From an uncultured archaeon (GTDB taxonomy: Archaea > Asgardarchaeota > Lokiarchaeia > Sigyniarchaeales > SOKP01), in NCBI GenBank assembly GCA_964508365.1, contig CAZDTP010000011.1, positions 1 to 64,000 of the forward strand: a stretch of DNA of 64,000 nt, in the 5' to 3' direction. This document shows, in pieces, positions 1 through 64,000 of the stretch. The notes under the pieces were generated by a model. It saw only the letters and a list, made by a program, of their open reading frames with translations, searched no databases and was not told the origin of the DNA. Every line of letters begins with the position of its first letter. Positions within the stretch are counted from its first letter, which is position 1. Position numbers and translations under genes: made by a program.

Positions 1-21
1 GCTCCAAAAAGTTCATTTTCG

Positions 22-558
22 TTAAAGTTCATCTTCTTTTGACCTCCTTCTTAATACAACTTGGTTTAATTCTTTTCTAATAATATCTAATAATTTACTT
101 CTCTCGCTTGGATTTATAGCCGTAAGCCCATAGGTTTTTACATGTAGTAATTTTTCTACGCGATCTGGACTCATTCTTCCATTATTCTTTGTTAAATCTT
201 GTTTATTTGCTATAGCAATTATAGGACACTCTCGATCGACAAAATGTGTTGCGAATTTAATCAATTCTCGCGAGTTTAAAACATTTCGGGGCGTAGAATC
301 AGTAACAATAAAAAGAACATCTGAACCCAATAGGTAATCTCTTGAATAGGATTTAAGATATGCTCCCTGTCCGCCCATATCCCAAACTTTCAAATGATAT
401 TCATCTAATTTAATCGTTTTTAAATCAAATCCATGTGTAGGAAAATAAAACTTATCAATCATATCCTTAGAGAGAAGTCTTAGCATCGTGGTTTTTCCAA
501 CGGCGGGTGAGCCTATGAATGTAATCTTCATCAATTTTGAAATTTCGGAACTCAACAT
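22..558 (-). CDS. Arf-family-like small GTPase
   Basis: G1 GSPAVGKT, G2 PTHG, G3 WDMGGQ and G4 NKQD. These are Arf-type signatures (PTxG, WDxGGQ, NKQD). Basic C-terminal tail. Confidence 0.9.
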   Translation of the reverse strand: MLSSEISKLMKITFIGSPAVGKTTMLRLLSKDMIDKFYFPTHGFDLKTIKLDEYHLKVWDMGGQGAYLKSYSRDYLLGSDVLFIVTDSTPRNVLNSRELIKFATHFVDRECPIIAIANKQDLTKNNGRMSPDRVEKLLHVKTYGLTAINPSERSKLLDIIRKELNQVVLRRRSKEDEL

Positions 559-665
559 TTTTTTAGTAATTACGAAAAGAATATTTTTAAAGAAAAAAGG
601 GCATATTTCTTACATATATCTCTGTAATATATAGATCATATGCTACAAAGATAAGCCTTAAGATT

Positions 666-2573
666 CTAAAAAATAGCAGAGAATTGGATGTTATAGAAAA
701 ATACAAGTAAAATTATTGAAAATAAAGCAGGGATTATCAGACTGTATGTGAAAAGTCCTTGAGAAACTTTAATACATTTGAATAATGTATTCATAATTAC
801 CTCAAAATAGCGAGGATCGTTCCATATCTTTACATTTTCGACAATAGAATCGTGATAATAAAATTCCACATCTTCTAAATTGCTTTCTGCTTTAATTATT
901 AGATTATCAATTTTTTCTAGAATCATTTCTAAGGTGATCTTGTCACCCAAAGGAGAATATCCACGAGCAGAGAACTGTCTTGCTACGGTGTGAGAATCTG
1001 AAGTCGTAATTTCTCCCCATTCGATTCCTCTATTTTGTAGCTTGTTTAAAACGAATGATCGAATATCAACATAAGCATTATTTGCATCAAAGTGAATAAA
1101 CACCGTTTTTTGATTTGATACAATGTCTTTAAATAGGTGAACAACTATTCCACCCTTACCAATACCATCTCTTTCTGTATATTCCATCATTAGATCTTTG
1201 GCAACACCATATTGTACAACAATTTTCTTGTCATTAATTTTAGCTTTATTAGAGATAAGAAATTTTTCTGAAACAGATATAAGGTCATTCGCTTCTATCG
1301 ATTTGTTTTTTATTAAAACTTCATCTCCCACGATAGAATTATGCGAATCTATTATGATAACCTCACGATAACCTTTATCTTTTGCATTCTTTCTAATTTC
1401 ATTGCCAATTTCAGCTTGAATATCATCAGAAGGTAATGGATGTCTGGTTAAGAACATTATAGCAACATTATTCATATCTATACCAATTAGCTTTGCAGAA
1501 TTCGACATGCTTCTTGTGGTGGCATTAACTTCTTTTATCCATTCTAACTTATTGTTTTCTTCGATGAACCTCACATCGCTCCTTATTTTACTCAAAACTT
1601 TTTCAAGTTCTTTCTGAGAAGTTAGATTCTGTGTGTGATCATTTGTAGTGTGATAAACTGTCGTACCTTGAATATTATTAAATGTTTTGTAGATATGAGC
1701 CGGTAAGTCTGAAGATCCACATGTTTTAAAAGGTCCAAAATGAACATGAGGTACGATAAATAAACCTTTAAGTTTTTGTGAAGCCACACTTCTAATTGCT
1801 AAATATTGTATCATAACATTGGTATTAACTCCTATTTTATCAAAAGCTCCTTCGATTAGATCATCATTACCCTCAGTTAACATCGATAATACGAAAGCTC
1901 TAATAAAAGGATATCCTCCTATACCAGTTGCTTGTCTATATATATTATTTACTCGAACCATACTTCTTGCGTATGGGAGCGCAAATATAATTGCACAAAT
2001 TGTAAAGAAAAGGATTGCTCTGATGAAAAAAAGAAAAGAGAGTTGAGACGCGAAAATACTATAGAATGTTATTTCAATTACCGGCTGTAGAAAAGCTAAA
2101 ATGAAATTCCCATATTTACCAACTGTAGTAAACGAAAAATATACAACATATGCGAAGATATAGGAAATTATAGTACCCAATATAAGAAATACTTCTTGAA
2201 ACGTGACATTTCTAAGGAAGATTGTAATAATTTGTCCAATTAAAAATGACAAACCCATTATTCCAGTAAAAAAAGCATTCATCTGAAAAGACCATCCCTT
2301 TGGTGGCCTAGCAAGTAGTGGAGAGCGTTTTGAGTAGAAAATTATCGATATTATGACACCTCCTCCAGAGGTAAAGTAAAATGTTATTAACACATTCGAA
2401 AGGTAAAAAAAGTTCCAAATATTCGTGTAAAGTGAATTCAGTATAAACGATAGAACAGCAAGAATAGCAGGTATACCAAAAAGGAGAACATAAGCTGATT
2501 TTTTAGATGAAAAGTAATCTATATAAGATATTATTCCAGGAATATGGCGTGTTGGTGGTTGTTGTGCGTACAT
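666..2573 (-). CDS. DUF2070-like membrane protein (predicted membrane-associated hydrolase)
   Basis: About 6 N-terminal TM segments, then a soluble domain with PHVHFGPF, HTTNDH, DSHNS, DANN and TSDSH motifs, then a C-terminal TM helix. Confidence 0.75.
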   Translation of the reverse strand: MYAQQPPTRHIPGIISYIDYFSSKKSAYVLLFGIPAILAVLSFILNSLYTNIWNFFYLSNVLITFYFTSGGGVIISIIFYSKRSPLLARPPKGWSFQMNAFFTGIMGLSFLIGQIITIFLRNVTFQEVFLILGTIISYIFAYVVYFSFTTVGKYGNFILAFLQPVIEITFYSIFASQLSFLFFIRAILFFTICAIIFALPYARSMVRVNNIYRQATGIGGYPFIRAFVLSMLTEGNDDLIEGAFDKIGVNTNVMIQYLAIRSVASQKLKGLFIVPHVHFGPFKTCGSSDLPAHIYKTFNNIQGTTVYHTTNDHTQNLTSQKELEKVLSKIRSDVRFIEENNKLEWIKEVNATTRSMSNSAKLIGIDMNNVAIMFLTRHPLPSDDIQAEIGNEIRKNAKDKGYREVIIIDSHNSIVGDEVLIKNKSIEANDLISVSEKFLISNKAKINDKKIVVQYGVAKDLMMEYTERDGIGKGGIVVHLFKDIVSNQKTVFIHFDANNAYVDIRSFVLNKLQNRGIEWGEITTSDSHTVARQFSARGYSPLGDKITLEMILEKIDNLIIKAESNLEDVEFYYHDSIVENVKIWNDPRYFEVIMNTLFKCIKVSQGLFTYSLIIPALFSIILLVFFYNIQFSAIF

Positions 2574-2701
2574 AACAAATATTAAAAGAATTTTTATTTC
2601 TTATGTTAATTTTTTGTATACTTTCTAGTAAATTAAAGAATAAACCTTTAAATTATATTTTTTTTAACAAATTATAAATAATTAAGAGAATAATAAAAAT
2701 T

Positions 2702-3718
2702 ATGTCGGATGGGTATCTAAGCCGGAAAAGCGTTTCAAATAAACGGTTTAAGGAAGTCATCTCTGAAGGATTTTATTTATTTAAAAAAAGCTGGTTGACG
2801 TTAATTATACCATTAGGTATAATTTCCATAGTTTCGATTGTAATTAAAAATTTATTAGTTGCTGATTTGAACTGGCACTCAATCCTCATAAGTCCTGCAA
2901 TTGAAGTTATTTATCAGAAAGATCCTACGACCCTCACTAACGACGATCTTAATTTAATGATTGAATACTTAGCTTTAATTCTCTCTTCTGAGTTTATTAA
3001 TAATCTAATATCATCAATCTTCAATGTATTTGCTATGTGTTTAGTAAGTAATTATTTGTTGACTAAATTCTCTGGAAATCCTACAAACCTTATGACAGAA
3101 CTTAAGAACGCTCTAAATGGGAGATTACTACTTGTTATTCTATTATTAGGTGTAGGAATTGCGGCGGGGTCCTTCTTACTTTTTATTCCAAGTATTATCA
3201 TTTTTGTGTTTTATATTTTTTACATATTTACATATCATTCAGAAGAAGGAATTAATCCTGTAAAAGAAGCTCGAGAAGTAGCAAGGGGCGCATTTTGGAA
3301 GATAATTGGTATTTTTATAATTAGCAATTTAGTTGTTATTAGTTGCGATATTATCTTCCATTTGTTTGCTAATCCTTTCTTACTCCAAATTAATGATTCT
3401 TCATGGTACAATCCATCCACCAGGAATTACGGTTTAATCATCCTATATGATCTATTTTATAATTTACCTGCATTTTTACTTGCTCCTTTATTTGTCTGTT
3501 TATTAACTTCTCTGTATGTTTCCCTAAAAAATAGTAGAGAGCAAAAAATTCAATATCAATCGCCCTATGAACAACCATCACAAATATATGAATCATCTAG
3601 TACTGAGGTTTCTAAAAATATAATATCCGGGATGTATTGTCCTTTCTGTGGGAAATTCATGAAAGTAAGAATCAAGTTCTGCCCCCACTGTGGAGAAAAA
3701 TTAAATTTTGAGATATAA
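2702..3718 (+). CDS. Multi-pass membrane protein with C-terminal double zinc ribbon
   Basis: Several hydrophobic helices, followed by CPFCG-x9-CPHCG at the C-terminus. Confidence 0.75.
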   Translation: MSDGYLSRKSVSNKRFKEVISEGFYLFKKSWLTLIIPLGIISIVSIVIKNLLVADLNWHSILISPAIEVIYQKDPTTLTNDDLNLMIEYLALILSSEFINNLISSIFNVFAMCLVSNYLLTKFSGNPTNLMTELKNALNGRLLLVILLLGVGIAAGSFLLFIPSIIIFVFYIFYIFTYHSEEGINPVKEAREVARGAFWKIIGIFIISNLVVISCDIIFHLFANPFLLQINDSSWYNPSTRNYGLIILYDLFYNLPAFLLAPLFVCLLTSLYVSLKNSREQKIQYQSPYEQPSQIYESSSTEVSKNIISGMYCPFCGKFMKVRIKFCPHCGEKLNFEI

Positions 3719-3739
3719 CAATGGCAAAGGTGAAATAAA

Positions 3740-4531
3740 ATGAATATTAACATAAGTCAGAAATTTGAGTTAAATCCAGATGAATTAAACGATCCAATTG
3801 TTTTGATTGGTTGGCCGGGGATTGCTCTGGTGGCAAAGCTAGCGATAACTTCGATTAAAGATTCGGTTGAAGCTAAAGAATTCTTGGACATTGAATATTT
3901 CGATTTTCCCCCAAAATCAAATGTTGAAAAGGGTAAATTGGAGATTCCATCCGCAAAAGTCTATTATAAGTCAAGAAAACAGGAAAATAAGCCTGATCTC
4001 TTTATTTTATCAGCTATGTATCAACCTCAGACTTCACAAGGAGTATTTGAATTCTCTCAGAAATTCTGTGAAGAAATGGATAAAATTACAAATAGTAAGA
4101 TTAAAATGTATATCAGTGCTGGTGCAATGGTAATAGAAAGAGTAAGAGATAACCCATTGATACATATTTGTGGAACAGACGAGAAAATAATCGAATCATT
4201 CTTAAAATATAAAGACACTACATTGATGGAGGGCGGTGTGATCGCTGGAGCAAATGGAATCTTACCTGCTTGGGCAGGACAAAAAGGATTTGCTCCTGGA
4301 GTGTGTTTATTAGCAGAAACATTACCATTACCTATGATGACGTTAGATCCTCGGGCTTCTAAGGCATTGGTTGTACTATTAATGGAATATTTTAATATTG
4401 AAATGAACTTCGATGAGTTAAACAAACAGATAGAAGAAATGGAACAAGTTATCGATTCTTATAAGAAGCAAGCAAATCAATTTATGAAAGGTCCTCAAGA
4501 TGAGCGCGGTTCTGATTCTTACTTTCGATAA
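3740..4531 (+). CDS. PAC2-family protein (proteasome assembly chaperone-like)
   Basis: LIGWPGIALVAKLA N-terminal motif, GGVIAGANG, CLLAET and DPRAS, with a helical C-terminus. SD-like AAGGTGA lies upstream of the ATG. Confidence 0.85.
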   Translation: MNINISQKFELNPDELNDPIVLIGWPGIALVAKLAITSIKDSVEAKEFLDIEYFDFPPKSNVEKGKLEIPSAKVYYKSRKQENKPDLFILSAMYQPQTSQGVFEFSQKFCEEMDKITNSKIKMYISAGAMVIERVRDNPLIHICGTDEKIIESFLKYKDTTLMEGGVIAGANGILPAWAGQKGFAPGVCLLAETLPLPMMTLDPRASKALVVLLMEYFNIEMNFDELNKQIEEMEQVIDSYKKQANQFMKGPQDERGSDSYFR

Positions 4532-4678
4532 GAATTTCGTTAAAAATGGATTCTTTATTAAATCGCTTGAACGGCGTTTATTTAAGCTTTAAACCAACAA
4601 AAGTTAATAATTTATATTGTTATCAATTTTAATAACTAATAAAATTATTAGTATTGACTTAATTAAAGTGAAATTTAT

Positions 4679-6688
4679 ATGAAATTCTTTAAATTATTTG
4701 AACCTCTTGAAATTGGCAATATAACAATTTCAAATCGCATAGTTATGCCCGCAATAAATCTCAATATGGCTAGTGATGGATATATCGATCAAAAGTTAAT
4801 TGATTTTTATGTTGAAAGAGCAAAGGGTGGTGCTGGAATGCTTATTGTCGGAGGATGTTATGTAGATCTTTATGCAAAAGGGCATCCAATGATGATTTCT
4901 ATTGAAAGTGATGACTATATACCAACTTTAACCAAATTAACACAAGCTGTCCATGATGCGAGGGATGATGTAAAGATTTGTGCTCAAATGTATCATGGTG
5001 GAGCATATACTCTTCCTTTAGTAATTGGTAAAGCACCAATTGCTCCATCGGCAGTATATAGTAAATTTAGTAAAACCACTCCAAGAGAAATGACTCTTGA
5101 AGACATTAAAAGTGAGCAACAAGCATTTGCTGATGCTGGTTTACGTGCAAAAAAAGCAGGATTCGATGCTGTTGAAGTTTGTGCCAATGCCGGCTACTTA
5201 ATGACACAATTTATTTCTCCAAAAACCAACAAACGGACTGATAAATATGGAGGAGATCTTGAAAACCGTCTAAGATTCCCTATAGAAACATTGGAGTTAA
5301 TGAAATCTAAGCTAGGAGATATCCCTCTTGGTTATAGGATTTCTGGGGATGATTTTGTACCTGGAAGTAACACTTATAAAGAAAAGGCTGTTATAGCTGA
5401 AAGACTATCCAAGTATCTAGATTATCTTAATGTAACTGGAGGGTGGCATGAAACAAAAACCCCTCAGACAACAATGGATGTTCCAGAGGGATGTTATTCA
5501 TATTTGGCAGAAAATATTAAGAATCATGTTTCTATACCTATATTTTCTTCCAATAGAATAAACACACCTGAATTGGCTGAGCAGATTTTAATGGCTGGAA
5601 AAGCTGATGCCATATGCATGGGTCGAACTTTAATCGCGGATCCTTACCTCCCTGAAAAGGCAAAGAAAGGTGAATTAAGGGATATCATGTATTGTATCGG
5701 CTGTAATCAAGGATGTTTTGATGCCATCTTTAATATGCTATCAGTAACATGTTTAAGAAATGCTAGAGCCGGAAAAGAAGCTAAGACAGAGTTAAAACCG
5801 CTTGAGACCAAAAAAAAAATTATGATAATTGGAGCTGGTCCAGCAGGATTAGAAGCTGCGCGTGTTGCGGCTATGAGAGGTCATGAGGTGCATTTATATG
5901 AAAAAGATGATAAAATAGGTGGGCTCTTAAATATAATCTGGATACCGCCAGGAAGGAATGAATTTAAGAGGATAATTGAAAATTATACTTACTGGATTCA
6001 GAAATACAATATTAATGTACACCTGCAACAAGAAATAACAAGTGAAAAAGTTAAAGAAATAAATCCTGATATTGTATTAGTGGCAACTGGTTCCACTCCA
6101 ATTAAACCTCCTATTACGGGAATTGAAAGAGATAATGTATTTTGGGCAAATGATGTATTTAACGGTGATGCTCCAGTAGGGAAAAACAATGTAATCATTG
6201 GTGGGGGTGCTACAGGAATAGAATTAGCAATTTACATAGCGAAATACGGATCATTGGATATTGATTCATTTAATTTTCTCACACAATACAAAGCACTAGA
6301 GCCAGAAGTAGCATTGAAAATGATGCATGAAGGAAGGAATAAAGTAACTGTTTTAGAACAATTACCAAAATTAGGATCAGCATTAGGTAAAACTACTAAA
6401 TGGGTTCTATTGGATAAATGTGATTACCTTGGAGTGAAAAAACTTACCAGTGTAAAAGTAACTGAAATTGGTAGGGATTATGTATCTTATATTGATGCTA
6501 ATGATACCGAACAACAAATTAACGATGTAGATTATGTGTATCATGCCACAGGTGTTAAATCAAATGATTCTCTTTTTAAAGAGCTAAAAACTATGAAAAT
6601 TCCTGTAGAAAAACTCGGGGATGCTAAAAAACCACAAACTGTTATGGAAGCTATTAGCCGGGGTTATAACCTCGGTAATCGAATTTAA
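4679..6688 (+). CDS. fadH: NADH:flavin oxidoreductase / 2,4-dienoyl-CoA reductase-like (OYE barrel + Fe-S + FAD domain)
   Basis: NRIVMPA, ERAKGGAG and RTDKYGG (OYE barrel). CIGCNQGC Fe-S motif. IIGAGPAGLEAA FAD-binding motif. Confidence 0.85.
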   Translation: MKFFKLFEPLEIGNITISNRIVMPAINLNMASDGYIDQKLIDFYVERAKGGAGMLIVGGCYVDLYAKGHPMMISIESDDYIPTLTKLTQAVHDARDDVKICAQMYHGGAYTLPLVIGKAPIAPSAVYSKFSKTTPREMTLEDIKSEQQAFADAGLRAKKAGFDAVEVCANAGYLMTQFISPKTNKRTDKYGGDLENRLRFPIETLELMKSKLGDIPLGYRISGDDFVPGSNTYKEKAVIAERLSKYLDYLNVTGGWHETKTPQTTMDVPEGCYSYLAENIKNHVSIPIFSSNRINTPELAEQILMAGKADAICMGRTLIADPYLPEKAKKGELRDIMYCIGCNQGCFDAIFNMLSVTCLRNARAGKEAKTELKPLETKKKIMIIGAGPAGLEAARVAAMRGHEVHLYEKDDKIGGLLNIIWIPPGRNEFKRIIENYTYWIQKYNINVHLQQEITSEKVKEINPDIVLVATGSTPIKPPITGIERDNVFWANDVFNGDAPVGKNNVIIGGGATGIELAIYIAKYGSLDIDSFNFLTQYKALEPEVALKMMHEGRNKVTVLEQLPKLGSALGKTTKWVLLDKCDYLGVKKLTSVKVTEIGRDYVSYIDANDTEQQINDVDYVYHATGVKSNDSLFKELKTMKIPVEKLGDAKKPQTVMEAISRGYNLGNRI

Positions 6689-6755
6689 GTTTTTTTAATC
6701 ATCTATTAATTTTCAATTTATATTTTTATTATAGGAAATAGTATTTCAAGGAAAG

Positions 6756-7745
6756 ATGCAAGATCTCGATTCTGATAAAATCAACAAAACAAATGATATA
6801 ATAGACCACTCCATCTCAAGTAATCTAAAAGGATTAAATGAGCAATCAAGAAATTATATTAAAGACATTGTAGTCTTAATTAACAAGGAAATAGGTATTA
6901 ATAAAATTGTATCCCTTCTTTTGTTTGGGAGTCAACAAGTATATAAGGAAAATACAGTTGTATCTGATTGTGATCTCCTCTTTATTTTTAAAAATCGGGT
7001 TTCAAATAGGCATTTAAAGGAGATAGAGAGATACTTCATTGCATTAGAAATAAAACATAAATTTAAAGAACCAACTTCAAAACTATTTCGTGAGGTTCTT
7101 GGAGTAATTCAGTACTCAACAGGAATGTTCATGAGTCATTTTTTAACAAAACAAAAATTCTGGGAAGAAGCGATATTTTACAAAATCTTTCGAGTAAACC
7201 GTTTTTTCTCAGCTTTATTTGCACCACGAGATATCGTTTTAGGGAATGTAATTCAAAATAGCACAATTTTATATGGAGAAGATCTCAGAAATTCTATTAG
7301 GCATAAACTCAAAATTTCCGTCCGCGAGATTTTTAGAAGTATGGTTATGAATCTTTTTATATCGTTTTTTGCGCTATTGCTAGGGCCTAGAAAAGAACTG
7401 AACCCAATAAAATATCAGTTAGAAGCAATTAAATGGTCATTAAAAGCTTCATACTATTATTGCTATGAAGATTCAGAGTTACTGGACAAAATTGTTGAGA
7501 AATTTATTTCTTTTGAATCCCCTAAGCAAAAAGCAAAAGCTAAACGTTTTTATTCAAAATTTCTTGAATTAAGAAAGAATCCTATCAACGATATGAAATT
7601 TATGCTCTTTTCCCCACTCAGAATTTTAAGGATACATATAAATGCAATATCCTTTAGAAAACTTACAAAAAGAAAGGTAATCCAGAAAAGCTTTCTTCCT
7701 AAAGACCAAATAATAGATAGGCATAGTTTTCCATTAACTTATTAA
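6756..7745 (+). CDS. Pol-beta-superfamily nucleotidyltransferase domain protein with helical C-terminal domain
   Basis: LLFGS followed by SDCDLL (GS...DxD motif) and a later ILYGED segment. Confidence 0.65.
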   Translation: MQDLDSDKINKTNDIIDHSISSNLKGLNEQSRNYIKDIVVLINKEIGINKIVSLLLFGSQQVYKENTVVSDCDLLFIFKNRVSNRHLKEIERYFIALEIKHKFKEPTSKLFREVLGVIQYSTGMFMSHFLTKQKFWEEAIFYKIFRVNRFFSALFAPRDIVLGNVIQNSTILYGEDLRNSIRHKLKISVREIFRSMVMNLFISFFALLLGPRKELNPIKYQLEAIKWSLKASYYYCYEDSELLDKIVEKFISFESPKQKAKAKRFYSKFLELRKNPINDMKFMLFSPLRILRIHINAISFRKLTKRKVIQKSFLPKDQIIDRHSFPLTY

Positions 7746-7918
7746 GAAACCAAAAACAAGAAAAAGACACTCTTAGAATCTATTAGAAAAAGTAATCTTA
7801 AGAATTAAATTTATTAAAAAATAAGAATTCAATATAACGTATATTTTTATATTATTAGATGTATACTAGTTAATAGAACAAAATATAAATAAAGATTCAC
7901 GAAGATCATTACAGTAAA

Positions 7919-8473
7919 ATGGAAAGAGAAAATATTGATATAAAGGAATTATTTCTCGATATTTTAGCCATAGTCAAGTTTGAACTTCGTTTCTACAAGG
8001 ATAAAGAAAGCCCAATGTTTACTCGTATAGTCAAAACAAGAGTTTTCCAACAGAAACTTCAAAAATTGAAAGATTTTGTTAATGCTTATTTTGAAATCAT
8101 GTATTCTGACGATAGTCCGATAAGCCAGGCTGCTCTTCAAACTCAACTAGATAATGTTGCTCTCATTACTAATTATTATAACGACCTTAGTGGATTCTAT
8201 AAAGATCAAACAAAAACTCTTATTACGAAAGATAAACTTCAAAGCCTGATTGAATACAGTCACATCGAGATACTCTTTTTAGTTTTTACTAATATCTTAG
8301 ACTATGAACATTATAAAAGCAGTTTAATATTCCCACGCGATAAAAATAAGGAAAAACTCTTAAAACAATTTCTAAACAGAATAGCTAGTAGTGACATAAA
8401 GGATGTCGAGGACTTGGTCGATCTTGAACAAGCTATTGATACTTTCATAGAAAATGTTGAAGTTGAATTATAG
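7919..8473 (+). CDS. Hypothetical protein
   Basis: 184-aa ORF with an ATG start, flanked by AT-rich intergenic DNA. No motif recognised. Confidence 0.7.
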   Translation: MERENIDIKELFLDILAIVKFELRFYKDKESPMFTRIVKTRVFQQKLQKLKDFVNAYFEIMYSDDSPISQAALQTQLDNVALITNYYNDLSGFYKDQTKTLITKDKLQSLIEYSHIEILFLVFTNILDYEHYKSSLIFPRDKNKEKLLKQFLNRIASSDIKDVEDLVDLEQAIDTFIENVEVEL

Positions 8474-8747
8474 CCTAATATTTCTATATCTCAATTTACT
8501 GATTTTGCTAAAATTTTGAAGAAAATAGCAATTAACTCTTTTCTTGTGATTAATCCTCTCAATATTATTTTTGAGCCATACTCATTTTCGATAAAATTCA
8601 CTTTTCTCTTGCGACAAATAGTCAAAAATATTTTTATATTCGAATTAGCATGTATTTGTTGATTTGATAATAAAGAGTTACATAAATTCGAGAGCATAAA
8701 TTAATGTAACTCATGAACTCTCATATGGGTAAAGGAATAAATTTAAA

Positions 8748-9050
8748 ATGGATTGTATAGCTAATATCTTAGATTTTTATAATAGGAAATCTAAAGAAAT
8801 GGAGGATGACCTATCTAGCTTCAATAAACTATGGCTCAGCAATCTCCTTATTAGAATCATGAAGAACTTCAACAAACATAAAAACAACGATTTAGAACTC
8901 CAAAACTGCCTTATATTGCTTGTAAATTTATTCTCAAATAATGACACTCCTGATTTTTATAATAAGAAAGGAATCGACACACACGAATTAATAAATAACG
9001 AGAAGTCACTTTTCACTGAAACATTAAAATCAGAATTTCTCAATATTTGA
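8748..9050 (+). CDS. Hypothetical protein
   Basis: 100-aa ORF with AAGGA upstream of the ATG. No motif recognised. Confidence 0.6.
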   Translation: MDCIANILDFYNRKSKEMEDDLSSFNKLWLSNLLIRIMKNFNKHKNNDLELQNCLILLVNLFSNNDTPDFYNKKGIDTHELINNEKSLFTETLKSEFLNI

Positions 9051-9072
9051 AGATAATAAAATCTTGTCTATA

Positions 9073-11355
9073 TTAAAATACCTTCAACTCTAGCTCTTTT
9101 AATTTATCGTACTCATTAAAGATTGCATCAATTTCTTTAAGGATTTCCGTAAGAATATCTTTTGTTCTTCGATCTTGGCCGAAAGTATCCACAATTACAT
9201 CATAAAGATTAACATGGTATTCATATGTCAAGTCTGAGATTTTTCTTAAATCCTTTTCCGTTATCCCCTTCTCTTCCAATTTTTTCAAAACTCCTTCAAT
9301 CTCGTTTTTTAAATTATTCGTTGCTGCTAATGAATTAGATGTTTTTTCTAGTAGCTCCTGCTCTCTTTCATTTACAAATTTATCTTCTTCTGATAATTCG
9401 GCGGTTTCAGTTATGATTTCCAAACGTTCATTCAATAAATTTCTAACTCTATAGTAAATTTTTATAGCATCCTGTATTTTTCCTTTACTCTTAATCAGAT
9501 CATTATTCCTTAATAATCGAGCTTCAATTATTTTCAAATATGCGTCTTCATATAAAATTTGAAGGTCCCCAAAAGTGCTTCTCTCTCCTTCAGATATTTT
9601 TAAAATGATCTGTCTTAAATCTTCGTTAAGCATATCAATTTCTTTTGCAGATAAATCCTCGACATTAAGAATTTTGAATATTTGATTCGTCATGGATTTT
9701 ATTGAGTTTGCTTTAACATTTAATTTACGAGCCCTTTTCTCGATTTCGGTTATACTCCTATATTCTCCTTCTTTTTCGCAGGAATCGAATATTATTATTG
9801 CTTCATTAAGTAACTTATTAAACTTCGATTGATTTGTTAGTATGTAATATTTTGCATCTTGAACTTTTTGGGTAGCTCTGTCCATTTGTATTTCTAATTC
9901 GAAGATATAATCTATTAAATTTACTTGTTTCCTTTCAGAGAGAATTTTTGATTTATCATTCATATCTTTCTCTACTGATCTACCTGCTAGATACCATAAT
10001 AAAGCTGAAGGTACCCAGAGAAATACTGCAAAAATCATCATGTTGATTACACTTCCAAAAAAAGATATTAATGTAAATGATAGCAATAGTGTAATTCCTT
10101 TGCCTACTTGTTCTGCGAGACTAAAAAAGGATGTAGATGTTCCCTTATGTTCGGGTAGATTTACGTCAACCATTACAGCGTTCTTGTTTGAAACCCAACC
10201 AGTACTTAACACTGCTCCAATAAAACCAAAAATAAAATAATAAATATAACTTGGAGAAACTTTAAAAATCTCTATAATTGTCAAAATTATATATGATACC
10301 ATTTCTCCGGGAGGGATTGGAATTGGATAACTTAAATTAGTAACCACTTCACTGCTAATAGGCTGTATAGAAAATATCATTAAAAGAACGAATGGAATAC
10401 TGAATGCCATACAAGCTGTTGCTAATCGAGTTCGGTTTTTTTTGTTTTTTCGAAATAAAATATCTCCTACGAAGGACATGATTGCATTTCCCAATAAATA
10501 GCCTACCCCTAAAAGACCTGCAAATATCGCAGCCGTTTGAAGCCTAATTTCGTTAGGTAATACAGTGAAATAATGAGTTGAAAGCATAGAAGTCATAAAG
10601 TAAACGAAAAGCGTTCCAGGGATTATTGCGAAAAAGCCTTGTATGATTAAATATTTATTAGTCTTCTTTTTTATTATAAGGGATAAATCTTTTTTGGAGA
10701 TTTTATAACTATATTCTAAATTCAAATCAACCATATCTAATAACTCATTCTCGCTGGCTCCGCGTTGGGGTATTTTAACAAAAAATAATATAACAACAAT
10801 TCCAGTGCTGATTCCAGATAATAAAAAAAAAGGAAATCTCCAACCCAATACCGGGCCTATAAAGGAAGACAATCCCTGACCGACTCCATTAGATATTGAA
10901 CTTAGGACTGCAAGCGTCCCAAACCAACCAGATCTTTCATCAGGTGGGATAGCATCTGAAATTATGGAGTAACCTACAGGTATAACACAACCTAACCCGA
11001 TTCCACTAGCCATTCTTGAGATCAATAGAATTACGAAATTAGTGGAAAATCCCGTTAATATCATACCAAATGTCCAAGAGAACGCACCAGCGATAATTAC
11101 TTTTGTTCTATCAATTCTATCAGTGTAATATCCCCAGATTAAAGCGAAAGTAGCACTCGTTAACAAGAAGAAAGAATCTGGAATCGCTATTAATGCTTCA
11201 GGGATGTTAAATTCTATTCGAATTACTCCATAACTCGGAATTAACATATTTGCGCATGCTATTGACACAAATAATAACAGCATGACTAAAATGATTGGAG
11301 TTAAATCCTTTACTTTTACTCTTGTAAGTTTAAAGCGTCGTATAGTAAAAACCAA
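9073..11355 (-). CDS. MFS transporter fused to a long C-terminal soluble helical domain
   Basis: MFS motif A (WGYYTDRIDRT) and ISDAIPPDERS, with about 12 TM helices. These are followed by roughly 290 charged, helical residues. TTG start. Confidence 0.85.
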   Translation of the reverse strand: MVFTIRRFKLTRVKVKDLTPIILVMLLLFVSIACANMLIPSYGVIRIEFNIPEALIAIPDSFFLLTSATFALIWGYYTDRIDRTKVIIAGAFSWTFGMILTGFSTNFVILLISRMASGIGLGCVIPVGYSIISDAIPPDERSGWFGTLAVLSSISNGVGQGLSSFIGPVLGWRFPFFLLSGISTGIVVILFFVKIPQRGASENELLDMVDLNLEYSYKISKKDLSLIIKKKTNKYLIIQGFFAIIPGTLFVYFMTSMLSTHYFTVLPNEIRLQTAAIFAGLLGVGYLLGNAIMSFVGDILFRKNKKNRTRLATACMAFSIPFVLLMIFSIQPISSEVVTNLSYPIPIPPGEMVSYIILTIIEIFKVSPSYIYYFIFGFIGAVLSTGWVSNKNAVMVDVNLPEHKGTSTSFFSLAEQVGKGITLLLSFTLISFFGSVINMMIFAVFLWVPSALLWYLAGRSVEKDMNDKSKILSERKQVNLIDYIFELEIQMDRATQKVQDAKYYILTNQSKFNKLLNEAIIIFDSCEKEGEYRSITEIEKRARKLNVKANSIKSMTNQIFKILNVEDLSAKEIDMLNEDLRQIILKISEGERSTFGDLQILYEDAYLKIIEARLLRNNDLIKSKGKIQDAIKIYYRVRNLLNERLEIITETAELSEEDKFVNEREQELLEKTSNSLAATNNLKNEIEGVLKKLEEKGITEKDLRKISDLTYEYHVNLYDVIVDTFGQDRRTKDILTEILKEIDAIFNEYDKLKELELKVF

Positions 11356-11465
11356 TAAATCATTATTACCTTAAATATAAAATAGCGTTAGGGATTTAAA
11401 AAAGCTTTCAGAGGTAAAATATTAACCAAAAAAAGACCTCGAAAAAAAAATATATTATGAGAATT

Positions 11466-12146
11466 TTATTTCATCGCATATTTTAATGTTTTTTCTACAT
11501 GTATTTCTATAGTATCAAGTAATTTAGTGTTAGAATCATTTTTGTGAAGTATCAGCGGTAGTTCAGTACACCCTAAAATTACGCCATCTACTTTATAATT
11601 ATGGATAATATTCAACAACTTCTGTTTACTCTCGTTTTCAAATTTCCCAATAACTAATTCGTCAAAAATGATTTTATCGATCAAATCTTGTTCGAAATCC
11701 ACAGGAGTTATCACTTGCATATTAGAGTTTTCGAAGATTCGTTGGTAAAAAGAAGATTGCATTGTAAATTTAATACCAAGTAATAGGAGTTTATTTAATC
11801 TCATTTCTAGTGCTTTTTCTGCCGTAGCCTCGACTATACTTAGTATTGGCAAATTTGCTTTTTGAATTAAATCATCGTAAACTGCGTGGGGGGAATTTGC
11901 TGCCATGATTATGAAATCAGCCCCTCCATTTTGTAAAGAATTAATACCACTCATTAAATATTCTACATATTTTGGTTTATCATTACCTAATTCATAATCG
12001 ATAACTTTTTGAAAATTTAGACTATATATTAGAATTTCTGGGTAGTTGTAATCATTATATTCATCAAAATATTTTTGAAGGAGTAAATCGTAATATCTTA
12101 TTGTTGATTCGTATGACATGCCACCTAAAATACCAATTATCTTCAT
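11466..12146 (-). CDS. Aspartate/glutamate racemase-family protein
   Basis: IGILGGMSYEST and ILGCTELP motifs. The likely start is the ATG at 12146, 1 nt after the def stop. The first catalytic Cys position reads AANSPH. Confidence 0.85.
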   Translation of the reverse strand: MKIIGILGGMSYESTIRYYDLLLQKYFDEYNDYNYPEILIYSLNFQKVIDYELGNDKPKYVEYLMSGINSLQNGGADFIIMAANSPHAVYDDLIQKANLPILSIVEATAEKALEMRLNKLLLLGIKFTMQSSFYQRIFENSNMQVITPVDFEQDLIDKIIFDELVIGKFENESKQKLLNIIHNYKVDGVILGCTELPLILHKNDSNTKLLDTIEIHVEKTLKYAMK

Positions 12147-12147
12147 T

Positions 12148-12654
12148 TTACTTAAACCTCTTCTCCCATTCATGTCTCATTACGATTTGTTTTGAATTTT
12201 TTAAGTGATCAGTAGCTAATATTCCATTTAGGTGATCAATTTCATGTTGAATCAGTTCAGAAAAATCATCACTAAATGTTTCCACTATAGTAGTTCCCTC
12301 TTTATCCAAATATTTTACCTTTATTTCTTTAAATCTTTCAATTTTAATAAAGAAAGCAAGATTAAAACAAAAGCAACTATCCCATACTTTGATAGTCTCT
12401 CTACTTTTTGACATAATCTTAGGATTCGCCATAACAAATGAGCGATCAGGCAAGTTAAAAAAGAGAATGCCTTTCATCCAACCAATCTGTGGAGCAGCTA
12501 TAGCTCTACCAATCTTTCTTGTTTTTTGTAGATAGAGTAAAGTATCCTTTAAATCCTCTAAATTTGCTTCGTACTCATCATTATACAGCTTTAATTCAGT
12601 TGATTTTACTCTTAATTGTGGATTCCCTAGTAGTAATATTTCTCTTCGTGGCAT
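12148..12654 (-). CDS. def: Peptide deformylase-like protein
   Basis: Motif 1 GRAIAAPQIG, motif 2 variant DSCFC, motif 3 HEIDHLNG. Confidence 0.85.
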   Translation of the reverse strand: MPRREILLLGNPQLRVKSTELKLYNDEYEANLEDLKDTLLYLQKTRKIGRAIAAPQIGWMKGILFFNLPDRSFVMANPKIMSKSRETIKVWDSCFCFNLAFFIKIERFKEIKVKYLDKEGTTIVETFSDDFSELIQHEIDHLNGILATDHLKNSKQIVMRHEWEKRFK

Positions 12655-12737
12655 ATTAATTTCAAATACAATAATTATTAATAATTTTCAGATCGCATTT
12701 ATTTAATTTATAGCACCATAGTATCATAAATTTTTGA

Positions 12738-12759
12738 TCGTGAAATCCCGATTTCACGA
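12738..12759. promoter_or_regulatory. Perfect inverted repeat (possible operator or hairpin)
   Basis: TCGTGAAATC-CC-GATTTCACGA has 10-bp perfect arms. It lies between the tRNA 3' end and the def start. Confidence 0.5.
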
Positions 12760-12803
12760 AAAACTTTCTTTATTATTTAAAACTCTTTTAAAGCATAAAA
12801 AAG

Positions 12804-12905
12804 TGGAGCTGGGGGGAATTGAACCCCCGGCCTTTCGCATGCCAAGCGAACGATCTTTAGAGCAAAACTACTTTTGTTAGTTTCGATCCACTAATCCACA
12901 GCCCC
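12804..12905 (-). tRNA. tRNA-Ala(GGC) with a 29-nt non-canonical D-loop intron (12856-12884)
   Basis: Acceptor stem GGGGCTG/CAGCTCC with G3:U70. Anticodon arm TTCGC-TTGGCAT-GCGAA. T arm GGGGG-TTCAATT-CCCCC. Removing 12856-12884 leaves a 73-nt cloverleaf. CCA is not encoded. Confidence 0.92.
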
Positions 12906-13041
12906 TTATGAATGCTTACTTAAATCTGTAATTTTCAGACATATTAAAGATTATTAGCTGTAGATTTAAAAATAATGTATTTCTAAAAAAAATTATGGTT
13001 TTTTAACTATTAAAGTTAGAAATAAATAACTAATTTAATTC

Positions 13042-16000
13042 TTGAAGATTATGAAAAATCTTTGGAGCAAAACTAATTTTATACTGATTAGTCTTTTGTT
13101 AATCAGTTCCGTAGTTAGCCCTGTATTGGGTACTGGTATAATTTTTAATGAAAATCATTCTTATTTTTATCATTTAGAATCGAACACTAATGAATTATCT
13201 ATTTCCGATTTTAACCGAGCAACCAATCATGTAGATGATTCAAATCCTCTTAAAAATAACCAAGATATTATCTTTGATGATCTATTAATTAAAGAATTAG
13301 CAACGCAGGAGCAGAATGGGGTTACCGAAATAAAAACTATAATGCTTTTTGAGGAAACAACTTCAAAATCGGAAAGAATCGAATTCATAGATAATGTGCT
13401 CGAAGAATATGTAATTTTAGATAATTACGATATCATTCCGGCTGTTTATCTTAAATGTCAACCAAGTGAATTAAGTTCCAAATTAGAAACATTAGAATCT
13501 TTTAACATCTTAAAGAAGGTTTACAAATCCCGGAATTATCTTTTTCCTTATTTTCAAGATGAATTTCCTAGTTCTAGTGCCCTAAACACGGATTTTTATC
13601 CTAATTGGTGGTTACCTGCAATAGGTGCCGAAAACTTAGCGTATAATGGTACTGGAGTAAGAGTTGCAGTCATCGATACGGGAATCTATGAACATCCTGA
13701 CTTAAATATAACAGCAAATAGAAATTTCGTTTCAGACGAGAGTGTACTAGATTATGATGATTTAGTCGGTCATGGAACTCATGTCGCGGGAATCATTGGA
13801 GGAAACGGTAGTGGCTCAGGAGGAAAGTACAAAGGAGTTGCTCCAGGAGTCTCGTTAATAAATGCTAAAGCGGGAGATGCTACTGGATTAGAAGAAGGAG
13901 ATGTTATTAGTGCTATTGAATGGAGTGTTAACACTGCTAACGCTGATATTATCTCAATGAGTTTTGGAGATAATTATCCTATTGCCAGTGATCCAATGAT
14001 ACTAGCGCTTGCAAATGTTACCGAAAATGGGGTAATTACTGTGTCTTCTGCAGGTAATTCTGGTCCAGAATACTTTTCGGGAGGCTCCCCAGCATCAGGT
14101 ATTGATGTTATCTCTGTAGGAGCTACAGATAGCAATAATGATTTAGCCTCTTTTAGTAGTTGGGGTCCAACTTTATCTTACTTAGGTTATCTTGATGTTG
14201 TTGCCCCGGGAGTAAATATAATAGCAACAGAGGCTCCAGATTCGATAATTTCTGACAGAAATCGATTTCTTGGAGGATATTTCGATTTTTCAGGTGATGC
14301 AGATTATATTCCTCTAAGTGGAACGAGTATGTCATGTCCTATTGTCGCGGGTGCGTTAGCTATTATGAAACAAGCGTATCCATCGATCTCACCTGAAACC
14401 GCAAGAATTGCGCTATTAGAGGGGGCTCAAGATATATCTAACGCTGATAATTCTGAATTCATGAAATCTGGGTTCGGGCTTATTAACATTACCGCATCTC
14501 TTGAGTATTTAGATTATTTAAATACAACCTATTCAAATATCAATAACATTGCCAAACTCTCTCCTGACGAGTTACCTATAGAACCTTTCGATTTAATCAA
14601 TTTTCCAGGAGATATACAAGAATTTAATTTAACGGTAATATCTGGCACTAATAATACTTTAAATGTTAATTACTCGAATTATGTTGATGGGATTTCTTTA
14701 TCTTTAGATAAATCTCAGATAATTTTTAACAACGCGGGAGTTCAATTCGTTACATTCAGAGTAGAAATAAATACAAACGCTACACCTGGCTTACGAACAT
14801 TAGAATTAAACATTACATCTGGTATGAGGGCATACGATACAATTATGATATCAATAGATATACGTTTCCCTGAGCATAAAATTTTAATGGAATCTTACCA
14901 TGGATTGAACGATTGGTTCCCTGAACTTTCGTTTTACCAAATGGATTCATACAAATGGATGAAAGATCTCTCAAACCTGAACATCTCTATAGATTATTTG
15001 GCAGAATTTTGGACTCCTAATTATGATAGCGACTTGGAAAACTCTATTTTGACTCAAGAACGATTGGCTCAGTACGATTTGGTAGTATTACAAAATCCAA
15101 TTTTACCTTATAGTCCATTGGAATTTGTAAATTTGAAAAATTATTTTGAGAGTGGCGGAAATTTGCTATTTTTAGGGACGCGATATCAAGACTTATGCGT
15201 TGAGAATATAAATGATTTATTCTCGTATATTGATATAGGAATAACTATTAATGAGGAGAATGTAGCCAATGAAGAATGGATCGGAGTTGGAGCTACAGTT
15301 TCTACTCAGTCCATAACATCCTTTAATAATTCTTTGATTTTTCAAGATGTAAGTAAATTTTCATGGGAATATGGAAGTACTTTAAGTCTTATGGGGAATG
15401 CAGAAGTACTTGCTTCAACAGGGGATAAAACCATCGCTGCTGCATACGATCATAATCCGTTTGGAGGAGGTCGTTTTGTAGCATTTGGAGATCTTCATTG
15501 GACTACAGATCTTTACGATTCACCAATGTATAAACAAGATCATTCAAGCCTAACACGAAATCTAATGGATTATTTCTTTGAAAGCGAAAATGTCTCTATA
15601 GAAATTATTTTAAATTCTGAAAACACTCCAGCTTCTCAAATAAACCTCTCGCTCTATGTAAAAAACCAAAACTTAGATGCTCCTGTTAGTTCCATAGTAC
15701 TAAATTCTTATCTTAACGTATCCCTACAAAACGACAGCTATTTTAAATCGATTAAAATGATTTCAAGTTCAGATGGCATCGCGATCAATCACTCTATTAC
15801 TTTACCTTCTCCAAATACAGAACCTTATATTATTAATGTAAATATAACAATTGGTTCACAAACTTACAAGAAATCGTCTAAAATCTTATATTATGATAAT
15901 AATATGGTCCCCCAGATAACAAACATAATAACAACCACAGATCTTGAAAGAAATGGTATTGATTCGCTAAATATTGACGTTACTCTCGATGGTATTACTT

Positions 16001-17004
16001 ACAATGCAACTGCTTATTTATCGTTGTACCCCTTAACATATTACACTGAAAAAGGAACCATTAACAAAACTTTCCCTTTATCAAACGTACCATATCCTTT
16101 TGAATATTCTTATGTTTACACCCCAACCTCTACGGATGTGCCTGGTTTTGCTATTTTTTATATCGTACCTTTCAACCCGGGTTCCAATTATTACAATCCG
16201 CATTCTCCAAGACTTGTATCGTTAATCAACAATAACTCCCCTGAATTTATAGAAGAAAGTTCCACAATCTTAATAGATAATTCTCAATCAATTGCCTTTG
16301 ATGAAACTCACGATGAGGATAGTTTAAATGTGTATACAATATCGCAAGGATCCCGTCTTGACTTTCGAATAAATATAACGGATTCCGTTTCATATGAAGA
16401 CCAAGATAGTTCTGAGATGAGGGTTTCCGTAAACTTTTTTATCGCATCTATCTCAGAAGATAATACAATAGTTCCTATTAATCCTAGAACCTACATCTTT
16501 TCTGAGATGACTTACGAATCGAGTTCGGGCACTCATACTGGTAGTTTTGTAATTCCTTACACGATGGAATTTTCCACTATAACTGGGACTAAGCAATTAT
16601 CTACTGCTTCTCAATATGATACTAGCTCTCAAGATGGGTATTTAGCATTCTTATTAGTAACAGCTTTCGATAGCGAAGGAGAATCTGAAGATTTCATAAT
16701 AGTTGTGTTAATACAAGCATCGCTCCAATTAGACTTATTGTTAGTGATAATCATTATAGGTGTGGTTGTTGTATTTGCCCTAATACTGGGAGTTTCAATG
16801 TATCTTAGAAAAAAGAAAAGGAAATCTTATCTATCAACACCTTCTGAGAGTTATTATGAGCATCATTATGATGATGGCTCATCACTAGATTCTTACGATT
16901 ATACTCCGGGAATTGTTTCCTATTGTCCTTATTGTGGTTATAACTTAACTACTCAACAAAAGTTTTGTCCCAGTTGCGGTAAATCTTTAACATTTCACGA
17001 CTAG
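13042..17004 (+). CDS. Large membrane-anchored subtilisin-like (S8) serine protease with cytoplasmic double zinc ribbon
   Basis: N-terminal hydrophobic signal segment. Catalytic triad motifs VAVIDTG, GHGTHVAG and GTSMSCP. Long extracellular region, a C-terminal TM helix plus RKKKRK, and a CPYCG...CPSCG tail. Confidence 0.9.
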   Translation: MKIMKNLWSKTNFILISLLLISSVVSPVLGTGIIFNENHSYFYHLESNTNELSISDFNRATNHVDDSNPLKNNQDIIFDDLLIKELATQEQNGVTEIKTIMLFEETTSKSERIEFIDNVLEEYVILDNYDIIPAVYLKCQPSELSSKLETLESFNILKKVYKSRNYLFPYFQDEFPSSSALNTDFYPNWWLPAIGAENLAYNGTGVRVAVIDTGIYEHPDLNITANRNFVSDESVLDYDDLVGHGTHVAGIIGGNGSGSGGKYKGVAPGVSLINAKAGDATGLEEGDVISAIEWSVNTANADIISMSFGDNYPIASDPMILALANVTENGVITVSSAGNSGPEYFSGGSPASGIDVISVGATDSNNDLASFSSWGPTLSYLGYLDVVAPGVNIIATEAPDSIISDRNRFLGGYFDFSGDADYIPLSGTSMSCPIVAGALAIMKQAYPSISPETARIALLEGAQDISNADNSEFMKSGFGLINITASLEYLDYLNTTYSNINNIAKLSPDELPIEPFDLINFPGDIQEFNLTVISGTNNTLNVNYSNYVDGISLSLDKSQIIFNNAGVQFVTFRVEINTNATPGLRTLELNITSGMRAYDTIMISIDIRFPEHKILMESYHGLNDWFPELSFYQMDSYKWMKDLSNLNISIDYLAEFWTPNYDSDLENSILTQERLAQYDLVVLQNPILPYSPLEFVNLKNYFESGGNLLFLGTRYQDLCVENINDLFSYIDIGITINEENVANEEWIGVGATVSTQSITSFNNSLIFQDVSKFSWEYGSTLSLMGNAEVLASTGDKTIAAAYDHNPFGGGRFVAFGDLHWTTDLYDSPMYKQDHSSLTRNLMDYFFESENVSIEIILNSENTPASQINLSLYVKNQNLDAPVSSIVLNSYLNVSLQNDSYFKSIKMISSSDGIAINHSITLPSPNTEPYIINVNITIGSQTYKKSSKILYYDNNMVPQITNIITTTDLERNGIDSLNIDVTLDGITYNATAYLSLYPLTYYTEKGTINKTFPLSNVPYPFEYSYVYTPTSTDVPGFAIFYIVPFNPGSNYYNPHSPRLVSLINNNSPEFIEESSTILIDNSQSIAFDETHDEDSLNVYTISQGSRLDFRINITDSVSYEDQDSSEMRVSVNFFIASISEDNTIVPINPRTYIFSEMTYESSSGTHTGSFVIPYTMEFSTITGTKQLSTASQYDTSSQDGYLAFLLVTAFDSEGESEDFIIVVLIQASLQLDLLLVIIIIGVVVVFALILGVSMYLRKKKRKSYLSTPSESYYEHHYDDGSSLDSYDYTPGIVSYCPYCGYNLTTQQKFCPSCGKSLTFHD

Positions 17005-17148
17005 TTTAGTTTTTTTTTATTATGCTATAGGAAATGGTATTCATGTTTATATTGATTTATCATCCTCGCGTATTCCTATATAGATAACACACCAATTAGT
17101 AGAATGTCCATTAAAAAGATTCATTAATGGTAAAAAAAATATATCACT

Positions 17149-18792
17149 ATGGATTACTTTCTTGGTTTGGATTGTTCAACACAGAGCTTCTCCGGTATTC
17201 TCATAGATTTCCAAGAAAAAAAAACGCTATTTTCACATAGCATTAATTTTGATGTAAGTTTACCTCAATACGGTACTCAACATGGAGTTTATACTTCTAA
17301 TGACGGTAAAGTTGTTCATTCTAACCCTTTAATGTGGGTAGAAGCATTGGAGTTATTATTTGCTATTTTTTTGCAGGAAGACTTACCGTTGAATGATATA
17401 AAACTAATAACTGGATCGGGTCAGCAACATGGAACCGTTTACCTAAACAAATCTTTTGAACCAACCGTGAAGAATTTAAATAATGAAAAATCTTTAGTAA
17501 GTCAAATCAAGGGAACATTTTCAAGAGAGACTAGTCCAGTCTGGATGGATTCTAGCACCACTAAAGAGTGTGAAGAAATCCGAAATCAGCTCGGGGGTTT
17601 AAAGTCTACAATACAAATAACAGGATCAAACACATTTGAAAGGTTTTCTGGACCTCAAATTAGGAAATTTTATAAAGATAATCACGATAATTACGTGCAA
17701 ACTTCAGTAATTCATCTCGTAAGCTCTTTTCTTTCATCAGTTTTACTGGGAAAAAACTCTCCAATTGACCATTCAGATGGAGCAGGGATGAATTTAATGA
17801 ATATTAAAACTAAAGAATGGGATAATAGAGCTTTAGACTCCACCGCTCCAGATTTAAAGAAAAAATTACCCCCATTAACAAATCCCTATAGTATTATTGG
17901 CAAAATAGCCCCCTTTTTTGTTGATCGTTATGGATTTTCTTCAGAAACACTCCTTATTCCATGGTCAGGGGATAATCCTAGTAGCTTAATTGGAGTAGGT
18001 CTTACAGAAAAAGGAAAAGCAGCGATCAGTTTAGGTACTAGTGATACTTTCTTTAGTTATTTAAAAGACCTATTCGTCGATTTAAGCGGTGAGGGTCATG
18101 TTTTCGGAGCTCCCACTGGGGATTATATGGGATTAATTTGCTATAAAAATGGTTCTCTTGCAAGAGAGAAAGTTAAAGATAGTTTTAACCTTAATTGGAC
18201 TGACTTTTCAAACATTTTAGCGAAAACACCCCCTGGAAATTACGGTAAAATTATGCTTCCTTATTTTTTCCCTGAAATCGTACCTCTTGTTTCAAAGCCT
18301 AAAGTTCACCGATTCGGTTTCGATGAAAATGATTTGGAAGGGAATGTTAGAGCAGTTATTGAAGCACAATTTCTTTCGATGAAAATACATTCTGAATGGA
18401 CTCAAGAACCCCCAGAAGAAATATACGCCACTGGGGGCGCATCAACAAATTTAGAAATTTTAAAAATAGTAGCAAATATATTTAACACTAAAGTACGCCA
18501 ATTTGAAGCAACTAATTCAGCAGCACTAGGTGCAGCTCTTCGTAGCGCTAAGTCTTACTACAACTTGAAAAATCAAATTTTTGATTGGACGGAGTTAGTA
18601 GAGGGTTTTTTAAAAATAGAAGAGAGTATCATAATTCACCCTGACAAAAAGTATGAGCTATTATATAACGATATGCTTACTATTTATCAAAAATACGAAG
18701 ATTACATTTTAAGGAACGGAAAAGATCCAGAATTATCTCGACAAAACTTTATTAAGAAATACTTCAAAAACCAAAGAGACAATCAGAGTTAA
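17149..18792 (+). CDS. xylB: Xylulokinase (FGGY family), eukaryote-type subgroup
   Basis: [53 protein letters not shown] and YKNGSLARE motifs. Confidence 0.88.
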
Positions 18793-19412
18793 CTAGAATA
18801 TTTTAATGATTCTATAACTTTATTTGGATCTTTCGCGTTTAAAATTGTACTTGTGCTACTTATAATATCAACATTTAATTCTGGAGCATTTTTAAGGTTA
18901 ATTCCTCCATCGATATCTATAAGAAAGTTATATTTCTTTTTATATTCTCTAAGGTGATTAACTTTTTCGATGGAATTAGGAATAAATTTTTGACCAGAAC
19001 CACCTGGTTTGACTGACATTACTAAGACTAAATCAATTGATCCTAAGTAAGACAGAATCTCTGCTATATCTGTATCAGGATTGATTGCTATACCTACTTT
19101 TTTGTTCTTCTTTTTCACTTTTCTAATTATCGCATCTATATCCCCCTCAACCTCTTTATGAAAGGTAAAAATATCGACAAAATCAATGATTTGTTCTATG
19201 AATTCAGAAGGGTTGATAACCATCATATGAGCTATGATCGGTAAGTCATACTTCTCATGCAAAATTCGGAAAACTTCTAAATTAAGATTTTGAAAAGATG
19301 TAAATTCTCCATCTGACACATCTACGTGTATATAATCAAGTCCTTTCAACTTTGTAATGACATCTGTGTTAAAATCATCAGTTGCATGTATTGAAACTGC
19401 TACTTTTTTCAT
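18789..19412 (-). CDS. rpe: Ribulose-phosphate 3-epimerase
   Basis: [23 protein letters not shown] and IDGGIN motifs. Confidence 0.92.
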
Positions 19413-19458
19413 AGTTACTACAGATAGTATTTATTAAAAAAATGAATGTTCATTAAAA

Positions 19459-20178
19459 TCAAATTTGGAGCTTCTTAACTGTGCCATCTTTTTGACCAAT
19501 ATAAGCCGTTTGAGCCAATCCTAAAAATAAGCCAGAATCCACAATACCAGGTATTTGCAAAATCTTTAAATTTAAATCTAAAGGATTTTTAATTAGACCG
19601 AAATCAACGTCTATAATAAAATTCCCATTATCACTTACAACTGGTCCTGATTTTGCTTGAGCCATCCTTAAAACGGGGGTACCCCCTAATTTTTCTAATT
19701 TCTTCATAATAGGAATGTGTGCTAAAGGAATTATCTCAATTGGTACTCCTTTTCTCCAGTTTTCTCCCAGATATTCCGATTTTTTAGTATAATCTGCAAT
19801 AATAACTAACTTCTTTGAAGACGACGCTATAATTTTCTCTTGGACTAAACATCCTCCACCACCCTTAATTAAATTTAGAGACTTGTCAATTTCATCTGCT
19901 CCATCAATATCCAGATCAATCTCAGGATATTGGTCTAGCGAAACTAGGGTAAGTCCGTTTTCCACTATTAACTGGTGAGATTGAAAAGAGGTGGGAATGC
20001 ATTTTAGATTTAAAATGTTATTTTGATTGATCTCCGCGATTTTTTTCACGGCATATACAACAGTAGAACCACTTCCGATTCCTAAGATCATGTTTTTTTT
20101 AACATTTTCTTCAACTGCCCTAAAAGCAGCGTTCTTCTTTCCGAGTTCAATTAAGTTTTCATCCACAATTTCCACCAT
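19459..20178 (-). CDS. rpiA: Ribose-5-phosphate isomerase A
   Basis: GIGSGST, DGADE, KGGGG, QEKI and SDNGN motifs. Confidence 0.95.
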   Translation of the reverse strand: MVEIVDENLIELGKKNAAFRAVEENVKKNMILGIGSGSTVVYAVKKIAEINQNNILNLKCIPTSFQSHQLIVENGLTLVSLDQYPEIDLDIDGADEIDKSLNLIKGGGGCLVQEKIIASSSKKLVIIADYTKKSEYLGENWRKGVPIEIIPLAHIPIMKKLEKLGGTPVLRMAQAKSGPVVSDNGNFIIDVDFGLIKNPLDLNLKILQIPGIVDSGLFLGLAQTAYIGQKDGTVKKLQI

Positions 20179-20182
20179 AGTA

Positions 20183-20581
20183 TTATTTCTTGGACAAATT
20201 GAGAATTCTTATTGCTAAATATGCTGCGTTTTCACCTCTATCTATTCCTACACAAGCTACAGGGATTTTAGGAGGCATTTGCACAATTGATAAAAGCGCA
20301 TCTAAACCCCCTAATTTAGTGCTAACAGGTACTCCAATAACAGGTTTTTCTGTTTTAGAAGCTACTATGCCAGGTAAAGCTGCTGACAATCCAGCGACAG
20401 TAATAAATAGTAAGGATTGGCAACTTTTTAAATAATCGTCTAGTTTGTCTGGATCCCGGTGTGCAGAAATGATTTTAAGTTCATATGGGATGTTATTTTC
20501 CTTCAATACATTTTCTGCTTTTTCGTAAACATCTTTGTCTGATTCAGATCCAGCAATGATTGATACAATCGTGTCTGCCAT
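20183..20581 (-). CDS. purE: AIR carboxylase / N5-CAIR mutase
   Basis: [26 protein letters not shown] and SIVQMPP motifs. Confidence 0.93.
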
Positions 20582-20791
20582 ATTTTAACTAAATGTTCCA
20601 AAAATAAAAATGATACTAATTAAATCTTAATTATTTTTAGTTAAATTATCAAAATGAGTAATTGATTGTTTTAAGTCCCTAGCCTTATTATCAAAAACTT
20701 TAATACATTTTTGAACATTCATAACTTAATATCAAAATTTTTTTGAAAACTTCGTTTTAAAATTATTATAAAATAAGAGGGATATACAAGT

Positions 20792-22069
20792 ATGAAAGAA
20801 GTATGGTTAATTGATTACGCCCGAACAGGTTTTTCTCGGTCTAGACCAAAACAGCCCGAGAGAGATGTTTTTGGTGAGATTAGAAGTGATGAACTATTAG
20901 CTACATTGTTGATGAAGTTTTTTGATCAAAAATTAGCAGATAAAGGCATCGAGAAAAAGGATATTGATGAGTTTACAGTAGGAACTGCTATGGGAGTTTA
21001 TGAAAATTGGACTTATGGGGGTAGACTTCCGTTATTTTTAGCAGAATTTCCTGTTTCAGTACCTGCTATGTTTGTAGATCGGCAATGCGGCTCTGCTGGG
21101 AGTGGAATGCATGTTGGGATTATGGAAATCATGACAGGATATAGTAAAATCTGTTTAGCAGGAGGAGTTGAACATATGACGCGCGTTGATATGCAAAATA
21201 CTCATGTCAACCCAAACTTAGGCATGGTGAATAAGAAGAGCAAATGGTATCGACCCCAATATGATCTCATGACAACTATTAATATGCTACAAACGGCTCA
21301 GAAATTATACGAACAAGAAATTCCCAATTTCACGAAAGAAGATATGGATAAATTTGGAGTAAGAGCCCACAACTTGACTGTCGATAATCAAGAAGCTGGT
21401 TGGTTTAAAGGCGAAATTATCGGCATTGAAGGCCATGTAGAAGGTAATATCGAAGAACCTATGATGGTAGAGAAGGATTTAGCTGCGAGAAAATCAACCC
21501 TTGAAAGCGTTGCTGGTTTGAGAAGACTATCAAAACCGTTTTACTTGGAAAAAAATGGAGGCAGAGCAGGCTATAAAGAAAGAGAGGGAACTCCTGAAGG
21601 TGTTATTACCGCTGGAAATTCTTCCCCATTAAACGCAGGTGCTACTGCTTGTATTATGATGGAAGCTGAGGAAGCAAAAAAGCGAGGATTGGAACCTATG
21701 GCAAGAATAGTTTCACTTGGCTGGGCTGGTGTTGACCCTAGTGTTATGGGTCGTGGTCCAGTGCCAGCAACTGAAATGGCTCTAAAACACGCAGGATTAA
21801 CTGCTGATGACATAGATTATTGGGAAATTAATGAAGCATTTTGCATAGTTGCTTTAAATTGTATGAAACATTTTAACATCGCTGAAGAAAAGGTAAATGT
21901 TATGGGAGGATCAACTGCAATTGGGCATCCATTAGGTGCTACCATGATAAGATTACCTGGTACATTAGCTCGGATATTGAAAGATAAAAAAGCAAAATAT
22001 GGGATTGCTAATGCCTGTTGTGGTGGCGGGCAAGGAGTCGCAACATTAATCGAAAATATTGATGCCTAA
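20792..22069 (+). CDS. Thiolase (acetyl-CoA C-acyltransferase)
   Basis: DRQCGS (catalytic Cys), EINEAF, GHPLGAT and CCGGGQG motifs. Confidence 0.93.
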   Translation: MKEVWLIDYARTGFSRSRPKQPERDVFGEIRSDELLATLLMKFFDQKLADKGIEKKDIDEFTVGTAMGVYENWTYGGRLPLFLAEFPVSVPAMFVDRQCGSAGSGMHVGIMEIMTGYSKICLAGGVEHMTRVDMQNTHVNPNLGMVNKKSKWYRPQYDLMTTINMLQTAQKLYEQEIPNFTKEDMDKFGVRAHNLTVDNQEAGWFKGEIIGIEGHVEGNIEEPMMVEKDLAARKSTLESVAGLRRLSKPFYLEKNGGRAGYKEREGTPEGVITAGNSSPLNAGATACIMMEAEEAKKRGLEPMARIVSLGWAGVDPSVMGRGPVPATEMALKHAGLTADDIDYWEINEAFCIVALNCMKHFNIAEEKVNVMGGSTAIGHPLGATMIRLPGTLARILKDKKAKYGIANACCGGGQGVATLIENIDA

Positions 22070-22089
22070 TCGAATATTTCGGCATAAAA

Positions 22090-22127
22090 CTTCTTTTTCT
22101 ATTTTTTTTTTTTTCATTTATTTTTTT
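22090..22127 (+). terminator. Oligo-T tract (archaeal-type terminator) after thiolase
   Basis: Long T runs start about 20 nt after the thiolase stop codon. Confidence 0.45.
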
Positions 22128-22229
22128 AAGATTTATTCTAGAAATATTTAAATAATAACCAAAAACAATTAGTCTTACTATAATATCTACAATAAAATTA
22201 ATACCATAATAACTAGAAGGTGAAATAAA

Positions 22230-22436
22230 ATTACTGTATATAAAAGCATTCAGTTAGTAGCTACAAGCGATAAAAATTGGTCCGACGCTGTGCGTGTTGC
22301 TTTCGATGAGGCTAAAAAATCGCTTCGTGGTATCAGAAATATTCAAATTATCGAATCTGATGTGAAAGTTAAAGAAGATCAAGATAAATTAATTTATCGA
22401 GTTCGAGTACAAGTTAACTTTCAGATCGAGCGATAA
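22230..22436 (+). CDS. Dodecin-family flavin-binding protein (apparent ATT start; absent from the ORF track)
   Basis: Translates as (M)TVYKSIQLVATSDKNWSDAVRVAFDEAKKSLRGIRNIQIIESDVKVKEDQDKLIYRVRVQVNFQIER. This matches the dodecin pattern VYKxIxLVxTS...W..A. No in-frame ATG, GTG or TTG follows the upstream TGA. Confidence 0.85.
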   Translation: MTVYKSIQLVATSDKNWSDAVRVAFDEAKKSLRGIRNIQIIESDVKVKEDQDKLIYRVRVQVNFQIER

Positions 22437-22585
22437 AAAGAGTTTAGAAATATTTTTTTTTATTTTTTTTTATTACCTTAAAATTTCAAAACCTATTAAA
22501 TTTAAAAAATAATTTTAAAAAGAGTAATCGTTATGATTTTCATAGAATGAAATTTTGAAATCACAAAATAATATCAAATAATATT

Positions 22586-22693
22586 ATGGAAGGACTTCTA
22601 GAAACCTTTGGTGGTTACATAATTGCTGGTGTTATAACTTTAGTAGTTCTTATAGCTTGTTGTGTTATAAATAATAGACTATTGAAGAAATAG
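22586..22693 (+). CDS. Small single-pass membrane protein (35 aa; absent from the ORF track)
   Basis: MEGLLETFGGYIIAGVITLVVLIACCVINNRLLKK has one TM helix, a Cys pair and a basic C-terminus. Confidence 0.5.
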   Translation: MEGLLETFGGYIIAGVITLVVLIACCVINNRLLKK

Positions 22694-22727
22694 CATCATA
22701 TTTTATAATGGGATTTAGGTTATTAAG

Positions 22728-23474
22728 TTAAATTCCTATTTGGTTTAAATTTAAATATTCTAATAATTCGTCTAAGTATTCTTTATTAATAATAATGTAG
22801 TCTCCGTCAATTTTACAATTAAACTTTTCTCCCCATTTAATCAAAAGTTCAATAAGAGTCTCCTTACTTATTTTTAAAATTTCTTGGATCATATCTATTC
22901 GAATTCGTTTAGAAACTTTAAGTAAAGAGATCAATTGTTTAACAGCACCTTTTTCTTTTCTAGCTTTATTATCTTTATTAGTTTCGTTATCTAAATTTTT
23001 CCTTACTGAATTAAGGGCATGCAATGCATATATGTAATTAGGATCAATTTCTAAAGCTTTTCTGTAAGCTTCAACAGCTTTTTGAAAATCTCCGGTCGAT
23101 TCGTATACTAATCCTATGTTATAATAACCGTGTTTATAATTTGGATTAAGTTTAATCGCTGTTTTATAAGCATCTAAAGCATCTTCAAACTGTTCTAAAT
23201 TATAGTAGGAAATACCAAGATTATAATACGCTTTGTAATTTGTTGGCTCAAGCACGATGATTCTTCTAAAAAATTCCATAGATTTCTCGTATTCTAAAAC
23301 AAAATCATCATTGAGGTATCCTCCGTATGAAAATAAAGCCCTTATTAGGATTTCTTTAATTTTTTCAGAAGGATTATCAGCGTATAAAGCTTCCAAAATC
23401 TCTATAGCTTTTCTAAAATCTTCATTTTTCAATAAATCTTTGACTTCATTAAGGAGATTATCTATATCTACCAA
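22728..23474 (-). CDS. TPR-repeat protein with C-terminal PCI-like winged-helix domain
   Basis: TPR repeats (AYYNLGISYY, GYYNIGLVY, ALEIDPNY), then LKVSKRIRIDMIQEIL...KIDGDYIII. Confidence 0.8.
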   Translation of the reverse strand: MVDIDNLLNEVKDLLKNEDFRKAIEILEALYADNPSEKIKEILIRALFSYGGYLNDDFVLEYEKSMEFFRRIIVLEPTNYKAYYNLGISYYNLEQFEDALDAYKTAIKLNPNYKHGYYNIGLVYESTGDFQKAVEAYRKALEIDPNYIYALHALNSVRKNLDNETNKDNKARKEKGAVKQLISLLKVSKRIRIDMIQEILKISKETLIELLIKWGEKFNCKIDGDYIIINKEYLDELLEYLNLNQIGI

Positions 23475-23484
23475 AATTTTTCAC

Positions 23485-23940
23485 TTAAATATCATTTTCA
23501 TACCAATAATTTTTAGATTTTTTTGCACCTAATTTCATAACTAAGTTTCTTAGAGCGCTATCTGAATCTTGGCAAAGCAAAAATACTTTATCTAAATTAA
23601 GAGTCTTTTTAACATACAATTTCAATTCTCGAATTATTTGTTCCTCAATACCCTTTCTATAAGAATCTTCTTTTTTAGTTAGAACTTGGTGGATAAGAGC
23701 TCGTTTATTACCTAAATAATCTTTAATCAAGGTGTAGGTCCCCCAACCGACAATTTCTCCTTCTTCTTTAGCAACTACCATAGAATTTCGATACTGAAGG
23801 TCCAAAACTCTTTTATTTATTTCCCTTTCAAATTCTTGCCAAGTTGATATGAAATATGATTTATTTTCAATAAAATCTTCAAAAATCTCTTTAAGTGCGT
23901 CTCTATCTAATCGGGGGTCGTATCTATCAGTTACAATCAT
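23485..23940 (-). CDS. GNAT-family acetyltransferase
   Basis: VVAKEEGEIVGW, and YRKGIEEQII as a degenerate motif A. Confidence 0.65.
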   Translation of the reverse strand: MIVTDRYDPRLDRDALKEIFEDFIENKSYFISTWQEFEREINKRVLDLQYRNSMVVAKEEGEIVGWGTYTLIKDYLGNKRALIHQVLTKKEDSYRKGIEEQIIRELKLYVKKTLNLDKVFLLCQDSDSALRNLVMKLGAKKSKNYWYENDI

Positions 23941-24090
23941 ATTTTCTCACTTAATAATAATTTAAATAGTTGAATCTTCAATTGATAATTCTGTTAATGA
24001 TTAATGGTTTTATAATATTTTTTCTTATCAGTTTTAATTATTCTTTAATAAAAACTCTTTTTTATATTCTGAAATATAAGATGTATTAAG

Positions 24091-24600
24091 ATGAAAAAGG
24101 ATACAGAGGAATTAACTATCCCTTTCAAGAAAGTTAATAAAGAAACAATCATCCCTAAACCTTCAAAGAAAGGAGATGCTGGTGCTGATGCCCATATAAT
24201 GGGTTTTAAGAAAATTATTAATGAAAACGGTAAAAAAGAATTAATAGAAATTAATTCTGACACTTATACCCTAAAACCATTAGAGCGAATCGGCTGCCCC
24301 TTAGGTTTTGCAACAGCTATCCCAAAAGGATATTACTTTAAGGTCGTTCCTCGTAGTGGCTTAGGTTTGTGGGAAGGTTTATCTATAGTAAATTCTCCCG
24401 GCACGATTGATACTGGGTATAGAAATGAATGGATGGCGGTCGTTGTAAACCTTTCAAATATAGATATAACTTTAAGAAGAGGAGAAAGGATATGTCAGAT
24501 AATTCTAGGCAAAATCCATCATTACAAATTTAAAGAAACTGATGAATTACCAGAATCCGAGCGAGGATTAGCAGGTTTCGGCAGTACTGGTAAAAAATGA
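24091..24600 (+). CDS. dut: Trimeric dUTPase
   Basis: AGAD, PRSGL, GTIDTGYR, GERICQ and RGLAGFGSTG motifs. Confidence 0.95.
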   Translation: MKKDTEELTIPFKKVNKETIIPKPSKKGDAGADAHIMGFKKIINENGKKELIEINSDTYTLKPLERIGCPLGFATAIPKGYYFKVVPRSGLGLWEGLSIVNSPGTIDTGYRNEWMAVVVNLSNIDITLRRGERICQIILGKIHHYKFKETDELPESERGLAGFGSTGKK

Positions 24601-24641
24601 AATGGATTAAATATTAATCTCAAAATTTTAACTTCATTATT

Positions 24642-24854
24642 ATGTCAGAACTATCAATAGAAGAAGTTTTTATTATCAAAAAGTTAGAAGAAAATAGCGG
24701 AAAATTGATTTATAAAGAATTACAAACGCTCTGCCAAGAGGAATTTGAGGGTGTTAGGTTAATCTTGAAAAAATTAAAGGAAAAACAGATTGTAAGTTAT
24801 GAGGGAGTAATCCCAGGGTATTCCGCGGAAATTATACTTAAAGAAATCTCTTAG
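24642..24854 (+). CDS. Small winged-helix-like protein
   Basis: 70 aa with a helix-turn-helix/wing-like pattern (LIYKELQ...LILKKLKEKQIV). Confidence 0.55.
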   Translation: MSELSIEEVFIIKKLEENSGKLIYKELQTLCQEEFEGVRLILKKLKEKQIVSYEGVIPGYSAEIILKEIS

Positions 24855-24998
24855 GTTTAAAAGTATATTGATTTGAACTTCCCTCGAATTTTTTTATATG
24901 ATATATTGACATTAGTTTTAAATAAAATCTATATTTTAAGATTAATTACTAAAATTAATTGGTTATATTGAATAAAACCCAAACATTTTTGTCTAATT

Positions 24999-26510
24999 TT
25001 GATTGAAAATAAAAATATTGAGCTATTTAAAGATCATTTTCTCCATTCCTTCTTAAACCCGAGAAGTATAGCAGTATTTGGGGCAAATAATGACTTACTT
25101 AATACGATGGGTTCGATGCAGCTTCGAAATATCATTGCAGGAGAGGGGGTTGATGATATTTATCCAGTTCATCCACGATTAGATAAAATTCAGGGCTTTA
25201 AAGCTTATCAATCAGTATTAGAGCTTCCTGTTACACCTGATCTTGCATTTCTTATATTACCTACAAGAATAGTTCCTCAGGTTATGGAAGAATGTGGAGA
25301 AAAAGGAATAAAAAACCTTTTAATAACTTCTGGTGGATTTAGAGAAATTGGAAAAGATGGTGTTCAGTTATCACAAGAAATTGATAAAATTGCTAAAAAA
25401 TACAAGATGAGGTTTATTGGTCCAAATTGTTTGGGAATATATAACGCTTGGTATAGGTTTCCTGAAAAAGAAGATGCATACTTAAACACTTTTTGGCCTT
25501 ACGCTGTTCCAAAAAAAGGGAATATTTCTATTATAAGCCAATCCGGAACAGTAGCAGCTCAAACTTTTTGGCACGCAAAAGAGATGGGCGTAAACATTAG
25601 TAAATCTCTTTCTGTTGGAAATGAAAGAAATATTGACATGGTAGATTTCTTAGAATATTTTAAAAACGATCCTCACACTGGCGTCATCGGGCTTTACATA
25701 GAAGAAATTAAGCGGGGTAAAGAATTTATTCAATTAATAAAGGAAATAACCCCAAATAAGCCTGTTGTGGCTATATACACGGGAGGAACTAAAGCAGCAA
25801 ATAGATCTATTAAAAGCCACACTGGTTCTTTAGGGGGGGATCAAAAGATTTATGACGCAGTTTTTAAAGAAGTAGGTATAATTCCAACAAATTCCATTAC
25901 GGATTTCTTATATTATTTGAGGACATTGTCTTTCGCTCAAAAATACAATATATTTATGAAAGGAAATAGAGTAGGGATTATTACTGATTCTGGTGGAAGT
26001 GGCTCAATGATGACAAAATCTTCAGAGTTATATGGGTTAGTGGTTCCAGAATTTTCTAAACAACTAAAGGACGAGCTTACGGAGTTAATACCGTTTACTG
26101 CCAGTGCTAGGAATCCTATCGATGTTACTTTCGATGTTAACTTCCTAAATATTTTCTATAAATTTCCAAAAATGCTTATGAAATCGGGAGAAGTAGATTG
26201 CATTATTGCCTGGGGTGTGTTCGATTTCGATGATATTATAAAGACTATTGAACAATCGGGAATGAAAGTCGATGAAAATCTAAAAAATATGGATACAATG
26301 CTTGATCGAACTATTTTACGACCTATTAGAAAACTAATGAAAAAATTTTCTATCCCTGTTTATTTTTGTGGACCTTTTCCATATAGATTTCCATGGTTTC
26401 AAAAATTTATATCGTACGATCTACCTATTTTTGACTTTTGGGATGCTCCGCCTAAATGTTTGAAGATTTTATATGAATATTCCCAGTATCGCAGAGATCA
26501 TTCCTTATAG
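24999..26510 (+). CDS. NDP-forming acyl-CoA synthetase, alpha subunit family
   Basis: LNPRSIAVFGA, FIGPNCLG, SQSGT, SVGNE, SHTGSLGG and NPIDVT motifs. Confidence 0.9.
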   Translation: MIENKNIELFKDHFLHSFLNPRSIAVFGANNDLLNTMGSMQLRNIIAGEGVDDIYPVHPRLDKIQGFKAYQSVLELPVTPDLAFLILPTRIVPQVMEECGEKGIKNLLITSGGFREIGKDGVQLSQEIDKIAKKYKMRFIGPNCLGIYNAWYRFPEKEDAYLNTFWPYAVPKKGNISIISQSGTVAAQTFWHAKEMGVNISKSLSVGNERNIDMVDFLEYFKNDPHTGVIGLYIEEIKRGKEFIQLIKEITPNKPVVAIYTGGTKAANRSIKSHTGSLGGDQKIYDAVFKEVGIIPTNSITDFLYYLRTLSFAQKYNIFMKGNRVGIITDSGGSGSMMTKSSELYGLVVPEFSKQLKDELTELIPFTASARNPIDVTFDVNFLNIFYKFPKMLMKSGEVDCIIAWGVFDFDDIIKTIEQSGMKVDENLKNMDTMLDRTILRPIRKLMKKFSIPVYFCGPFPYRFPWFQKFISYDLPIFDFWDAPPKCLKILYEYSQYRRDHSL

Positions 26511-26721
26511 GTTGTTCAAAATCTGAAGTTTTTATCAAATAAACTACATCGCTTTTATTTTATGTAAGAGAATGGGTTTCTATTTCTCGGTCTAAAATTC
26601 GATCTAAGATAACTGAACGCACATCGAGAATAAAGAGAATATTAAATAGTATAGGATTTATTATTTTAATAATTTATAAATTAGATTTCATGTTCAATTA
26701 GGAATAAAATAGTTAAGTAAT

Positions 26722-29700
26722 TTGACACACCCCAATAGTAGAATAACCGAGTCTATATCTCATCAAGACAATTATAAATTGCTCTTTGATAAAATTCCAA
26801 TTTCAATTGTATTAATTGACTCCAATGGTCAAGTGGTTGATATCAACTATGCTACGGAAAATATTTTTGGTTTCGAAAGAAAGGAATTAATTGGTTTTGA
26901 GTTTTCAGAATTGTTTATGCTTCCCGCAGCAGACAAGGTACCAATGAATAAGGTATTTGATCAATTACTAAAAGGTGGTATCTTTGGTCCAGAAGATATT
27001 CAGATATATGACAAACATAAAAATCTCATCTGGGTTAATGTTATTGCCTCTAAAATTGAGATCGAAAAAAAGAGTTATATTCAAGTTTTAACCCAGGATA
27101 TCAGTCAGCGTAAAATTTTAGAACAAGAAGTTAACGAATCAGAGAAAAGATTTCGTGTTTTGTACGAGTCGTCTCCAATTTCTCTCACAGTAACCAACAG
27201 TAAGGGGATAATTCTTAATATTAATTCAGCTACAGAAAAAATTTTCGGATACACCAAACGAGAAGCGATTGGTAAAAAATATACCGATTTAGGAATTTAT
27301 TCTCCGGAGCAAATTGAGATTTTTAAAAATAATTTTAAAGAAGCTTTAGCCGGAAAGAAGATAAAACCACAAGATATTAAGATTAAGAGAAAAGATGGAA
27401 CTTTCGCTTGGATTAACCTTCAAAATTCACTAAAAAAAATTAACGATGAGGTTTTAATAGAAGGTATAGCTCAAGATATAACAGATAGGAAAAATGCTGA
27501 AAAAAAGTTAAGAGAATCAGAAGAGAAATACAGAAATCTAGCAGATTCTTTACCAGAAGTAATTTTTGAGCTCGATTTAAGTTTTATTATAACATATACC
27601 AATTCGATTGCATCCAAAATATTTGGATATACAAGTGAAGAATTTAAGAAGGGTATGATCATATTTGATTTCATACCACCTGAGGATAAAGAATTAATTC
27701 TGAAGCAGACGAAACAAATATTTCGAGGTGAATACATAAAACCTTTACAAACTTGGTTAAAGAGAAAAGATGGAACATTATTTTTCGCATATATTCATGC
27801 AAGTCGGATTTTCAAGGAGAATTCAGTCTCTGGAATGAGATGTATTATACATGATATTACAGAATTGAAAAATTCACAAGAAAAGATTAAGGAATCGGAA
27901 GAAAAGTATAGATTATTATCAGAAAATGCACAAGATTTAATAACAGTCATAGACAATCATTTAAAAATAGATTATATCAATGCGAAAGCTCATAAAAGAT
28001 TGATGGGATATTCTTCAGAGGATCTTATTGGTAAAAAAGCATTAGATTTAATCCATCCAGAAGATCGAGAATTAGTCATTAAAGCATTGAATGAAAGATA
28101 TAGTTCAATAGAAGCAAGGATTAGAAAAAAAAACGGGGGATATGTCTGGATGGATACATCTGCTGAGTACTATAAAAATCAAGAAGGTAAAAACTATTTT
28201 CTCACAATTTCAAGAGATATAAGCGAAAGAAAGGAAGCTGCTCAAAAATTAATTGAATCTAAAAAGAAATATAAAGAATTAGCTAACTCATTGCCAGAAG
28301 TTATCTTTGATATTGATTTAAATTTTAAACTAGTCTATACAAACGCGATCGCTTCAAAAGTTTTCGGATATTCTCATGAAGACTTTAAAAAAGGATTAAA
28401 TGCGTTTCATTTCATTCTGGAAGAAGATAGAGATGAAGTTATAAGTAATCTTAGCCTAATTTTTAGGGGTAAAACTATCGATCCTTTAATTATGCAATTA
28501 AGAAAAAAAGACGGAACAATTTTTTATGGAAGTATAAATGCTACTCCTATTCATGAAGGTACTAAGATTATTGGTATGAGGAGTATTATTCACGATGTTA
28601 CTGAAATGGTAAAAGCTGAAGAAAGAATAAAAGAATCTGAAGAGCAGTTCCGAACAATTTCAGAGCAATCTTTAATGGGAATTTCTATAATCCAAGAAGA
28701 AAGAATTAAGTATGTGAATAAAACGCTCGCTCACTTACTTGGATATTCAGTCGAAGAAATGGTGAATTGGGGTCAGGGAGAGTTTTTTAAAACGATTCAT
28801 CCCGAGGATAAGAGAAAAATTATTGAGCTCGCTACAAAAATTGAAAATCAGGATAATGCTAATCTTCAATATTATGAAGCTCGTGGGATTCATAGAAATG
28901 GGAGCACTATATGGTTAGAAATTTACAACAAGCATATAAAGTTCCAGAATAAACCTGCATTCTTAGTATCATACATAGATGTAACAGAAAAGAAGAAGGC
29001 TAAGGAGGAATTACGACAATCAGAAGAGAAATATAGATTCCTTTTTGAGAAATCACCAGTTTCGATTCTACTTATGGACACGAAGGGTAAAATAGAGGAT
29101 TGCAATCCAGCTTTAGAAAAATTAATTAAATACAAGAAGAGTGAACTTATTGGTAATAAATTCGGTAGCCTTTCATTTATTCTTCCAAAATATTTACCCC
29201 ATTTGTTTAAAAGACTTAAGCAAATTTCAGATGGAGAAACTATACCCTCTATAGAGATTCAATTAGTTAAAAAAGATGGGAGCCTAGTATGGGTAAATTA
29301 TGAATCCTCTTTAGTGAAAGTGGGCGATAAAACCTACATTATGGTTATGGGTCATGACATATCAGACACAAAAGAAATAGAGATAAAATTAAAGGAATTA
29401 AATGAAATGAGAAAGGAATTTATTGATAGAGCTTCTCACGAATTAAAGACTCCCATAACTACGGTATATGGTGCGTATCAGTTGTTAGACTTGTTACATA
29501 AAGATAAGTTCAATCCAGAACAGCTTGAGCTTCTAGAAATGGCGTCCATTGGAACTAAAAGAATAAAAAAATTAGTTGACGATCTACTTGATGTGTCTCA
29601 ATTGGAATCTAAAAGTTTTAAAGTAAATAAGAGCAGAGCTAACTTAAGCAATATTATTATAAATTGCATCAAAGAAATGAAATATTTTAGCAATAAACGG

Positions 29701-30099
29701 AATCACGAAATAGACGTTGACATTTTACCCGAACTCTATGTGAACATTGATGACTCCCGAATCGAACTGGTATTTACAAATTTAATCTCAAATGCAATTA
29801 AATACACTCCTTCAAACGGTAAAATTCAAATAAATATGCAGTCTGATGGTAAATTTGCTCAGATAAAAATAAGCGATTCTGGTGTAGGTTTATCTAGCGA
29901 AGAAATAAAAAATCTTTTCAAGAAATTTAGCACAATTGAATCCCCGCTGAAGAAGGATCTAGATATGGATTTAGGTAGCACCGGTTTAGGGTTATTTCTA
30001 TCAAAAGAAATTATTAAGCTCCACGGAGGAGAAATCTGGGCTGAATCTGAAGGAAAAGGAAAAGGTTCCACCTTTATAGTTAAAATTCCTGTAGAATAA
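26722..30099 (+). CDS. Soluble sensor histidine kinase with seven PAS domains
   Basis: Seven PAS repeats, each opening with [KQRN][YF][RK]xL/I. H-box SHELKTP, N-box NLISNAIKY, DSGVG and GTGLGL-type (STGLGL) boxes. No TM helix. Confidence 0.93.
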   Translation: MTHPNSRITESISHQDNYKLLFDKIPISIVLIDSNGQVVDINYATENIFGFERKELIGFEFSELFMLPAADKVPMNKVFDQLLKGGIFGPEDIQIYDKHKNLIWVNVIASKIEIEKKSYIQVLTQDISQRKILEQEVNESEKRFRVLYESSPISLTVTNSKGIILNINSATEKIFGYTKREAIGKKYTDLGIYSPEQIEIFKNNFKEALAGKKIKPQDIKIKRKDGTFAWINLQNSLKKINDEVLIEGIAQDITDRKNAEKKLRESEEKYRNLADSLPEVIFELDLSFIITYTNSIASKIFGYTSEEFKKGMIIFDFIPPEDKELILKQTKQIFRGEYIKPLQTWLKRKDGTLFFAYIHASRIFKENSVSGMRCIIHDITELKNSQEKIKESEEKYRLLSENAQDLITVIDNHLKIDYINAKAHKRLMGYSSEDLIGKKALDLIHPEDRELVIKALNERYSSIEARIRKKNGGYVWMDTSAEYYKNQEGKNYFLTISRDISERKEAAQKLIESKKKYKELANSLPEVIFDIDLNFKLVYTNAIASKVFGYSHEDFKKGLNAFHFILEEDRDEVISNLSLIFRGKTIDPLIMQLRKKDGTIFYGSINATPIHEGTKIIGMRSIIHDVTEMVKAEERIKESEEQFRTISEQSLMGISIIQEERIKYVNKTLAHLLGYSVEEMVNWGQGEFFKTIHPEDKRKIIELATKIENQDNANLQYYEARGIHRNGSTIWLEIYNKHIKFQNKPAFLVSYIDVTEKKKAKEELRQSEEKYRFLFEKSPVSILLMDTKGKIEDCNPALEKLIKYKKSELIGNKFGSLSFILPKYLPHLFKRLKQISDGETIPSIEIQLVKKDGSLVWVNYESSLVKVGDKTYIMVMGHDISDTKEIEIKLKELNEMRKEFIDRASHELKTPITTVYGAYQLLDLLHKDKFNPEQLELLEMASIGTKRIKKLVDDLLDVSQLESKSFKVNKSRANLSNIIINCIKEMKYFSNKRNHEIDVDILPELYVNIDDSRIELVFTNLISNAIKYTPSNGKIQINMQSDGKFAQIKISDSGVGLSSEEIKNLFKKFSTIESPLKKDLDMDLGSTGLGLFLSKEIIKLHGGEIWAESEGKGKGSTFIVKIPVE

Positions 30100-30230
30100 T
30101 TATTTACTAATCTCGCTTTTTTTCTAAAAATTACTCTATTCACTATGTTCAGTTAAATTGAAAAAACCAAATTTAATAGTATTAACTCTATTATTATTTT
30201 AAAGCTAAAATGAATAAATTGGTTATTTAG

Positions 30231-31235
30231 ATGCCTCTCAATTTTTACGATCCACCATTAAAAATATTCAGTTCTTCAAGTACTAAAAAGGGCGTTGAAA
30301 TTGGGGGAGCCAAATCGATTATAAGTATAGATAGTGACCATAATTTCTACAACGAAGGAAATGTATATACTGAAATGTCATGGGCTGCTTTCTACGAAGA
30401 GGAGGGATTAGAGGATTCTATTGATACTTTTACTACCACCGAATTTGACTCGATCCGAGAAGATCCCGAAGCATTAGTAGATACAATTGTAAAAATTATT
30501 TATCAGATTATTAATAACCAAAAAATTTTTTATGGTATCGCTGACTTTGAGGTAGACGCATTCTTAAATGCGAACACAACTGTGATCCAGGGATTGAAGT
30601 TAGATTACGATATCATCAATAAATTACTAGAAGCTCATAAAAGTACTAGAGAAAGAGACTTATTTCCAAAAATAATAAGTGATAATAAAGACATAATAAA
30701 AATTCAAATTGAATTTCAAGGAACAAAGAAAAAAAATGTTCATATCCAAGGCTCAAAATTAGAGGATTTGATAAATCAATTGCGGTTAGCAAAGGGATTT
30801 GCTGTTGGAATTGTATGTACGTCAAGAAACGCTGCGAATATGTATATAATTAGCGATAATATAGTGTTTAGTAAAGATGAAATCGCCGAAATTTATATTG
30901 ATAACGATAACATCAAAGTTATAGAATACGGTATAAAAAAGAAGTTACTCTTTCCTATTAGTTGGTTTAGGATTGATATTGGAATTCGGAGCTTAGAAAC
31001 TCTCGAGTTATGGGAACAAATTAAAGATAACCCAGAACTTAATAAAGCTCTTAGTCATTATGAGCGTTACATAAACGCATTAGTTTATAAAAAATTCAGA
31101 TCACAAGCTGAATCCCAAAAAATTGGAACGGATTCCGAAGAAGATTGGATGATTATGACACCTAAAGAGAGGAAAAAAGCCTTAAGAGATATGGAAAAAG
31201 CTATAGATATTCTAAATAAAGAATACAAGGATTGA
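30231..31235 (+). CDS. Hypothetical protein
   Basis: 334-aa ORF with normal composition. No motif recognised. Confidence 0.75.
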   Translation: MPLNFYDPPLKIFSSSSTKKGVEIGGAKSIISIDSDHNFYNEGNVYTEMSWAAFYEEEGLEDSIDTFTTTEFDSIREDPEALVDTIVKIIYQIINNQKIFYGIADFEVDAFLNANTTVIQGLKLDYDIINKLLEAHKSTRERDLFPKIISDNKDIIKIQIEFQGTKKKNVHIQGSKLEDLINQLRLAKGFAVGIVCTSRNAANMYIISDNIVFSKDEIAEIYIDNDNIKVIEYGIKKKLLFPISWFRIDIGIRSLETLELWEQIKDNPELNKALSHYERYINALVYKKFRSQAESQKIGTDSEEDWMIMTPKERKKALRDMEKAIDILNKEYKD

Positions 31236-31239
31236 GAAG

Positions 31240-31545
31240 TTAATCTTTTACTACTTTTCCTGCTTTAAAAAACCCATCTTTGGTATATTTAGCATTCATT
31301 AAAGCTTCTTTATTCGTTAGAGATTTCCAAGGAACGTCTTCTCTAAAGATGTTTTTAAGCCCTTCGATTGGATGCGTCATAGGTTTTACATTTGAAGTAT
31401 CTAGTGAGTCTAATTTCTTAAAATAGCTGAGGATGTCCCCTAATTCTTGAGCTAATTTATTCTTTTCTTCCTCTGATAATTCTAAAAGAGCTAACTTAGA
31501 TATATGTTCTAATGTTTCTTTGGAAAAAGCTTCTTTTTCTGGCAT
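31240..31545 (-). CDS. gatC: Asp/Glu-tRNA amidotransferase subunit C
   Basis: HISKLALL, LDTSNVKPM, FREDV and DGFFK motifs. Confidence 0.9.
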   Translation of the reverse strand: MPEKEAFSKETLEHISKLALLELSEEEKNKLAQELGDILSYFKKLDSLDTSNVKPMTHPIEGLKNIFREDVPWKSLTNKEALMNAKYTKDGFFKAGKVVKD

Positions 31546-31691
31546 ACTTTGATGGTTAAATTATTCACTAATATGGAAATAATAATTCTTGTTCCTAATT
31601 AAGCTTAATCCTCTAATTCTTAAGCTCGCATAAAAATTGTTCAATAAATAATAATGATAAGAGTTAATTACCTTTTTTTTTTAATTCATAT

Positions 31692-32045
31692 ATGACTGAC
31701 AAAAAAGAATTAAGAGATGAAATTCCTAGTTACGCATATATATCACTTGCACGAAGAGGTATGGAAAAAATTTCTCTAGATCAGTGTTTTTTGAAAAATT
31801 GTGATAATGATAGTAGAGAATTGTTAGAACCTTTTGAAAAAGAAGAATTTGAAGATGATAAAAAAAAAATTACGAAAATTCATATAAAATGTAAGAAGTG
31901 TGGAGGAATATTCATCTTAAAATTGGAAGATATTAAATCTGTGGCAAAATCTACAAAGGAAATTGAACAAGAACCACTTTCTATGGGATTGGTGTTCGCT
32001 CTAGATGAGGAGGGTAATAATTTAGGTCATATCGGTTATTTTTAA
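31692..32045 (+). CDS. Hypothetical protein with possible Zn-binding Cys pairs
   Basis: CFLKNC and CKKC. Confidence 0.65.
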   Translation: MTDKKELRDEIPSYAYISLARRGMEKISLDQCFLKNCDNDSRELLEPFEKEEFEDDKKKITKIHIKCKKCGGIFILKLEDIKSVAKSTKEIEQEPLSMGLVFALDEEGNNLGHIGYF

Positions 32046-32195
32046 TTCAAACGCAAGTTTAATCAAAATGTATATTTACAGGCTTTTTGTGTTTTAGTCA
32101 TTAGCAAAAATAAATAACTCATCTCTTAAGATATTAAATAAACCGTATCATATTTTTTTATTAATAGAAAAACCAATTTATAAATAAGTAAATCA

Positions 32196-32237
32196 ATTTT
32201 TATTTTATATTAAAAATCTTACGAGAATTCCCTAAAT
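32196..32237. repeat. Left copy of a 42-bp direct repeat flanking the TA module
   Basis: 38 of 42 positions are identical to 32848-32889. Confidence 0.85.
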
Positions 32238-32316
32238 TAAATCAGTATGGCAAAAAATAAAAGGGAATACGATACCTTATATTATAGATTCCTATTAATT
32301 ATTAAAGGAAAATATC

Positions 32317-32502
32317 ATGGCAACTCAAAAGGAAAATATCATACAAATGATAAAAAATCTTCCTGAGGATATAAGTTTGGAAGATATCATCGAAGCAATA
32401 TATGTAAGACAAAAAATTGAGAAGGGATTAAAAGATTCAAAGGAAGGAAATTTATATACACACGAAGAAGCTAAAGAACGCTTAGAAAAATGGTTAAAAT
32501 AA
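32317..32502 (+). CDS. Type II antitoxin (partner of the RelE/ParE toxin)
   Basis: 61 aa, directly upstream of and overlapping the toxin gene by 13 nt. Carries the KIEKGLKDSKEG..THEEAKERLEKW pattern. Confidence 0.8.
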   Translation: MATQKENIIQMIKNLPEDISLEDIIEAIYVRQKIEKGLKDSKEGNLYTHEEAKERLEKWLK

Positions 32503-32774
32503 AATGGACTAATCATGCCCTTGAAGAATTGGATGATATTGCAAATTATATCTTAAAAGATTCGCCAAAATACGCTCAAATTTTAGTAAAACAAATTTAT
32601 GAAATGGTGAGTCATCTAAAACAATTTCCAAAACTTGGCAGGAAAGTTCCTGAATACGGGGATTCAGATTTAAGAGAGATTCTTTTTAAAACCTATCGTA
32701 TTATTTATTTAGTCAAGAAGGAGCATCTTGAAATTATATCTATTATACATGGAAGTCGAAAACTAAACCTTTAA
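32490..32774 (+). CDS. RelE/ParE-family toxin
   Basis: IKWTNHALEELDDI...FPKLGR...YRIIY...IIHGSR. Confidence 0.88.
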   Translation: MVKIKWTNHALEELDDIANYILKDSPKYAQILVKQIYEMVSHLKQFPKLGRKVPEYGDSDLREILFKTYRIIYLVKKEHLEIISIIHGSRKLNL

Positions 32775-32847
32775 ATTCTTTTAGTCTAATAGTGTTAAAT
32801 TAATGGAGTAACCGATATTAAATGGTTAAAATTAAATCAATGAACTG

Positions 32848-32889
32848 ATTTTTATTTAATATCAAAAATCTTACGAGATTTCCCCAAAT
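32848..32889. repeat. Right copy of the 42-bp direct repeat; ends inside the MoxR start codon
   Basis: 38 of 42 positions are identical to 32196-32237. It contains the palindrome AAATCT-TACG-AGATTT. Confidence 0.85.
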
Positions 32890-34615
32890 GTCGACAGAAA
32901 CAGTAGAAGAAGAATTATTGAGGAAAAAGGTATGGAAAATAATCAATATTACCCAAGCGAATCAACTCTTCGTTCACTCCAAGAATCTGGCTATAAATTA
33001 TTATGACGAAGATACAGCTAAGGTTAAAACAAAAGTACTGCCAGAAATACTCTCCTTATGCGTTTTAAACGCATTAGTTCCAAATTCAGCAATGTTGCTC
33101 GTCGGCGGACACGGTGGGGGAAAAACTAGTCTTACAAAACTTTTAGGACGCATGTTTACTGGAAACTCTTTAAACGAGATAGAAAATTCAATAATCCGTG
33201 GCCATCCACAATTAACTGAAGAAAAGTTAGTTGGGACTCTTAAATTAGGTAAATTGATACATGACGGTGAAGAAGAAGTTGTATGGCGACAATTTGTATT
33301 GAACTTCTGGAAAATTATAGATGAGGTAAATCGATTAACACCTTATGCTCAGGATATACTTTTATCTTTATTGGCTGAGGGAACTATAAAATATTACGAT
33401 GAAATTAAGTCAATTGATAAATATTGCTTATTTGCGACAATTAATCCTCAAGATGTCGGTACGTTTGAATTATCTAACCCATTTTTAGACAGATTTGGCA
33501 TATCGGTACCAATTGTAATGCCTGCAAGTCAAGATTTAGAATTGATATTAACTGGCAAAGACGAAAAGTACAGTGGTTTCGACGAACTTATTCAAGTTCC
33601 CAAAGTTTTAACTATAGATGAATTAATGGAAATCTGGTATTTTGTTAATAAGATTAGCATAAATAAAGAAGTAAATAATTACATTCATGCTATCATAAGG
33701 GATTTTACATTATGTGAAAGGGTAGACAAAGGGAGTTCTGAAAATCTCAAGCCAAGCACGGGTCTATGTTCTGGATGTCACTTTAACACAAATCAGAATG
33801 TGTGTAATAAAATCGAGTCAATATTAAGCGTAAGAGCAGCAAAGGATCTCTTAAGGTATTCGAAAGCTCTTACATGGCTTCTTGATCTCGAAAAAATGGA
33901 TATAAACCTTGTAAATACTATAGCACCTTATGTGATTTCTCATAGAGTAAAATATACAAAAAGAGAATTGGAAAAATCACCTTATTGGGGGAACCCTTAC
34001 GATTTTTCTCGGAGTATTTTAGAACTTATTCAAAATCGCTTTATTAATCGAGCAGAATGTTATCTAATAGCTGAGCGTTTTAGAGACGGTGAGTCTAAAA
34101 GCGATGATTTAACCACTCTAAAGAACTACCAAAAGAACGATTTAATCGTTAAATACGATTTGATACCTTTTGTAAATTCTGTCAATGACAAGAAATATCC
34201 TAAAATAGCCCAAAAAATAAAGGAGGCTTCAAAGAACGGAAATATTGAAGTTTTAGCTAGTATTCGGAATGATCTAATTGAAAACATTGATTTTCCTAAC
34301 AGAGCCTATTTAATTAACTTTTGCAATCAAGAGTTATATAAACAAACAGTTTCAGATTACATTTTTAAGTATGTAAACAACAAAGAGATTTGGGCAGACA
34401 TAGCAAGCGAGTTTCCTAAATTAGATAAACCACTAAAGGAAGCTTTCATGCGGAGACAGACTAAACAAATTAGGACTGAAGATTTACTCATAGAGATCAA
34501 TGTTACTGGAACAAATGACGATTCTTTGGTCAATATTCAAATATCCGGAGGTTCTGAAGCACTGCGATTGAGAAAAATCATAGAACGATTAGATTATATT
34601 CAAAGGGAGGATTAA
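32888..34615 (+). CDS. MoxR-like AAA+ ATPase with C-terminal extension
   Basis: Walker A GGHGGGKT, Walker B IIDEVNR, FATINP and FLDRF. A vWA gene follows. Confidence 0.88.
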   Translation: MSTETVEEELLRKKVWKIINITQANQLFVHSKNLAINYYDEDTAKVKTKVLPEILSLCVLNALVPNSAMLLVGGHGGGKTSLTKLLGRMFTGNSLNEIENSIIRGHPQLTEEKLVGTLKLGKLIHDGEEEVVWRQFVLNFWKIIDEVNRLTPYAQDILLSLLAEGTIKYYDEIKSIDKYCLFATINPQDVGTFELSNPFLDRFGISVPIVMPASQDLELILTGKDEKYSGFDELIQVPKVLTIDELMEIWYFVNKISINKEVNNYIHAIIRDFTLCERVDKGSSENLKPSTGLCSGCHFNTNQNVCNKIESILSVRAAKDLLRYSKALTWLLDLEKMDINLVNTIAPYVISHRVKYTKRELEKSPYWGNPYDFSRSILELIQNRFINRAECYLIAERFRDGESKSDDLTTLKNYQKNDLIVKYDLIPFVNSVNDKKYPKIAQKIKEASKNGNIEVLASIRNDLIENIDFPNRAYLINFCNQELYKQTVSDYIFKYVNNKEIWADIASEFPKLDKPLKEAFMRRQTKQIRTEDLLIEINVTGTNDDSLVNIQISGGSEALRLRKIIERLDYIQRED

Positions 34616-34632
34616 TTTAATCTTTTTTTGAA

Positions 34633-36363
34633 ATGTCGAGATCTAGAAAAAAAAGACCAAAAACAATTCCAAAAAAGGAATTAAACCAAAAAGAACAACA
34701 TCTTATTGAATTAGCTAATATAGCTTGGGATAAGACTCAAAAAGCTTTATATTTTCCGCCTTTAGACCTACCCACCTTTATCTTCGACTACACTCACTTG
34801 GAAGGATTTTATATAGATCCCCAAAATAAATGGAAAATATCAATGAATTTAGCAAATGTTCCTATTTTCATTGATGATCAGGAATATATAAACTACTTTC
34901 ACGCCATCTCTCTTCATGAAGTTTCTCACTACCAAATTATTCCATATGACGGATTAATTAACGCAAGATTATTAAAGGCTGCTATGAAACATGTCAACGA
35001 AAATTTTGCTCCAATCGTCGTAAATGTGTTTGCTGATTTGATTATTGACGCTAAACTTCATAAAAAAGAACCAGATCTGATTGTATGGGAACTTAAAACA
35101 ACTTTTAATCACTTATTTGAAAGAAACAAAAACAAACTGAGCGAATTCTCAAAATTTCTTTTTCGAGCGTATGAAAAACTATTAAATATTAAAATTGTAA
35201 ATAGTGATTTATTTACGAGTGTAGAGAGTGTTGCGGAAAAAGTAGTAAATATCATCAAGAAAAATTTTGAAGACGATACACTATGGGAAGAAAAGGTTTC
35301 TAAAGTTGCTTATCATCTTAGAACACTAGTGAACAACACATTTACAATGGTAGGAGCAGGAGTCCGTAAGGGCGAGGGTAATACCAGACGAAAATCTCCA
35401 GGTAGAAGTAGTTCTACTGTTGAATTTCCAGAGGACATTTTAGAAATCATGGATAATCCACTCGAAAATAAAAATCTAGATAAATTGAAAGAAGACAACG
35501 AGGAAGATCTAAGGCAAAAAGCAGAGGAATTTGCTAAAGAAACACCTTATTCGAATTATGGGGCTCCTGCTGGTCAAGCAGGGATTCTAATTGATGGGAA
35601 TCCTTTAACTGCATGGTATAGAGGGCTCGCTAAGAATCTTATTGAAATTAGAATTTTTGAAGAAAAACCAGGAGGCCAGCTTCCAGTTTTTCCAGAAGTT
35701 TGGCATTTAGGAGAACCTATTGAAGATTTAGACATTGTTCAAACAATCTTAAATAGCCCAATAATCATTCCAAATATCACAACCCGAAAATGGTTAAAGA
35801 ATTATGGTAAGGGCCATTTAACTGAAAAACAGATTCCAGATTTACTCCTTGTTCTCGACTCTTCTGGATCAATGAACTGGAATTATTTGGCAAAAAGTTC
35901 TAGGGGCGTTTATCACACCGCATTAGTGGCTTCTTTTGCTGCTCTCCATTTTGCTGCCAATAAAGGAGCCAAATTTAGCGTAATCAATTTTTCTAATCGT
36001 GCTGATGTTTGTGATTGGACTGTTGACTATAGAAAAGCAGAACGGACTCTATTAAGATATCAGGGTGGGGGAACACATTTACCGATTAAAGATATTGTAA
36101 AACAGACTGAGAAATCAGAAAGAGATACCTTAATTTTTATTATAACTGATTTCGGAATATATAATTGGAATAGCGCAAAGAAATTATTTTCAAACTTATC
36201 TAACAAAGGACATAAAATTGTGGGCTTTTTTATTGGGAGCGTAAAAATTCCTAAAGAAAAGTTTAAAGATCTTATCGAGAAAGTAACATTTTATCCAATT
36301 AAAAACCCTAAAGATTTAATTAATTTAGTTATAGAAGAAGTAAAGAAGTATTATTTAGCGTGA
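34633..36363 (+). CDS. vWA-domain protein with N-terminal HExxH (metallopeptidase-like) domain
   Basis: LHEVSHY near the N-terminus. MIDAS motifs DSSGSM, GGGT and ITDFG near the C-terminus. Confidence 0.85.
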   Translation: MSRSRKKRPKTIPKKELNQKEQHLIELANIAWDKTQKALYFPPLDLPTFIFDYTHLEGFYIDPQNKWKISMNLANVPIFIDDQEYINYFHAISLHEVSHYQIIPYDGLINARLLKAAMKHVNENFAPIVVNVFADLIIDAKLHKKEPDLIVWELKTTFNHLFERNKNKLSEFSKFLFRAYEKLLNIKIVNSDLFTSVESVAEKVVNIIKKNFEDDTLWEEKVSKVAYHLRTLVNNTFTMVGAGVRKGEGNTRRKSPGRSSSTVEFPEDILEIMDNPLENKNLDKLKEDNEEDLRQKAEEFAKETPYSNYGAPAGQAGILIDGNPLTAWYRGLAKNLIEIRIFEEKPGGQLPVFPEVWHLGEPIEDLDIVQTILNSPIIIPNITTRKWLKNYGKGHLTEKQIPDLLLVLDSSGSMNWNYLAKSSRGVYHTALVASFAALHFAANKGAKFSVINFSNRADVCDWTVDYRKAERTLLRYQGGGTHLPIKDIVKQTEKSERDTLIFIITDFGIYNWNSAKKLFSNLSNKGHKIVGFFIGSVKIPKEKFKDLIEKVTFYPIKNPKDLINLVIEEVKKYYLA

Positions 36364-36366
36364 CTT

Positions 36367-36639
36367 TCAATGCTGTTTATTCATTTCACGCAAGTATTGT
36401 TTCATGAAGTATCTTTGACTTTCGCAATACATTAATCGTTGTTTTTCCGTTAAGTGTGTGCATCGTTGTAGCACGGTTTGAATTTCTTGTAAAAGATTTA
36501 GATTGGATCTTTTATTTTTTTCAGGAAGTTGATTTATTTTATCAACAATTTCATCCTTAAAATTTTCTTCATAAAATAAGTCTTTGAGATTGAGAATTGG
36601 TTCTTGATCTGTTAGTCTTGAGCTAATCATAATTAACAT
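36367..36639 (-). CDS. Hypothetical protein
   Basis: 90-aa ORF filling the gap between genes. No motif recognised. Confidence 0.55.
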   Translation of the reverse strand: MLIMISSRLTDQEPILNLKDLFYEENFKDEIVDKINQLPEKNKRSNLNLLQEIQTVLQRCTHLTEKQRLMYCESQRYFMKQYLREMNKQH

Positions 36640-36886
36640 TCCTTAGACATATTTTATATGAGATATTTTCTCCGCCTAGATATTCTGATAATAGCCTTGA
36701 AATATCCACATATATATAAAAATCAGAATTTAGATTCTTTTAAGACTTTATAATATGGTCGTAATACGTTTAGGAATTTTATTAACCGACTAAATTATTT
36801 TTTTAACCAAATCAATGAGAAAATAAAAATAATAAAAATAGGGAAAAATAATTTTTACAAAATCTATAAATGATATTTTATTCCAC

Positions 36887-37405
36887 TTAGAGAACCGCGA
36901 AAATTTCTGGAAGAAATAACCAGCCTTTTCTTTCGTGTATAATGTTTCCTTCTTCGTCTATAACGAATTGACCGGGATCTTGATTTTCCCAGCCTTCGTA
37001 CTCACCGTGGACAAATCCTCGTTCAGTTGCTTCTTTAAATTTACTCCTAACTTTTGCGACAGCTCCCGCGTTCATCAAACCCAACCCATACTCTGCGTAT
37101 AATTCTTTTTTTGAAGAAGGTATTACTGGAAAGTCAACACTATATCTTTCAATAAATTCTTCTGCAACCATTTCACTGGATTGAGTTATATAAAGCAGTT
37201 TTGCGCCTTTTTTTTTAATTTCTGGAACCGCTTCTAATAAAATATTAAAATCTAGTTGACATATAGGACAACCGAAATATCTTGAAAAAATCAAGACTAT
37301 TTTCTGCTTCCCTATTAATTCACTTAAATCAATCAACCCCGCATTGTAAGATTCTATTTTAAATTGAGGTGCTTTATCTCCCACTTTTATCTTATTCTTA
37401 ACCAT
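36887..37405 (-). CDS. Peroxiredoxin-like thioredoxin-fold protein (AhpC/TSA family)
   Basis: VGDKAPQF, RYFGCPIC and PGQFVID motifs. Confidence 0.85.
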   Translation of the reverse strand: MVKNKIKVGDKAPQFKIESYNAGLIDLSELIGKQKIVLIFSRYFGCPICQLDFNILLEAVPEIKKKGAKLLYITQSSEMVAEEFIERYSVDFPVIPSSKKELYAEYGLGLMNAGAVAKVRSKFKEATERGFVHGEYEGWENQDPGQFVIDEEGNIIHERKGWLFLPEIFAVL

Positions 37406-38174
37406 CTTTAATTTTCACTAATTTAAATTTTAATTAGTTTAAATCAACTTTTATTTTATATATAATTTTGTATCATCTTAATAGATTGCTTCTCGGTATC
37501 TTAAGATGGTTATCTAAAATGAATTAGCATAAAGAAAAGTAAATTTAAAATTAGAGTTTTTTGCTGTCATTAATGGAGTAACTGTCAATTACCAGTAAAA
37601 GCCAAGACTTCTTATCCAGATCAGAAAGAATAACGCAGCGAAAAAGGTCGTAAGTCCTAATATGGAAGATCTATTTTCCTTTATTAGTTCCTTTTTTTTC
37701 TTAATTTCTGTTTTATTCATGATCGATCCTTGAAAAACAGATTATTTATCTCTACAGATAAGAAAAAATAAAAATATGTTAGATCCGTCCTTTTCTTTTT
37801 ATTCGGGTTTCTATTTATTTTTATAAAACAAATGGTCACTGAATGCGAAGCTTTACTAAGGATTTGAATAATTTTTTGCTTAAATTAACACAAATCCCGT
37901 TTATAATGAGTGTTTTCTTATTAAAAATCAAATTTTGCATATATCATCATGATTTAATAAAAAATTTCAAATATTTCTGAAGTCTAAGAATTCTCAACAT
38001 TTAGTAATATTTTATTTGGAAGGTTGTTTTACTTGTTTCTTAAATAATTGAAGATAATTAATCCATTGAGAATTCATAAAAGGTTAATTTAATAGTGATA
38101 TGTTTACTAGAAATTTATTGTAAGCATTTAAAATGAAATCAAAAAATTAAATACAAATAGAATTAAAAATTAAA

Positions 38175-38996
38175 TTGCTTATTAATATAAGAGGAGATTT
38201 TATGGTAAAAAAGGAATATATATGTCAAAAGGGTAAAAAATCTTCAATTATCATTGAAGATCTGAAAACTGAGATTAAAGAAGGAGCATCTATGATTTTG
38301 GGATTTGCTGGGATTGGATTAATAGGACCAATCGTAGCAAATACTTTAATCGAGCAAATTTCAGACATTAAAGAGATAGGATTTATCATCAGTGAATATT
38401 TGCCTCCAATTTCCGTCTTTTACGATGGAGTATTAAAACATCCATTTCGATTATATTATTCTCCTATGCACAATCTCATTGTTGGGATATCAGAGGTTCC
38501 TTTTCAAGTAGCTACAGCATATAACGATTTAGCAAGGACCATTAATAATTGGTTATTATCTGAAGACGTTAAAGCTAAAGAAGTTGTAATTTTTCAAGGG
38601 ATTCCTAACCGGGGTATTATTGACGATTATCCTGTATATTATGCGGCGGAAGCTAATATGATCGAAAGTTTGGAAAAATACGAATTAAAGAAGGTAGAGA
38701 AAGGGATTATTGTAGGAGCTGAAGCGACAGTGTTAAACGAAGCTTTAGCAACCAAGTTAAACGCATACGCACTATTCACTCCTGTTTTAGAAATTCCAAC
38801 ACCTGAAGCTGCTGCGGCAATTATAGAAGTCTTGAATAAAATCTATAATTTAAATATTGAAACGACTAAATTAATTGAAGAAGGTAAAGAGATTAAGGCT
38901 AAAATGCTTGAACTAGCCGAAAAAGCTCAACAATATCAAAACCAACAACAATTACCTGATCGTCCTAAGGAAAGCTACACACAATATTTTCAATAA
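38175..38996 (+). CDS. PAC2-family protein (second copy)
   Basis: GFAGIGLIGPI, HPFRLY and PTPEAAAAIIEVL motifs. The real start may be the ATG at 38202, after AGGAG. Confidence 0.85.
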   Translation: MLINIRGDFMVKKEYICQKGKKSSIIIEDLKTEIKEGASMILGFAGIGLIGPIVANTLIEQISDIKEIGFIISEYLPPISVFYDGVLKHPFRLYYSPMHNLIVGISEVPFQVATAYNDLARTINNWLLSEDVKAKEVVIFQGIPNRGIIDDYPVYYAAEANMIESLEKYELKKVEKGIIVGAEATVLNEALATKLNAYALFTPVLEIPTPEAAAAIIEVLNKIYNLNIETTKLIEEGKEIKAKMLELAEKAQQYQNQQQLPDRPKESYTQYFQ

Positions 38997-39120
38997 TAAT
39001 TTTATTTCTATTTTTTTATCAGTTTAAACTGGAGAGATATTTTTTTTTATAAAAACTAATTTTATTATTATTCGGCAATTTTTCTTAATTAATGTTATTA
39101 GTAGGAAGAGGTCAATTTTT

Positions 39121-39570
39121 ATTAAAGAAAAGTTCATTCCAATTCAAATAAACCAAGAGCTCTGTATGCGCTGCGAGAGGTGTGTAAAAGCGTGTAGAAA
39201 CGATGCAATTTACTTTGATCATTCAGTTAGGCTTGTTGACTATACTAAATGTAAAGGATGTTTATCATGTGTTCAAGTTTGTCCTCGAAATGCAATTCAA
39301 GTCACTTCAGTGATACCCCACCAGGTTCTTACTGTAAAAATAGATCATACGAAATGTTCCATGTGCGAACAATGTCTTGAGGAAAACGGTAAATTTTGTC
39401 CACAAAATTTATTTTATATAGGTAAAGTGAAAAAGGATGGACAAGAAGTGGATGGGATTCTCTATAATTTTAATGAAGTTGATAAGTGTCAAGGGTGCTT
39501 GAAGTGTGAGTCTTCCTGCCCTGAGGGTGCAATTAAGCCTGTTGTATATAATACGGAATCTTTTTTATGA
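39121..39570 (+). CDS. Polyferredoxin with four 4Fe-4S motifs (apparent ATT start)
   Basis: Four CxxCxxC...C motifs. The first Cys (TGT at 39163) lies upstream of the only ATG (39166). No ATG, GTG or TTG occurs in frame back to the TAA at 39025. SD-like GAGGTCA precedes the ATT at 39121. Confidence 0.85.
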   Translation: MKEKFIPIQINQELCMRCERCVKACRNDAIYFDHSVRLVDYTKCKGCLSCVQVCPRNAIQVTSVIPHQVLTVKIDHTKCSMCEQCLEENGKFCPQNLFYIGKVKKDGQEVDGILYNFNEVDKCQGCLKCESSCPEGAIKPVVYNTESFL

Positions 39571-39579
39571 ACAAGTAAC

Positions 39580-40140
39580 TTAATCTGATTTTTCTTTAAC
39601 TTTTTGAATGATATGGTTTTTAATTTCAGAAAAATCAGAAATTACTACAATACCTTCCATTTGTTTCAATTTCTTAATATTTTCAAGTTCAATATCTCTT
39701 ATTTTCAATACTAATGGCGAACCATCAGGTCGAGAAGTTACTATAGGTTCAGTGTCTTGGTCCGAAGGAAATAGGTATACTATTTGTCCCCCTTTAATTG
39801 CTTGAGCAACACCGTTAGTAACAAGCGTATCTGCAATACCATGTACGATTTTAGCCACCGTATTTGCAGAAACGGGGCAACATAAGAAGAAATCGAATTT
39901 ACCAAGCTGTAAAGGTCCTGCGTAAAAAGGAATGTTTGGTGTTATTTCTACTTTAACTTTTTCAACTGCTTTAGTCAGAGCTAACCATAGTTTATACCAC
40001 TTGACAACCGCCGCACCTTCCTTTGATAGAATTACAGTAATATCAATATCATGATTATTTTGCAAATCAACCAGTAAATCAATTAACTCTTGAAGTAAAT
40101 AACCCGTGCCAGTTATACCAACCATTAGTTTAAATGTCAT
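39580..40140 (-). CDS. afpA: Archaeal flavoprotein (HFCD family, AfpA-like)
   Basis: VGITGTG, ILSKEG and PVSANTVAKIVHGIADTLVT motifs. Confidence 0.8.
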   Translation of the reverse strand: MTFKLMVGITGTGYLLQELIDLLVDLQNNHDIDITVILSKEGAAVVKWYKLWLALTKAVEKVKVEITPNIPFYAGPLQLGKFDFFLCCPVSANTVAKIVHGIADTLVTNGVAQAIKGGQIVYLFPSDQDTEPIVTSRPDGSPLVLKIRDIELENIKKLKQMEGIVVISDFSEIKNHIIQKVKEKSD

Positions 40141-40497
40141 GCGTATAAATTATAAATAATTGTTTTTTAATATAAATTCAAATCATTAAATTAAAAACTT
40201 TAAGGTTTTACTTTATTATAAGATTTAATTACCATCCTAGGATATTCATAAACTTTAGCAAGCTGAATTTGTTAAATAGTGTTAAAATTGATTAATTTAA
40301 ATAGATAATAAATAATATAAAAAAACTTGAATGTATGATGCCAAATGCTAATGAAGAAGACCCAAACGATTAAAATTGCAATGATGAAGAATACAGAGTT
40401 GTTTAAAAAAAAAGAAACGGAGACTCGATAGCCCCCAGAAGGGTAAAAAACGCGCTAAAGATGACGATTCATCTAAAATATAACGATATCTTTAGAA

Positions 40498-42090
40498 TTA
40501 TTCCTCCAATTTTTTAATCCTTTCCTCAAGTTGAGTGATTTTTCGGTTCAAATTGTCTAAATTTTCATTTAGTAGAATGCGAAATCTTTCATAAATGTCA
40601 GTAATACCTTGTTTTCGTCCTTTTTCTGACATTAAATCGATCTCTCGCTTGAAATTAAGTATATATTTATAAAGATCGGTGCAGAAATCATCAAATCTAT
40701 TTTTATCAAATTCAATACCTAATTCTCGGGATAATTTTAATTCTGCTAAATCTCCCCAATCTATGTCTTCACCTTTTAAAGGAATTACTGGTATTGAAAA
40801 TTTATCTGCAAGTTGTAATTCATTTTGACAATCAATTGAATCAAATACAGATTTTTTCGTCGCAATAAACAATAAAAGCTGTGACTTTTGAACCGTATCC
40901 AACATCCATTCGTCAATATTTCCAGCAAGATCCTCTTCACAAAAATATGCCTCAGAAATCTCCTTCTGTTTATTTAAAAATTCTACGAGTTTTTCAATTC
41001 GATATTCCTCAAAATCAATAACCGCATGAGATATGAAAACCTTAATAGTAGCTTTTTTTCTCAAATAATCTCTAATAATATCCGGAATTTTCATAATGAT
41101 GTTTTTCTCCTCATCATTTAGGGGATTATCGGATAGGTTTAATTCTGTTAATTCAACGAAGTTCCATATTTGCGTGGGAATCTGGTTAAAATTATTTTTA
41201 CTTAAATTCAATTTCGAAATCAATACAAGATTTCCAAATGACTCCGGCAATTGAGAAAGATTATTACTTGACAAATCAAGAAATTCAAGATTTGTTAATT
41301 CTCCAAAAGACTCTGGTAACACTTCGAGAGGTGTGTGTGTAATGATTAAGGATTTCAAATCTTTAAACACTCCAAAGTTTTCTGGTAGCGTTTTAAATGA
41401 ATATTCATATAATTTCCATTTAACTAATTTATTGTTTTCAAATTCTACATTAATTGGATTTACATATTGCTTCATCCTCTCCTTTTCAATATTATCTTTT
41501 TCAAGTACTCTTATTATTTCTATTTGTTCGCTAGGTAAATTGTACTTAAGTTGAAAACGAAATAACCTAGGCGCTGAAATTTTTGCCCCTCTATCCTGTA
41601 AATCTCTTAAAATCTTAAGATTTACTTGGTTCCAGTCAAGATAAGAATTACGATCCAAGTTTAACTCATTTAATCCACTTAAATCCAACAACCAATCGGG
41701 TAATCTAATGATATTATTCGATGCCAAGTTTAATGACTTAAGAGATGTAAAATTTCTTAAACCATCAGGTATGATCTGTAAATTATTATCTCGTAAACTA
41801 AGTAGCTCTAATTTTGTAAGTTGTATTAGCCAATTAGGAAGATCATCCTTCTTGGAGAACTTTATATAAAGGCTTTTAAGATTTTGTAGTTTTTTTATCA
41901 ATTCACCAACGAAAGTTAGCTTACTTTCATCTAAATCAAGTTTGGATAGATCTAAACCAAGCTCAGTTATATTTTCATTATCAAATTTATAGGAAAAGCC
42001 AACAGAAGTATCATTTATGGCACTCACCTGATTTAATTCATTACCAATTGCTTTTGAGAGATCTTTAATTATATTTTTATCATCATTCAA
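40498..42090 (-). CDS. LRR-TIR protein (cytosolic) with C-terminal coiled coil
   Basis: Two blocks of LxxLxLxxN repeats, then a TIR-like domain (KVFISHA ... LLLFIATKKSVFDSIDCQNEL ... PVIPL). No TM helix. Confidence 0.85.
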   Translation of the reverse strand: MNDDKNIIKDLSKAIGNELNQVSAINDTSVGFSYKFDNENITELGLDLSKLDLDESKLTFVGELIKKLQNLKSLYIKFSKKDDLPNWLIQLTKLELLSLRDNNLQIIPDGLRNFTSLKSLNLASNNIIRLPDWLLDLSGLNELNLDRNSYLDWNQVNLKILRDLQDRGAKISAPRLFRFQLKYNLPSEQIEIIRVLEKDNIEKERMKQYVNPINVEFENNKLVKWKLYEYSFKTLPENFGVFKDLKSLIITHTPLEVLPESFGELTNLEFLDLSSNNLSQLPESFGNLVLISKLNLSKNNFNQIPTQIWNFVELTELNLSDNPLNDEEKNIIMKIPDIIRDYLRKKATIKVFISHAVIDFEEYRIEKLVEFLNKQKEISEAYFCEEDLAGNIDEWMLDTVQKSQLLLFIATKKSVFDSIDCQNELQLADKFSIPVIPLKGEDIDWGDLAELKLSRELGIEFDKNRFDDFCTDLYKYILNFKREIDLMSEKGRKQGITDIYERFRILLNENLDNLNRKITQLEERIKKLEE

Positions 42091-42381
42091 TTTTTTAACA
42101 CTTCAATTTCTTTTTATTTAAAGATGGATAGAATAATTTCTCTTTAATAATATTTAAATTTCTCTTTTTAGAGACTTTTATTAATACTTTAAGCTGTAAA
42201 TTGATATTTCAAGGATTAAAAATTAATTTGCCGGGTTATCAATTTGAAAATGTGTTTTTTTATTGTAAAATAGATTAAGTTAACGAATAAAGATTTCAAA
42301 AATTCCAATTGTAAGAGTTAATAATTTAAGCATGATAATTATTAAAATAGAATAATCGAAAATTATTGTACGTAACTAATT

Positions 42382-43572
42382 ATGGAAGCATCGAAGTATG
42401 TTTATCTTGACAACGCAGCAACTACTCCAATGGATCCTCGTGTGATTGAAGAAATCGATAAACATTTTAAAGAGTCGTATGGAAATTCATCAAGTTTGCA
42501 TTCTATTGGTCAAAAAGCCGCACAAACTTTAGTTAAATCCCGGGAAATAGTAGCATCTTTAATAAACGCTAAGAGAGACGAGATTATATTTACATCCTCA
42601 GGTACGGAAGCAGATAATATCGCAATTTTAGGTGTAGCGCTTAAAAATCAAAATCGTGGCAAGAATATAATCACATCAGCGATAGAACATCACGGAGTTG
42701 AAAATCCGTGTAAAAATTTAAAGAAGAAGGGATTTAGTATAACATTTTTACCTGTCGATAAATACGGTCTAATCGATCTAAGAGAACTGGAAGATATGAT
42801 TACCGACGAAACGACTCTTATCAGTATTATGTTCGCAAACAATGAAATAGGAACAATAGAACCTATTAAAGAAATTGGAGCTATAGCAAAGAAACACGAT
42901 GTATTGTTCCATACTGACGCAGTTCAAGCGTTTGGGAAAATCCCAATTGATGTTAAGGCAATGAATATCGATTTGCTATCAGCGTCTGCTCATAAATTAT
43001 ATGGTCCTAAGGGTGTAGGAATGTTGTACCTACGAAATAAAGGAGTTAGAGAGAGCTGGGGAAAATTTATTGAGCCTATAATGTATGGTGGTGGACATGA
43101 GAGTGATATGAGACCCAGTACTGTGAATGTTCCGGGTATAGCTGGATTTGCTAAAGCAGTAGAACTTGCTAAAAACGAAATGCCAAAAGAAATTGAAATA
43201 CAAACCAATTTTAGGGATAAAATTATAAGAAATGTATTAAAAAATATTGGAGATTCATATTTAAACGGACATCCTACTAAGAGATTGCCCAATAATGTTA
43301 ATTTGGGTATAAGGTTTATAGAAGGAGAATCCATCGTATTAGATTTGGATTCGGAGGGCATAGCAACATCAACAGGATCTGCCTGCTCCTCAAAATCATT
43401 AGATCCATCACATGTACTATTAGCTATAGGTTTGAAACCTCATGAAGCTCATGGTTCTTTAAGGGTGACAGTTGGAAGGTTCACTACGGAAGATGATGTA
43501 AATTACTTCTTAGAAAAATTACCTCCCATAATTAACAGATTAAGAAAAATATCCCCCTTAACAAAATTATGA
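42382..43572 (+). CDS. iscS: Cysteine desulfurase
   Basis: YLDNAATT, HTDAVQA, SAHKLYGPKG and STGSACSS motifs. Confidence 0.95.
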   Translation: MEASKYVYLDNAATTPMDPRVIEEIDKHFKESYGNSSSLHSIGQKAAQTLVKSREIVASLINAKRDEIIFTSSGTEADNIAILGVALKNQNRGKNIITSAIEHHGVENPCKNLKKKGFSITFLPVDKYGLIDLRELEDMITDETTLISIMFANNEIGTIEPIKEIGAIAKKHDVLFHTDAVQAFGKIPIDVKAMNIDLLSASAHKLYGPKGVGMLYLRNKGVRESWGKFIEPIMYGGGHESDMRPSTVNVPGIAGFAKAVELAKNEMPKEIEIQTNFRDKIIRNVLKNIGDSYLNGHPTKRLPNNVNLGIRFIEGESIVLDLDSEGIATSTGSACSSKSLDPSHVLLAIGLKPHEAHGSLRVTVGRFTTEDDVNYFLEKLPPIINRLRKISPLTKL

Positions 43573-43581
43573 ATAAGTTAG
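43558..43581. repeat. Left copy of a perfect 24-bp direct repeat, overlapping the iscS 3' end
   Basis: TTAACAAAATTATGAATAAGTTAG is identical to 45810-45833. Confidence 0.9.
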
Positions 43582-43800
43582 CAATTCTAAATGAAGCTTT
43601 ATCCAATAGATTGAAAGCTTTTGCATTATTCACGCCTGTTTTAGAAATTCCTACTCCCGAAGCTGGTGCAGCTATCATCGAAGTGCTAAATAAAGTGTAT
43701 AATTTAAACATTGACACCTCAAGAAGAGGGAAAAGTAATTAAGAAAAAAATGTTAGAATTAGCAGAGAAAGCTCAGCAATATCAACAAGCACAACAATAA
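43581..43800 (+). pseudogene. Frameshifted 3' fragment of a PAC2-family gene
   Basis: AILNEALSNRLKAFALFTPVLEIPTPEAGAAIIEVLNKVYNLNIDTS, then after a frameshift EEGKVIKKKMLELAEKAQQYQQ. This aligns to the C-terminus of 38175-38996. Confidence 0.88.
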
Positions 43801-43943
43801 CTACCCGACACACATTGCAATATTGGAGGTTGCCAGAAGAAACAAATCACTCAGAAATCATTTAACTTTAAATAAAATTAAGTAATACTAAATATTGTAA
43901 GAAACCATTTCTTAGAAAAAAATTTAAGAAGTGAGAAATCACA

Positions 43944-44378
43944 ATGAAATTCGGAAGAGAGCAAGTCAAATATGTATGTATCATTTTGTCTGGAGCGAAT
44001 ATTGCTTCAATTATATTAGGGATTTTACACTATATTATTGGTTTAAACATTGTTATTGGAACGATCTTTAGTATTCTCATAGTTCTTGCCTGGTTCTTGA
44101 ACGTTGCCTTAATTGTATTTGATGATTATAAAGTAGTTAAAAATAGTTCCATTGGAAAACGAATCAATCGATTTGGTTATGGATTTGTTGGCGTTCAGAT
44201 TATCGCTATTTTCTGTTTAATAGGGGGATTATTTACTTTAAATGCTAATTGGTTCTCTCCTGTACTTCAATATTCATTGATATGGATTGGATTTTTTAGT
44301 TTTTTCGTCTATGCATCTCTATTTTCATATCTAAATATTAAAGCTCTTAATAATCGGGAGGTGTGGAAATTTGAATAA
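43944..44378 (+). CDS. Four-TM membrane protein
   Basis: Four hydrophobic helices. Overlaps the next gene by 8 nt. Confidence 0.7.
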   Translation: MKFGREQVKYVCIILSGANIASIILGILHYIIGLNIVIGTIFSILIVLAWFLNVALIVFDDYKVVKNSSIGKRINRFGYGFVGVQIIAIFCLIGGLFTLNANWFSPVLQYSLIWIGFFSFFVYASLFSYLNIKALNNREVWKFE

Positions 44379-45651
44379 ACTCAGAATTGTTAAGGTCATC
44401 TTAGGAATTTTATCGATTCTAATGTTAATTTGGGGCGCATTCTGGGCTTATATGCTTTTTTTTGGAGGAAGAATTTTACGAGGGATAACAATTGTTATAG
44501 AAGAATTCGTCGCTCAGAGTTCCGTTTTAATGCTGGCTTTGTGTATAGCAGTTACCATTTTATTAATGAAGTTATTAGCATCGAGACGAGTTAAACATCC
44601 CAAGCAATACTATGCCATCATTATTATTGGGTTAACCATTTCAGGGTTTAATGCCGCCTCTTTACTCGCAACTCCTTATACCATTTTAAATGCAGAACAA
44701 GAGTTTGAAGATGCCTTTGGAGTTAACTGGGGTAATTCAATTCCTCTAAATGTTCAAAATTATTTTCTTCCATCACCATACCTTTTCTCTTCACATTTTC
44801 TTTCTATTCCGGAAAAAGCAATCATCGTAGAAAAGGATATTTTGTTTTACACTGGAGAGAATATAACCCTATATTTCGATGTATACAGACCTGTAGAACC
44901 AGCATCACTGTTACCGGGTAATGGAAGTATCATTATAAATCTCCATCCAGGTGCTTGGATGTCAGGAGGAAAGGGGACTTGGAATATGATATCCACAAGC
45001 AAGTATTTAGCAGGTCAAGGTTACGTGGTTTTTGATATAGAGTATGGATTAATTGATTGGTTCGAATACGGAGCTGCTGCGCCTGATACTCCAGAATATG
45101 TTATGGGAAATTTCACCATCGAAGATCAAGTTAGACATATAGGTATTTTTACAAATCGATGTGAAAGTGAATTTGCAGCAACTTATGGTGCAAATCTGGA
45201 TTCTGTGTACTTTATGGGCAGATCAGCTGGAGCGCACTTAGCAGGAGTAGCAGGATTAGGATACAATTATGATTTTCATAATACAACTTTTAGCCCTAAT
45301 ATGGTGGTAAAAGGTGTAATTCCATTATATAGCCCCTCTGCAGCTCCAGAGTTTCTTCTTAAAGAGAAAAGAAGCGCTAATCCCGATCTTTATAATGCAT
45401 ATGACTTAGTTCATTTAGCGGATGATGAAGACCCACCAGTGCTCATTTTTCAAGGGACAAGCGATGGTCAAGTCAGGATTGAGGGCGCAATTGAATTAGA
45501 AGAAGATTTAGAATCTAAGGGAACAGATTGCTGTCTATTAATGTTTCCATTCGCAGGACACGCCAATGATTTTGTCTTGAGTACAAATATAGGTCAAGTC
45601 TGGATATACTACTTAGAGCGATTCCTATACTTGACGCAAAATATTTCTTAA
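44371..45651 (+). CDS. Membrane-anchored alpha/beta-hydrolase (esterase)
   Basis: Three N-terminal TM helices. Oxyanion-like HPGAW, nucleophile elbow GRSAG, QGTSDG and AGH. Confidence 0.85.
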   Translation: MNKLRIVKVILGILSILMLIWGAFWAYMLFFGGRILRGITIVIEEFVAQSSVLMLALCIAVTILLMKLLASRRVKHPKQYYAIIIIGLTISGFNAASLLATPYTILNAEQEFEDAFGVNWGNSIPLNVQNYFLPSPYLFSSHFLSIPEKAIIVEKDILFYTGENITLYFDVYRPVEPASLLPGNGSIIINLHPGAWMSGGKGTWNMISTSKYLAGQGYVVFDIEYGLIDWFEYGAAAPDTPEYVMGNFTIEDQVRHIGIFTNRCESEFAATYGANLDSVYFMGRSAGAHLAGVAGLGYNYDFHNTTFSPNMVVKGVIPLYSPSAAPEFLLKEKRSANPDLYNAYDLVHLADDEDPPVLIFQGTSDGQVRIEGAIELEEDLESKGTDCCLLMFPFAGHANDFVLSTNIGQVWIYYLERFLYLTQNIS

Positions 45652-45809
45652 TTTCTTTTTTTTTTTAAAGAAGGAGAGTCTAAATTCAAAATAATTAAAT
45701 TTCTGAGAGGATATTAAACTTTAAAATTAATTTTTAACGTATCCACAGTTAAGCTCCATTCAAACCCGCGTTTTATAATTACCTTAAATGATAATACAAG
45801 GTTGATTTT

Positions 45810-45833
45810 TTAACAAAATTATGAATAAGTTAG
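45810..45833. repeat. Right copy of the perfect 24-bp direct repeat
   Basis: Identical to 43558-43581. Confidence 0.9.
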
Positions 45834-45838
45834 AATTT

Positions 45839-46951
45839 TTATAATGATTCATTTATTTGATTAAAAGGAATTATCCCAGGTGTATTTTGATTCGGATTTC
45901 CTAATCCAAAATATAATTTTGTATTGAAAGCTATAGTTTTGGATCTGCGGTATTTCATACGACATATAATAGGATCATCAGCTAATAAATTTAATAATCC
46001 GTCATCTGTTAATCCTTTATTATGATTATAGACTTCATTTAATTGGTTCTCTGCATATCTTTGTCTTTTTTTTGAATATTTTGGTTTAATTAGGAACTTT
46101 TGCAAAGAATTTGAAATAAAAGTATTTGATCTTACTATTGTATCTGTAACATCTTCTCGATAATATTTAGTCGGTAGAATTTCTAATGCTATAATTTTTG
46201 ATTCATCTGCTATAAGAAGTGTGCCGCTCGTTGGACTAGGTGTACTAATTATGAAATTGTACATTGTTTCAGCATTATTACATATTTCAAATGCTATTCT
46301 TGTTTTAATTGAACATGGTATTGATATCGCTCCCCTCATACGGTTTTTAATAAGAGTTACAGATAAAGCTACACCATGAGTATTCCTTCCAACTGGCAAA
46401 CTTAATAAAGCTCCAGTTCTTAATGAAAAGATATCAGGTTTATTAGGCATTTTAATCAATGTAAATGTTAAAGTAGGCTTAAAAATCACTGCTAAATCAA
46501 AATTTTGCCCTGTTAATGTTGAATTTTGATTTATTATACCAAATGATGTGCATCCAAAATCGTAAGAATGAAGAGCTAAGTCGTAATTATTCATTGGAAT
46601 TAATTGACCATAAAGGATATCTAAAAAACAATTTTGTAAAAGAATATCTCCGTAAAAAATATTTTCTAAAGCATCAGCCATCCCTTGCATTTCCTGTTGT
46701 AAATACCTTGGAATATATTTTTCATATTCTTGGGCCATACTAATAAATTTTTGATAAGAATATCTTTTAGGAATATATTTTAGTGCAAGAACTTCAATAA
46801 GGTCTTTCAATCTATGAATTTTTTTCGAGAGAAATTTGCCTTCAAGAAAACCTAAATCATAATGATTAAAAGCGTAGATTTCAAGATATTTTTGACCGTT
46901 AGATTCATGCCAAATAGCATAACTCCCATCTAGATTATCAATTTTTTCCAT
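45839..46951 (-). CDS. C45-family Ntn hydrolase (acyltransferase/peptidase)
   Basis: EMQGMADAL, autoprocessing site GCTSFG, and GQNFD. Confidence 0.8.
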   Translation of the reverse strand: MEKIDNLDGSYAIWHESNGQKYLEIYAFNHYDLGFLEGKFLSKKIHRLKDLIEVLALKYIPKRYSYQKFISMAQEYEKYIPRYLQQEMQGMADALENIFYGDILLQNCFLDILYGQLIPMNNYDLALHSYDFGCTSFGIINQNSTLTGQNFDLAVIFKPTLTFTLIKMPNKPDIFSLRTGALLSLPVGRNTHGVALSVTLIKNRMRGAISIPCSIKTRIAFEICNNAETMYNFIISTPSPTSGTLLIADESKIIALEILPTKYYREDVTDTIVRSNTFISNSLQKFLIKPKYSKKRQRYAENQLNEVYNHNKGLTDDGLLNLLADDPIICRMKYRRSKTIAFNTKLYFGLGNPNQNTPGIIPFNQINESL

Positions 46952-47078
46952 ATTTTGTTTTTAATAATGTTTTTATTTCTCAATTTTATAAGTTTACTAT
47001 AAGAAAGAAAATTTTATATATTAATATCAAACACTATTTTATTGGTTTTTAATTAGTGTAAAATGCTAGATTTTTCTT

Positions 47079-47741
47079 ATGGATAATCAAAAAAAGCTCG
47101 CAATCGTAATATTAATTGGAGGAAAAAACATCCGCTTTGGATATGAGTCGGCAGCGGTTTTAAATATCCTTGGTAAACCCTTGATTCTTCACCAAATAGA
47201 AACGCTTTCTAAGTTTGATGAAGATGTGTTCTTAGTCGCTCACTCAGAATATCAAATTAATTCTTATTATAAAAAAATAAATTTTCCACGAGATATTAAC
47301 TTCATCGTTGACGATACGGAAATATTAGGAGAAGCAGAGCTTAGAACACCAATGTTAGGTGTTTATTCTGGTTTTAAAGAGTTAAAAAGATTAGGATTCG
47401 AGAAAGGATTTCTTCTTTCAGGTGATATGCCTTTAATCAAACCGAAAGTAATTGAATTTATGATTAATAGCGTTAAAGGATATGACTGTAGTATTCCAAG
47501 ATGGCATAATGGTTATTTAGAACCTCTATTCGCGATATACCCGGTTAGCAGTACTTTTGAAATTGCGAAAAATTCAATTCAAGAACATAATTACGCGTTT
47601 AATAAAATTATTGATAAATTATTGCATATCAATTACATATCCGTTGAAGATTCCATAAAGCCACTCGATCAAAATTTAGTAAGTCTCATAAATGTTAATG
47701 GACCTATAGATCTGGAAAAAGTAATTAAGTTATATCAATAA
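47079..47741 (+). CDS. mobA: MobA-like NTP transferase (molybdenum cofactor guanylyltransferase)
   Basis: ILIGGKNIRFG, PMLGVYSG, SGDMPLI, EPLFAIY and NVNGPID motifs. Confidence 0.75.
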   Translation: MDNQKKLAIVILIGGKNIRFGYESAAVLNILGKPLILHQIETLSKFDEDVFLVAHSEYQINSYYKKINFPRDINFIVDDTEILGEAELRTPMLGVYSGFKELKRLGFEKGFLLSGDMPLIKPKVIEFMINSVKGYDCSIPRWHNGYLEPLFAIYPVSSTFEIAKNSIQEHNYAFNKIIDKLLHINYISVEDSIKPLDQNLVSLINVNGPIDLEKVIKLYQ

Positions 47742-47866
47742 ATTTTACTTTCTTGTATTCTTAAAACCTCTCACATTAAAAAAAAAAGTAGACTTTTTTT
47801 TTAAATGCCCAGAATTGCATAACATTCTACCCTAACAAGAATTCTAATTTTCTTTATGAAAATCAA

Positions 47867-50320
47867 TTGATTTTTTTAACCAAAGATCAATCCAAAATCG
47901 AAATCGTTTTTTTTCTTGTTAAATTGTTAATCTTAATGGTTATTGAGGAAATCAAATATTTGGAAAAAGCAATAGAACTTGAAAAAAGGGAAGAAATTGG
48001 TTCTTCCTATAAAGTTAAGTCGTATAGCGAGAAAATGAAACTAATGGAAAGTAAGGAAATTCCTCAAAAGCCGATTGAAGATGTATTAAATCATTTATTC
48101 ACTGAAAATAAAGAGATAACTGATAAAACTAAAAATTCCATATCAAAAATAATATACTCACCAAACGACAGGATTATTATTCTAATCACAACTCTCGGAC
48201 AAGATATTATTTGGAAAAGAAGTAAACTAATCTATTTGTACGGTTGGTTTTTTTATGTTTCCAAACCAAAAGCAAAACCTCCTAAGCTAAAAAAAGAAAA
48301 AAGAAAGAAAGAACCTAAAACAGAAGAAAGAACTATAAGCAAAGAAATACTTGAATTCGGAGATTTGGCTATTCCGTTAAAGGAGAAAGAGAATATGCGT
48401 TCATTATATCATAACAAAGAGTACTTTCAATATTTAAAACTTATTAAATCGGATAATATTATACAAAAACCAATTAAAGAAGTTTTACACGATTTTTTAC
48501 TTGAAAATCAAGACATCCCCATAAAGGAGAAGAAATCTATTGGAAAAATCATCTATTACCATAAAGAAAGAGTCATAGTCGTTAAATCTTTAATTGGAGA
48601 TATGATGTATGAAAATTTAAAAAGTATGGTAAAGAAATATGGTTGGTATTTTTATATTACTGGTGTCCCTGTCGGAGAAAGTGATATTTCCAAAGCTATT
48701 GATAAAATCGAAAGAAAGTATGATGTCGAATATTTTAAAGCTTTATCACTTTCAGACGGAATTAAGGATGAGAAGTTGAGAGTTACCATATATCCGATTG
48801 TGTTAAAACCAAATCATAATTGTCACATACTAGGTTTAGGTAAACTTAATATCTTATTAGATTGTGGAATTTCTGAGCCCGAGAAGATACAAAATGAAGA
48901 GCAAATGGAAGAATTAGAAAATATTGAACCACTTGGTGATGATGAGATCGAAGAAGATATAAGCAATAAAAATAAAACTAAACAAGAAAAGATTTTAACT
49001 AAACGTGATGACTTTAAGCATATCGATGATTATCTTAAAAACCTACCTCAATTAATTACAGAAGCAGAGGAAAAAGAATTAGACAATGGTGAAAGCAAAG
49101 CTCATTTTTCTTATCTTCCAAAAATAGACGCTGTATTTATCTCACATAGCCATTTTGATCATATTTCGGGTCTAAAGAAGTTTATAAATTTAAATCCTGA
49201 AGTTCCAGTTCTATGCTCGCGCATTACATTGGATTTATTTCTTCTAAGAGACTCGAGTTACTTGAAGCAAGAAAATAAAGATGTTATCGAGGAAGAAGAA
49301 TACCGAAATCTTGTAGAAAATGTGATATACGTAGAGAACGGGGACAAGTTGGAATTTAAAGAAAAAAATTGTTTCTTATCGTTTTTTCATGCTGGTCATA
49401 TGCCGGGAGCACTCATGTTTTTAGCAAAAATTAATGATTTTCGCTTCTTATATACGGGAGACTATACTTATTACGATATAACGCCATTTGCAGGAACTAA
49501 GCGTTTTCTAGAACAAATATCACGCCCTATCGATTATCTTTTAATAGATGGAACAAGCGCCCAAGAAGAATATGGAAATTTTGCTGACCAGTTTCACAGT
49601 TTACTTCTTTTTTTAGAACAGAAAGCCGAGTACGAAGATAACGTGTTAATAGGAGCTGATCCTTCGAGTTTAGCAATAAGTTTTATGCTAACATTTTGGC
49701 GTTATTTTAGAAAATTACAGTTAAGAAAAGGTTACACAAAACGGCCTAACATCTATGTCGATATGATGGTAAGGAAGAACATCCAGGTCATCAATCATCG
49801 ATATGAATATATTTTTGGTCCAATTTCGAGATTGATAAGAGATAAAGCAAATCCTTTTAATAGTATCAAATTTAGATGGTTTGATAGAAGTGATTTAGAG
49901 TTTCTTAGGAAAAAAAACAATATAATCATATCTCATCCTCCCGATCTTTCCTACGGCTTAATTAGGAATATAATCAATGTAATCGGTCGTAACCCTCATA
50001 ATCTAGTGTTTCTAGCTGGGGCAATTCACGAACAGCCCGGTATGGATTTAATATCTGGGGAAACTGAGATTGAATTCTCAGAAACTTGGAGAGCACCCTT
50101 CAGGGCATTTCTAATCAACACTTTTATGCCTCAACTAAAAATTAAACTACACGCGGATAAAATTCAACTCGCAGAAATGATCAAAGCTCTTGAACCAACG
50201 GAGGTATGTTTTTTTCATCAATCTGCAAGACGGCTTACAGAAGCCGTGGAGTATGTTAAAGAACTAGGAGTAGAAAAAGTTTCTTTGCCAATCAAGAGAA
50301 AACTCTTGATCTTGAACTAA
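47867..50320 (+). CDS. Metallo-beta-lactamase/beta-CASP nuclease with duplicated N-terminal domain
   Basis: LLDCG, SHSHFDH, HAGHMPGA, YTGDY, IDGT and C-terminal LHAD motifs. The start may be the ATG at 47936. Confidence 0.8.
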   Translation: MIFLTKDQSKIEIVFFLVKLLILMVIEEIKYLEKAIELEKREEIGSSYKVKSYSEKMKLMESKEIPQKPIEDVLNHLFTENKEITDKTKNSISKIIYSPNDRIIILITTLGQDIIWKRSKLIYLYGWFFYVSKPKAKPPKLKKEKRKKEPKTEERTISKEILEFGDLAIPLKEKENMRSLYHNKEYFQYLKLIKSDNIIQKPIKEVLHDFLLENQDIPIKEKKSIGKIIYYHKERVIVVKSLIGDMMYENLKSMVKKYGWYFYITGVPVGESDISKAIDKIERKYDVEYFKALSLSDGIKDEKLRVTIYPIVLKPNHNCHILGLGKLNILLDCGISEPEKIQNEEQMEELENIEPLGDDEIEEDISNKNKTKQEKILTKRDDFKHIDDYLKNLPQLITEAEEKELDNGESKAHFSYLPKIDAVFISHSHFDHISGLKKFINLNPEVPVLCSRITLDLFLLRDSSYLKQENKDVIEEEEYRNLVENVIYVENGDKLEFKEKNCFLSFFHAGHMPGALMFLAKINDFRFLYTGDYTYYDITPFAGTKRFLEQISRPIDYLLIDGTSAQEEYGNFADQFHSLLLFLEQKAEYEDNVLIGADPSSLAISFMLTFWRYFRKLQLRKGYTKRPNIYVDMMVRKNIQVINHRYEYIFGPISRLIRDKANPFNSIKFRWFDRSDLEFLRKKNNIIISHPPDLSYGLIRNIINVIGRNPHNLVFLAGAIHEQPGMDLISGETEIEFSETWRAPFRAFLINTFMPQLKIKLHADKIQLAEMIKALEPTEVCFFHQSARRLTEAVEYVKELGVEKVSLPIKRKLLILN

Positions 50321-50434
50321 ACTTATTCTATTATTTTAATATATACTTATTATGTCTTGAAATATTATCATAAAAAATTAATTTAAAGGATCTTTTTATT
50401 TTGTATTAGAAAATAGTAAAAGCGTTGATTAAAC

Positions 50435-50827
50435 ATATATTCAGAAAAAGTCATGGATCACTTTCGAGATCCTCGAAATATGGGAGAAATGAAAGATGCT
50501 GATTCAATTGGAGAAAATGGGAATCCCGTTTGCGGAGATCTCATGTATATCTATATTAAAGTAGAAGAAAGGGATGGAAAGGAAATAATTAGTGATATTT
50601 CGTTCCAAACGTTTGGATGTGCTGCTGCCATCGCAACATCTTCTATGATAACAGAATTAGCTAAGGGTAAAACGCTCGAAGAAGCATTGAAAATTACTAG
50701 AAATGATGTTGCTATATCTTTAGATGGTTTGCCTCCAATTAAAATGCATTGCAGCAATTTAGCCGCTGATGCTTTACAAGATGCTATTAGAAAATATCGG
50801 GAGAAGGGAAAATTAAAACACCTATAG
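50435..50827 (+). CDS. iscU: Fe-S scaffold protein IscU/NifU (apparent ATA start)
   Basis: NPVCGD, FGCAAAIA and KMHC motifs. Upstream of the ATG at 50453 the frame reads ATA-TAT-TCA-GAA-AAA-GTC, which restores the conserved (M)YSEKVMDHF N-terminus. An in-frame TGA sits at 50426. Confidence 0.9.
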   Translation: MYSEKVMDHFRDPRNMGEMKDADSIGENGNPVCGDLMYIYIKVEERDGKEIISDISFQTFGCAAAIATSSMITELAKGKTLEEALKITRNDVAISLDGLPPIKMHCSNLAADALQDAIRKYREKGKLKHL

Positions 50828-50973
50828 GGCCTTTAATAGCTATATGGTTCTTAGTTTGGAAAGATAGCCTTACATGCTTTTTTTTATAATGATTAGGTTT
50901 AATTATCACAGCAATTTTTATTGATTATTAGAACAAGAATTACAATTAAAAATTAATTAATTGAGATGATAAA

Positions 50974-51219
50974 ATGAGTCTGTTACAATGTCCTATTTAT
51001 TCCGGAGTATTTGGTCCATTTAGTTGGATTTTTATGCTTATTGGAGGAATTATTTATTTGGTTATAAGTGTCTTGATCGCTAATTATCTCCATAAAGACG
51101 CTATAAAAAGAGGAATAAACGCTGAATTCTGGTTAGTTTTTGGTTTGCTTTTCAATTTTTTTGGATTAATCCTATATCTGATCGTAAGAAAAAATTATAA
51201 CCAAGAAAGAAAGGAATAA
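50974..51219 (+). CDS. Small two-TM membrane protein
   Basis: 81 aa with two TM helices around HKDAIKRG, then a basic tail. Confidence 0.65.
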   Translation: MSLLQCPIYSGVFGPFSWIFMLIGGIIYLVISVLIANYLHKDAIKRGINAEFWLVFGLLFNFFGLILYLIVRKNYNQERKE

Positions 51220-51478
51220 AAGAACAAACTTTAGATAAGAATTTTTTTTTATTTTAGATTTTCTAAATTATCAAAATTTCATATTTTTTCTTAAATTCAA
51301 CAGTTCGAAAAGAACTAGATGAAGTTTTTCTTCAATTTTAATAGACTTTTATTCTACAATTCAATAAGGTAATTTAATTTAAAAATTTAAAGAAGTGAGT
51401 TATTATCTTTTCAAATTATAAGCAAAATCTATATGTAATTAATTCAACATTAAAGACTTAGCAGAAGAGTGATGTTAA

Positions 51479-54376
51479 ATGGTATCAGAATCTAATGAAA
51501 AGGTTAAAATTAAGCTCAGCGGAATGACATGTGCTTCTTGCGCCCTCAAGATTGAAACAAAACTAAAAAATTTAGAGGGAGTAAGTAGTTCAGCTGTAAA
51601 TTTTGCAAATGAGGAAGCAACAGTTGAATTTAATTCGAATAAAACTAATTACAATGAATTTAATAAAGCAATTAAGGATTTAGGGTATAAAGCGTCGTTA
51701 GCAAAAATAGATTTTAAAGTAATTGAGTCAATTTCTGAGCAAGAATTTAATAATCTGGTCAAAAAAGTTGCTGAAATCGAGGGTATTTACGATGTTAGAG
51801 GTAATTTTATAGCTAATAAATTATTTATCGAATTTAATGAATTACAACTTGACGAAAGTGAAATCTTTTCAAATATTAAGCAGATTGGTTATAAAATTGA
51901 AAAGACAGCGGGAGCAATTGATAAAGAAATCGAGAAACACAAAAAAGAAATGCGATATCGATTGCGAATATTATTAATTGCATTAGCTTTCACTTTTGTA
52001 ATTACGCCAATAAGTTGGTTCGTACCACCGTCTTTTGTAAGGAATTTATTTCTGTTTTTTTTTGCTACAGCTGATTACAGCGTAGCGGGGTCTTTCTTTC
52101 TCGTAGGTGCCTATAAGTCATTAAAAAATAAATCAACTAACATGGATGTTTTAGTTGCGTTAGGAACTACGACTGCTTTTGTATATTCAATACTAACAAC
52201 ATTTTTGATTCGGGGAAACACATTCTACGAAGCAATGAGTATGATTCTAGCATTCCTGCTAATTGGAAAATACTTTGAACATAAAACAAAAGGACAAACT
52301 TCTGAAGCAATTAAGAAGTTAATAGGTTTACAACCAAAGACAGCTACTCTCTTAAAAGACGGAGAAGAAACAGAAATTCCAATTGAAGAAATCGAGATTG
52401 GAGATATTTTGGTTGTTCGCCCGGGCGAAAAAATTCCTCTTGATGGACGAGTCGTTAAAGGAAAATCAAAAGTAGATGAGTCGATGATCACCGGTGAAAG
52501 TAAATATGTGAAAAAAGAAATCGATAGCGAAGTTATTGGTGCCACGGTTAACCAAAATGGATTGATTAACATTGTAGCTGAAAAGATAGGAAAAGATACG
52601 TTTTTATTTCAAATAATTAATTTTGTAAAAGAAGCCCAAAGTAAAAAAGCTGCAAAACAACAATTAGCTGATAAAGTTAGTAATTATTTTGTCCCAGCTG
52701 TTATATTAATTGCAACTGGAGCATTTCTTTATTGGTTTTTAATTGCTGGTTTAGGATTAGAATTGTCATTGTTAGTTTTTACATCAGTTGTTGTAATCTC
52801 ATGTCCATGTGCTCTCGGTTTAGCGATACCTACTGCTGTCATGGTAGGTACTGGTAAAGGTGCTGAAAATGGAATCTTATTAAAGGGAGGAGATTCTTTA
52901 GAAGCAATAAGCAAAATCAACACCATCGTTTTTGATAAAACTGGGACTTTAACTGTAGGGAAACCAAGAGTATCAGCAATTTTTACTAAAAAAGATTTGA
53001 ATGACAGCGGCTATGACGAAGAACAGTTATTATTTTATGCAGGAAGTGCTGAAATGGGTTCTGAACACCCTCTTGGACAAGCAATCATTGAAGAAGCAAA
53101 TCAAAGAGGTTTAACTCTTGAAGTTCCTATCGAATTTGACGCTATACCTGGGAAAGGGATTAAGACTGCTATTAAAAATAATACCGTACTCATAGGAAAC
53201 GAGCAGTTAATGGTAGATAATAATATTTCAATTGATTCTTATAAGGACAAATTTAATGAATTTCAAAACCAAGGAAAAACAACAATTCTAATTAGTGTTG
53301 AAAATGAGATTAAGGGAATTATTGGAATCTCAGATAAAATGAAAGAACAAGCTCCGTATGCATTAGAGAAGTTACGTGAAAAAGGATTGGAACTTTTTAT
53401 GCTTACAGGAGATAATAAACAAACTGCCTTAAATATAGGTGAAGAGCTAGGATTTGACGAGCAACATATATTAGCAGAGGTTTTACCGAACGAAAAAGCC
53501 GAAACTATTAAAAAATTACAAAATTCCATAGAAAACAAAATCGTTGGTATGGTTGGAGATGGAATAAATGATGCTCCTGCTCTAGCTCAAGCAGATGTTG
53601 GAATCGCGATTGGATCTGGAACAGATATAGCAATAGAGACCGCAGATATAGTACTAATGAGAGGAGATCTTAGGAATGTAGTAGCAGCTATTAATCTCTC
53701 CAAAAAAACCTACAGGAAAATGCTTACAAATTTGTTCTGGGCATTTTGCTACAACATTATAGGGATTCCGATTGCTGCGGGAATTCTTTACTTCGCAACT
53801 GGATTCTTTTTGCCTCCGTATTTAGCAGCTGTCTTTATGGCGGCTAGTTCTGTTTCAGTGGTTACTAATGCCCTTTTCTTAAAAAGATATGAACCAAAAA
53901 CACCACAACAAATCGAAGAAGAAAAACTCTTAATCTCCCAAGAAAAAGTTGTGGATCCTGTTTGTGGTATGAAAATTGATCCCAGAAGCGCAATTGAACT
54001 CGAATATCAAGGTAAAATATATCATTTTTGCAATCCTAACTGCGAAACTCACTTCAAACGGGATCCAGAAAGATTTAAGAATTACGATAATATGAACCCT
54101 AAGTTAATGCAAATGAAGAGTACTGAAGAAGAATTAGACACTTCTGAAGATCAGAAAAAATTTCAAGAAATCAAATCAAATAAAGAAGAAAAAGAGGTAG
54201 ATAAAAAAATGGGTAAATTAAAATGTGTTGAATGTGGATTGGAGCAAGATTTACCAATGCATTGTGGGCAAGCAATGCATCAAGAAGAAGATCAGCTAGT
54301 CTGTTGGATGGGCGCATCTTGTGGAGCTCAACCAATCCCCAAACATCATGGGAAAATCATGGAAATTGTTGAATAA
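51479..54376 (+). CDS. copA: Cu(I)-type P1B ATPase with C-terminal YHS domain and Cys/His-rich domain
   Basis: GMTCASC HMA domain, TGES, CPCALG, DKTGT, SEHP, GDGIND and YN/MAASS TM motifs. DPVCGM..YHFC (YHS domain). Confidence 0.95.
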
Positions 54377-54406
54377 ATTAAGTTTAAATAAAGAGGTTAT
54401 AAGAAA

Positions 54407-54589
54407 ATGAAAATGTATAGATGTGTTGGCTGTGGAAAAATAATGGAAACCATTCCACAATGTTGTAGTCAAGATATGGTTTTTAATGAAGAAAAAAATC
54501 AGCTTGAGTGCTATATGGGTGATAACTGTGGATATTTAAGCTTAGCCGAACTTAAATGCGATGAGTGCTGCAAAAAACTAAATCACTAA
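54407..54589 (+). CDS. Small Cys-rich protein, paralogous to the CopA C-terminal mini-domain
   Basis: 9 Cys in 60 aa. Shares the CxxCG...P.[HC]C...M...QLxCxMGxxCG pattern. GAGGT lies upstream of the ATG. Confidence 0.8.
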   Translation: MKMYRCVGCGKIMETIPQCCSQDMVFNEEKNQLECYMGDNCGYLSLAELKCDECCKKLNH

Positions 54590-54609
54590 TTTTTTTTCCT
54601 TTCTAGTAA

Positions 54610-55905
54610 TTATAAATCCTTTATATGGTATTTCTTAGAACTTTTGGATTTGAGCCAGATTTCTAATGCTAAAAAAATTATTAATCCTATTCCTGTTATC
54701 AGAGCTCCTACAATAAAAGCAGCTTGATAAGATATAACTTCCTCAAAACCGTTATTGATTAGAAAGTCTATCAATGGTCCTGATATGATTGTACAAGCTA
54801 ATCCCCAAGAAAGAAAAAAAGTCGTATTATATACTCCAAATAATTTTGCCCTAACCTTGGAAGGTATCAAGTTAGAAGCAATGACATAAGAGGCTGCATA
54901 AATAATAACTTCAGCCGTACCTATAAAAAAGCTTCCAACAAATATCAATATCAGATTATCTGTTAATCCCGTGATAATTAAAGCGAAAATTGCTAAACTC
55001 ACACCTAATATTAGAGTTCGAGAATGTCCAAACTTTTTGCTTAAAGTACCAGCTAAAAATCCAATAGTTAGCACTGCTAAAGATCGAGTGTTTGCAATAA
55101 AGCTTAATAATATGCTATCTACTGCAAATCCAGTATCTAAAATTAAATATTGACTATAGATCGTTGCGATTGAATTGCGTCCAAAATTAATAAACGTTAA
55201 AGAAATAATGAAAACAATGAAAATAGCTTTAAAATTAAAGTTTTGCGATGTATTTTCATTATTCTCAACTTCCATTTTCCCAATATCTTTAATTCCTCCT
55301 TCTGGTGTGAAAATCATAGGGATAGAAGACATAAACATAACCAATGATGCTACAATGAATAGTGGTCCATCACGAAAGCCAAAACCATTATTGTAGAGTA
55401 TTCCTCCTATAGATATTCCTATTATTCTCCCAAATCCACCAACACTAGTTAGTTGTCCCATAATTTTACTACGCTCTTTAGATGGATAAATATCACTAAT
55501 GAGAGCGCTCCAACTGATATTCGACATTGACCAAAACGCTTCAATACACATTAATCCAACAATAATAACATATCCCGCTATTAACAAGTTAGAGACAATT
55601 GAGTGAACAAACCAGACAACTAAGGTCCCTATACCTGCTAAAATCTCGCCTAATATGATAAATGTTCTGCGCTTTTGGAATCTGTCACTCAATGGCCCCC
55701 AAACAAAATTTTGAAAAATCACGCTCATTAACATTGGTAAGGTTGCGTATAAAGTCGTTTCAGTTACAGATAAAAGTAAAAAATCTCTCATATAAATAGA
55801 CAGGTAAGTATAAAACATACCCCTTCTAAACATTGCTAGCATTTGAAAGGAAGATAACCCTAAAAATGTGCTCTTCAATGAGATTTTATGATTGATAGAG
55901 AGCAT
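54610..55905 (-). CDS. MFS transporter
   Basis: WGPLSDRFQKRR (motif A), ISDIYPSKERSK and about 12 TM helices. Confidence 0.9.
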   Translation of the reverse strand: MLSINHKISLKSTFLGLSSFQMLAMFRRGMFYTYLSIYMRDFLLLSVTETTLYATLPMLMSVIFQNFVWGPLSDRFQKRRTFIILGEILAGIGTLVVWFVHSIVSNLLIAGYVIIVGLMCIEAFWSMSNISWSALISDIYPSKERSKIMGQLTSVGGFGRIIGISIGGILYNNGFGFRDGPLFIVASLVMFMSSIPMIFTPEGGIKDIGKMEVENNENTSQNFNFKAIFIVFIISLTFINFGRNSIATIYSQYLILDTGFAVDSILLSFIANTRSLAVLTIGFLAGTLSKKFGHSRTLILGVSLAIFALIITGLTDNLILIFVGSFFIGTAEVIIYAASYVIASNLIPSKVRAKLFGVYNTTFFLSWGLACTIISGPLIDFLINNGFEEVISYQAAFIVGALITGIGLIIFLALEIWLKSKSSKKYHIKDL

Positions 55906-55914
55906 GATTAAGAA

Positions 55915-58236
55915 TCAAAGATAAATATCAATGTCTTTTTTAGGAAATACTTTTAAGATTTTCGGTAATTCTACTCCTAATCTTATCTTCTCACAGATTT
56001 CAACATAAATAGGGTAGAAATTATTAAGTATCTTGTATATTTCATTCCATGCCTTTTGTTCTTCCGTATTCTCACCAATCTGTTTCCTGAGTTTGGGAAA
56101 TATAGCACTTGATTTATTCCGATTTAAAAATTTAAAAAATTGTTTCGTTACTTTTATTCTAATCTTTTCATATGCTTCTGGTCTAAAATTAGCGATGCTG
56201 TAACTTAAGTCATCGTCAGTAATGGGAAAGAAATTGATACGCTTATCTTCAGGTTCATCTGGATTTTTCTCTAAACTTAATTCTAAATCTTTTGCTGCAA
56301 TAATTTCCAATATGGGATAGAGTTGACCTGGATTGATATGAGTTTCCATTTGAATCTGAGACGCGATTTCTGATATACAATAATGAAAATCGGGATATTT
56401 CTCTTGATTTTCAATCCGATAAGCATACTCTTTTTTTAATATATCGATGATATTATTTTTTAATATTTGAGGAATCTCTTTTTGAGTAAAAGAAATCGAT
56501 GCATCCTTTTGCATTTGTTCAAAAGATAAATCATCTTTTTGTTTTTTTGTATAATCCGAAGTTAAAGAAGAAATAAATTGATCCGAAGCTTTATTTTGGT
56601 TAGTATCAACATGTAAGTCGAGTTTTTTAGGTTTGTCTGATCTCATGGTTGTGAAGAGTCTATCGGACAGATATTTTTTTGCTTTCTTCTGTGCTAATTC
56701 TTTTTTATCGAACTTTTCGAGAATAGAAGTAAAGTCTACGAATTTTTGATATCGCCCTTGATCATCTTTTACATCTTTCAAAATAATATTCAAATTAATC
56801 TTCGATAGAGTACCAACCAAAGAATATATCTTATTTTTAGAAAGCCTAGTAGCTCTAATCAACTCGCGATCTAAAATCTCTAGAGGAAAACCCTCCCCCC
56901 TTCGTAAATACTCGCTCCTTAAGAGTTTATAAATTATATCCATAATCTCCTCTTCTTGATCTACCGTTTCTTTCTGCAAACGAATAAACATTGAAGTTTC
57001 ATGTGGTTTTAAATAATAAAATAGCAGAGTACTCCCTAGGAAAATAATCATTATAATAGAGATAATAAACTTATCTGCCATGAAAAACTGTCCAAGGGGG
57101 GTAATTATCTGATTTGGAATTTGTGTCTGTAAAGCATAACGAGTAAGAGTTTGAGAAAGAACACAGCCTAAAATTAAAAGTATTAAACCATCTCTTTTAA
57201 AGATAAGAAGGTTCCATTCTATTGAACGCCCTAATTTTTTGATGATTCTATACAGGAAATACATAGATACGGCAAATTCTAAAATAAATATAAACCATAC
57301 TGTAGAACTACTCGCACCTACAGTCTCTTTTAGGGCGATTATAGTTGCTGGATTTAAAATTAAGAATAGTGATAACTGAAAGACTTGGAAGAAAAAGATA
57401 AATAAAACTATTAAAGAAAAAGTGAAGTTATCAAACAATCCGGCTCTCTTTGTCTCAGCTCTTCGTCGCGTAAATACAAATTCAAATATAATGAACAAGA
57501 GAGTTAAAATTAAACTAAAATATATTAAGGGCATTATCAAACGCATTTCTAATTCATAAACTCCTACTGCTTCACTGGGAGCAAAAGGACCAAAAAAATC
57601 AAGAGAAATATAAACTAACAGACCACGGTAAAACAGGGCTATTATAACTAATACTCCTAAAATAAAATATGGAGCAATGAAAGCTAAAAATCGTCGAAAT
57701 CCAGAATATTTAGCAATAAACTTAGCCTCTATTTTAGTTGCAAACTTTCTGGAATACATGTAGAAGCGAATACTTAATAATAAAAGCCAGATTGTTGACA
57801 ATCCTAATAGATAGCTTATTAAATTTGTGTTTATATTATAGACATATAGGAAGAGAACAAAGAAACCCGAAATAATTCCAACATATAAAATAATCTGTTT
57901 AATACCTGAATGTTTTTCAAAAATGAATATTCTAATTTTATCAATGCTATATAATATAGATAATGCGAGAAAAAAAGCCACCAATGCGTTTCCAAAAACA
58001 AATGGGTTTCCAAAAGTAAGAACGTTTAAATATGTACCTGGAAAATTTATCCCGACTAACAATAAAAAAGAATAGATCAAAAAAATAAAGTAAATTACAA
58101 AGAATTTTCTTTCTCCAAAGTATGATTTCGAAGTTTCTTTTCCTTCTACATAATGTTCTTGTATAAATATTTTACGAATGTTCTTTTGAAGAGAATCTTT
58201 TATCTTTGTTAGATTTTCTTTAGCATTCATTTTCAT
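55915..58236 (-). CDS. Polytopic membrane protein with large C-terminal soluble region
   Basis: About 11 TM helices in residues 45-410, then about 360 soluble residues with two winged-helix-like segments. Confidence 0.75.
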   Translation of the reverse strand: MKMNAKENLTKIKDSLQKNIRKIFIQEHYVEGKETSKSYFGERKFFVIYFIFLIYSFLLLVGINFPGTYLNVLTFGNPFVFGNALVAFFLALSILYSIDKIRIFIFEKHSGIKQIILYVGIISGFFVLFLYVYNINTNLISYLLGLSTIWLLLLSIRFYMYSRKFATKIEAKFIAKYSGFRRFLAFIAPYFILGVLVIIALFYRGLLVYISLDFFGPFAPSEAVGVYELEMRLIMPLIYFSLILTLLFIIFEFVFTRRRAETKRAGLFDNFTFSLIVLFIFFFQVFQLSLFLILNPATIIALKETVGASSSTVWFIFILEFAVSMYFLYRIIKKLGRSIEWNLLIFKRDGLILLILGCVLSQTLTRYALQTQIPNQIITPLGQFFMADKFIISIIMIIFLGSTLLFYYLKPHETSMFIRLQKETVDQEEEIMDIIYKLLRSEYLRRGEGFPLEILDRELIRATRLSKNKIYSLVGTLSKINLNIILKDVKDDQGRYQKFVDFTSILEKFDKKELAQKKAKKYLSDRLFTTMRSDKPKKLDLHVDTNQNKASDQFISSLTSDYTKKQKDDLSFEQMQKDASISFTQKEIPQILKNNIIDILKKEYAYRIENQEKYPDFHYCISEIASQIQMETHINPGQLYPILEIIAAKDLELSLEKNPDEPEDKRINFFPITDDDLSYSIANFRPEAYEKIRIKVTKQFFKFLNRNKSSAIFPKLRKQIGENTEEQKAWNEIYKILNNFYPIYVEICEKIRLGVELPKILKVFPKKDIDIYL

Positions 58237-58339
58237 CGAAAAAGTAAGTATAATGAGAGAAAATGTTTCATTAGAATTAAAAAAGTATTATTTTCTTAAA
58301 TGAATTTTCATAAATAAAACCAACCATAAATAATTCAGT

Positions 58340-58690
58340 TTGTCATTCATAGCTGAAAATTTAAAAGGCTTCAATTATAATATAAATATGCAAATGGATA
58401 ATCAGCCAGATAAACCAGATAAAGAAAACTTGATAAAACTGGTCAAACAAGGCATTGAAATGTTAGCGGAAAGGAACATTTCGGATATGCTGATTTTGTC
58501 CTCATATAAAATAAATTCAGTGTTAAAAGATAACTATGGTGTGGATATTAAGGTCGATAGAATTGGACGAATTCTGTCTTCTGTAGCAAAAAATAATCAA
58601 TTAAAGCGATTAAAAACACAAATCCCTAAATATCAATTGCATATATCGAAAGTTGGTAGACTTCAGTATCCTGAGTTGTCACCTTCGTGA
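58340..58690 (+). CDS. Hypothetical protein, possibly winged-helix
   Basis: 116-aa basic protein. The SSYKINSVL...VDRIGRILS segment is HTH-like. Confidence 0.55.
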   Translation: MSFIAENLKGFNYNINMQMDNQPDKPDKENLIKLVKQGIEMLAERNISDMLILSSYKINSVLKDNYGVDIKVDRIGRILSSVAKNNQLKRLKTQIPKYQLHISKVGRLQYPELSPS

Positions 58691-58785
58691 AGTGAAATAA
58701 ATATATCGCAAATAAAAAAAAGATAGATAAAATTTTTTCATATGATCTCTTTGATAGAAATTTATAAAAAAGAGTAGAAATCCTA

Positions 58786-60168
58786 CTATTTCTTAATAAT
58801 TCGAAAATCAGGAATTATTTTTTGTAATCTGTCAATTAACTTTTCAAGTTCTATAAAATTTTCGTTGAAATTTTCTAATTCTGAAATTAAATTATCCAAA
58901 TTGGTAGTAATGTTTATTTCGAAGGGATGATTGATAGCACTTATTCCTTTTAACATTTCAATAGAGAGATTTTCTATTTGATTCGTTAAATCTGAGATTT
59001 GTTTTGCTGAGTATTCAATTTTCTCTCTTGTGTTTGTGTCTAATTTTGATAGTTCGTATAGTTTATTAATAGATTCATTGAGCTCATCTTTTATAGACTT
59101 AGAGATATCACTGATACTTTGTTCTAAATATTCGCTAATTTCACTTTTTAAGATTTCACTAATCCCGTAGGTATTCGATTTTAATTCTTCTTGTCCCTCA
59201 AGACGTTTTCTTATGTATTCTTCCACTTTTTCCTTATATTCATCCAACCTTTCTTTAAATTTTAAGTCAATCCAATTTTCTACTTTTTCAAAACCCCTAT
59301 TAATTCTGGAATTCATTTCTGATAGAGAGTTATTTATTTTATCAAGACCTATTAAAGCTCCATCATTAAATTCCGTAGACCATAATTCCAATTCGGATTT
59401 ATAATTATTCAAGACTAGGCTAGATAAATTCTGTAACCCTTTTTTAAACCCGTCTATAACCGGATTAATGTTAGGATAATTTATGTCGATTCTTGTATCA
59501 ACTTGATCGACTGACTTCGGAATTTCTTGAAGATCGCCTGGAATTCCTTCAATCGTCTCTAATCTCTCGCGTATTATATTTGGATCCTTTGCCTGACCAT
59601 ATTCAACAAGCTCTCGAACCCATCTGAAGAAGTCTAGGGATTTTGGCGTTTCTATTTCATATTTCACTCTAACAATTCCGCTTTTTTCGCCTAATTTGTG
59701 ATTTTTTAATTGAAATACATCTAAACCTAAATGATTGTTTTTTTTAAGTTTAGTGTGATCAAATACGATTCCAAATGCTAAGGAGTTTTGTTCATTTTGA
59801 AAGTATAAATGGTTCTTTTTATCAACATCTGAAAAGAAAAAAGAATCACTGTTGGGGTGTGAATGATACCAACCTACAACGGTAGGGTTCTCATCTTTAA
59901 CTTCTTCTTTTATCTGCTCAAGTACTTTATGAATCTTTTCTGAAAAACCTAATTCTACTTGATCACCGTGTGTAATGGGAATAGCTTTGATCACGTCAAT
60001 ATCATCGCTGTCAGGTTCTTTGTTTCCCAAACAAAATCCTAGAACTTGTTCATCGGAATCAAATATAGTATTAGCAAATCTTAATACATGAGTAAGAATA
60101 TCTTTATACACACTCATTCGTATGAACACTTTACCTTTTTCTCTAGTTTCAATTGTGCTCTCATTCAT
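58786..60168 (-). CDS. MPN/JAMM-domain protein with long helical (coiled-coil-like) C-terminus
   Basis: QVLGFCLG, AIPITHG and VVGWYHSHP...FSDVD, followed by about 270 helical residues. Confidence 0.88.
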   Translation of the reverse strand: MNESTIETREKGKVFIRMSVYKDILTHVLRFANTIFDSDEQVLGFCLGNKEPDSDDIDVIKAIPITHGDQVELGFSEKIHKVLEQIKEEVKDENPTVVGWYHSHPNSDSFFFSDVDKKNHLYFQNEQNSLAFGIVFDHTKLKKNNHLGLDVFQLKNHKLGEKSGIVRVKYEIETPKSLDFFRWVRELVEYGQAKDPNIIRERLETIEGIPGDLQEIPKSVDQVDTRIDINYPNINPVIDGFKKGLQNLSSLVLNNYKSELELWSTEFNDGALIGLDKINNSLSEMNSRINRGFEKVENWIDLKFKERLDEYKEKVEEYIRKRLEGQEELKSNTYGISEILKSEISEYLEQSISDISKSIKDELNESINKLYELSKLDTNTREKIEYSAKQISDLTNQIENLSIEMLKGISAINHPFEINITTNLDNLISELENFNENFIELEKLIDRLQKIIPDFRIIKK

Positions 60169-60170
60169 CT

Positions 60171-61625
60171 CTATTCTTTACCTCCTTTTTCGAGTTCTTT
60201 GATTTTTAATAATAACTCTTTTTTCTCAGATTCCAATTTATCGATTTTTTCAAAGATGGGTGCTTTTGTTCCTTCCAAAATTAAAACTGCAGCTTTTAAG
60301 TTTGTTACAAACTTTTGAGAATTCTTTTGTAGATCACTAATTGAATTCTTTATTAAGCCATGCTTCTTCGATGTAAGATCTGAGGTTTCTTTTTGCATTC
60401 TTTTTATCTTTTCGAGTGTAGCGTCTTTTATCGTAATTATTTTATCAGATAAAATATTTAATGAATTTTCTAATTTTTCGAGATTCTCGAGATTAGTAGT
60501 TAGATTTCCATTGAGATTCATTATTTTACTGCTCCATTCGTCGTGATCTTTTGAGAAATCATTTTTTAATGCTTCAAATTTCTCCTTAAATGAAATATTT
60601 AGTTTCTCTTGAACGAATTCTTCTATTTCTCTCAAAATTTTTCCTATCTCATCATGATATACATCTATTTGGTCTAGAAAGTCGTCAACATAACCTTCTG
60701 CGTTAAACAATTCAGAATTTAAATCGTCTTTATATTTCCTTTGTATTTTATCAATTCCAGAGTTCACTAAATTTTTTAATTGAGATAAATTGTTTCTGAT
60801 TTCAATGTTGTTATTCTCAATTTCTCCCGAAATGTTTTTTGATATCGAATTTAAATAGTTAATCAAGGGTGTTAAAGATAAATCTATAAAGTTAGAAAGA
60901 CCGATTTGAACTGATTCAATAATTTTATGTTGATCTATTTCAGGTTGCTTAAACCTTAATTGATTCAATTCAGGGACTTGAACATCACCAAAGATATCAG
61001 CTGTTTCGTTTTCTTCTGTAATAGGGGGCTCATTTGAATATACACAATTAATTAGATCAACAATTTTAAAATAATACTCTAAATCGTTAGGAGGTTCAAC
61101 AATAGCCTTCACATCGTGAACACTCGAATCCCTGATATCTGTTGGATTAGTTAATCTAATAGCCTTAAATCCCAGATCATCTGGATGTTCCAAATATGCG
61201 TGGTCAAAAACTAGTGCTATTCCACTTGGATTCAATTCATTTTGCCAACCGAATTGATTTTTTACATCCGTAGGCGAAAAGAAAATCTTGTGCTGGAATA
61301 ACAGAGGATGTGAATGATACCAGCCCACAATAAAAAATCCTTTATCGTAGTACATCGAATTAGCTTTTTCAAAGAAAATATAATCGTTAATCGAGAATTC
61401 TACTTCTACGCTACTCCCATGAGAGATTGGTACGGAATCTTCAATTACGACATTCTTAAACTTCTTATCTTCGCCATCTTCGAGGTGCCCAATAAGCACT
61501 CCCATTACTTCGATACACTGAGAATGATTTCGAGCCTTGTTTCCAAAACGTAATACATGTAACACCATTTTATAATAAGCAAGTGGCTTTATCTTTACAA
61601 CGCTATTATCTATATCTTTACCCAA
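60171..61625 (-). CDS. MPN/JAMM-domain protein with long helical (coiled-coil-like) C-terminus
   Basis: IEVMGVLIG, SVPISHG and IVGWYHSHP...FSPTD, followed by about 290 helical residues. Confidence 0.9.
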   Translation of the reverse strand: MGKDIDNSVVKIKPLAYYKMVLHVLRFGNKARNHSQCIEVMGVLIGHLEDGEDKKFKNVVIEDSVPISHGSSVEVEFSINDYIFFEKANSMYYDKGFFIVGWYHSHPLLFQHKIFFSPTDVKNQFGWQNELNPSGIALVFDHAYLEHPDDLGFKAIRLTNPTDIRDSSVHDVKAIVEPPNDLEYYFKIVDLINCVYSNEPPITEENETADIFGDVQVPELNQLRFKQPEIDQHKIIESVQIGLSNFIDLSLTPLINYLNSISKNISGEIENNNIEIRNNLSQLKNLVNSGIDKIQRKYKDDLNSELFNAEGYVDDFLDQIDVYHDEIGKILREIEEFVQEKLNISFKEKFEALKNDFSKDHDEWSSKIMNLNGNLTTNLENLEKLENSLNILSDKIITIKDATLEKIKRMQKETSDLTSKKHGLIKNSISDLQKNSQKFVTNLKAAVLILEGTKAPIFEKIDKLESEKKELLLKIKELEKGGKE

Positions 61626-61873
61626 TATAAATCACTTCATCTTTAGAGAAACTAATGAATTTATTCTATAATATTTTTTATTTTTAACAATAATAATTTT
61701 GAGCAGTTAATATAAATGTATTGTGAATGATAATTTATTCTTCTTTTTCATTTATATCTTTTATTAGATTCTTAATTTTTAAAACAATCTTAATCAACAC
61801 CTAGTTAAAAATAAGAATCCTACTTTTTTTTGTAAGAAAGGTTAATAGGAAATAATAGAATAAACGTTTTAAT

Positions 61874-62548
61874 TTAATGGGGTAGTGGTTTGCCGCAGTA
61901 AGGACAGAATTTCCAGTCTAAATCTTTCCCACAATGAGGACAAAAAGTGGAAGAACCAGTTGTAGAGTTATCAGGCGTAACATATTCTACACCCTCTCCT
62001 TTTGGGATTGGAGGTAAACTTTTGGTAGTTTTTAGCGTCGATGGTGCTTGTTGACTTGCTTGAGCTCTTTTTTCTTCCTTAACATACTTCATCCTCTCTT
62101 GAAATGCTTGGCGTTTTTCGTCTTCTAATTCTTGATTTGACTTCATGCCCTCTTCTTTTACCCATCCTGTTGCTGCTGGTCTCTTCATTTCGCTTTCTGG
62201 AACTTTTTCTAATTCAACTTCTTTAGCTTCAGAAATCGGGGCTATAACTTTTTTTTCTTCTTTATTAGTAATAGCCTGCTTAGTTAATGCGTGAGTAGTT
62301 TTCATAATTTGGTGGGGATTTATATTTGGAATTGCTACTGTTCTCAGCACCCATCCCACTATGAGATTTTGGTTAGGAAAACCAGAAGCGCTCATATCTT
62401 CTTCTTTAAAAACATAGGAATCAATAACATCTTTGCCTTTTAGTAAACGGATAGCCCATTTATCGTTTATAAGCCCTAATTGAATCCTATACGAAGTTCC
62501 AGGAATCCCTAGTTGACTACTTAGAGGTTCAAATCCTTGTTTAGAAAT
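61874..62548 (-). CDS. Hypothetical protein with C-terminal double zinc ribbon (apparent ATT start)
   Basis: The frame stays open for 51 codons upstream of the ATG at 62395 ((M)SKQGFEPLSSQLGIPGTSYRIQLGLINDKWAIRLLKG...) with no ATG, GTG or TTG. C-terminus CPHCG...CPYCG. Confidence 0.7.
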   Translation of the reverse strand: MSKQGFEPLSSQLGIPGTSYRIQLGLINDKWAIRLLKGKDVIDSYVFKEEDMSASGFPNQNLIVGWVLRTVAIPNINPHQIMKTTHALTKQAITNKEEKKVIAPISEAKEVELEKVPESEMKRPAATGWVKEEGMKSNQELEDEKRQAFQERMKYVKEEKRAQASQQAPSTLKTTKSLPPIPKGEGVEYVTPDNSTTGSSTFCPHCGKDLDWKFCPYCGKPLPH

Positions 62549-62782
62549 AATTACATCAACTCAAATTATAAGAAAATCTAATTAATTGGAAGCAAATCTA
62601 ATTTGTTGAAATTATAATATTATCATAATTTTCGAGTTTAAATAATTTTATATTTGGTGGCTGAAAAAAAAAAAATATTTTGGGATTTAGACATAATTGA
62701 AGTAATATAAAATCTAAAAAAATAGACATAAATATGAGATCTTGTATAAGCTTATCAAAAAAGAAATCTTTGAATTAAAAAT

Positions 62783-63729
62783 ATGACTGTATTTATTCCC
62801 AAAAATGTTTATTTGACCATCGTTGCTGCATGTGGTAGGTATGCCAATAAACGAATTGATAAAGACGATTGGCTTGAGGTTAATGGTATATTGGAAGAAA
62901 TGAAGGAAACGATGTATATATTACAAAAACGTATCCCATAATGCATCAAGAACTGGATAAGGATGCTGTTATTGATCAATATAAATGGAGTATCGAAGAT
63001 TATGAAACTTTTTCTATTATTGATGACGAAGCCTTTTCAAATGGTGAATTTACAGTAGGATGGTGGCACAGTCATCCTGGATTCAAGATTATGATGTCCC
63101 ATATTGATATCAAAACTACTCTGAGTTATCAAACAAATAATCCTCTTGCTGTTTCATTAGTGTTTAATCCTGATAGATTAGTGAGACAAGTTGAACTTCC
63201 TGACAAAAAAGGTGATCCAGTAAAACAACTTGAGGGCGATCCTGGATTTAAAATATTTAGACTAGATGATGTAAATAAAGGAATTCAAGCGTCCTATCAT
63301 ACTGTAGATTATATTGTTGAAGGTTTCGATACCAGGGAGCAATTAGTAACATTAACTCAGAAATTTTTAATTGATATTACTATCATGTTTCCAAAAGACA
63401 ATATATTTGAAACATATGAAAAGTTCGTAAATGACCGAATTAACGAGTTAAATTCACTTATTCAAGGAACGGATGAATATTTAAGTACACTTATGAGAAA
63501 AGGAGAATCTGGCAGGGTGTACGAGGTATTAGAAAATCAGACTCGAGATATTAGAAAATTTGTTGCTGAAACATTCGTCAAAATCGAGAACATTAAACAA
63601 TTTATGGAATTTTTAGAGTATAAAGAGCGAGATATCGTTATCCCTAAAATAAAAGAAATAATGTCTAAATGGGATGAAACTATTGAACACCTAAATGAAA
63701 CGCTTACAGAGATAGCTAAAAAGTATTAA
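62783..63729 (+). pseudogene. MPN/JAMM-domain gene with a frameshift near 62891
   Basis: The ATG at 62783 gives MTVFIPKNVYLTIV...WLEVNGI. The frame from 62893 gives GRNEGNDVYITKTYPIMHQ...VGWWHSHPGFKIMMSHID. Together these form one MPN domain. Confidence 0.85.
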
Positions 63730-63858
63730 TCTTTGAAAAGAATATTCTGCAATGTTTTTTCTAATTTTCCTATTTCTAATCTGTTGTTTAAAGGGAAAAT
63801 CTTAATTTTAATTATTCACTATTCTACTTTATAAATTAAATAGCTATATTCGATTATT

Positions 63859-64000
63859 ATGCGTAAAGTTCAATTTCCTTTTGTTGCTATTTTAGGGCAA
63901 GAAAGAATGAAACTCGGTCTTATATTAAACGTTATCGATCCTCAAATTGGTGGAGTATTGTTAACTGGACAACAAGGAACCGGTAAATCTACAGGAGTAC
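63859..64000 (+). CDS. Mg/Co-chelatase ChlI-like AAA+ ATPase (5' part, runs off the window)
   Basis: MRKVQFPFVAILGQERMKLGLILNVIDPQIGGVLLTGQQGTGKST. This matches the FPFxAIxGQ...GGVL and Walker A pattern. Confidence 0.88.
   Translation, partial: MRKVQFPFVAILGQERMKLGLILNVIDPQIGGVLLTGQQGTGKSTGV

Follow-up and report, generated by a model that had tools for sequence, protein, structure and literature searches.

Can ATT and ATA serve as the only start codons of ordinary genes in an Asgard archaeon? The question is raised by a stretch of 64,000 nt (the window; contig CAZDTP010000011.1 of assembly GCA_964508365.1, positions 1 to 64,000, forward strand) from the genome under study, G000, which belongs to a Loki-type Asgard archaeon (Sigyniarchaeales; SOKP01). 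An earlier note on this DNA had pointed to four genes that appear to start at ATT or ATA. I found the four sites in the sequence exactly as described, and they are listed below. ATT, ATA, and ATC are collectively called ATH (AUH in RNA).

22217..22229, plus strand: AAGGTGAAATAAA, the dodecin ribosome-binding site plus spacer, in which AGGTGA is complementary to the 16S 3′ end GGATCACCTCCT at register 6
22221-22223, plus strand: in-frame TGA bounding the dodecin ORF, inside the ribosome-binding site and spacer
22230..22436, plus strand: dodecin gene (PF07311), start ATT, 68 codons plus stop
3727..3742, plus strand: comparator, an identical 13-nt ribosome-binding site and spacer (3727-3739) ahead of the ATG (3740) of the PAC2 gene
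39108..39114, plus strand: Shine-Dalgarno (SD)-like GAGGTCA of the polyferredoxin gene; GAGGT, register 6
39121..39570, plus strand: 4Fe-4S polyferredoxin gene, start ATT, from orthologue alignment and Fer4 domains
50424..50429, plus strand: GTTGAT, a weak SD-like element ahead of iscU, a 4-nt match in G000; several orthologues have GGTGAT
50426-50428, plus strand: in-frame TGA before iscU, within GTTGAT
50435..50827, plus strand: IscU/NifU scaffold gene, start ATA; NifU_N (PF01592)
61874..62551, minus strand: gene whose product has a conserved domain at the N-terminus and a zinc ribbon at the C-terminus, start ATT 62548 (aligned with the ATG of orthologues) or ATT 62551
62552..62563, minus strand: upstream of the ATT pair, an in-frame TGA (62563-62561) followed by an SD-like GTTGAT (62560-62555); TGAT, register 7

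Judged by comparative genomics, all four genes have non-canonical starts of one kind: a few percent of the intact genes in G000 and its genus start at ATT, ATA, ATC, or in some cases ACG, with a ribosome-binding site immediately upstream. The count of four among about 55 genes was correct, since no fifth G000 gene needing a non-canonical start was found when all of the ~59 ORFs of the window were compared with 6-8 congeners in per-gene, codon-marked alignments. TTG starts are indeed frequent in the window (about 9-11 genes), and several of them stay TTG in the orthologues.

The four start sites of the window

The dodecin ORF has no ATG, GTG, or TTG start. The sole canonical codon, a GTG at 22290, lies inside the domain, and starting there would lose 20 of the 64 Pfam positions. 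The PF07311 profile is matched from position 1 to 64 of 64 (E = 7e-17), beginning two residues after the ATT. Among 20 same-genus orthologues, the aligned start codon is ATG in 10, ATT in eight, and ATA in two, and the AGGTGA is kept in the 20 regardless of the start codon. The pN/pS ratio of codons 4-22 is 0.05-0.27. The earlier note had stressed that the 13 nt before the ATT are identical to those before the PAC2 ATG. The identity is present, with only two copies in the window. By itself it is weak evidence, because 13 of 100 shuffles also gave at least two copies at one mismatch or fewer; it was thus set aside as stand-alone evidence, being not significant.

In the polyferredoxin gene, the codon of the first CxxCxxC cysteine lies immediately before the only ATG (39166), while GAGGTCA precedes the ATT at 39121. 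A profile search found three Fer4 units (E = 1e-22), and the Fer4 domains begin at residue 8-9. The aligned start in same-genus orthologues is ATT in 11, ATC in two, and ATG in four, and the downstream ATG is absent from most of them. The segment ahead of the ATG has a pN/pS of 0.06-0.21. In orthologues the element reads GAGGTAA, and its TAA forms a stop in the same frame, two codons ahead of the ATT. This stop rules out another in-frame ATT, at 39115, as the start.

In iscU, the TGA at 50426 is followed by TTA AAC ATA(50435) TAT TCA GAA AAA GTC ATG, and the ATA encodes the conserved start. Positions 2-124 of the 127 in the NifU_N profile correspond to residues 2-125 counted from the ATA (E = 1e-46), so that the match starts right after it. 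The start is ATT, ATA, or ATC in 21 of 22 same-genus orthologues, TTG in one, and ATG in none. In 74 loci of other taxa, the position holds ATG, GTG, or TTG, or is internal behind a nearby ATG. The ATG six codons downstream could also serve as a start in most species; it is missing in one congener (TTA in G018) and replaced by TTG in another (G020).

The fourth gene, whose zinc ribbon was placed at the C-terminus of the product by a profile search, shows the TGA followed by GTT GAT GTA ATT(62551) ATT(62548), after which the frame stays open for 51 codons until the ATG at 62395. The aligned start in same-genus orthologues is ATG in 14, GTG in one, and ATT-ATT in eight, three of which have a TAA immediately before the ATT pair. 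The pN/pS is 0.16-0.22 in the 51 codons before the first ATG versus 0.20-0.27 downstream. The SD of this gene in G000 is a 4-nt match only.

Thus, the orthologue alignment that the earlier note had proposed gave the predicted outcome: across 17-23 same-genus genomes, the codon aligned at the start varies between ATG, ATT, ATA, and ATC, while the SD ahead of it is conserved. In all four genes, the ATH start is bounded by an in-frame stop, and no in-frame ATG, GTG, or TTG lies between that stop and the conserved N-terminus (dodecin having the internal GTG only). For dodecin, polyferredoxin, and the zinc-ribbon gene, 4-15 congeners have ATG or GTG at the homologous position. The segments before the first canonical codon have a pN/pS of 0.05-0.27 with near-saturated synonymous sites (pS 0.6-1.0), no different from the remainder of their genes, the six codons of iscU being too few to include. 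If the ATH starts are used, dodecin should begin with the peptide (M)TVYKSIQLVATSDK, the polyferredoxin with (M)KEKFIPIQINQELCMR, and IscU with (M)YSEKVMDHFR.

Census in the genus and linkage to Shine-Dalgarno sequences

Is this common in the genome? I compared G000 with 390 kb of a congener (G018, ~70% identical) in 250 orthologue pairs with shadow-ORF filters. An extension by tblastn with very close congeners was unusable for flagging, since intergenic DNA and shadow frames align too. The census found 8-10 genes in G000 and 7-8 in the congener in which a P-loop or another conserved N-terminal part precedes any ATG, GTG, or TTG. ATH starts make up at least 3-4% of the pairs in either genome. 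Eleven of 13 census cases occur in one genome only and are lineage-specific. In gcvT, a GPN-type GTPase gene, and one more gene, the ATG of an outgroup genome (G032) aligns with the ATT of G000. A point against the reading is rpS28e, in which the eight genomes that lost TTG have no single ATH position in common. In two genomes of the sister family, ATH starts amount to ~1% or less; G030 has one in 184 pairs. The non-canonical starts thus appear to be largely specific to the genus, as far as two outgroup samples with lower detection power can tell (Fisher p = 0.01-0.03).

Of 15 validated sites, 9 have an SD match of 5 nt or more within register 4-10, compared with 13.3% of 2406 first-ATG sites (binomial p = 3e-5); the figure for internal ATH codons is 5.2%. 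Thirteen of the 15 sites have a register of 5-9, which is the spacing of ATG genes in the same genome. A scan of the own genome, leaving out sites six codons or fewer from a canonical start (codons adjoining a true start share its SD), found ATH and ACG enriched behind SDs relative to other triplets. ACG was observed at 16 sites versus ~3.5 expected. These ACG counts are upper bounds, because one SD-linked "ACG start" on C17 proved, on comparison, to sit one codon behind a conserved ATT that leads it. ACG starts were verified in two genes, for a ubiquitin-like and an esterase-like protein, whose orthologues have ATG there.

Taken at the level of sequence, the comparison establishes that the predicted reading frames begin at AUU, AUA, or AUC 5-9 nt after an SD complementary to the 16S 3′ end, because a canonical start is absent, the upstream codons are under coding constraint, relatives have a canonical codon at the position, and the link to SDs is strong. 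The relaxed start-codon selection suggested earlier is supported genome-wide in the genus, while it should be widened beyond the third codon position to include ACG, and narrowed largely to this genus.

Relaxed initiation and its alternatives

It is very probable that these are intact, expressed-type genes which start at AUU, AUA, or AUC (elsewhere ACG) by way of SD pairing, the ordinary initiator Met-tRNA, and a start-codon discrimination relaxed in this genus. Pairing of the SD with the anti-SD would position the near-cognate codon in the P site, where the ordinary initiator Met-tRNA, with its CAU anticodon and canonical arm, would be accepted despite one mismatch because discrimination is relaxed in this Lokiarchaeial genus. 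Which tRNA initiates, which residue stands at the N-terminus, how efficient the starts are, and why discrimination is relaxed are all inferred. Near-cognate codons would be usable, although they probably initiate less efficiently than AUG, and the genome is AT-rich; mutations from ATG to ATH may therefore be tolerated and turn over between species. Selection seems to have retained the weak start in some genes, namely iscU and the gene of aIF1.

The aIF1 gene (PF01253) encodes the factor that polices the start codon. Its start codon is ATT in every one of 18 genus members, behind a nearly invariant 26-nt leader; elsewhere the start is ATA, TTG, or GTG in one family (f2) and ATG in a single other (f4). 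aIF1 discriminates against AUU in vitro, and the feedback loops of IF3 and eIF1 are established (PMC4705826). Are the weak starts then mainly regulatory, with AUH selected for low expression or tied to start-codon stringency, and with the AUU of aIF1 acting as an autoregulatory sensor like those of infC and eIF1? Besides the conservation in aIF1 and these precedents, IscU speaks for it, as its start has repeatedly changed among ATT, ATA, and ATC but has never become ATG. However, the majority of ATH starts are specific to one lineage and interchange readily with ATG, as in dodecin, the zinc-ribbon gene, and the census cases, which looks like drift under weak selection. Moreover, G030, whose aIF1 gene starts at ATA, has just the one ATH start mentioned above. 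As a general account, the regulatory reading is possible but doubtful. A dependence of ATH use on the aIF1 start codon across genera was also considered and is unsupported beyond the genus, given G030.

Within the reading of relaxed discrimination, a much more speculative suggestion, less likely than not, is that aIF1, translated from its strictly conserved AUU, sets its own level at a point where AUU initiation is still workable. The stringency set in this way would be lowered, and AUH and ACG would become usable as sole starts for ~100-300 genes, housekeeping genes included. The earlier note had proposed to look for changes in the initiator tRNA and aIF1; none was obvious in the anticodon arm or in the aIF1 protein. 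The initiator tRNA, found by its anticodon-arm motif, has A1:U72, three G:C pairs, the anticodon CAU, and a canonical anticodon arm. A protein alignment of aIF1 revealed no obvious relaxing substitution, and its basic loop has no genus-specific change; no protein-level cause is therefore proposed. It is the aIF1 gene itself that starts at ATT.

Mitochondria use AUA and AUU starts, with f5C as the modified C34 of the initiator tRNA. A dedicated decoder, whether through modification of C34 in the same way or through an additional initiator-like tRNA, might replace general P-site relaxation here, since all three AUH codons differ from AUG at the wobble position only. Detection of tRNAs in the MAG is incomplete owing to introns (scans with ARAGORN and Rfam found 14-29 tRNAs and missed most, which are intron-rich), which leaves room for a second tRNA. 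Nevertheless, ACG, a second-position mismatch, is also used and is not explained by a wobble-only device, GUG and UUG are frequent, and the single initiator-type anticodon arm found is canonical. I consider such a decoder unlikely.

That the upstream segments are untranslated and initiation occurs at the next ATG, GTG, or TTG, that the genes are decaying, or that ATH codons are assembly or base-call errors is highly improbable and already contradicted by the comparative data: the truncated ORFs are what most pipelines call, and IscU would lose only six residues, but identical ATH codons recur in independent MAGs from different studies, the upstream segments are as constrained as the remainder, several orthologues lack any canonical codon downstream, and truncation would cost the polyferredoxin a cluster cysteine, the dodecin 20 of 64 positions, and GTPases their P-loops.

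Precedents and public annotation

In bacteria, infC, the gene of IF3, has an AUU or AUA start with translational autocontrol (Butler et al. 1987, as summarised in PMC4705826), and infC of Staphylococcus aureus starts at AUA (PMC13009471). The genes described here are similar in that AUU or AUA stands behind an SD and would be read by the initiator tRNA, and in that a fidelity-factor gene bears the weak codon. In contrast, aIF1 is homologous to eIF1 and unrelated to IF3; the resemblance is at the gene level, feedback being a candidate only. The extent also differs: one or a few genes in bacteria, a few percent of the genome here. In S. aureus, cvfC1, ccpN, and citZ have AUU or AUA starts with an extended SD and yield ~10-30% of the AUG output (PMC13009471). 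Those starts are likewise conserved, and they depend on strong, correctly spaced SD pairing. However, the four sites of that genome come from ribosome profiling and reporters, while the ~100 or more predicted in this archaeon come from comparative genomics only.

Factors e/aIF1, e/aIF1A, and e/aIF2 form a common core of start selection (PMC6412873), and eIF1 is autoregulated by way of the poor context of its own start (Ivanov et al. 2010, as summarised in PMC4705826). The near-cognate set of eukaryotes (ACG, AUU, AUA, AUC, GUG, and UUG) is similar to that found here, and in both the start of the fidelity factor is suboptimal. On the other hand, eukaryotes scan and use near-cognates mostly for uORFs or alternative isoforms at low efficiency, whereas here they are the sole, SD-placed starts of housekeeping genes. 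In Haloferax volcanii, ribosome profiling assigned ~30% of putative alternative initiation sites to near-cognate codons (PMC7261190); those sites, which the authors left aside, were secondary or alternative ones, while here the codon is the sole conserved start of annotated genes. A literature search on non-AUG or ATT starts in Asgard archaea or Lokiarchaeota found nothing specific, subscription journals being mostly outside the search. A lineage that tolerates AUU, AUA, AUC, and ACG as sole starts, with its own aIF1 at AUU, would be a natural experiment on how stringency is set. Archaeal start selection shares aIF1, aIF1A, and aIF2 with eukaryotes, and the parallel to the IF3 and eIF1 feedback is testable.

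NCBI translation table 11 lists ATT, ATC, and ATA as alternative initiators; ACG is not known to be among its start codons. The table and the NCBI calls for Promethearchaeota MAGs allow the same codons as starts, but case by case, and do not state how frequent or lineage-specific such starts are or by what mechanism they work. Proteomes of this Asgard lineage made by callers that accept only ATG, GTG, and TTG would be wrong for a few percent of genes: the dodecin is missing, the polyferredoxin lacks its first cluster cysteine, and GTPases lack their P-loops. Such errors skew the comparisons of gene content and domain architecture used for the origin of eukaryotes. The earlier statement that standard gene callers would miss these starts is true of the JGI, ENA, and Logan pipelines, in whose public protein sets truncated forms of all four window proteins occur verbatim. 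It does not extend to NCBI, where orthologues of the polyferredoxin and NifU are already called from ATT (JBQSDN010000131.1 and JAGMBV010000023.1, the latter with MCK4381865.1).

Near-cognate starts of four window genes

It was proposed in the earlier note that four genes of the window start at ATT or ATA, and all four sites were found in the sequence exactly as described. Judged on comparative sequence grounds, the finding is real and the reading as non-canonical initiation holds. The sites are as follows.

22230 (+), dodecin: TGA(22221) AAT AAA ATT(22230) ACT GTA TAT AAA, preceded by AAGGTGA
39121 (+), polyferredoxin: ATT(39121) 6 nt past GAGGTCA; the first Cys of CxxCxxC is the codon preceding the only ATG
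50435 (+), IscU: TGA TTA AAC ATA(50435) TAT TCA GAA AAA GTC ATG, giving the family N-terminus YSEKVMDHF
61874 (-), zinc-ribbon gene: TGA GTT GAT GTA ATT ATT, then 51 open codons up to the first ATG

Dodecin indeed lacks a usable ATG, GTG or TTG: in frame, the sole canonical codon, GTG, lies 20 codons into the 64-position domain. The 13-nt identity between its leader and that of the PAC2 gene (ATG at 3740) is real but is not significant alone.

Orthologues were searched for in 24 genomes of the same genus and 15 from other families of the order, and the codon aligned to each proposed start was read. The start-codon alternation that the note had suggested looking for in Lokiarchaeia orthologues was found: the aligned codon varies among canonical codons and ATT, ATA or ATC (ATH).

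Codons aligned to the proposed starts in same-genus orthologues
Dodecin: ATG 10, ATT 8, ATA 2; every one behind (A)AGGTGA at constant spacing
Polyferredoxin: ATT 11, ATC 2, ATG 4; mostly a TAA within GAGGTAA two codons upstream
IscU: ATT 13, ATA 4, ATC 4, TTG 1, ATG 0
Zinc-ribbon gene: ATG 14, GTG 1, ATT-ATT 8; ATG aligned to the second ATT

The downstream ATG is absent from most same-genus polyferredoxin orthologues (C-L-R-C), and that of IscU is TTA in G018 and TTG in G020, two congeners of G000, the genome carrying the window. The ATT-ATT group of the zinc-ribbon gene is the sub-clade of G000, with a TAA immediately before in three members. Base-call error is ruled out, since the same codons occur in independent metagenome-assembled genomes (MAGs) of several studies. 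At 74 loci of other archaea and bacteria, the IscU start position has ATG, GTG or TTG, or is internal behind a nearby ATG; in that comparison, the ATH start is limited to the six closest Loki-type loci. Two contigs, JAAKFN010000136.1 ('Anoxychlamydiales bacterium') and JBHLRA010000034.1 ('Thorarchaeota archaeon'), carry IscU genes that are 82-83% identical to this Loki-type one and have the same leader; for both contigs, an error of binning or labelling is probable.

For codons lying ahead of the first canonical start, comparison of G000 with four or five congeners gave a pN/pS of 0.16-0.22 for the zinc-ribbon gene (51 codons), 0.05-0.27 for dodecin and 0.06-0.21 for polyferredoxin, with synonymous sites close to saturation. 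These values are no different from the remainder of each gene, and Pfam domain matches start at the proposed start codons. This coding constraint indicates that the upstream segments are translated.

Ribosome-binding signal and frequency in the genus

G000 is a MAG of 4.07 Mb with 32% G+C, whose relatives are deposited under 'Promethearchaeota archaeon', that is, Loki-type Asgard archaea. Its 16S 3′ end is GGATCACCTCCT, and the Shine-Dalgarno (SD) consensus is therefore AGGAGGTGATCC; ATG genes have its TGAT at -9 to -6. At validated near-cognate sites of G000, an SD match of ≥4 nt was found in 13/15 and of ≥5 nt in 9/15, in register 5-9 (binomial p = 3e-5), against 34.5% and 13.3% of 2406 first-ATG sites and 20% and 5.2% of internal ATH codons. 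The bounding TGA or TAA of many such ORFs is the tail of GGTGA or GGTAA itself. When sites were tallied per triplet genome-wide, the SD-carrying share was 12.5% for ATG, 10.8% for TTG, 9.4% (16/171) for ACG, 7.1% for GTG, 4.1% for ATC, 3.1% for ATT, 2.9% for ATA and 2.06% for other triplets.

When the N-termini of all ~59 window ORFs were aligned, with codons marked, to those of 6-8 congeners, every other gene showed a conserved canonical start; thus, the count of four among about 55 was right. The gene at 9073-11370 (-) has TTG in G000, while its orthologue has ATT in G016 and ATC in G018. The heavy-metal ATPase gene at 51479-54376 (+) has ATG in G000 and ATA in G024, and in G007 no evident start precedes the GMTCAS motif.

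In 250 orthologue pairs between G000 and 390 kb of G018, 8-10 genes of G000 and 7-8 of G018 encode conserved protein upstream of any ATG, GTG or TTG, always with a bounding stop. The N-termini so exposed include the P-loops of small GTPases, the N-terminal strand of Kae1, gcvT and an aminotransferase. Only two cases are common to both genomes, and turnover within the genus is therefore high. The resulting 3-4% is a lower bound, since the census needs about 10 canonical-free codons. Of the two outgroup genomes, both from family f2, G032 yielded 0-2 cases in 127 pairs, all of them doubtful, and G030 yielded one in 184; ATT of G000 stands opposite a G032 ATG in three genes, among them gcvT and that of a GPN-type GTPase. 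The contrast (Fisher p = 0.01-0.03) is only suggestive that near-cognate starts are commoner in the genus than in these two genomes, since detection power is lower at this distance.

ACG, rpS28e and the initiation machinery

Comparison with relatives was extended to genes of G000 outside the window.

C1:58412-58678 (-), ubiquitin-like gene: ACG start, bounded by an SD and an in-frame stop
C39:32559-33671 (-), esterase-like gene: ACG start, bounded likewise; ATG in G012 and G024
C20:60802-61050 (-), rpS28e: TTG or GTG start in most of the genus
C25:11557-11904 (+), aIF1/SUI1, the only copy: ATT start behind AAGGTTGTGA-N9
C25, about 38530-38650 (-), initiator tRNA: AGCGGGG...GGGCTCATAACCC...CCCCGCTA, with about 70 inserted nt at a site other than the anticodon loop

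The ubiquitin-like gene has ACG in five genomes of the G000 sub-clade (in two of these, a TGA precedes it by two codons), ATT in one congener and ATG in about 24 genomes. With ACG in use, the relaxation reaches position two of the codon as well, and this speaks against a device that works by wobble alone. A third ACG candidate was rejected because a conserved ATT leads it. In rpS28e, the eight genomes of the G000 sub-clade have TTA in place of this start codon, and the codon before it is ATC in seven of the genomes and ACC in the eighth, G015. The start may be this AUC, whose distance from the SD would be unusually short, or the UUA itself, or an ATA farther downstream.

The aIF1 gene of G000 has no ATG, GTG or TTG ahead of the C-terminus, and its ATT and nearly invariant leader are kept in 18/18 genus members. 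In other genera, the start column has ATA (g5, g9), TTG (g2, g8) or GTG (g10), and ATG occurs in family f4 only. The aligned protein is well conserved across the order, its basic loop without genus-specific change. The initiator tRNA has A1:U72, three G:C pairs and the anticodon CAU. In the whole G000 genome, ARAGORN found only 14-29 tRNAs and Rfam 27, indicating that tRNA genes are severely under-detected in these MAGs. It is known that Sulfolobus aIF1 discards AUU in vitro, and that a weak start autoregulates both IF3 and eIF1 (PMC4705826). By analogy, a similar feedback loop on the aIF1 start is plausible in this genus.

Initiation at AUU or AUA behind an SD is an event of a known kind, exemplified by infC and by a small number of genes in S. 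aureus (PMC13009471). Unusual here are the scale, the use of ACG as well, the presence of aIF1 itself among the genes concerned, and the restriction to one lineage.

Public annotation and minor observations

A literature search found no paper describing these starts. The earlier note expected standard gene callers to miss them. Truncated products of all four window genes are indeed recorded verbatim from NCBI, JGI, ENA or Logan pipelines (polyferredoxin, 134 aa; IscU, 124 aa; zinc-ribbon protein, 173 aa; a dodecin fragment, 48 aa), but NCBI records of other MAGs use ATT for polyferredoxin (151 aa, MFIKEKF...) and NifU (MYSEKVMDHF...). Thus, the phenomenon is implicit in some annotations.

A JAMM/MPN-type gene (GWWHSHPGF motif) at 62783-63729 (+) of the window lies in two frames, with a break near 62890 due to a 4-nt deletion relative to the intact genes of G011 and G017; it is either frameshifted or an assembly error. 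On contig C6 of G000 (minus strand), the SelD/PurM-like ORF A1059 begins with the first codon after a stop at offset 17421 of the reverse-complemented contig. In A1059 and its G018 orthologue, SCKLG... follows the stop immediately, with no canonical start for 12-27 codons. The explanation may be an in-frame selenocysteine TGA instead of a start problem.

Follow-up and report, generated by a model that had tools for sequence, protein, structure and literature searches.

A cluster of genes in an uncultured Lokiarchaeia archaeon (SOKP01, assembly GCA_964508365.1) raises the question of whether three MPN proteins, a zinc-ribbon protein and a chelatase-type AAA+ protein work together as one machine. 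The window analysed is a stretch of 64,000 nucleotides, positions 1–64,000 of contig CAZDTP010000011.1. A sequence-only reading of it had proposed a single multi-subunit complex of MPN proteins and ATPase; the genes lie at the coordinates that it gave, but the proposal itself was not supported: conservation of the whole block does not reach beyond one GTDB family, and in that family unrelated genes are just as syntenic. The explanation that we favour, with about an even chance of being right, is that the locus encodes two predicted MPN isopeptidase modules, one of MPN2 with MPN1 and one of MPN3 with the zinc-ribbon protein, and that the ATPase is tied to them by synteny only. Paired MPN+ and MPN– subunits lie at the heart of the proteasome lid, the COP9 signalosome, eIF3 and BRISC, and to our knowledge this paired arrangement is held to be a eukaryotic invention.

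All three MPN open reading frames score above the gathering cut-off of the Pfam JAB model (PF01398; 22.5 bits). MPN1 (positions 58,786–60,168, minus strand, 460 aa) scores 41.3 bits (1.6e-10), MPN2 (60,171–61,625, minus strand, 484 aa) scores 51.0 bits (1.5e-13) and the truncated open reading frame of MPN3, which is on the plus strand, scores 26.8 bits (5e-6). The best PDB profile matches were to Caldiarchaeum Rpn11, CSN5, Rpn11, BRCC36 and AMSH, in agreement with the earlier assignment of these domains to the eukaryotic, Rpn11/CSN5-like type. CSN5 and Rpn11 matched at 1e-10 to 1e-12 and BRCC36 at 5e-10. The best-scoring solved relative is the Rpn11 of Caldiarchaeum subterraneum (PDB 6fjv; 1.7e-11 with MPN2 and 1.2e-12 with MPN3), an archaeal MPN+ protein that processes ubiquitin (PMC6043591). 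That protein has a single domain and is encoded within a Ub-E1-E2-E3 operon (PMC6043591), whereas the MPN proteins described here are tailed, paired and encoded outside ubiquitin operons. Elsewhere in the genome there are four ubiquitin-like and three E2-like genes; none of the three MPN genes adjoins ubiquitin, E1 or E2, and the ubiquitin operons, on contigs C3 and C31, hold short JAB genes of their own. Models of defence systems gave no match other than to generic JAB. Nearly all of the 278 homologs of MPN2 carry an Asgard label. Judged from these comparisons, the MPN genes are lineage-specific families of eukaryote-type JAMM/MPN proteins in a Loki-type Asgard order.

The catalytic pentad of such proteins consists of a Glu in an E-x-x-G motif and the zinc site H-x-H-x7-S-x2-D. 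The claim that all three paralogs carry HSHP...S..D was correct, and this motif supplies the zinc-site His, His, Ser and Asp in each of them. The Glu is intact only in MPN2, is a Gln in MPN1 and is affected by a frameshift in MPN3 of this assembly. In MPN2 the site is complete (E39, H104, H106, S117 and D120) with a loop insertion in this clade that makes the zinc-site spacing three residues longer; most MPN2 orthologs have the canonical spacing, as does MPN3. In MPN1 the catalytic Glu is replaced by Gln41, and H102, H104, S113 and D116 are retained, although the loop is longer by one residue. Across alignments of Asgard loci, the pentad is intact in MPN2 at 80 of 80 loci and in MPN3 at 58 of 60. 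The corresponding figure for MPN1 is 28 of 75, with at least five distinct patterns of loss (QHHSD, EHRSD, E[IL]RTT, ESHS[ESA] and E[VIL]HTD). These residue patterns suggest that MPN1 is a degenerating partner of MPN2, although MPN1 may remain an enzyme in some lineages because its pentad is intact in that subset.

Several observations point to MPN2 and MPN1 as a functional pair. The two genes are in tandem with only 2 nt between the MPN2 stop and the MPN1 start, as had been noted, and are probably translationally coupled. They have a common layout of MPN domain, linker and tail (27% identity over 401 aligned positions). Wherever a locus has enough flanking sequence, MPN1 is the next gene downstream of MPN2, and the same tandem was seen again on separate contigs in two genomes (G132 and G130). 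As read from their sequences, MPN1 and MPN2 follow the MPN+/MPN– pattern of Rpn11-Rpn8, CSN5-CSN6 and BRCC36-Abraxas, and a paired-MPN module with predicted isopeptidase activity is well supported. An MPN+/MPN– heterodimer of the two proteins is the most likely arrangement. In it, MPN2 would cut isopeptide bonds, most plausibly those of Asgard ubiquitin conjugates, and MPN1 would act as a scaffold or activator of MPN2 in the manner of Rpn8, CSN6 and Abraxas.

The likeness to Rpn11-Rpn8 and CSN5-CSN6 includes the type of domain (PF01398), an invariant E...HxH...S..D site in one partner with ongoing loss in its paralog, and C-terminal helical extensions on both partners. There are also differences. 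MPN1 is intact in about one-third of lineages, the MPN genes here have no link to proteasomal ATPases, and the tails are about 250 aa long with 11/3 periodicity and far exceed the helices of the lid and the COP9 signalosome. A search of this genome for PCI partners gave no convincing match, only weak winged-helix matches of a kind that control genomes gave as well.

The predicted helicity of the tails was borne out. In MPN1 a conserved linker (LQEIP) leads into a helical tail of about 235 aa with a periodicity of 3.65. In MPN2 a disordered linker is followed by two very long helices, placed at residues 232–369 and 374–481 in an AF2 monomer model of low confidence (mean pLDDT 64), and the tail has a weak match to ApoA-I/A-IV chains. 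The tails of the MPN proteins are long, apolipoprotein-like helices with 11/3 periodicity and without heptads. This bears on the suggestion that the layout is that of BRCC36/Abraxas. The resemblance to BRCC36-Abraxas/ABRO1-MERIT40 lies in the pairing of an active with a degenerate MPN protein, in the helices after both, which may be able to bundle, and in a vWA protein nearby; MPN1 also has a weak match to the Abraxas MPN model of Pfam (0.012). By contrast, the coiled-coil analogy is loose because the tails lack the heptads of a coiled coil. No UEV subunit was found here and, unlike MERIT40, the vWA domain belongs to the same polypeptide as a ChlI-type AAA+ motor and is linked at family level only. 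The helical hairpins of the MPN2 and MPN1 tails may pair the two subunits with each other, hold them on a membrane or larger scaffold, or both.

The second predicted module consists of MPN3 and a zinc-ribbon gene, which are transcribed divergently from a common intergenic region (62,552–62,782). MPN3 is broken in this assembly. Frame analysis placed its start codon and first 36 codons at 62,783–62,889 on the plus strand, out of frame with the remainder of the gene, and comparison with six close relatives showed a 4-nt deletion near 62,889, at the catalytic Glu motif. The 5' fragment carries this motif, EV(N/S)G, and the listed open reading frame, which starts at ATG 62,941, does not contain the Glu. 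In the main part (62,890–63,729, plus strand) the zinc site, HSHPGFKIMMSHID, is canonical; this part also has a conserved insertion and, at its C terminus, a helical domain of about 115 aa that is conserved too. Orthologs of about 316 aa are intact in most relatives, with the Glu in frame, and MPN3 was found in 140 of 153 genomes of the order, including 39 of 39 high-quality genomes. The module may thus not work in this genome, given the broken MPN3. Inside orthologs of MPN3 and of the AAA+ gene we also observed bulge-helix-bulge mini-introns of 29–32 nt.

The zinc-ribbon gene is present where it had been listed (61,874–62,395, minus strand), but this open reading frame is too short and misses a conserved domain of about 95 aa upstream of ATG 62,395. 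With this domain, the gene spans 61,874–62,551 and encodes about 225 aa. The extension is strongly conserved across about 75 loci and contains no in-frame ATG, GTG or TTG start; translation probably begins at ATT 62,551 or 62,548. AF2 modelled residues 1–100 with a pLDDT of about 83–94, and fold comparison of the N-terminal domain gave nothing clear. The domain is followed by an acidic linker, in which the motifs VELEKVPE, GWVKEE and LPxIP are conserved, and by a C-terminal CxxC...CxxC ribbon with zinc-ribbon Pfam matches. There are 626 homologs, and every named one among the matches listed carries an Asgard-lineage label. MPN3, predicted to be active in relatives, may work with this protein, which could be its adaptor, its regulator or its substrate.

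How far these genes stay together was one of the checks that had been suggested for the locus, and the outcome was divided: the MPN2-MPN1 and zinc-ribbon/MPN3 pairs persist, but the full block is confined to family f1, where it is contiguous in nearly all loci. The synteny in f1 is not specific, since it takes in unrelated genes, for instance one for an MFS transporter, to the same extent. The divergent zinc-ribbon/MPN3 pair has been retained in f1 and also in three genomes of family f3 in which all other neighbours have changed. It is the only part of the block that persists in the other families of the order, where the AAA+ gene is 16–40 kb away or alone; in other orders of the class this pair is also separated. 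Linkage at the locus is modular, with MPN2-MPN1 moving as a tandem unit. We considered whether the clustering is functionally meaningless, in which case the three MPN proteins would be independent enzymes with separate targets that arose in a class-wide expansion of tailed MPN proteins. Genomes of the class hold five to seven long-tailed MPN paralogs scattered over contigs, and the block dissolves with phylogenetic distance, as such an origin would predict. However, the two pairs outlast rearrangements that remove all other neighbours, and independent enzymes would not readily explain why the MPN1 site decays while that of MPN2 stays invariant. We regard this alternative as unlikely, though it deserves to be taken seriously.

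The AAA+ gene starts at 63,859 on the plus strand, 129 nt after the end of MPN3 at 63,729 as previously stated, and runs past the end of the window (64,000) to contig position 66,066. It encodes a 735-aa ChlI-ChlD fusion with matches to the Pfam models Mg_chelatase, AAA_lid_2 and VWA_2. The vWA partner that had been expected for this gene exists as the C-terminal part of the same protein. The translation contains Walker A and B motifs and a DSSAS MIDAS in the vWA domain, and the order of AAA+, linker and vWA with MIDAS is that of ChlI/ChlD (BchI/BchD) and of the putative cobaltochelatase family TIGR02442. The match to TIGR02442 (NCBIfam) is strong (1e-174) but at 582.5 bits is below the cut-off of 779.45, and the BchI and BchD models (TIGR02030 and TIGR02031) also gave strong matches below cut-off. 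CobN/ChlH (PF02514) is absent from this genome, which is estimated to be 100% complete, and control genomes gave matches. CobN was found in only 18 of 61 genomes of the order, and those 18 hold a second ChlI-ChlD copy. By these criteria of sequence and gene content, the protein appears to be a CobN-independent paralog and not the motor of a chelatase in this genome.

A paralog of this kind needs another client, and this is one of the points in favour of a single ATP-driven isopeptidase complex of all three MPN proteins, the zinc-ribbon protein and ChlI-ChlD, with the vWA/MIDAS domain in the role of Rpn10 or MERIT40. The intact MIDAS, the conserved acidic motifs of the zinc-ribbon linker, the contiguity of the block in f1 and the adjacency of MPN3 and ChlI-ChlD in the divergent genus g2 also fit such a complex. 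Against it, ChlI-ChlD occurs widely across the phylum, also in genomes that have no MPN block close by, and in f3 it is accompanied by coiled-coil and Roadblock genes at 16–40 kb from zinc-ribbon/MPN3. The f1 synteny that takes in plainly unrelated genes and the 129-nt gap also speak against it. The tie of ChlI-ChlD to the MPN genes is weak and consists of family-level synteny, and we consider a single machine distinctly improbable.

An ATP-grasp gene (PF02655, 6e-30) follows ChlI-ChlD after 44 nt throughout f1, including g2. Its product could be a ligase that tags a carrier or target, perhaps the zinc-ribbon protein, with amino acids or peptides, and the MPN proteins would then remove these non-ubiquitin tags. 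The separation of the MPN genes from those for ubiquitin, E1 and E2 would suit this idea, but outside f1 the ATP-grasp gene is unlinked to any MPN gene, the MPN domains are closest to ubiquitin-specific families, and no tag or acceptor motif came to light. We think it very unlikely. That the AAA+ gene encodes an ordinary subunit of a cobalt or magnesium chelatase beside MPN3 by chance is hardly credible, since its strong likeness to the chelatase models is offset by the shortfall in score, the lack of CobN/ChlH and the second copy in CobN-bearing genomes.

Under the favoured reading of two modules, three Asgard families emerge from the locus, namely MPN2/MPN1, MPN3 and the zinc-ribbon protein, all of them uncharacterised and until now annotated as hypothetical. 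The CobN-independent ChlI-ChlD protein, an AAA+-vWA protein that is near-universal in f1, raises a further question. It is conceivable, but would be a long shot, that MPN2-MPN1, possibly with MPN3, the zinc-ribbon protein and the vWA-AAA+ protein, is the archaeal equivalent or precursor of Rpn11-Rpn8-Rpn10 in the lid and of BRCC36-Abraxas-MERIT40 in BRISC, and that the heterodimer of enzyme and pseudo-enzyme arose in Asgard archaea before eukaryotes. An invariant MPN2 beside a repeatedly decaying MPN1 makes the origin of the paired-MPN arrangement directly testable in archaeal proteins.

The sequence-only reading had grouped three genes for MPN/JAMM proteins with a zinc-ribbon gene and an AAA+ gene, and this cluster is present, with some corrections, in the 4.07-Mb genome (GC ~31%), whose contig C11 supplies the window (1-64000). 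Protein matches assign the DNA to Asgard archaea, with the labels Promethearchaeota or Lokiarchaeota. MPN1 (58786-60168, reverse strand, 460 aa) follows MPN2 (60171-61625, reverse strand, 484 aa) with 2 nt between the MPN2 stop codon and the MPN1 start. The zinc-ribbon gene extends from 61874 to ~62551 on the reverse strand. MPN3 (62783-63729) is on the forward strand, where it is split between two frames, and the ChlI-ChlD AAA+ gene starts 129 nt after it at 63859 on the same strand. On the contig beyond the window end, this is followed in order by genes for an ATP-grasp protein, a double Roadblock/LC7 protein and a coiled-coil protein. The cluster is conserved and its proteins are uncharacterised.

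All three MPN proteins score above the Pfam JAB (PF01398) cut-off and under the cut-off of the prokaryotic JAB model. When compared with solved structures, the MPN2 and MPN3 family profiles matched, in order, Caldiarchaeum Rpn11, CSN5, Rpn11, BRCC36 and AMSH with E-values of 1e-12 to 1e-7; matches to Rpn8 and CSN6 were weak. To count intact catalytic pentads (Glu, His, His, Ser and Asp), 80 Asgard loci were obtained with the MPN2 profile, all orthologs were aligned and the five positions were read. The pentad is invariant in MPN2 (80/80) and intact in 58 of 60 MPN3 orthologs, the remaining two having Thr for Ser. In MPN1 it is intact in 28/75, with several independent patterns of loss: Gln replaces Glu at 17 loci, including that of the window, Arg replaces the second His at 19, Ser, Ile, Leu or Val replaces the first His at 21, and Thr, Glu, Ser, Ala or Gly replaces Asp at 16. 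MPN1 has the same MPN-linker-tail layout as MPN2, lies immediately downstream of it in every locus with enough flanking sequence, and evolves faster (~30% versus ~40% identity at equal distance). Such a pairing, in which the enzyme stays invariant and its neighbouring paralog keeps the fold but loses the active site, characterises Rpn11-Rpn8, CSN5-CSN6 and BRCC36-Abraxas. Of the new results, we consider this archaeal tandem pair of MPN+/MPN- style the most solid.

The tails of MPN1 and MPN2 have a hydrophobic periodicity that peaks at 3.65 residues (11/3), compared with 3.5 for heptads, and weakly match ApoA-I/A-IV, apolipophorin-III, perilipin and YtxH-type models. The AF2 model of MPN2 has the MPN domain, already identified by sequence, then a disordered linker with conserved motifs and two helices of ~135 and ~105 residues, this tail part being of low confidence. 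The tail would be consistent with a long helical hairpin, which could pair with the tail of a partner or lie on a lipid surface.

In the window, the first 36 codons of MPN3, the catalytic EVxG motif among them, lie in a different frame from the remainder of the gene. Most MPN3 orthologs are one uninterrupted protein of ~316 aa, and aligning the DNA to that of six close relatives showed a clean 4-nt deletion in this assembly. We rejected a programmed frameshift because there is no slippery site and the relatives reveal a plain deletion.

The order of the genes was also compared at increasing distances. In 80/80 loci it is the same: coiled-coil, Roadblock, ATP-grasp, ChlI-ChlD and MPN3, then zinc-ribbon, MPN2 and MPN1, then a small ORF, then the 773-aa membrane protein and an MFS gene. 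These 80 loci represent one GTDB family, judged from ChlI-ChlD identity, and the conserved order takes in genes with no plausible connection. Conservation of the neighbourhood across Asgard genomes held within the family, and beyond it the arrangement differs. In a divergent genus of the same family (g2), MPN3, ChlI-ChlD, ATP-grasp, Roadblock and coiled-coil genes stay together, and zinc-ribbon, MPN2 and MPN1 lie ~10 kb off. In another family of the same order (f3), only the divergent zinc-ribbon and MPN3 pair is kept among otherwise unrelated neighbours, which share no common theme (glycosidase, TFIIB, NadA and CysRS genes are among them); MPN2-MPN1 is a tandem on a separate contig or was not found, and ChlI-ChlD is 16-40 kb away, close to the coiled-coil and Roadblock genes. 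In other orders of the class, homologs of the zinc-ribbon N-terminal domain and 5-7 long-tailed MPN paralogs occur without being adjacent. Across the order of the window, MPN3 occurs in 140/153 genomes overall and in 39/39 of high quality. The linkage at each level, together with this distribution of MPN3, supports two putative two-gene modules, MPN2 with MPN1 and MPN3 with the zinc-ribbon gene. The wider comparison makes the single ATP-driven complex of MPN proteins and ATPase, inferred from the window, less likely, and it does not support a five-gene machine.

Other features of the neighbourhood were observed. A 773-aa protein (55915-58236, reverse strand), which had no Pfam match, combines a multi-pass membrane region at its N terminus with winged-helix-like repeats in its cytoplasmic part. 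Both it and a conserved 116-aa ORF (58340-58690, forward strand) are syntenic with the MPN pair across the family and in genus g2. One contig (L018, DATKTW010000008.1) is 98-100% identical to the block in ChlI-ChlD and MPN2 and is filed with a MAG assigned to the actinobacterial Nanopelagicaceae, very probably through contamination in binning.

Reading the contig onward showed that the vWA partner expected after the AAA gene is the C-terminal domain of the same protein. In this 735-aa ChlI-ChlD fusion, an AAA+ module carrying Walker A and B motifs is followed by an AAA lid, a linker and the vWA domain, which has a DSSAS MIDAS. The fusion protein matches the putative cobaltochelatase family TIGR02442 at 1e-174, yet scores under the cut-off. 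CobN was not found in the genome of the window, and with CobN missing we rejected a classical chelatase. Among high-completeness genomes of the order, 18/61 have CobN, and these tend toward a second copy of ChlI-ChlD; the cluster copy is in 128/134 genomes of the family and is a CobN-independent paralog. A tie to the MPN proteins via the MIDAS site is possible. Order-wide, including five loci of family f3 (L085-L087, L093 and L095), ChlI-ChlD is within a few kb of double Roadblock/LC7 and coiled-coil proteins, the latter with a conserved C-terminal domain. Across the order this linkage is more durable than that to the MPN genes, and the ATPase may have its actual partners in these two proteins.

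In the zinc-ribbon gene, sequence ahead of the first ATG encodes a conserved N-terminal domain of ~95 aa. Because the frame of this domain has no ATG, GTG or TTG downstream of the preceding stop, and two relatives (L011 and L012) have a stop codon immediately before the Ile-Ile codons, translation in this clade is likely to begin at an ATT (Ile) codon (region 62545-62563 of the window, reverse strand). The family has 626 members; among 120 listed, all the named ones bear an Asgard-lineage label and the source annotation is zinc-ribbon or hypothetical protein, nothing more. The linker has conserved acidic and Pro-containing motifs. The N-terminal domain has a high-confidence predicted fold, for which Foldseek gave no match in the PDB at E <= 0.001 and the ESM Atlas nothing above 0.78. 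The best match in a wide VIA search was a de novo design (Z 6.3); several PH-like folds (EVH1, RanBD and Rpn13 Pru) scored Z 3.6-4.5, inside the noise band.

In genus g12, MPN3 orthologs from at least 12 different genomes have an insert of 29-32 nt precisely at the junction of the HSHPGF codons and those for KVMMSHID (L023:8610-8672(-), L028:8517-8579(-), L042:8482-8544(-), L045, L046, L053, L076, L106, L108 and L114-L116), which the MPN3 of the window lacks. The 30-nt inserts preserve the frame but contain stop codons, which argues that they are excised and not bypassed by frameshifting. The insert has a predicted bulge-helix-bulge fold, and cutting at the predicted sites brings the gene back into frame. 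Pairing of the central 4-bp helix holds in 10/10 aligned copies, where two C-G to U-A changes and, in another copy, one G-C to A-U change are compensatory. The insert very probably represents an mRNA mini-intron of tRNA type, placed within the active-site motif. Three ChlI-ChlD orthologs (L015:3333-3363, L016:7228-7258 and L037:~5896-5905) have a 32-nt insert at NPEE|G with a canonical bulge-helix-bulge (central helix CCGA/UCGG, inner helix UCCUA/UAGGA). In several other genomes ChlI-ChlD matches are broken near residues 176-190 or have internal stops, and in L038 the gene is split near residue 119. In the literature searched, cbf5 is the sole documented case of splicing inside an archaeal coding sequence (PMC2738675), and the Asgard introns treated in a 2026 preprint all lie in tRNA genes.

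Of the seven JAB genes in the whole genome, five encode long C-terminal extensions: MPN1-MPN3 and paralogs of 399 and 518 aa on contigs C7 and C76. The C7 MPN+ paralog (G000:C7:74703-75902(-), equal to L117:7704-8903) adjoins an Alba gene. The C-terminal half of the C76 MPN+ paralog (G000:C76:413-1969(+), equal to L118) resembles TPR repeats, and ~1.9 kb from this gene lies one for a weak PCI/winged-helix protein. As for PCI partners, the PF01399 matches are weak winged-helix matches also found in control bacteria and carry no evidential weight. We rejected a defence system since PADLOC gave generic JAB matches only and the genes are near-universal and single-copy. With 5-7 tailed MPN paralogs per genome, the group appears to have expanded throughout the class. 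The two short JAB genes, on contigs C3 and C31, adjoin genes for E2-like and ubiquitin-like proteins, and the genes of the MPN cluster are not linked to the ubiquitin/E2 operons of the genome. Because the domains resemble those of ubiquitin proteases, and both ubiquitin and E2 are encoded in the genome, ubiquitin would be the most plausible substrate of the MPN proteins.
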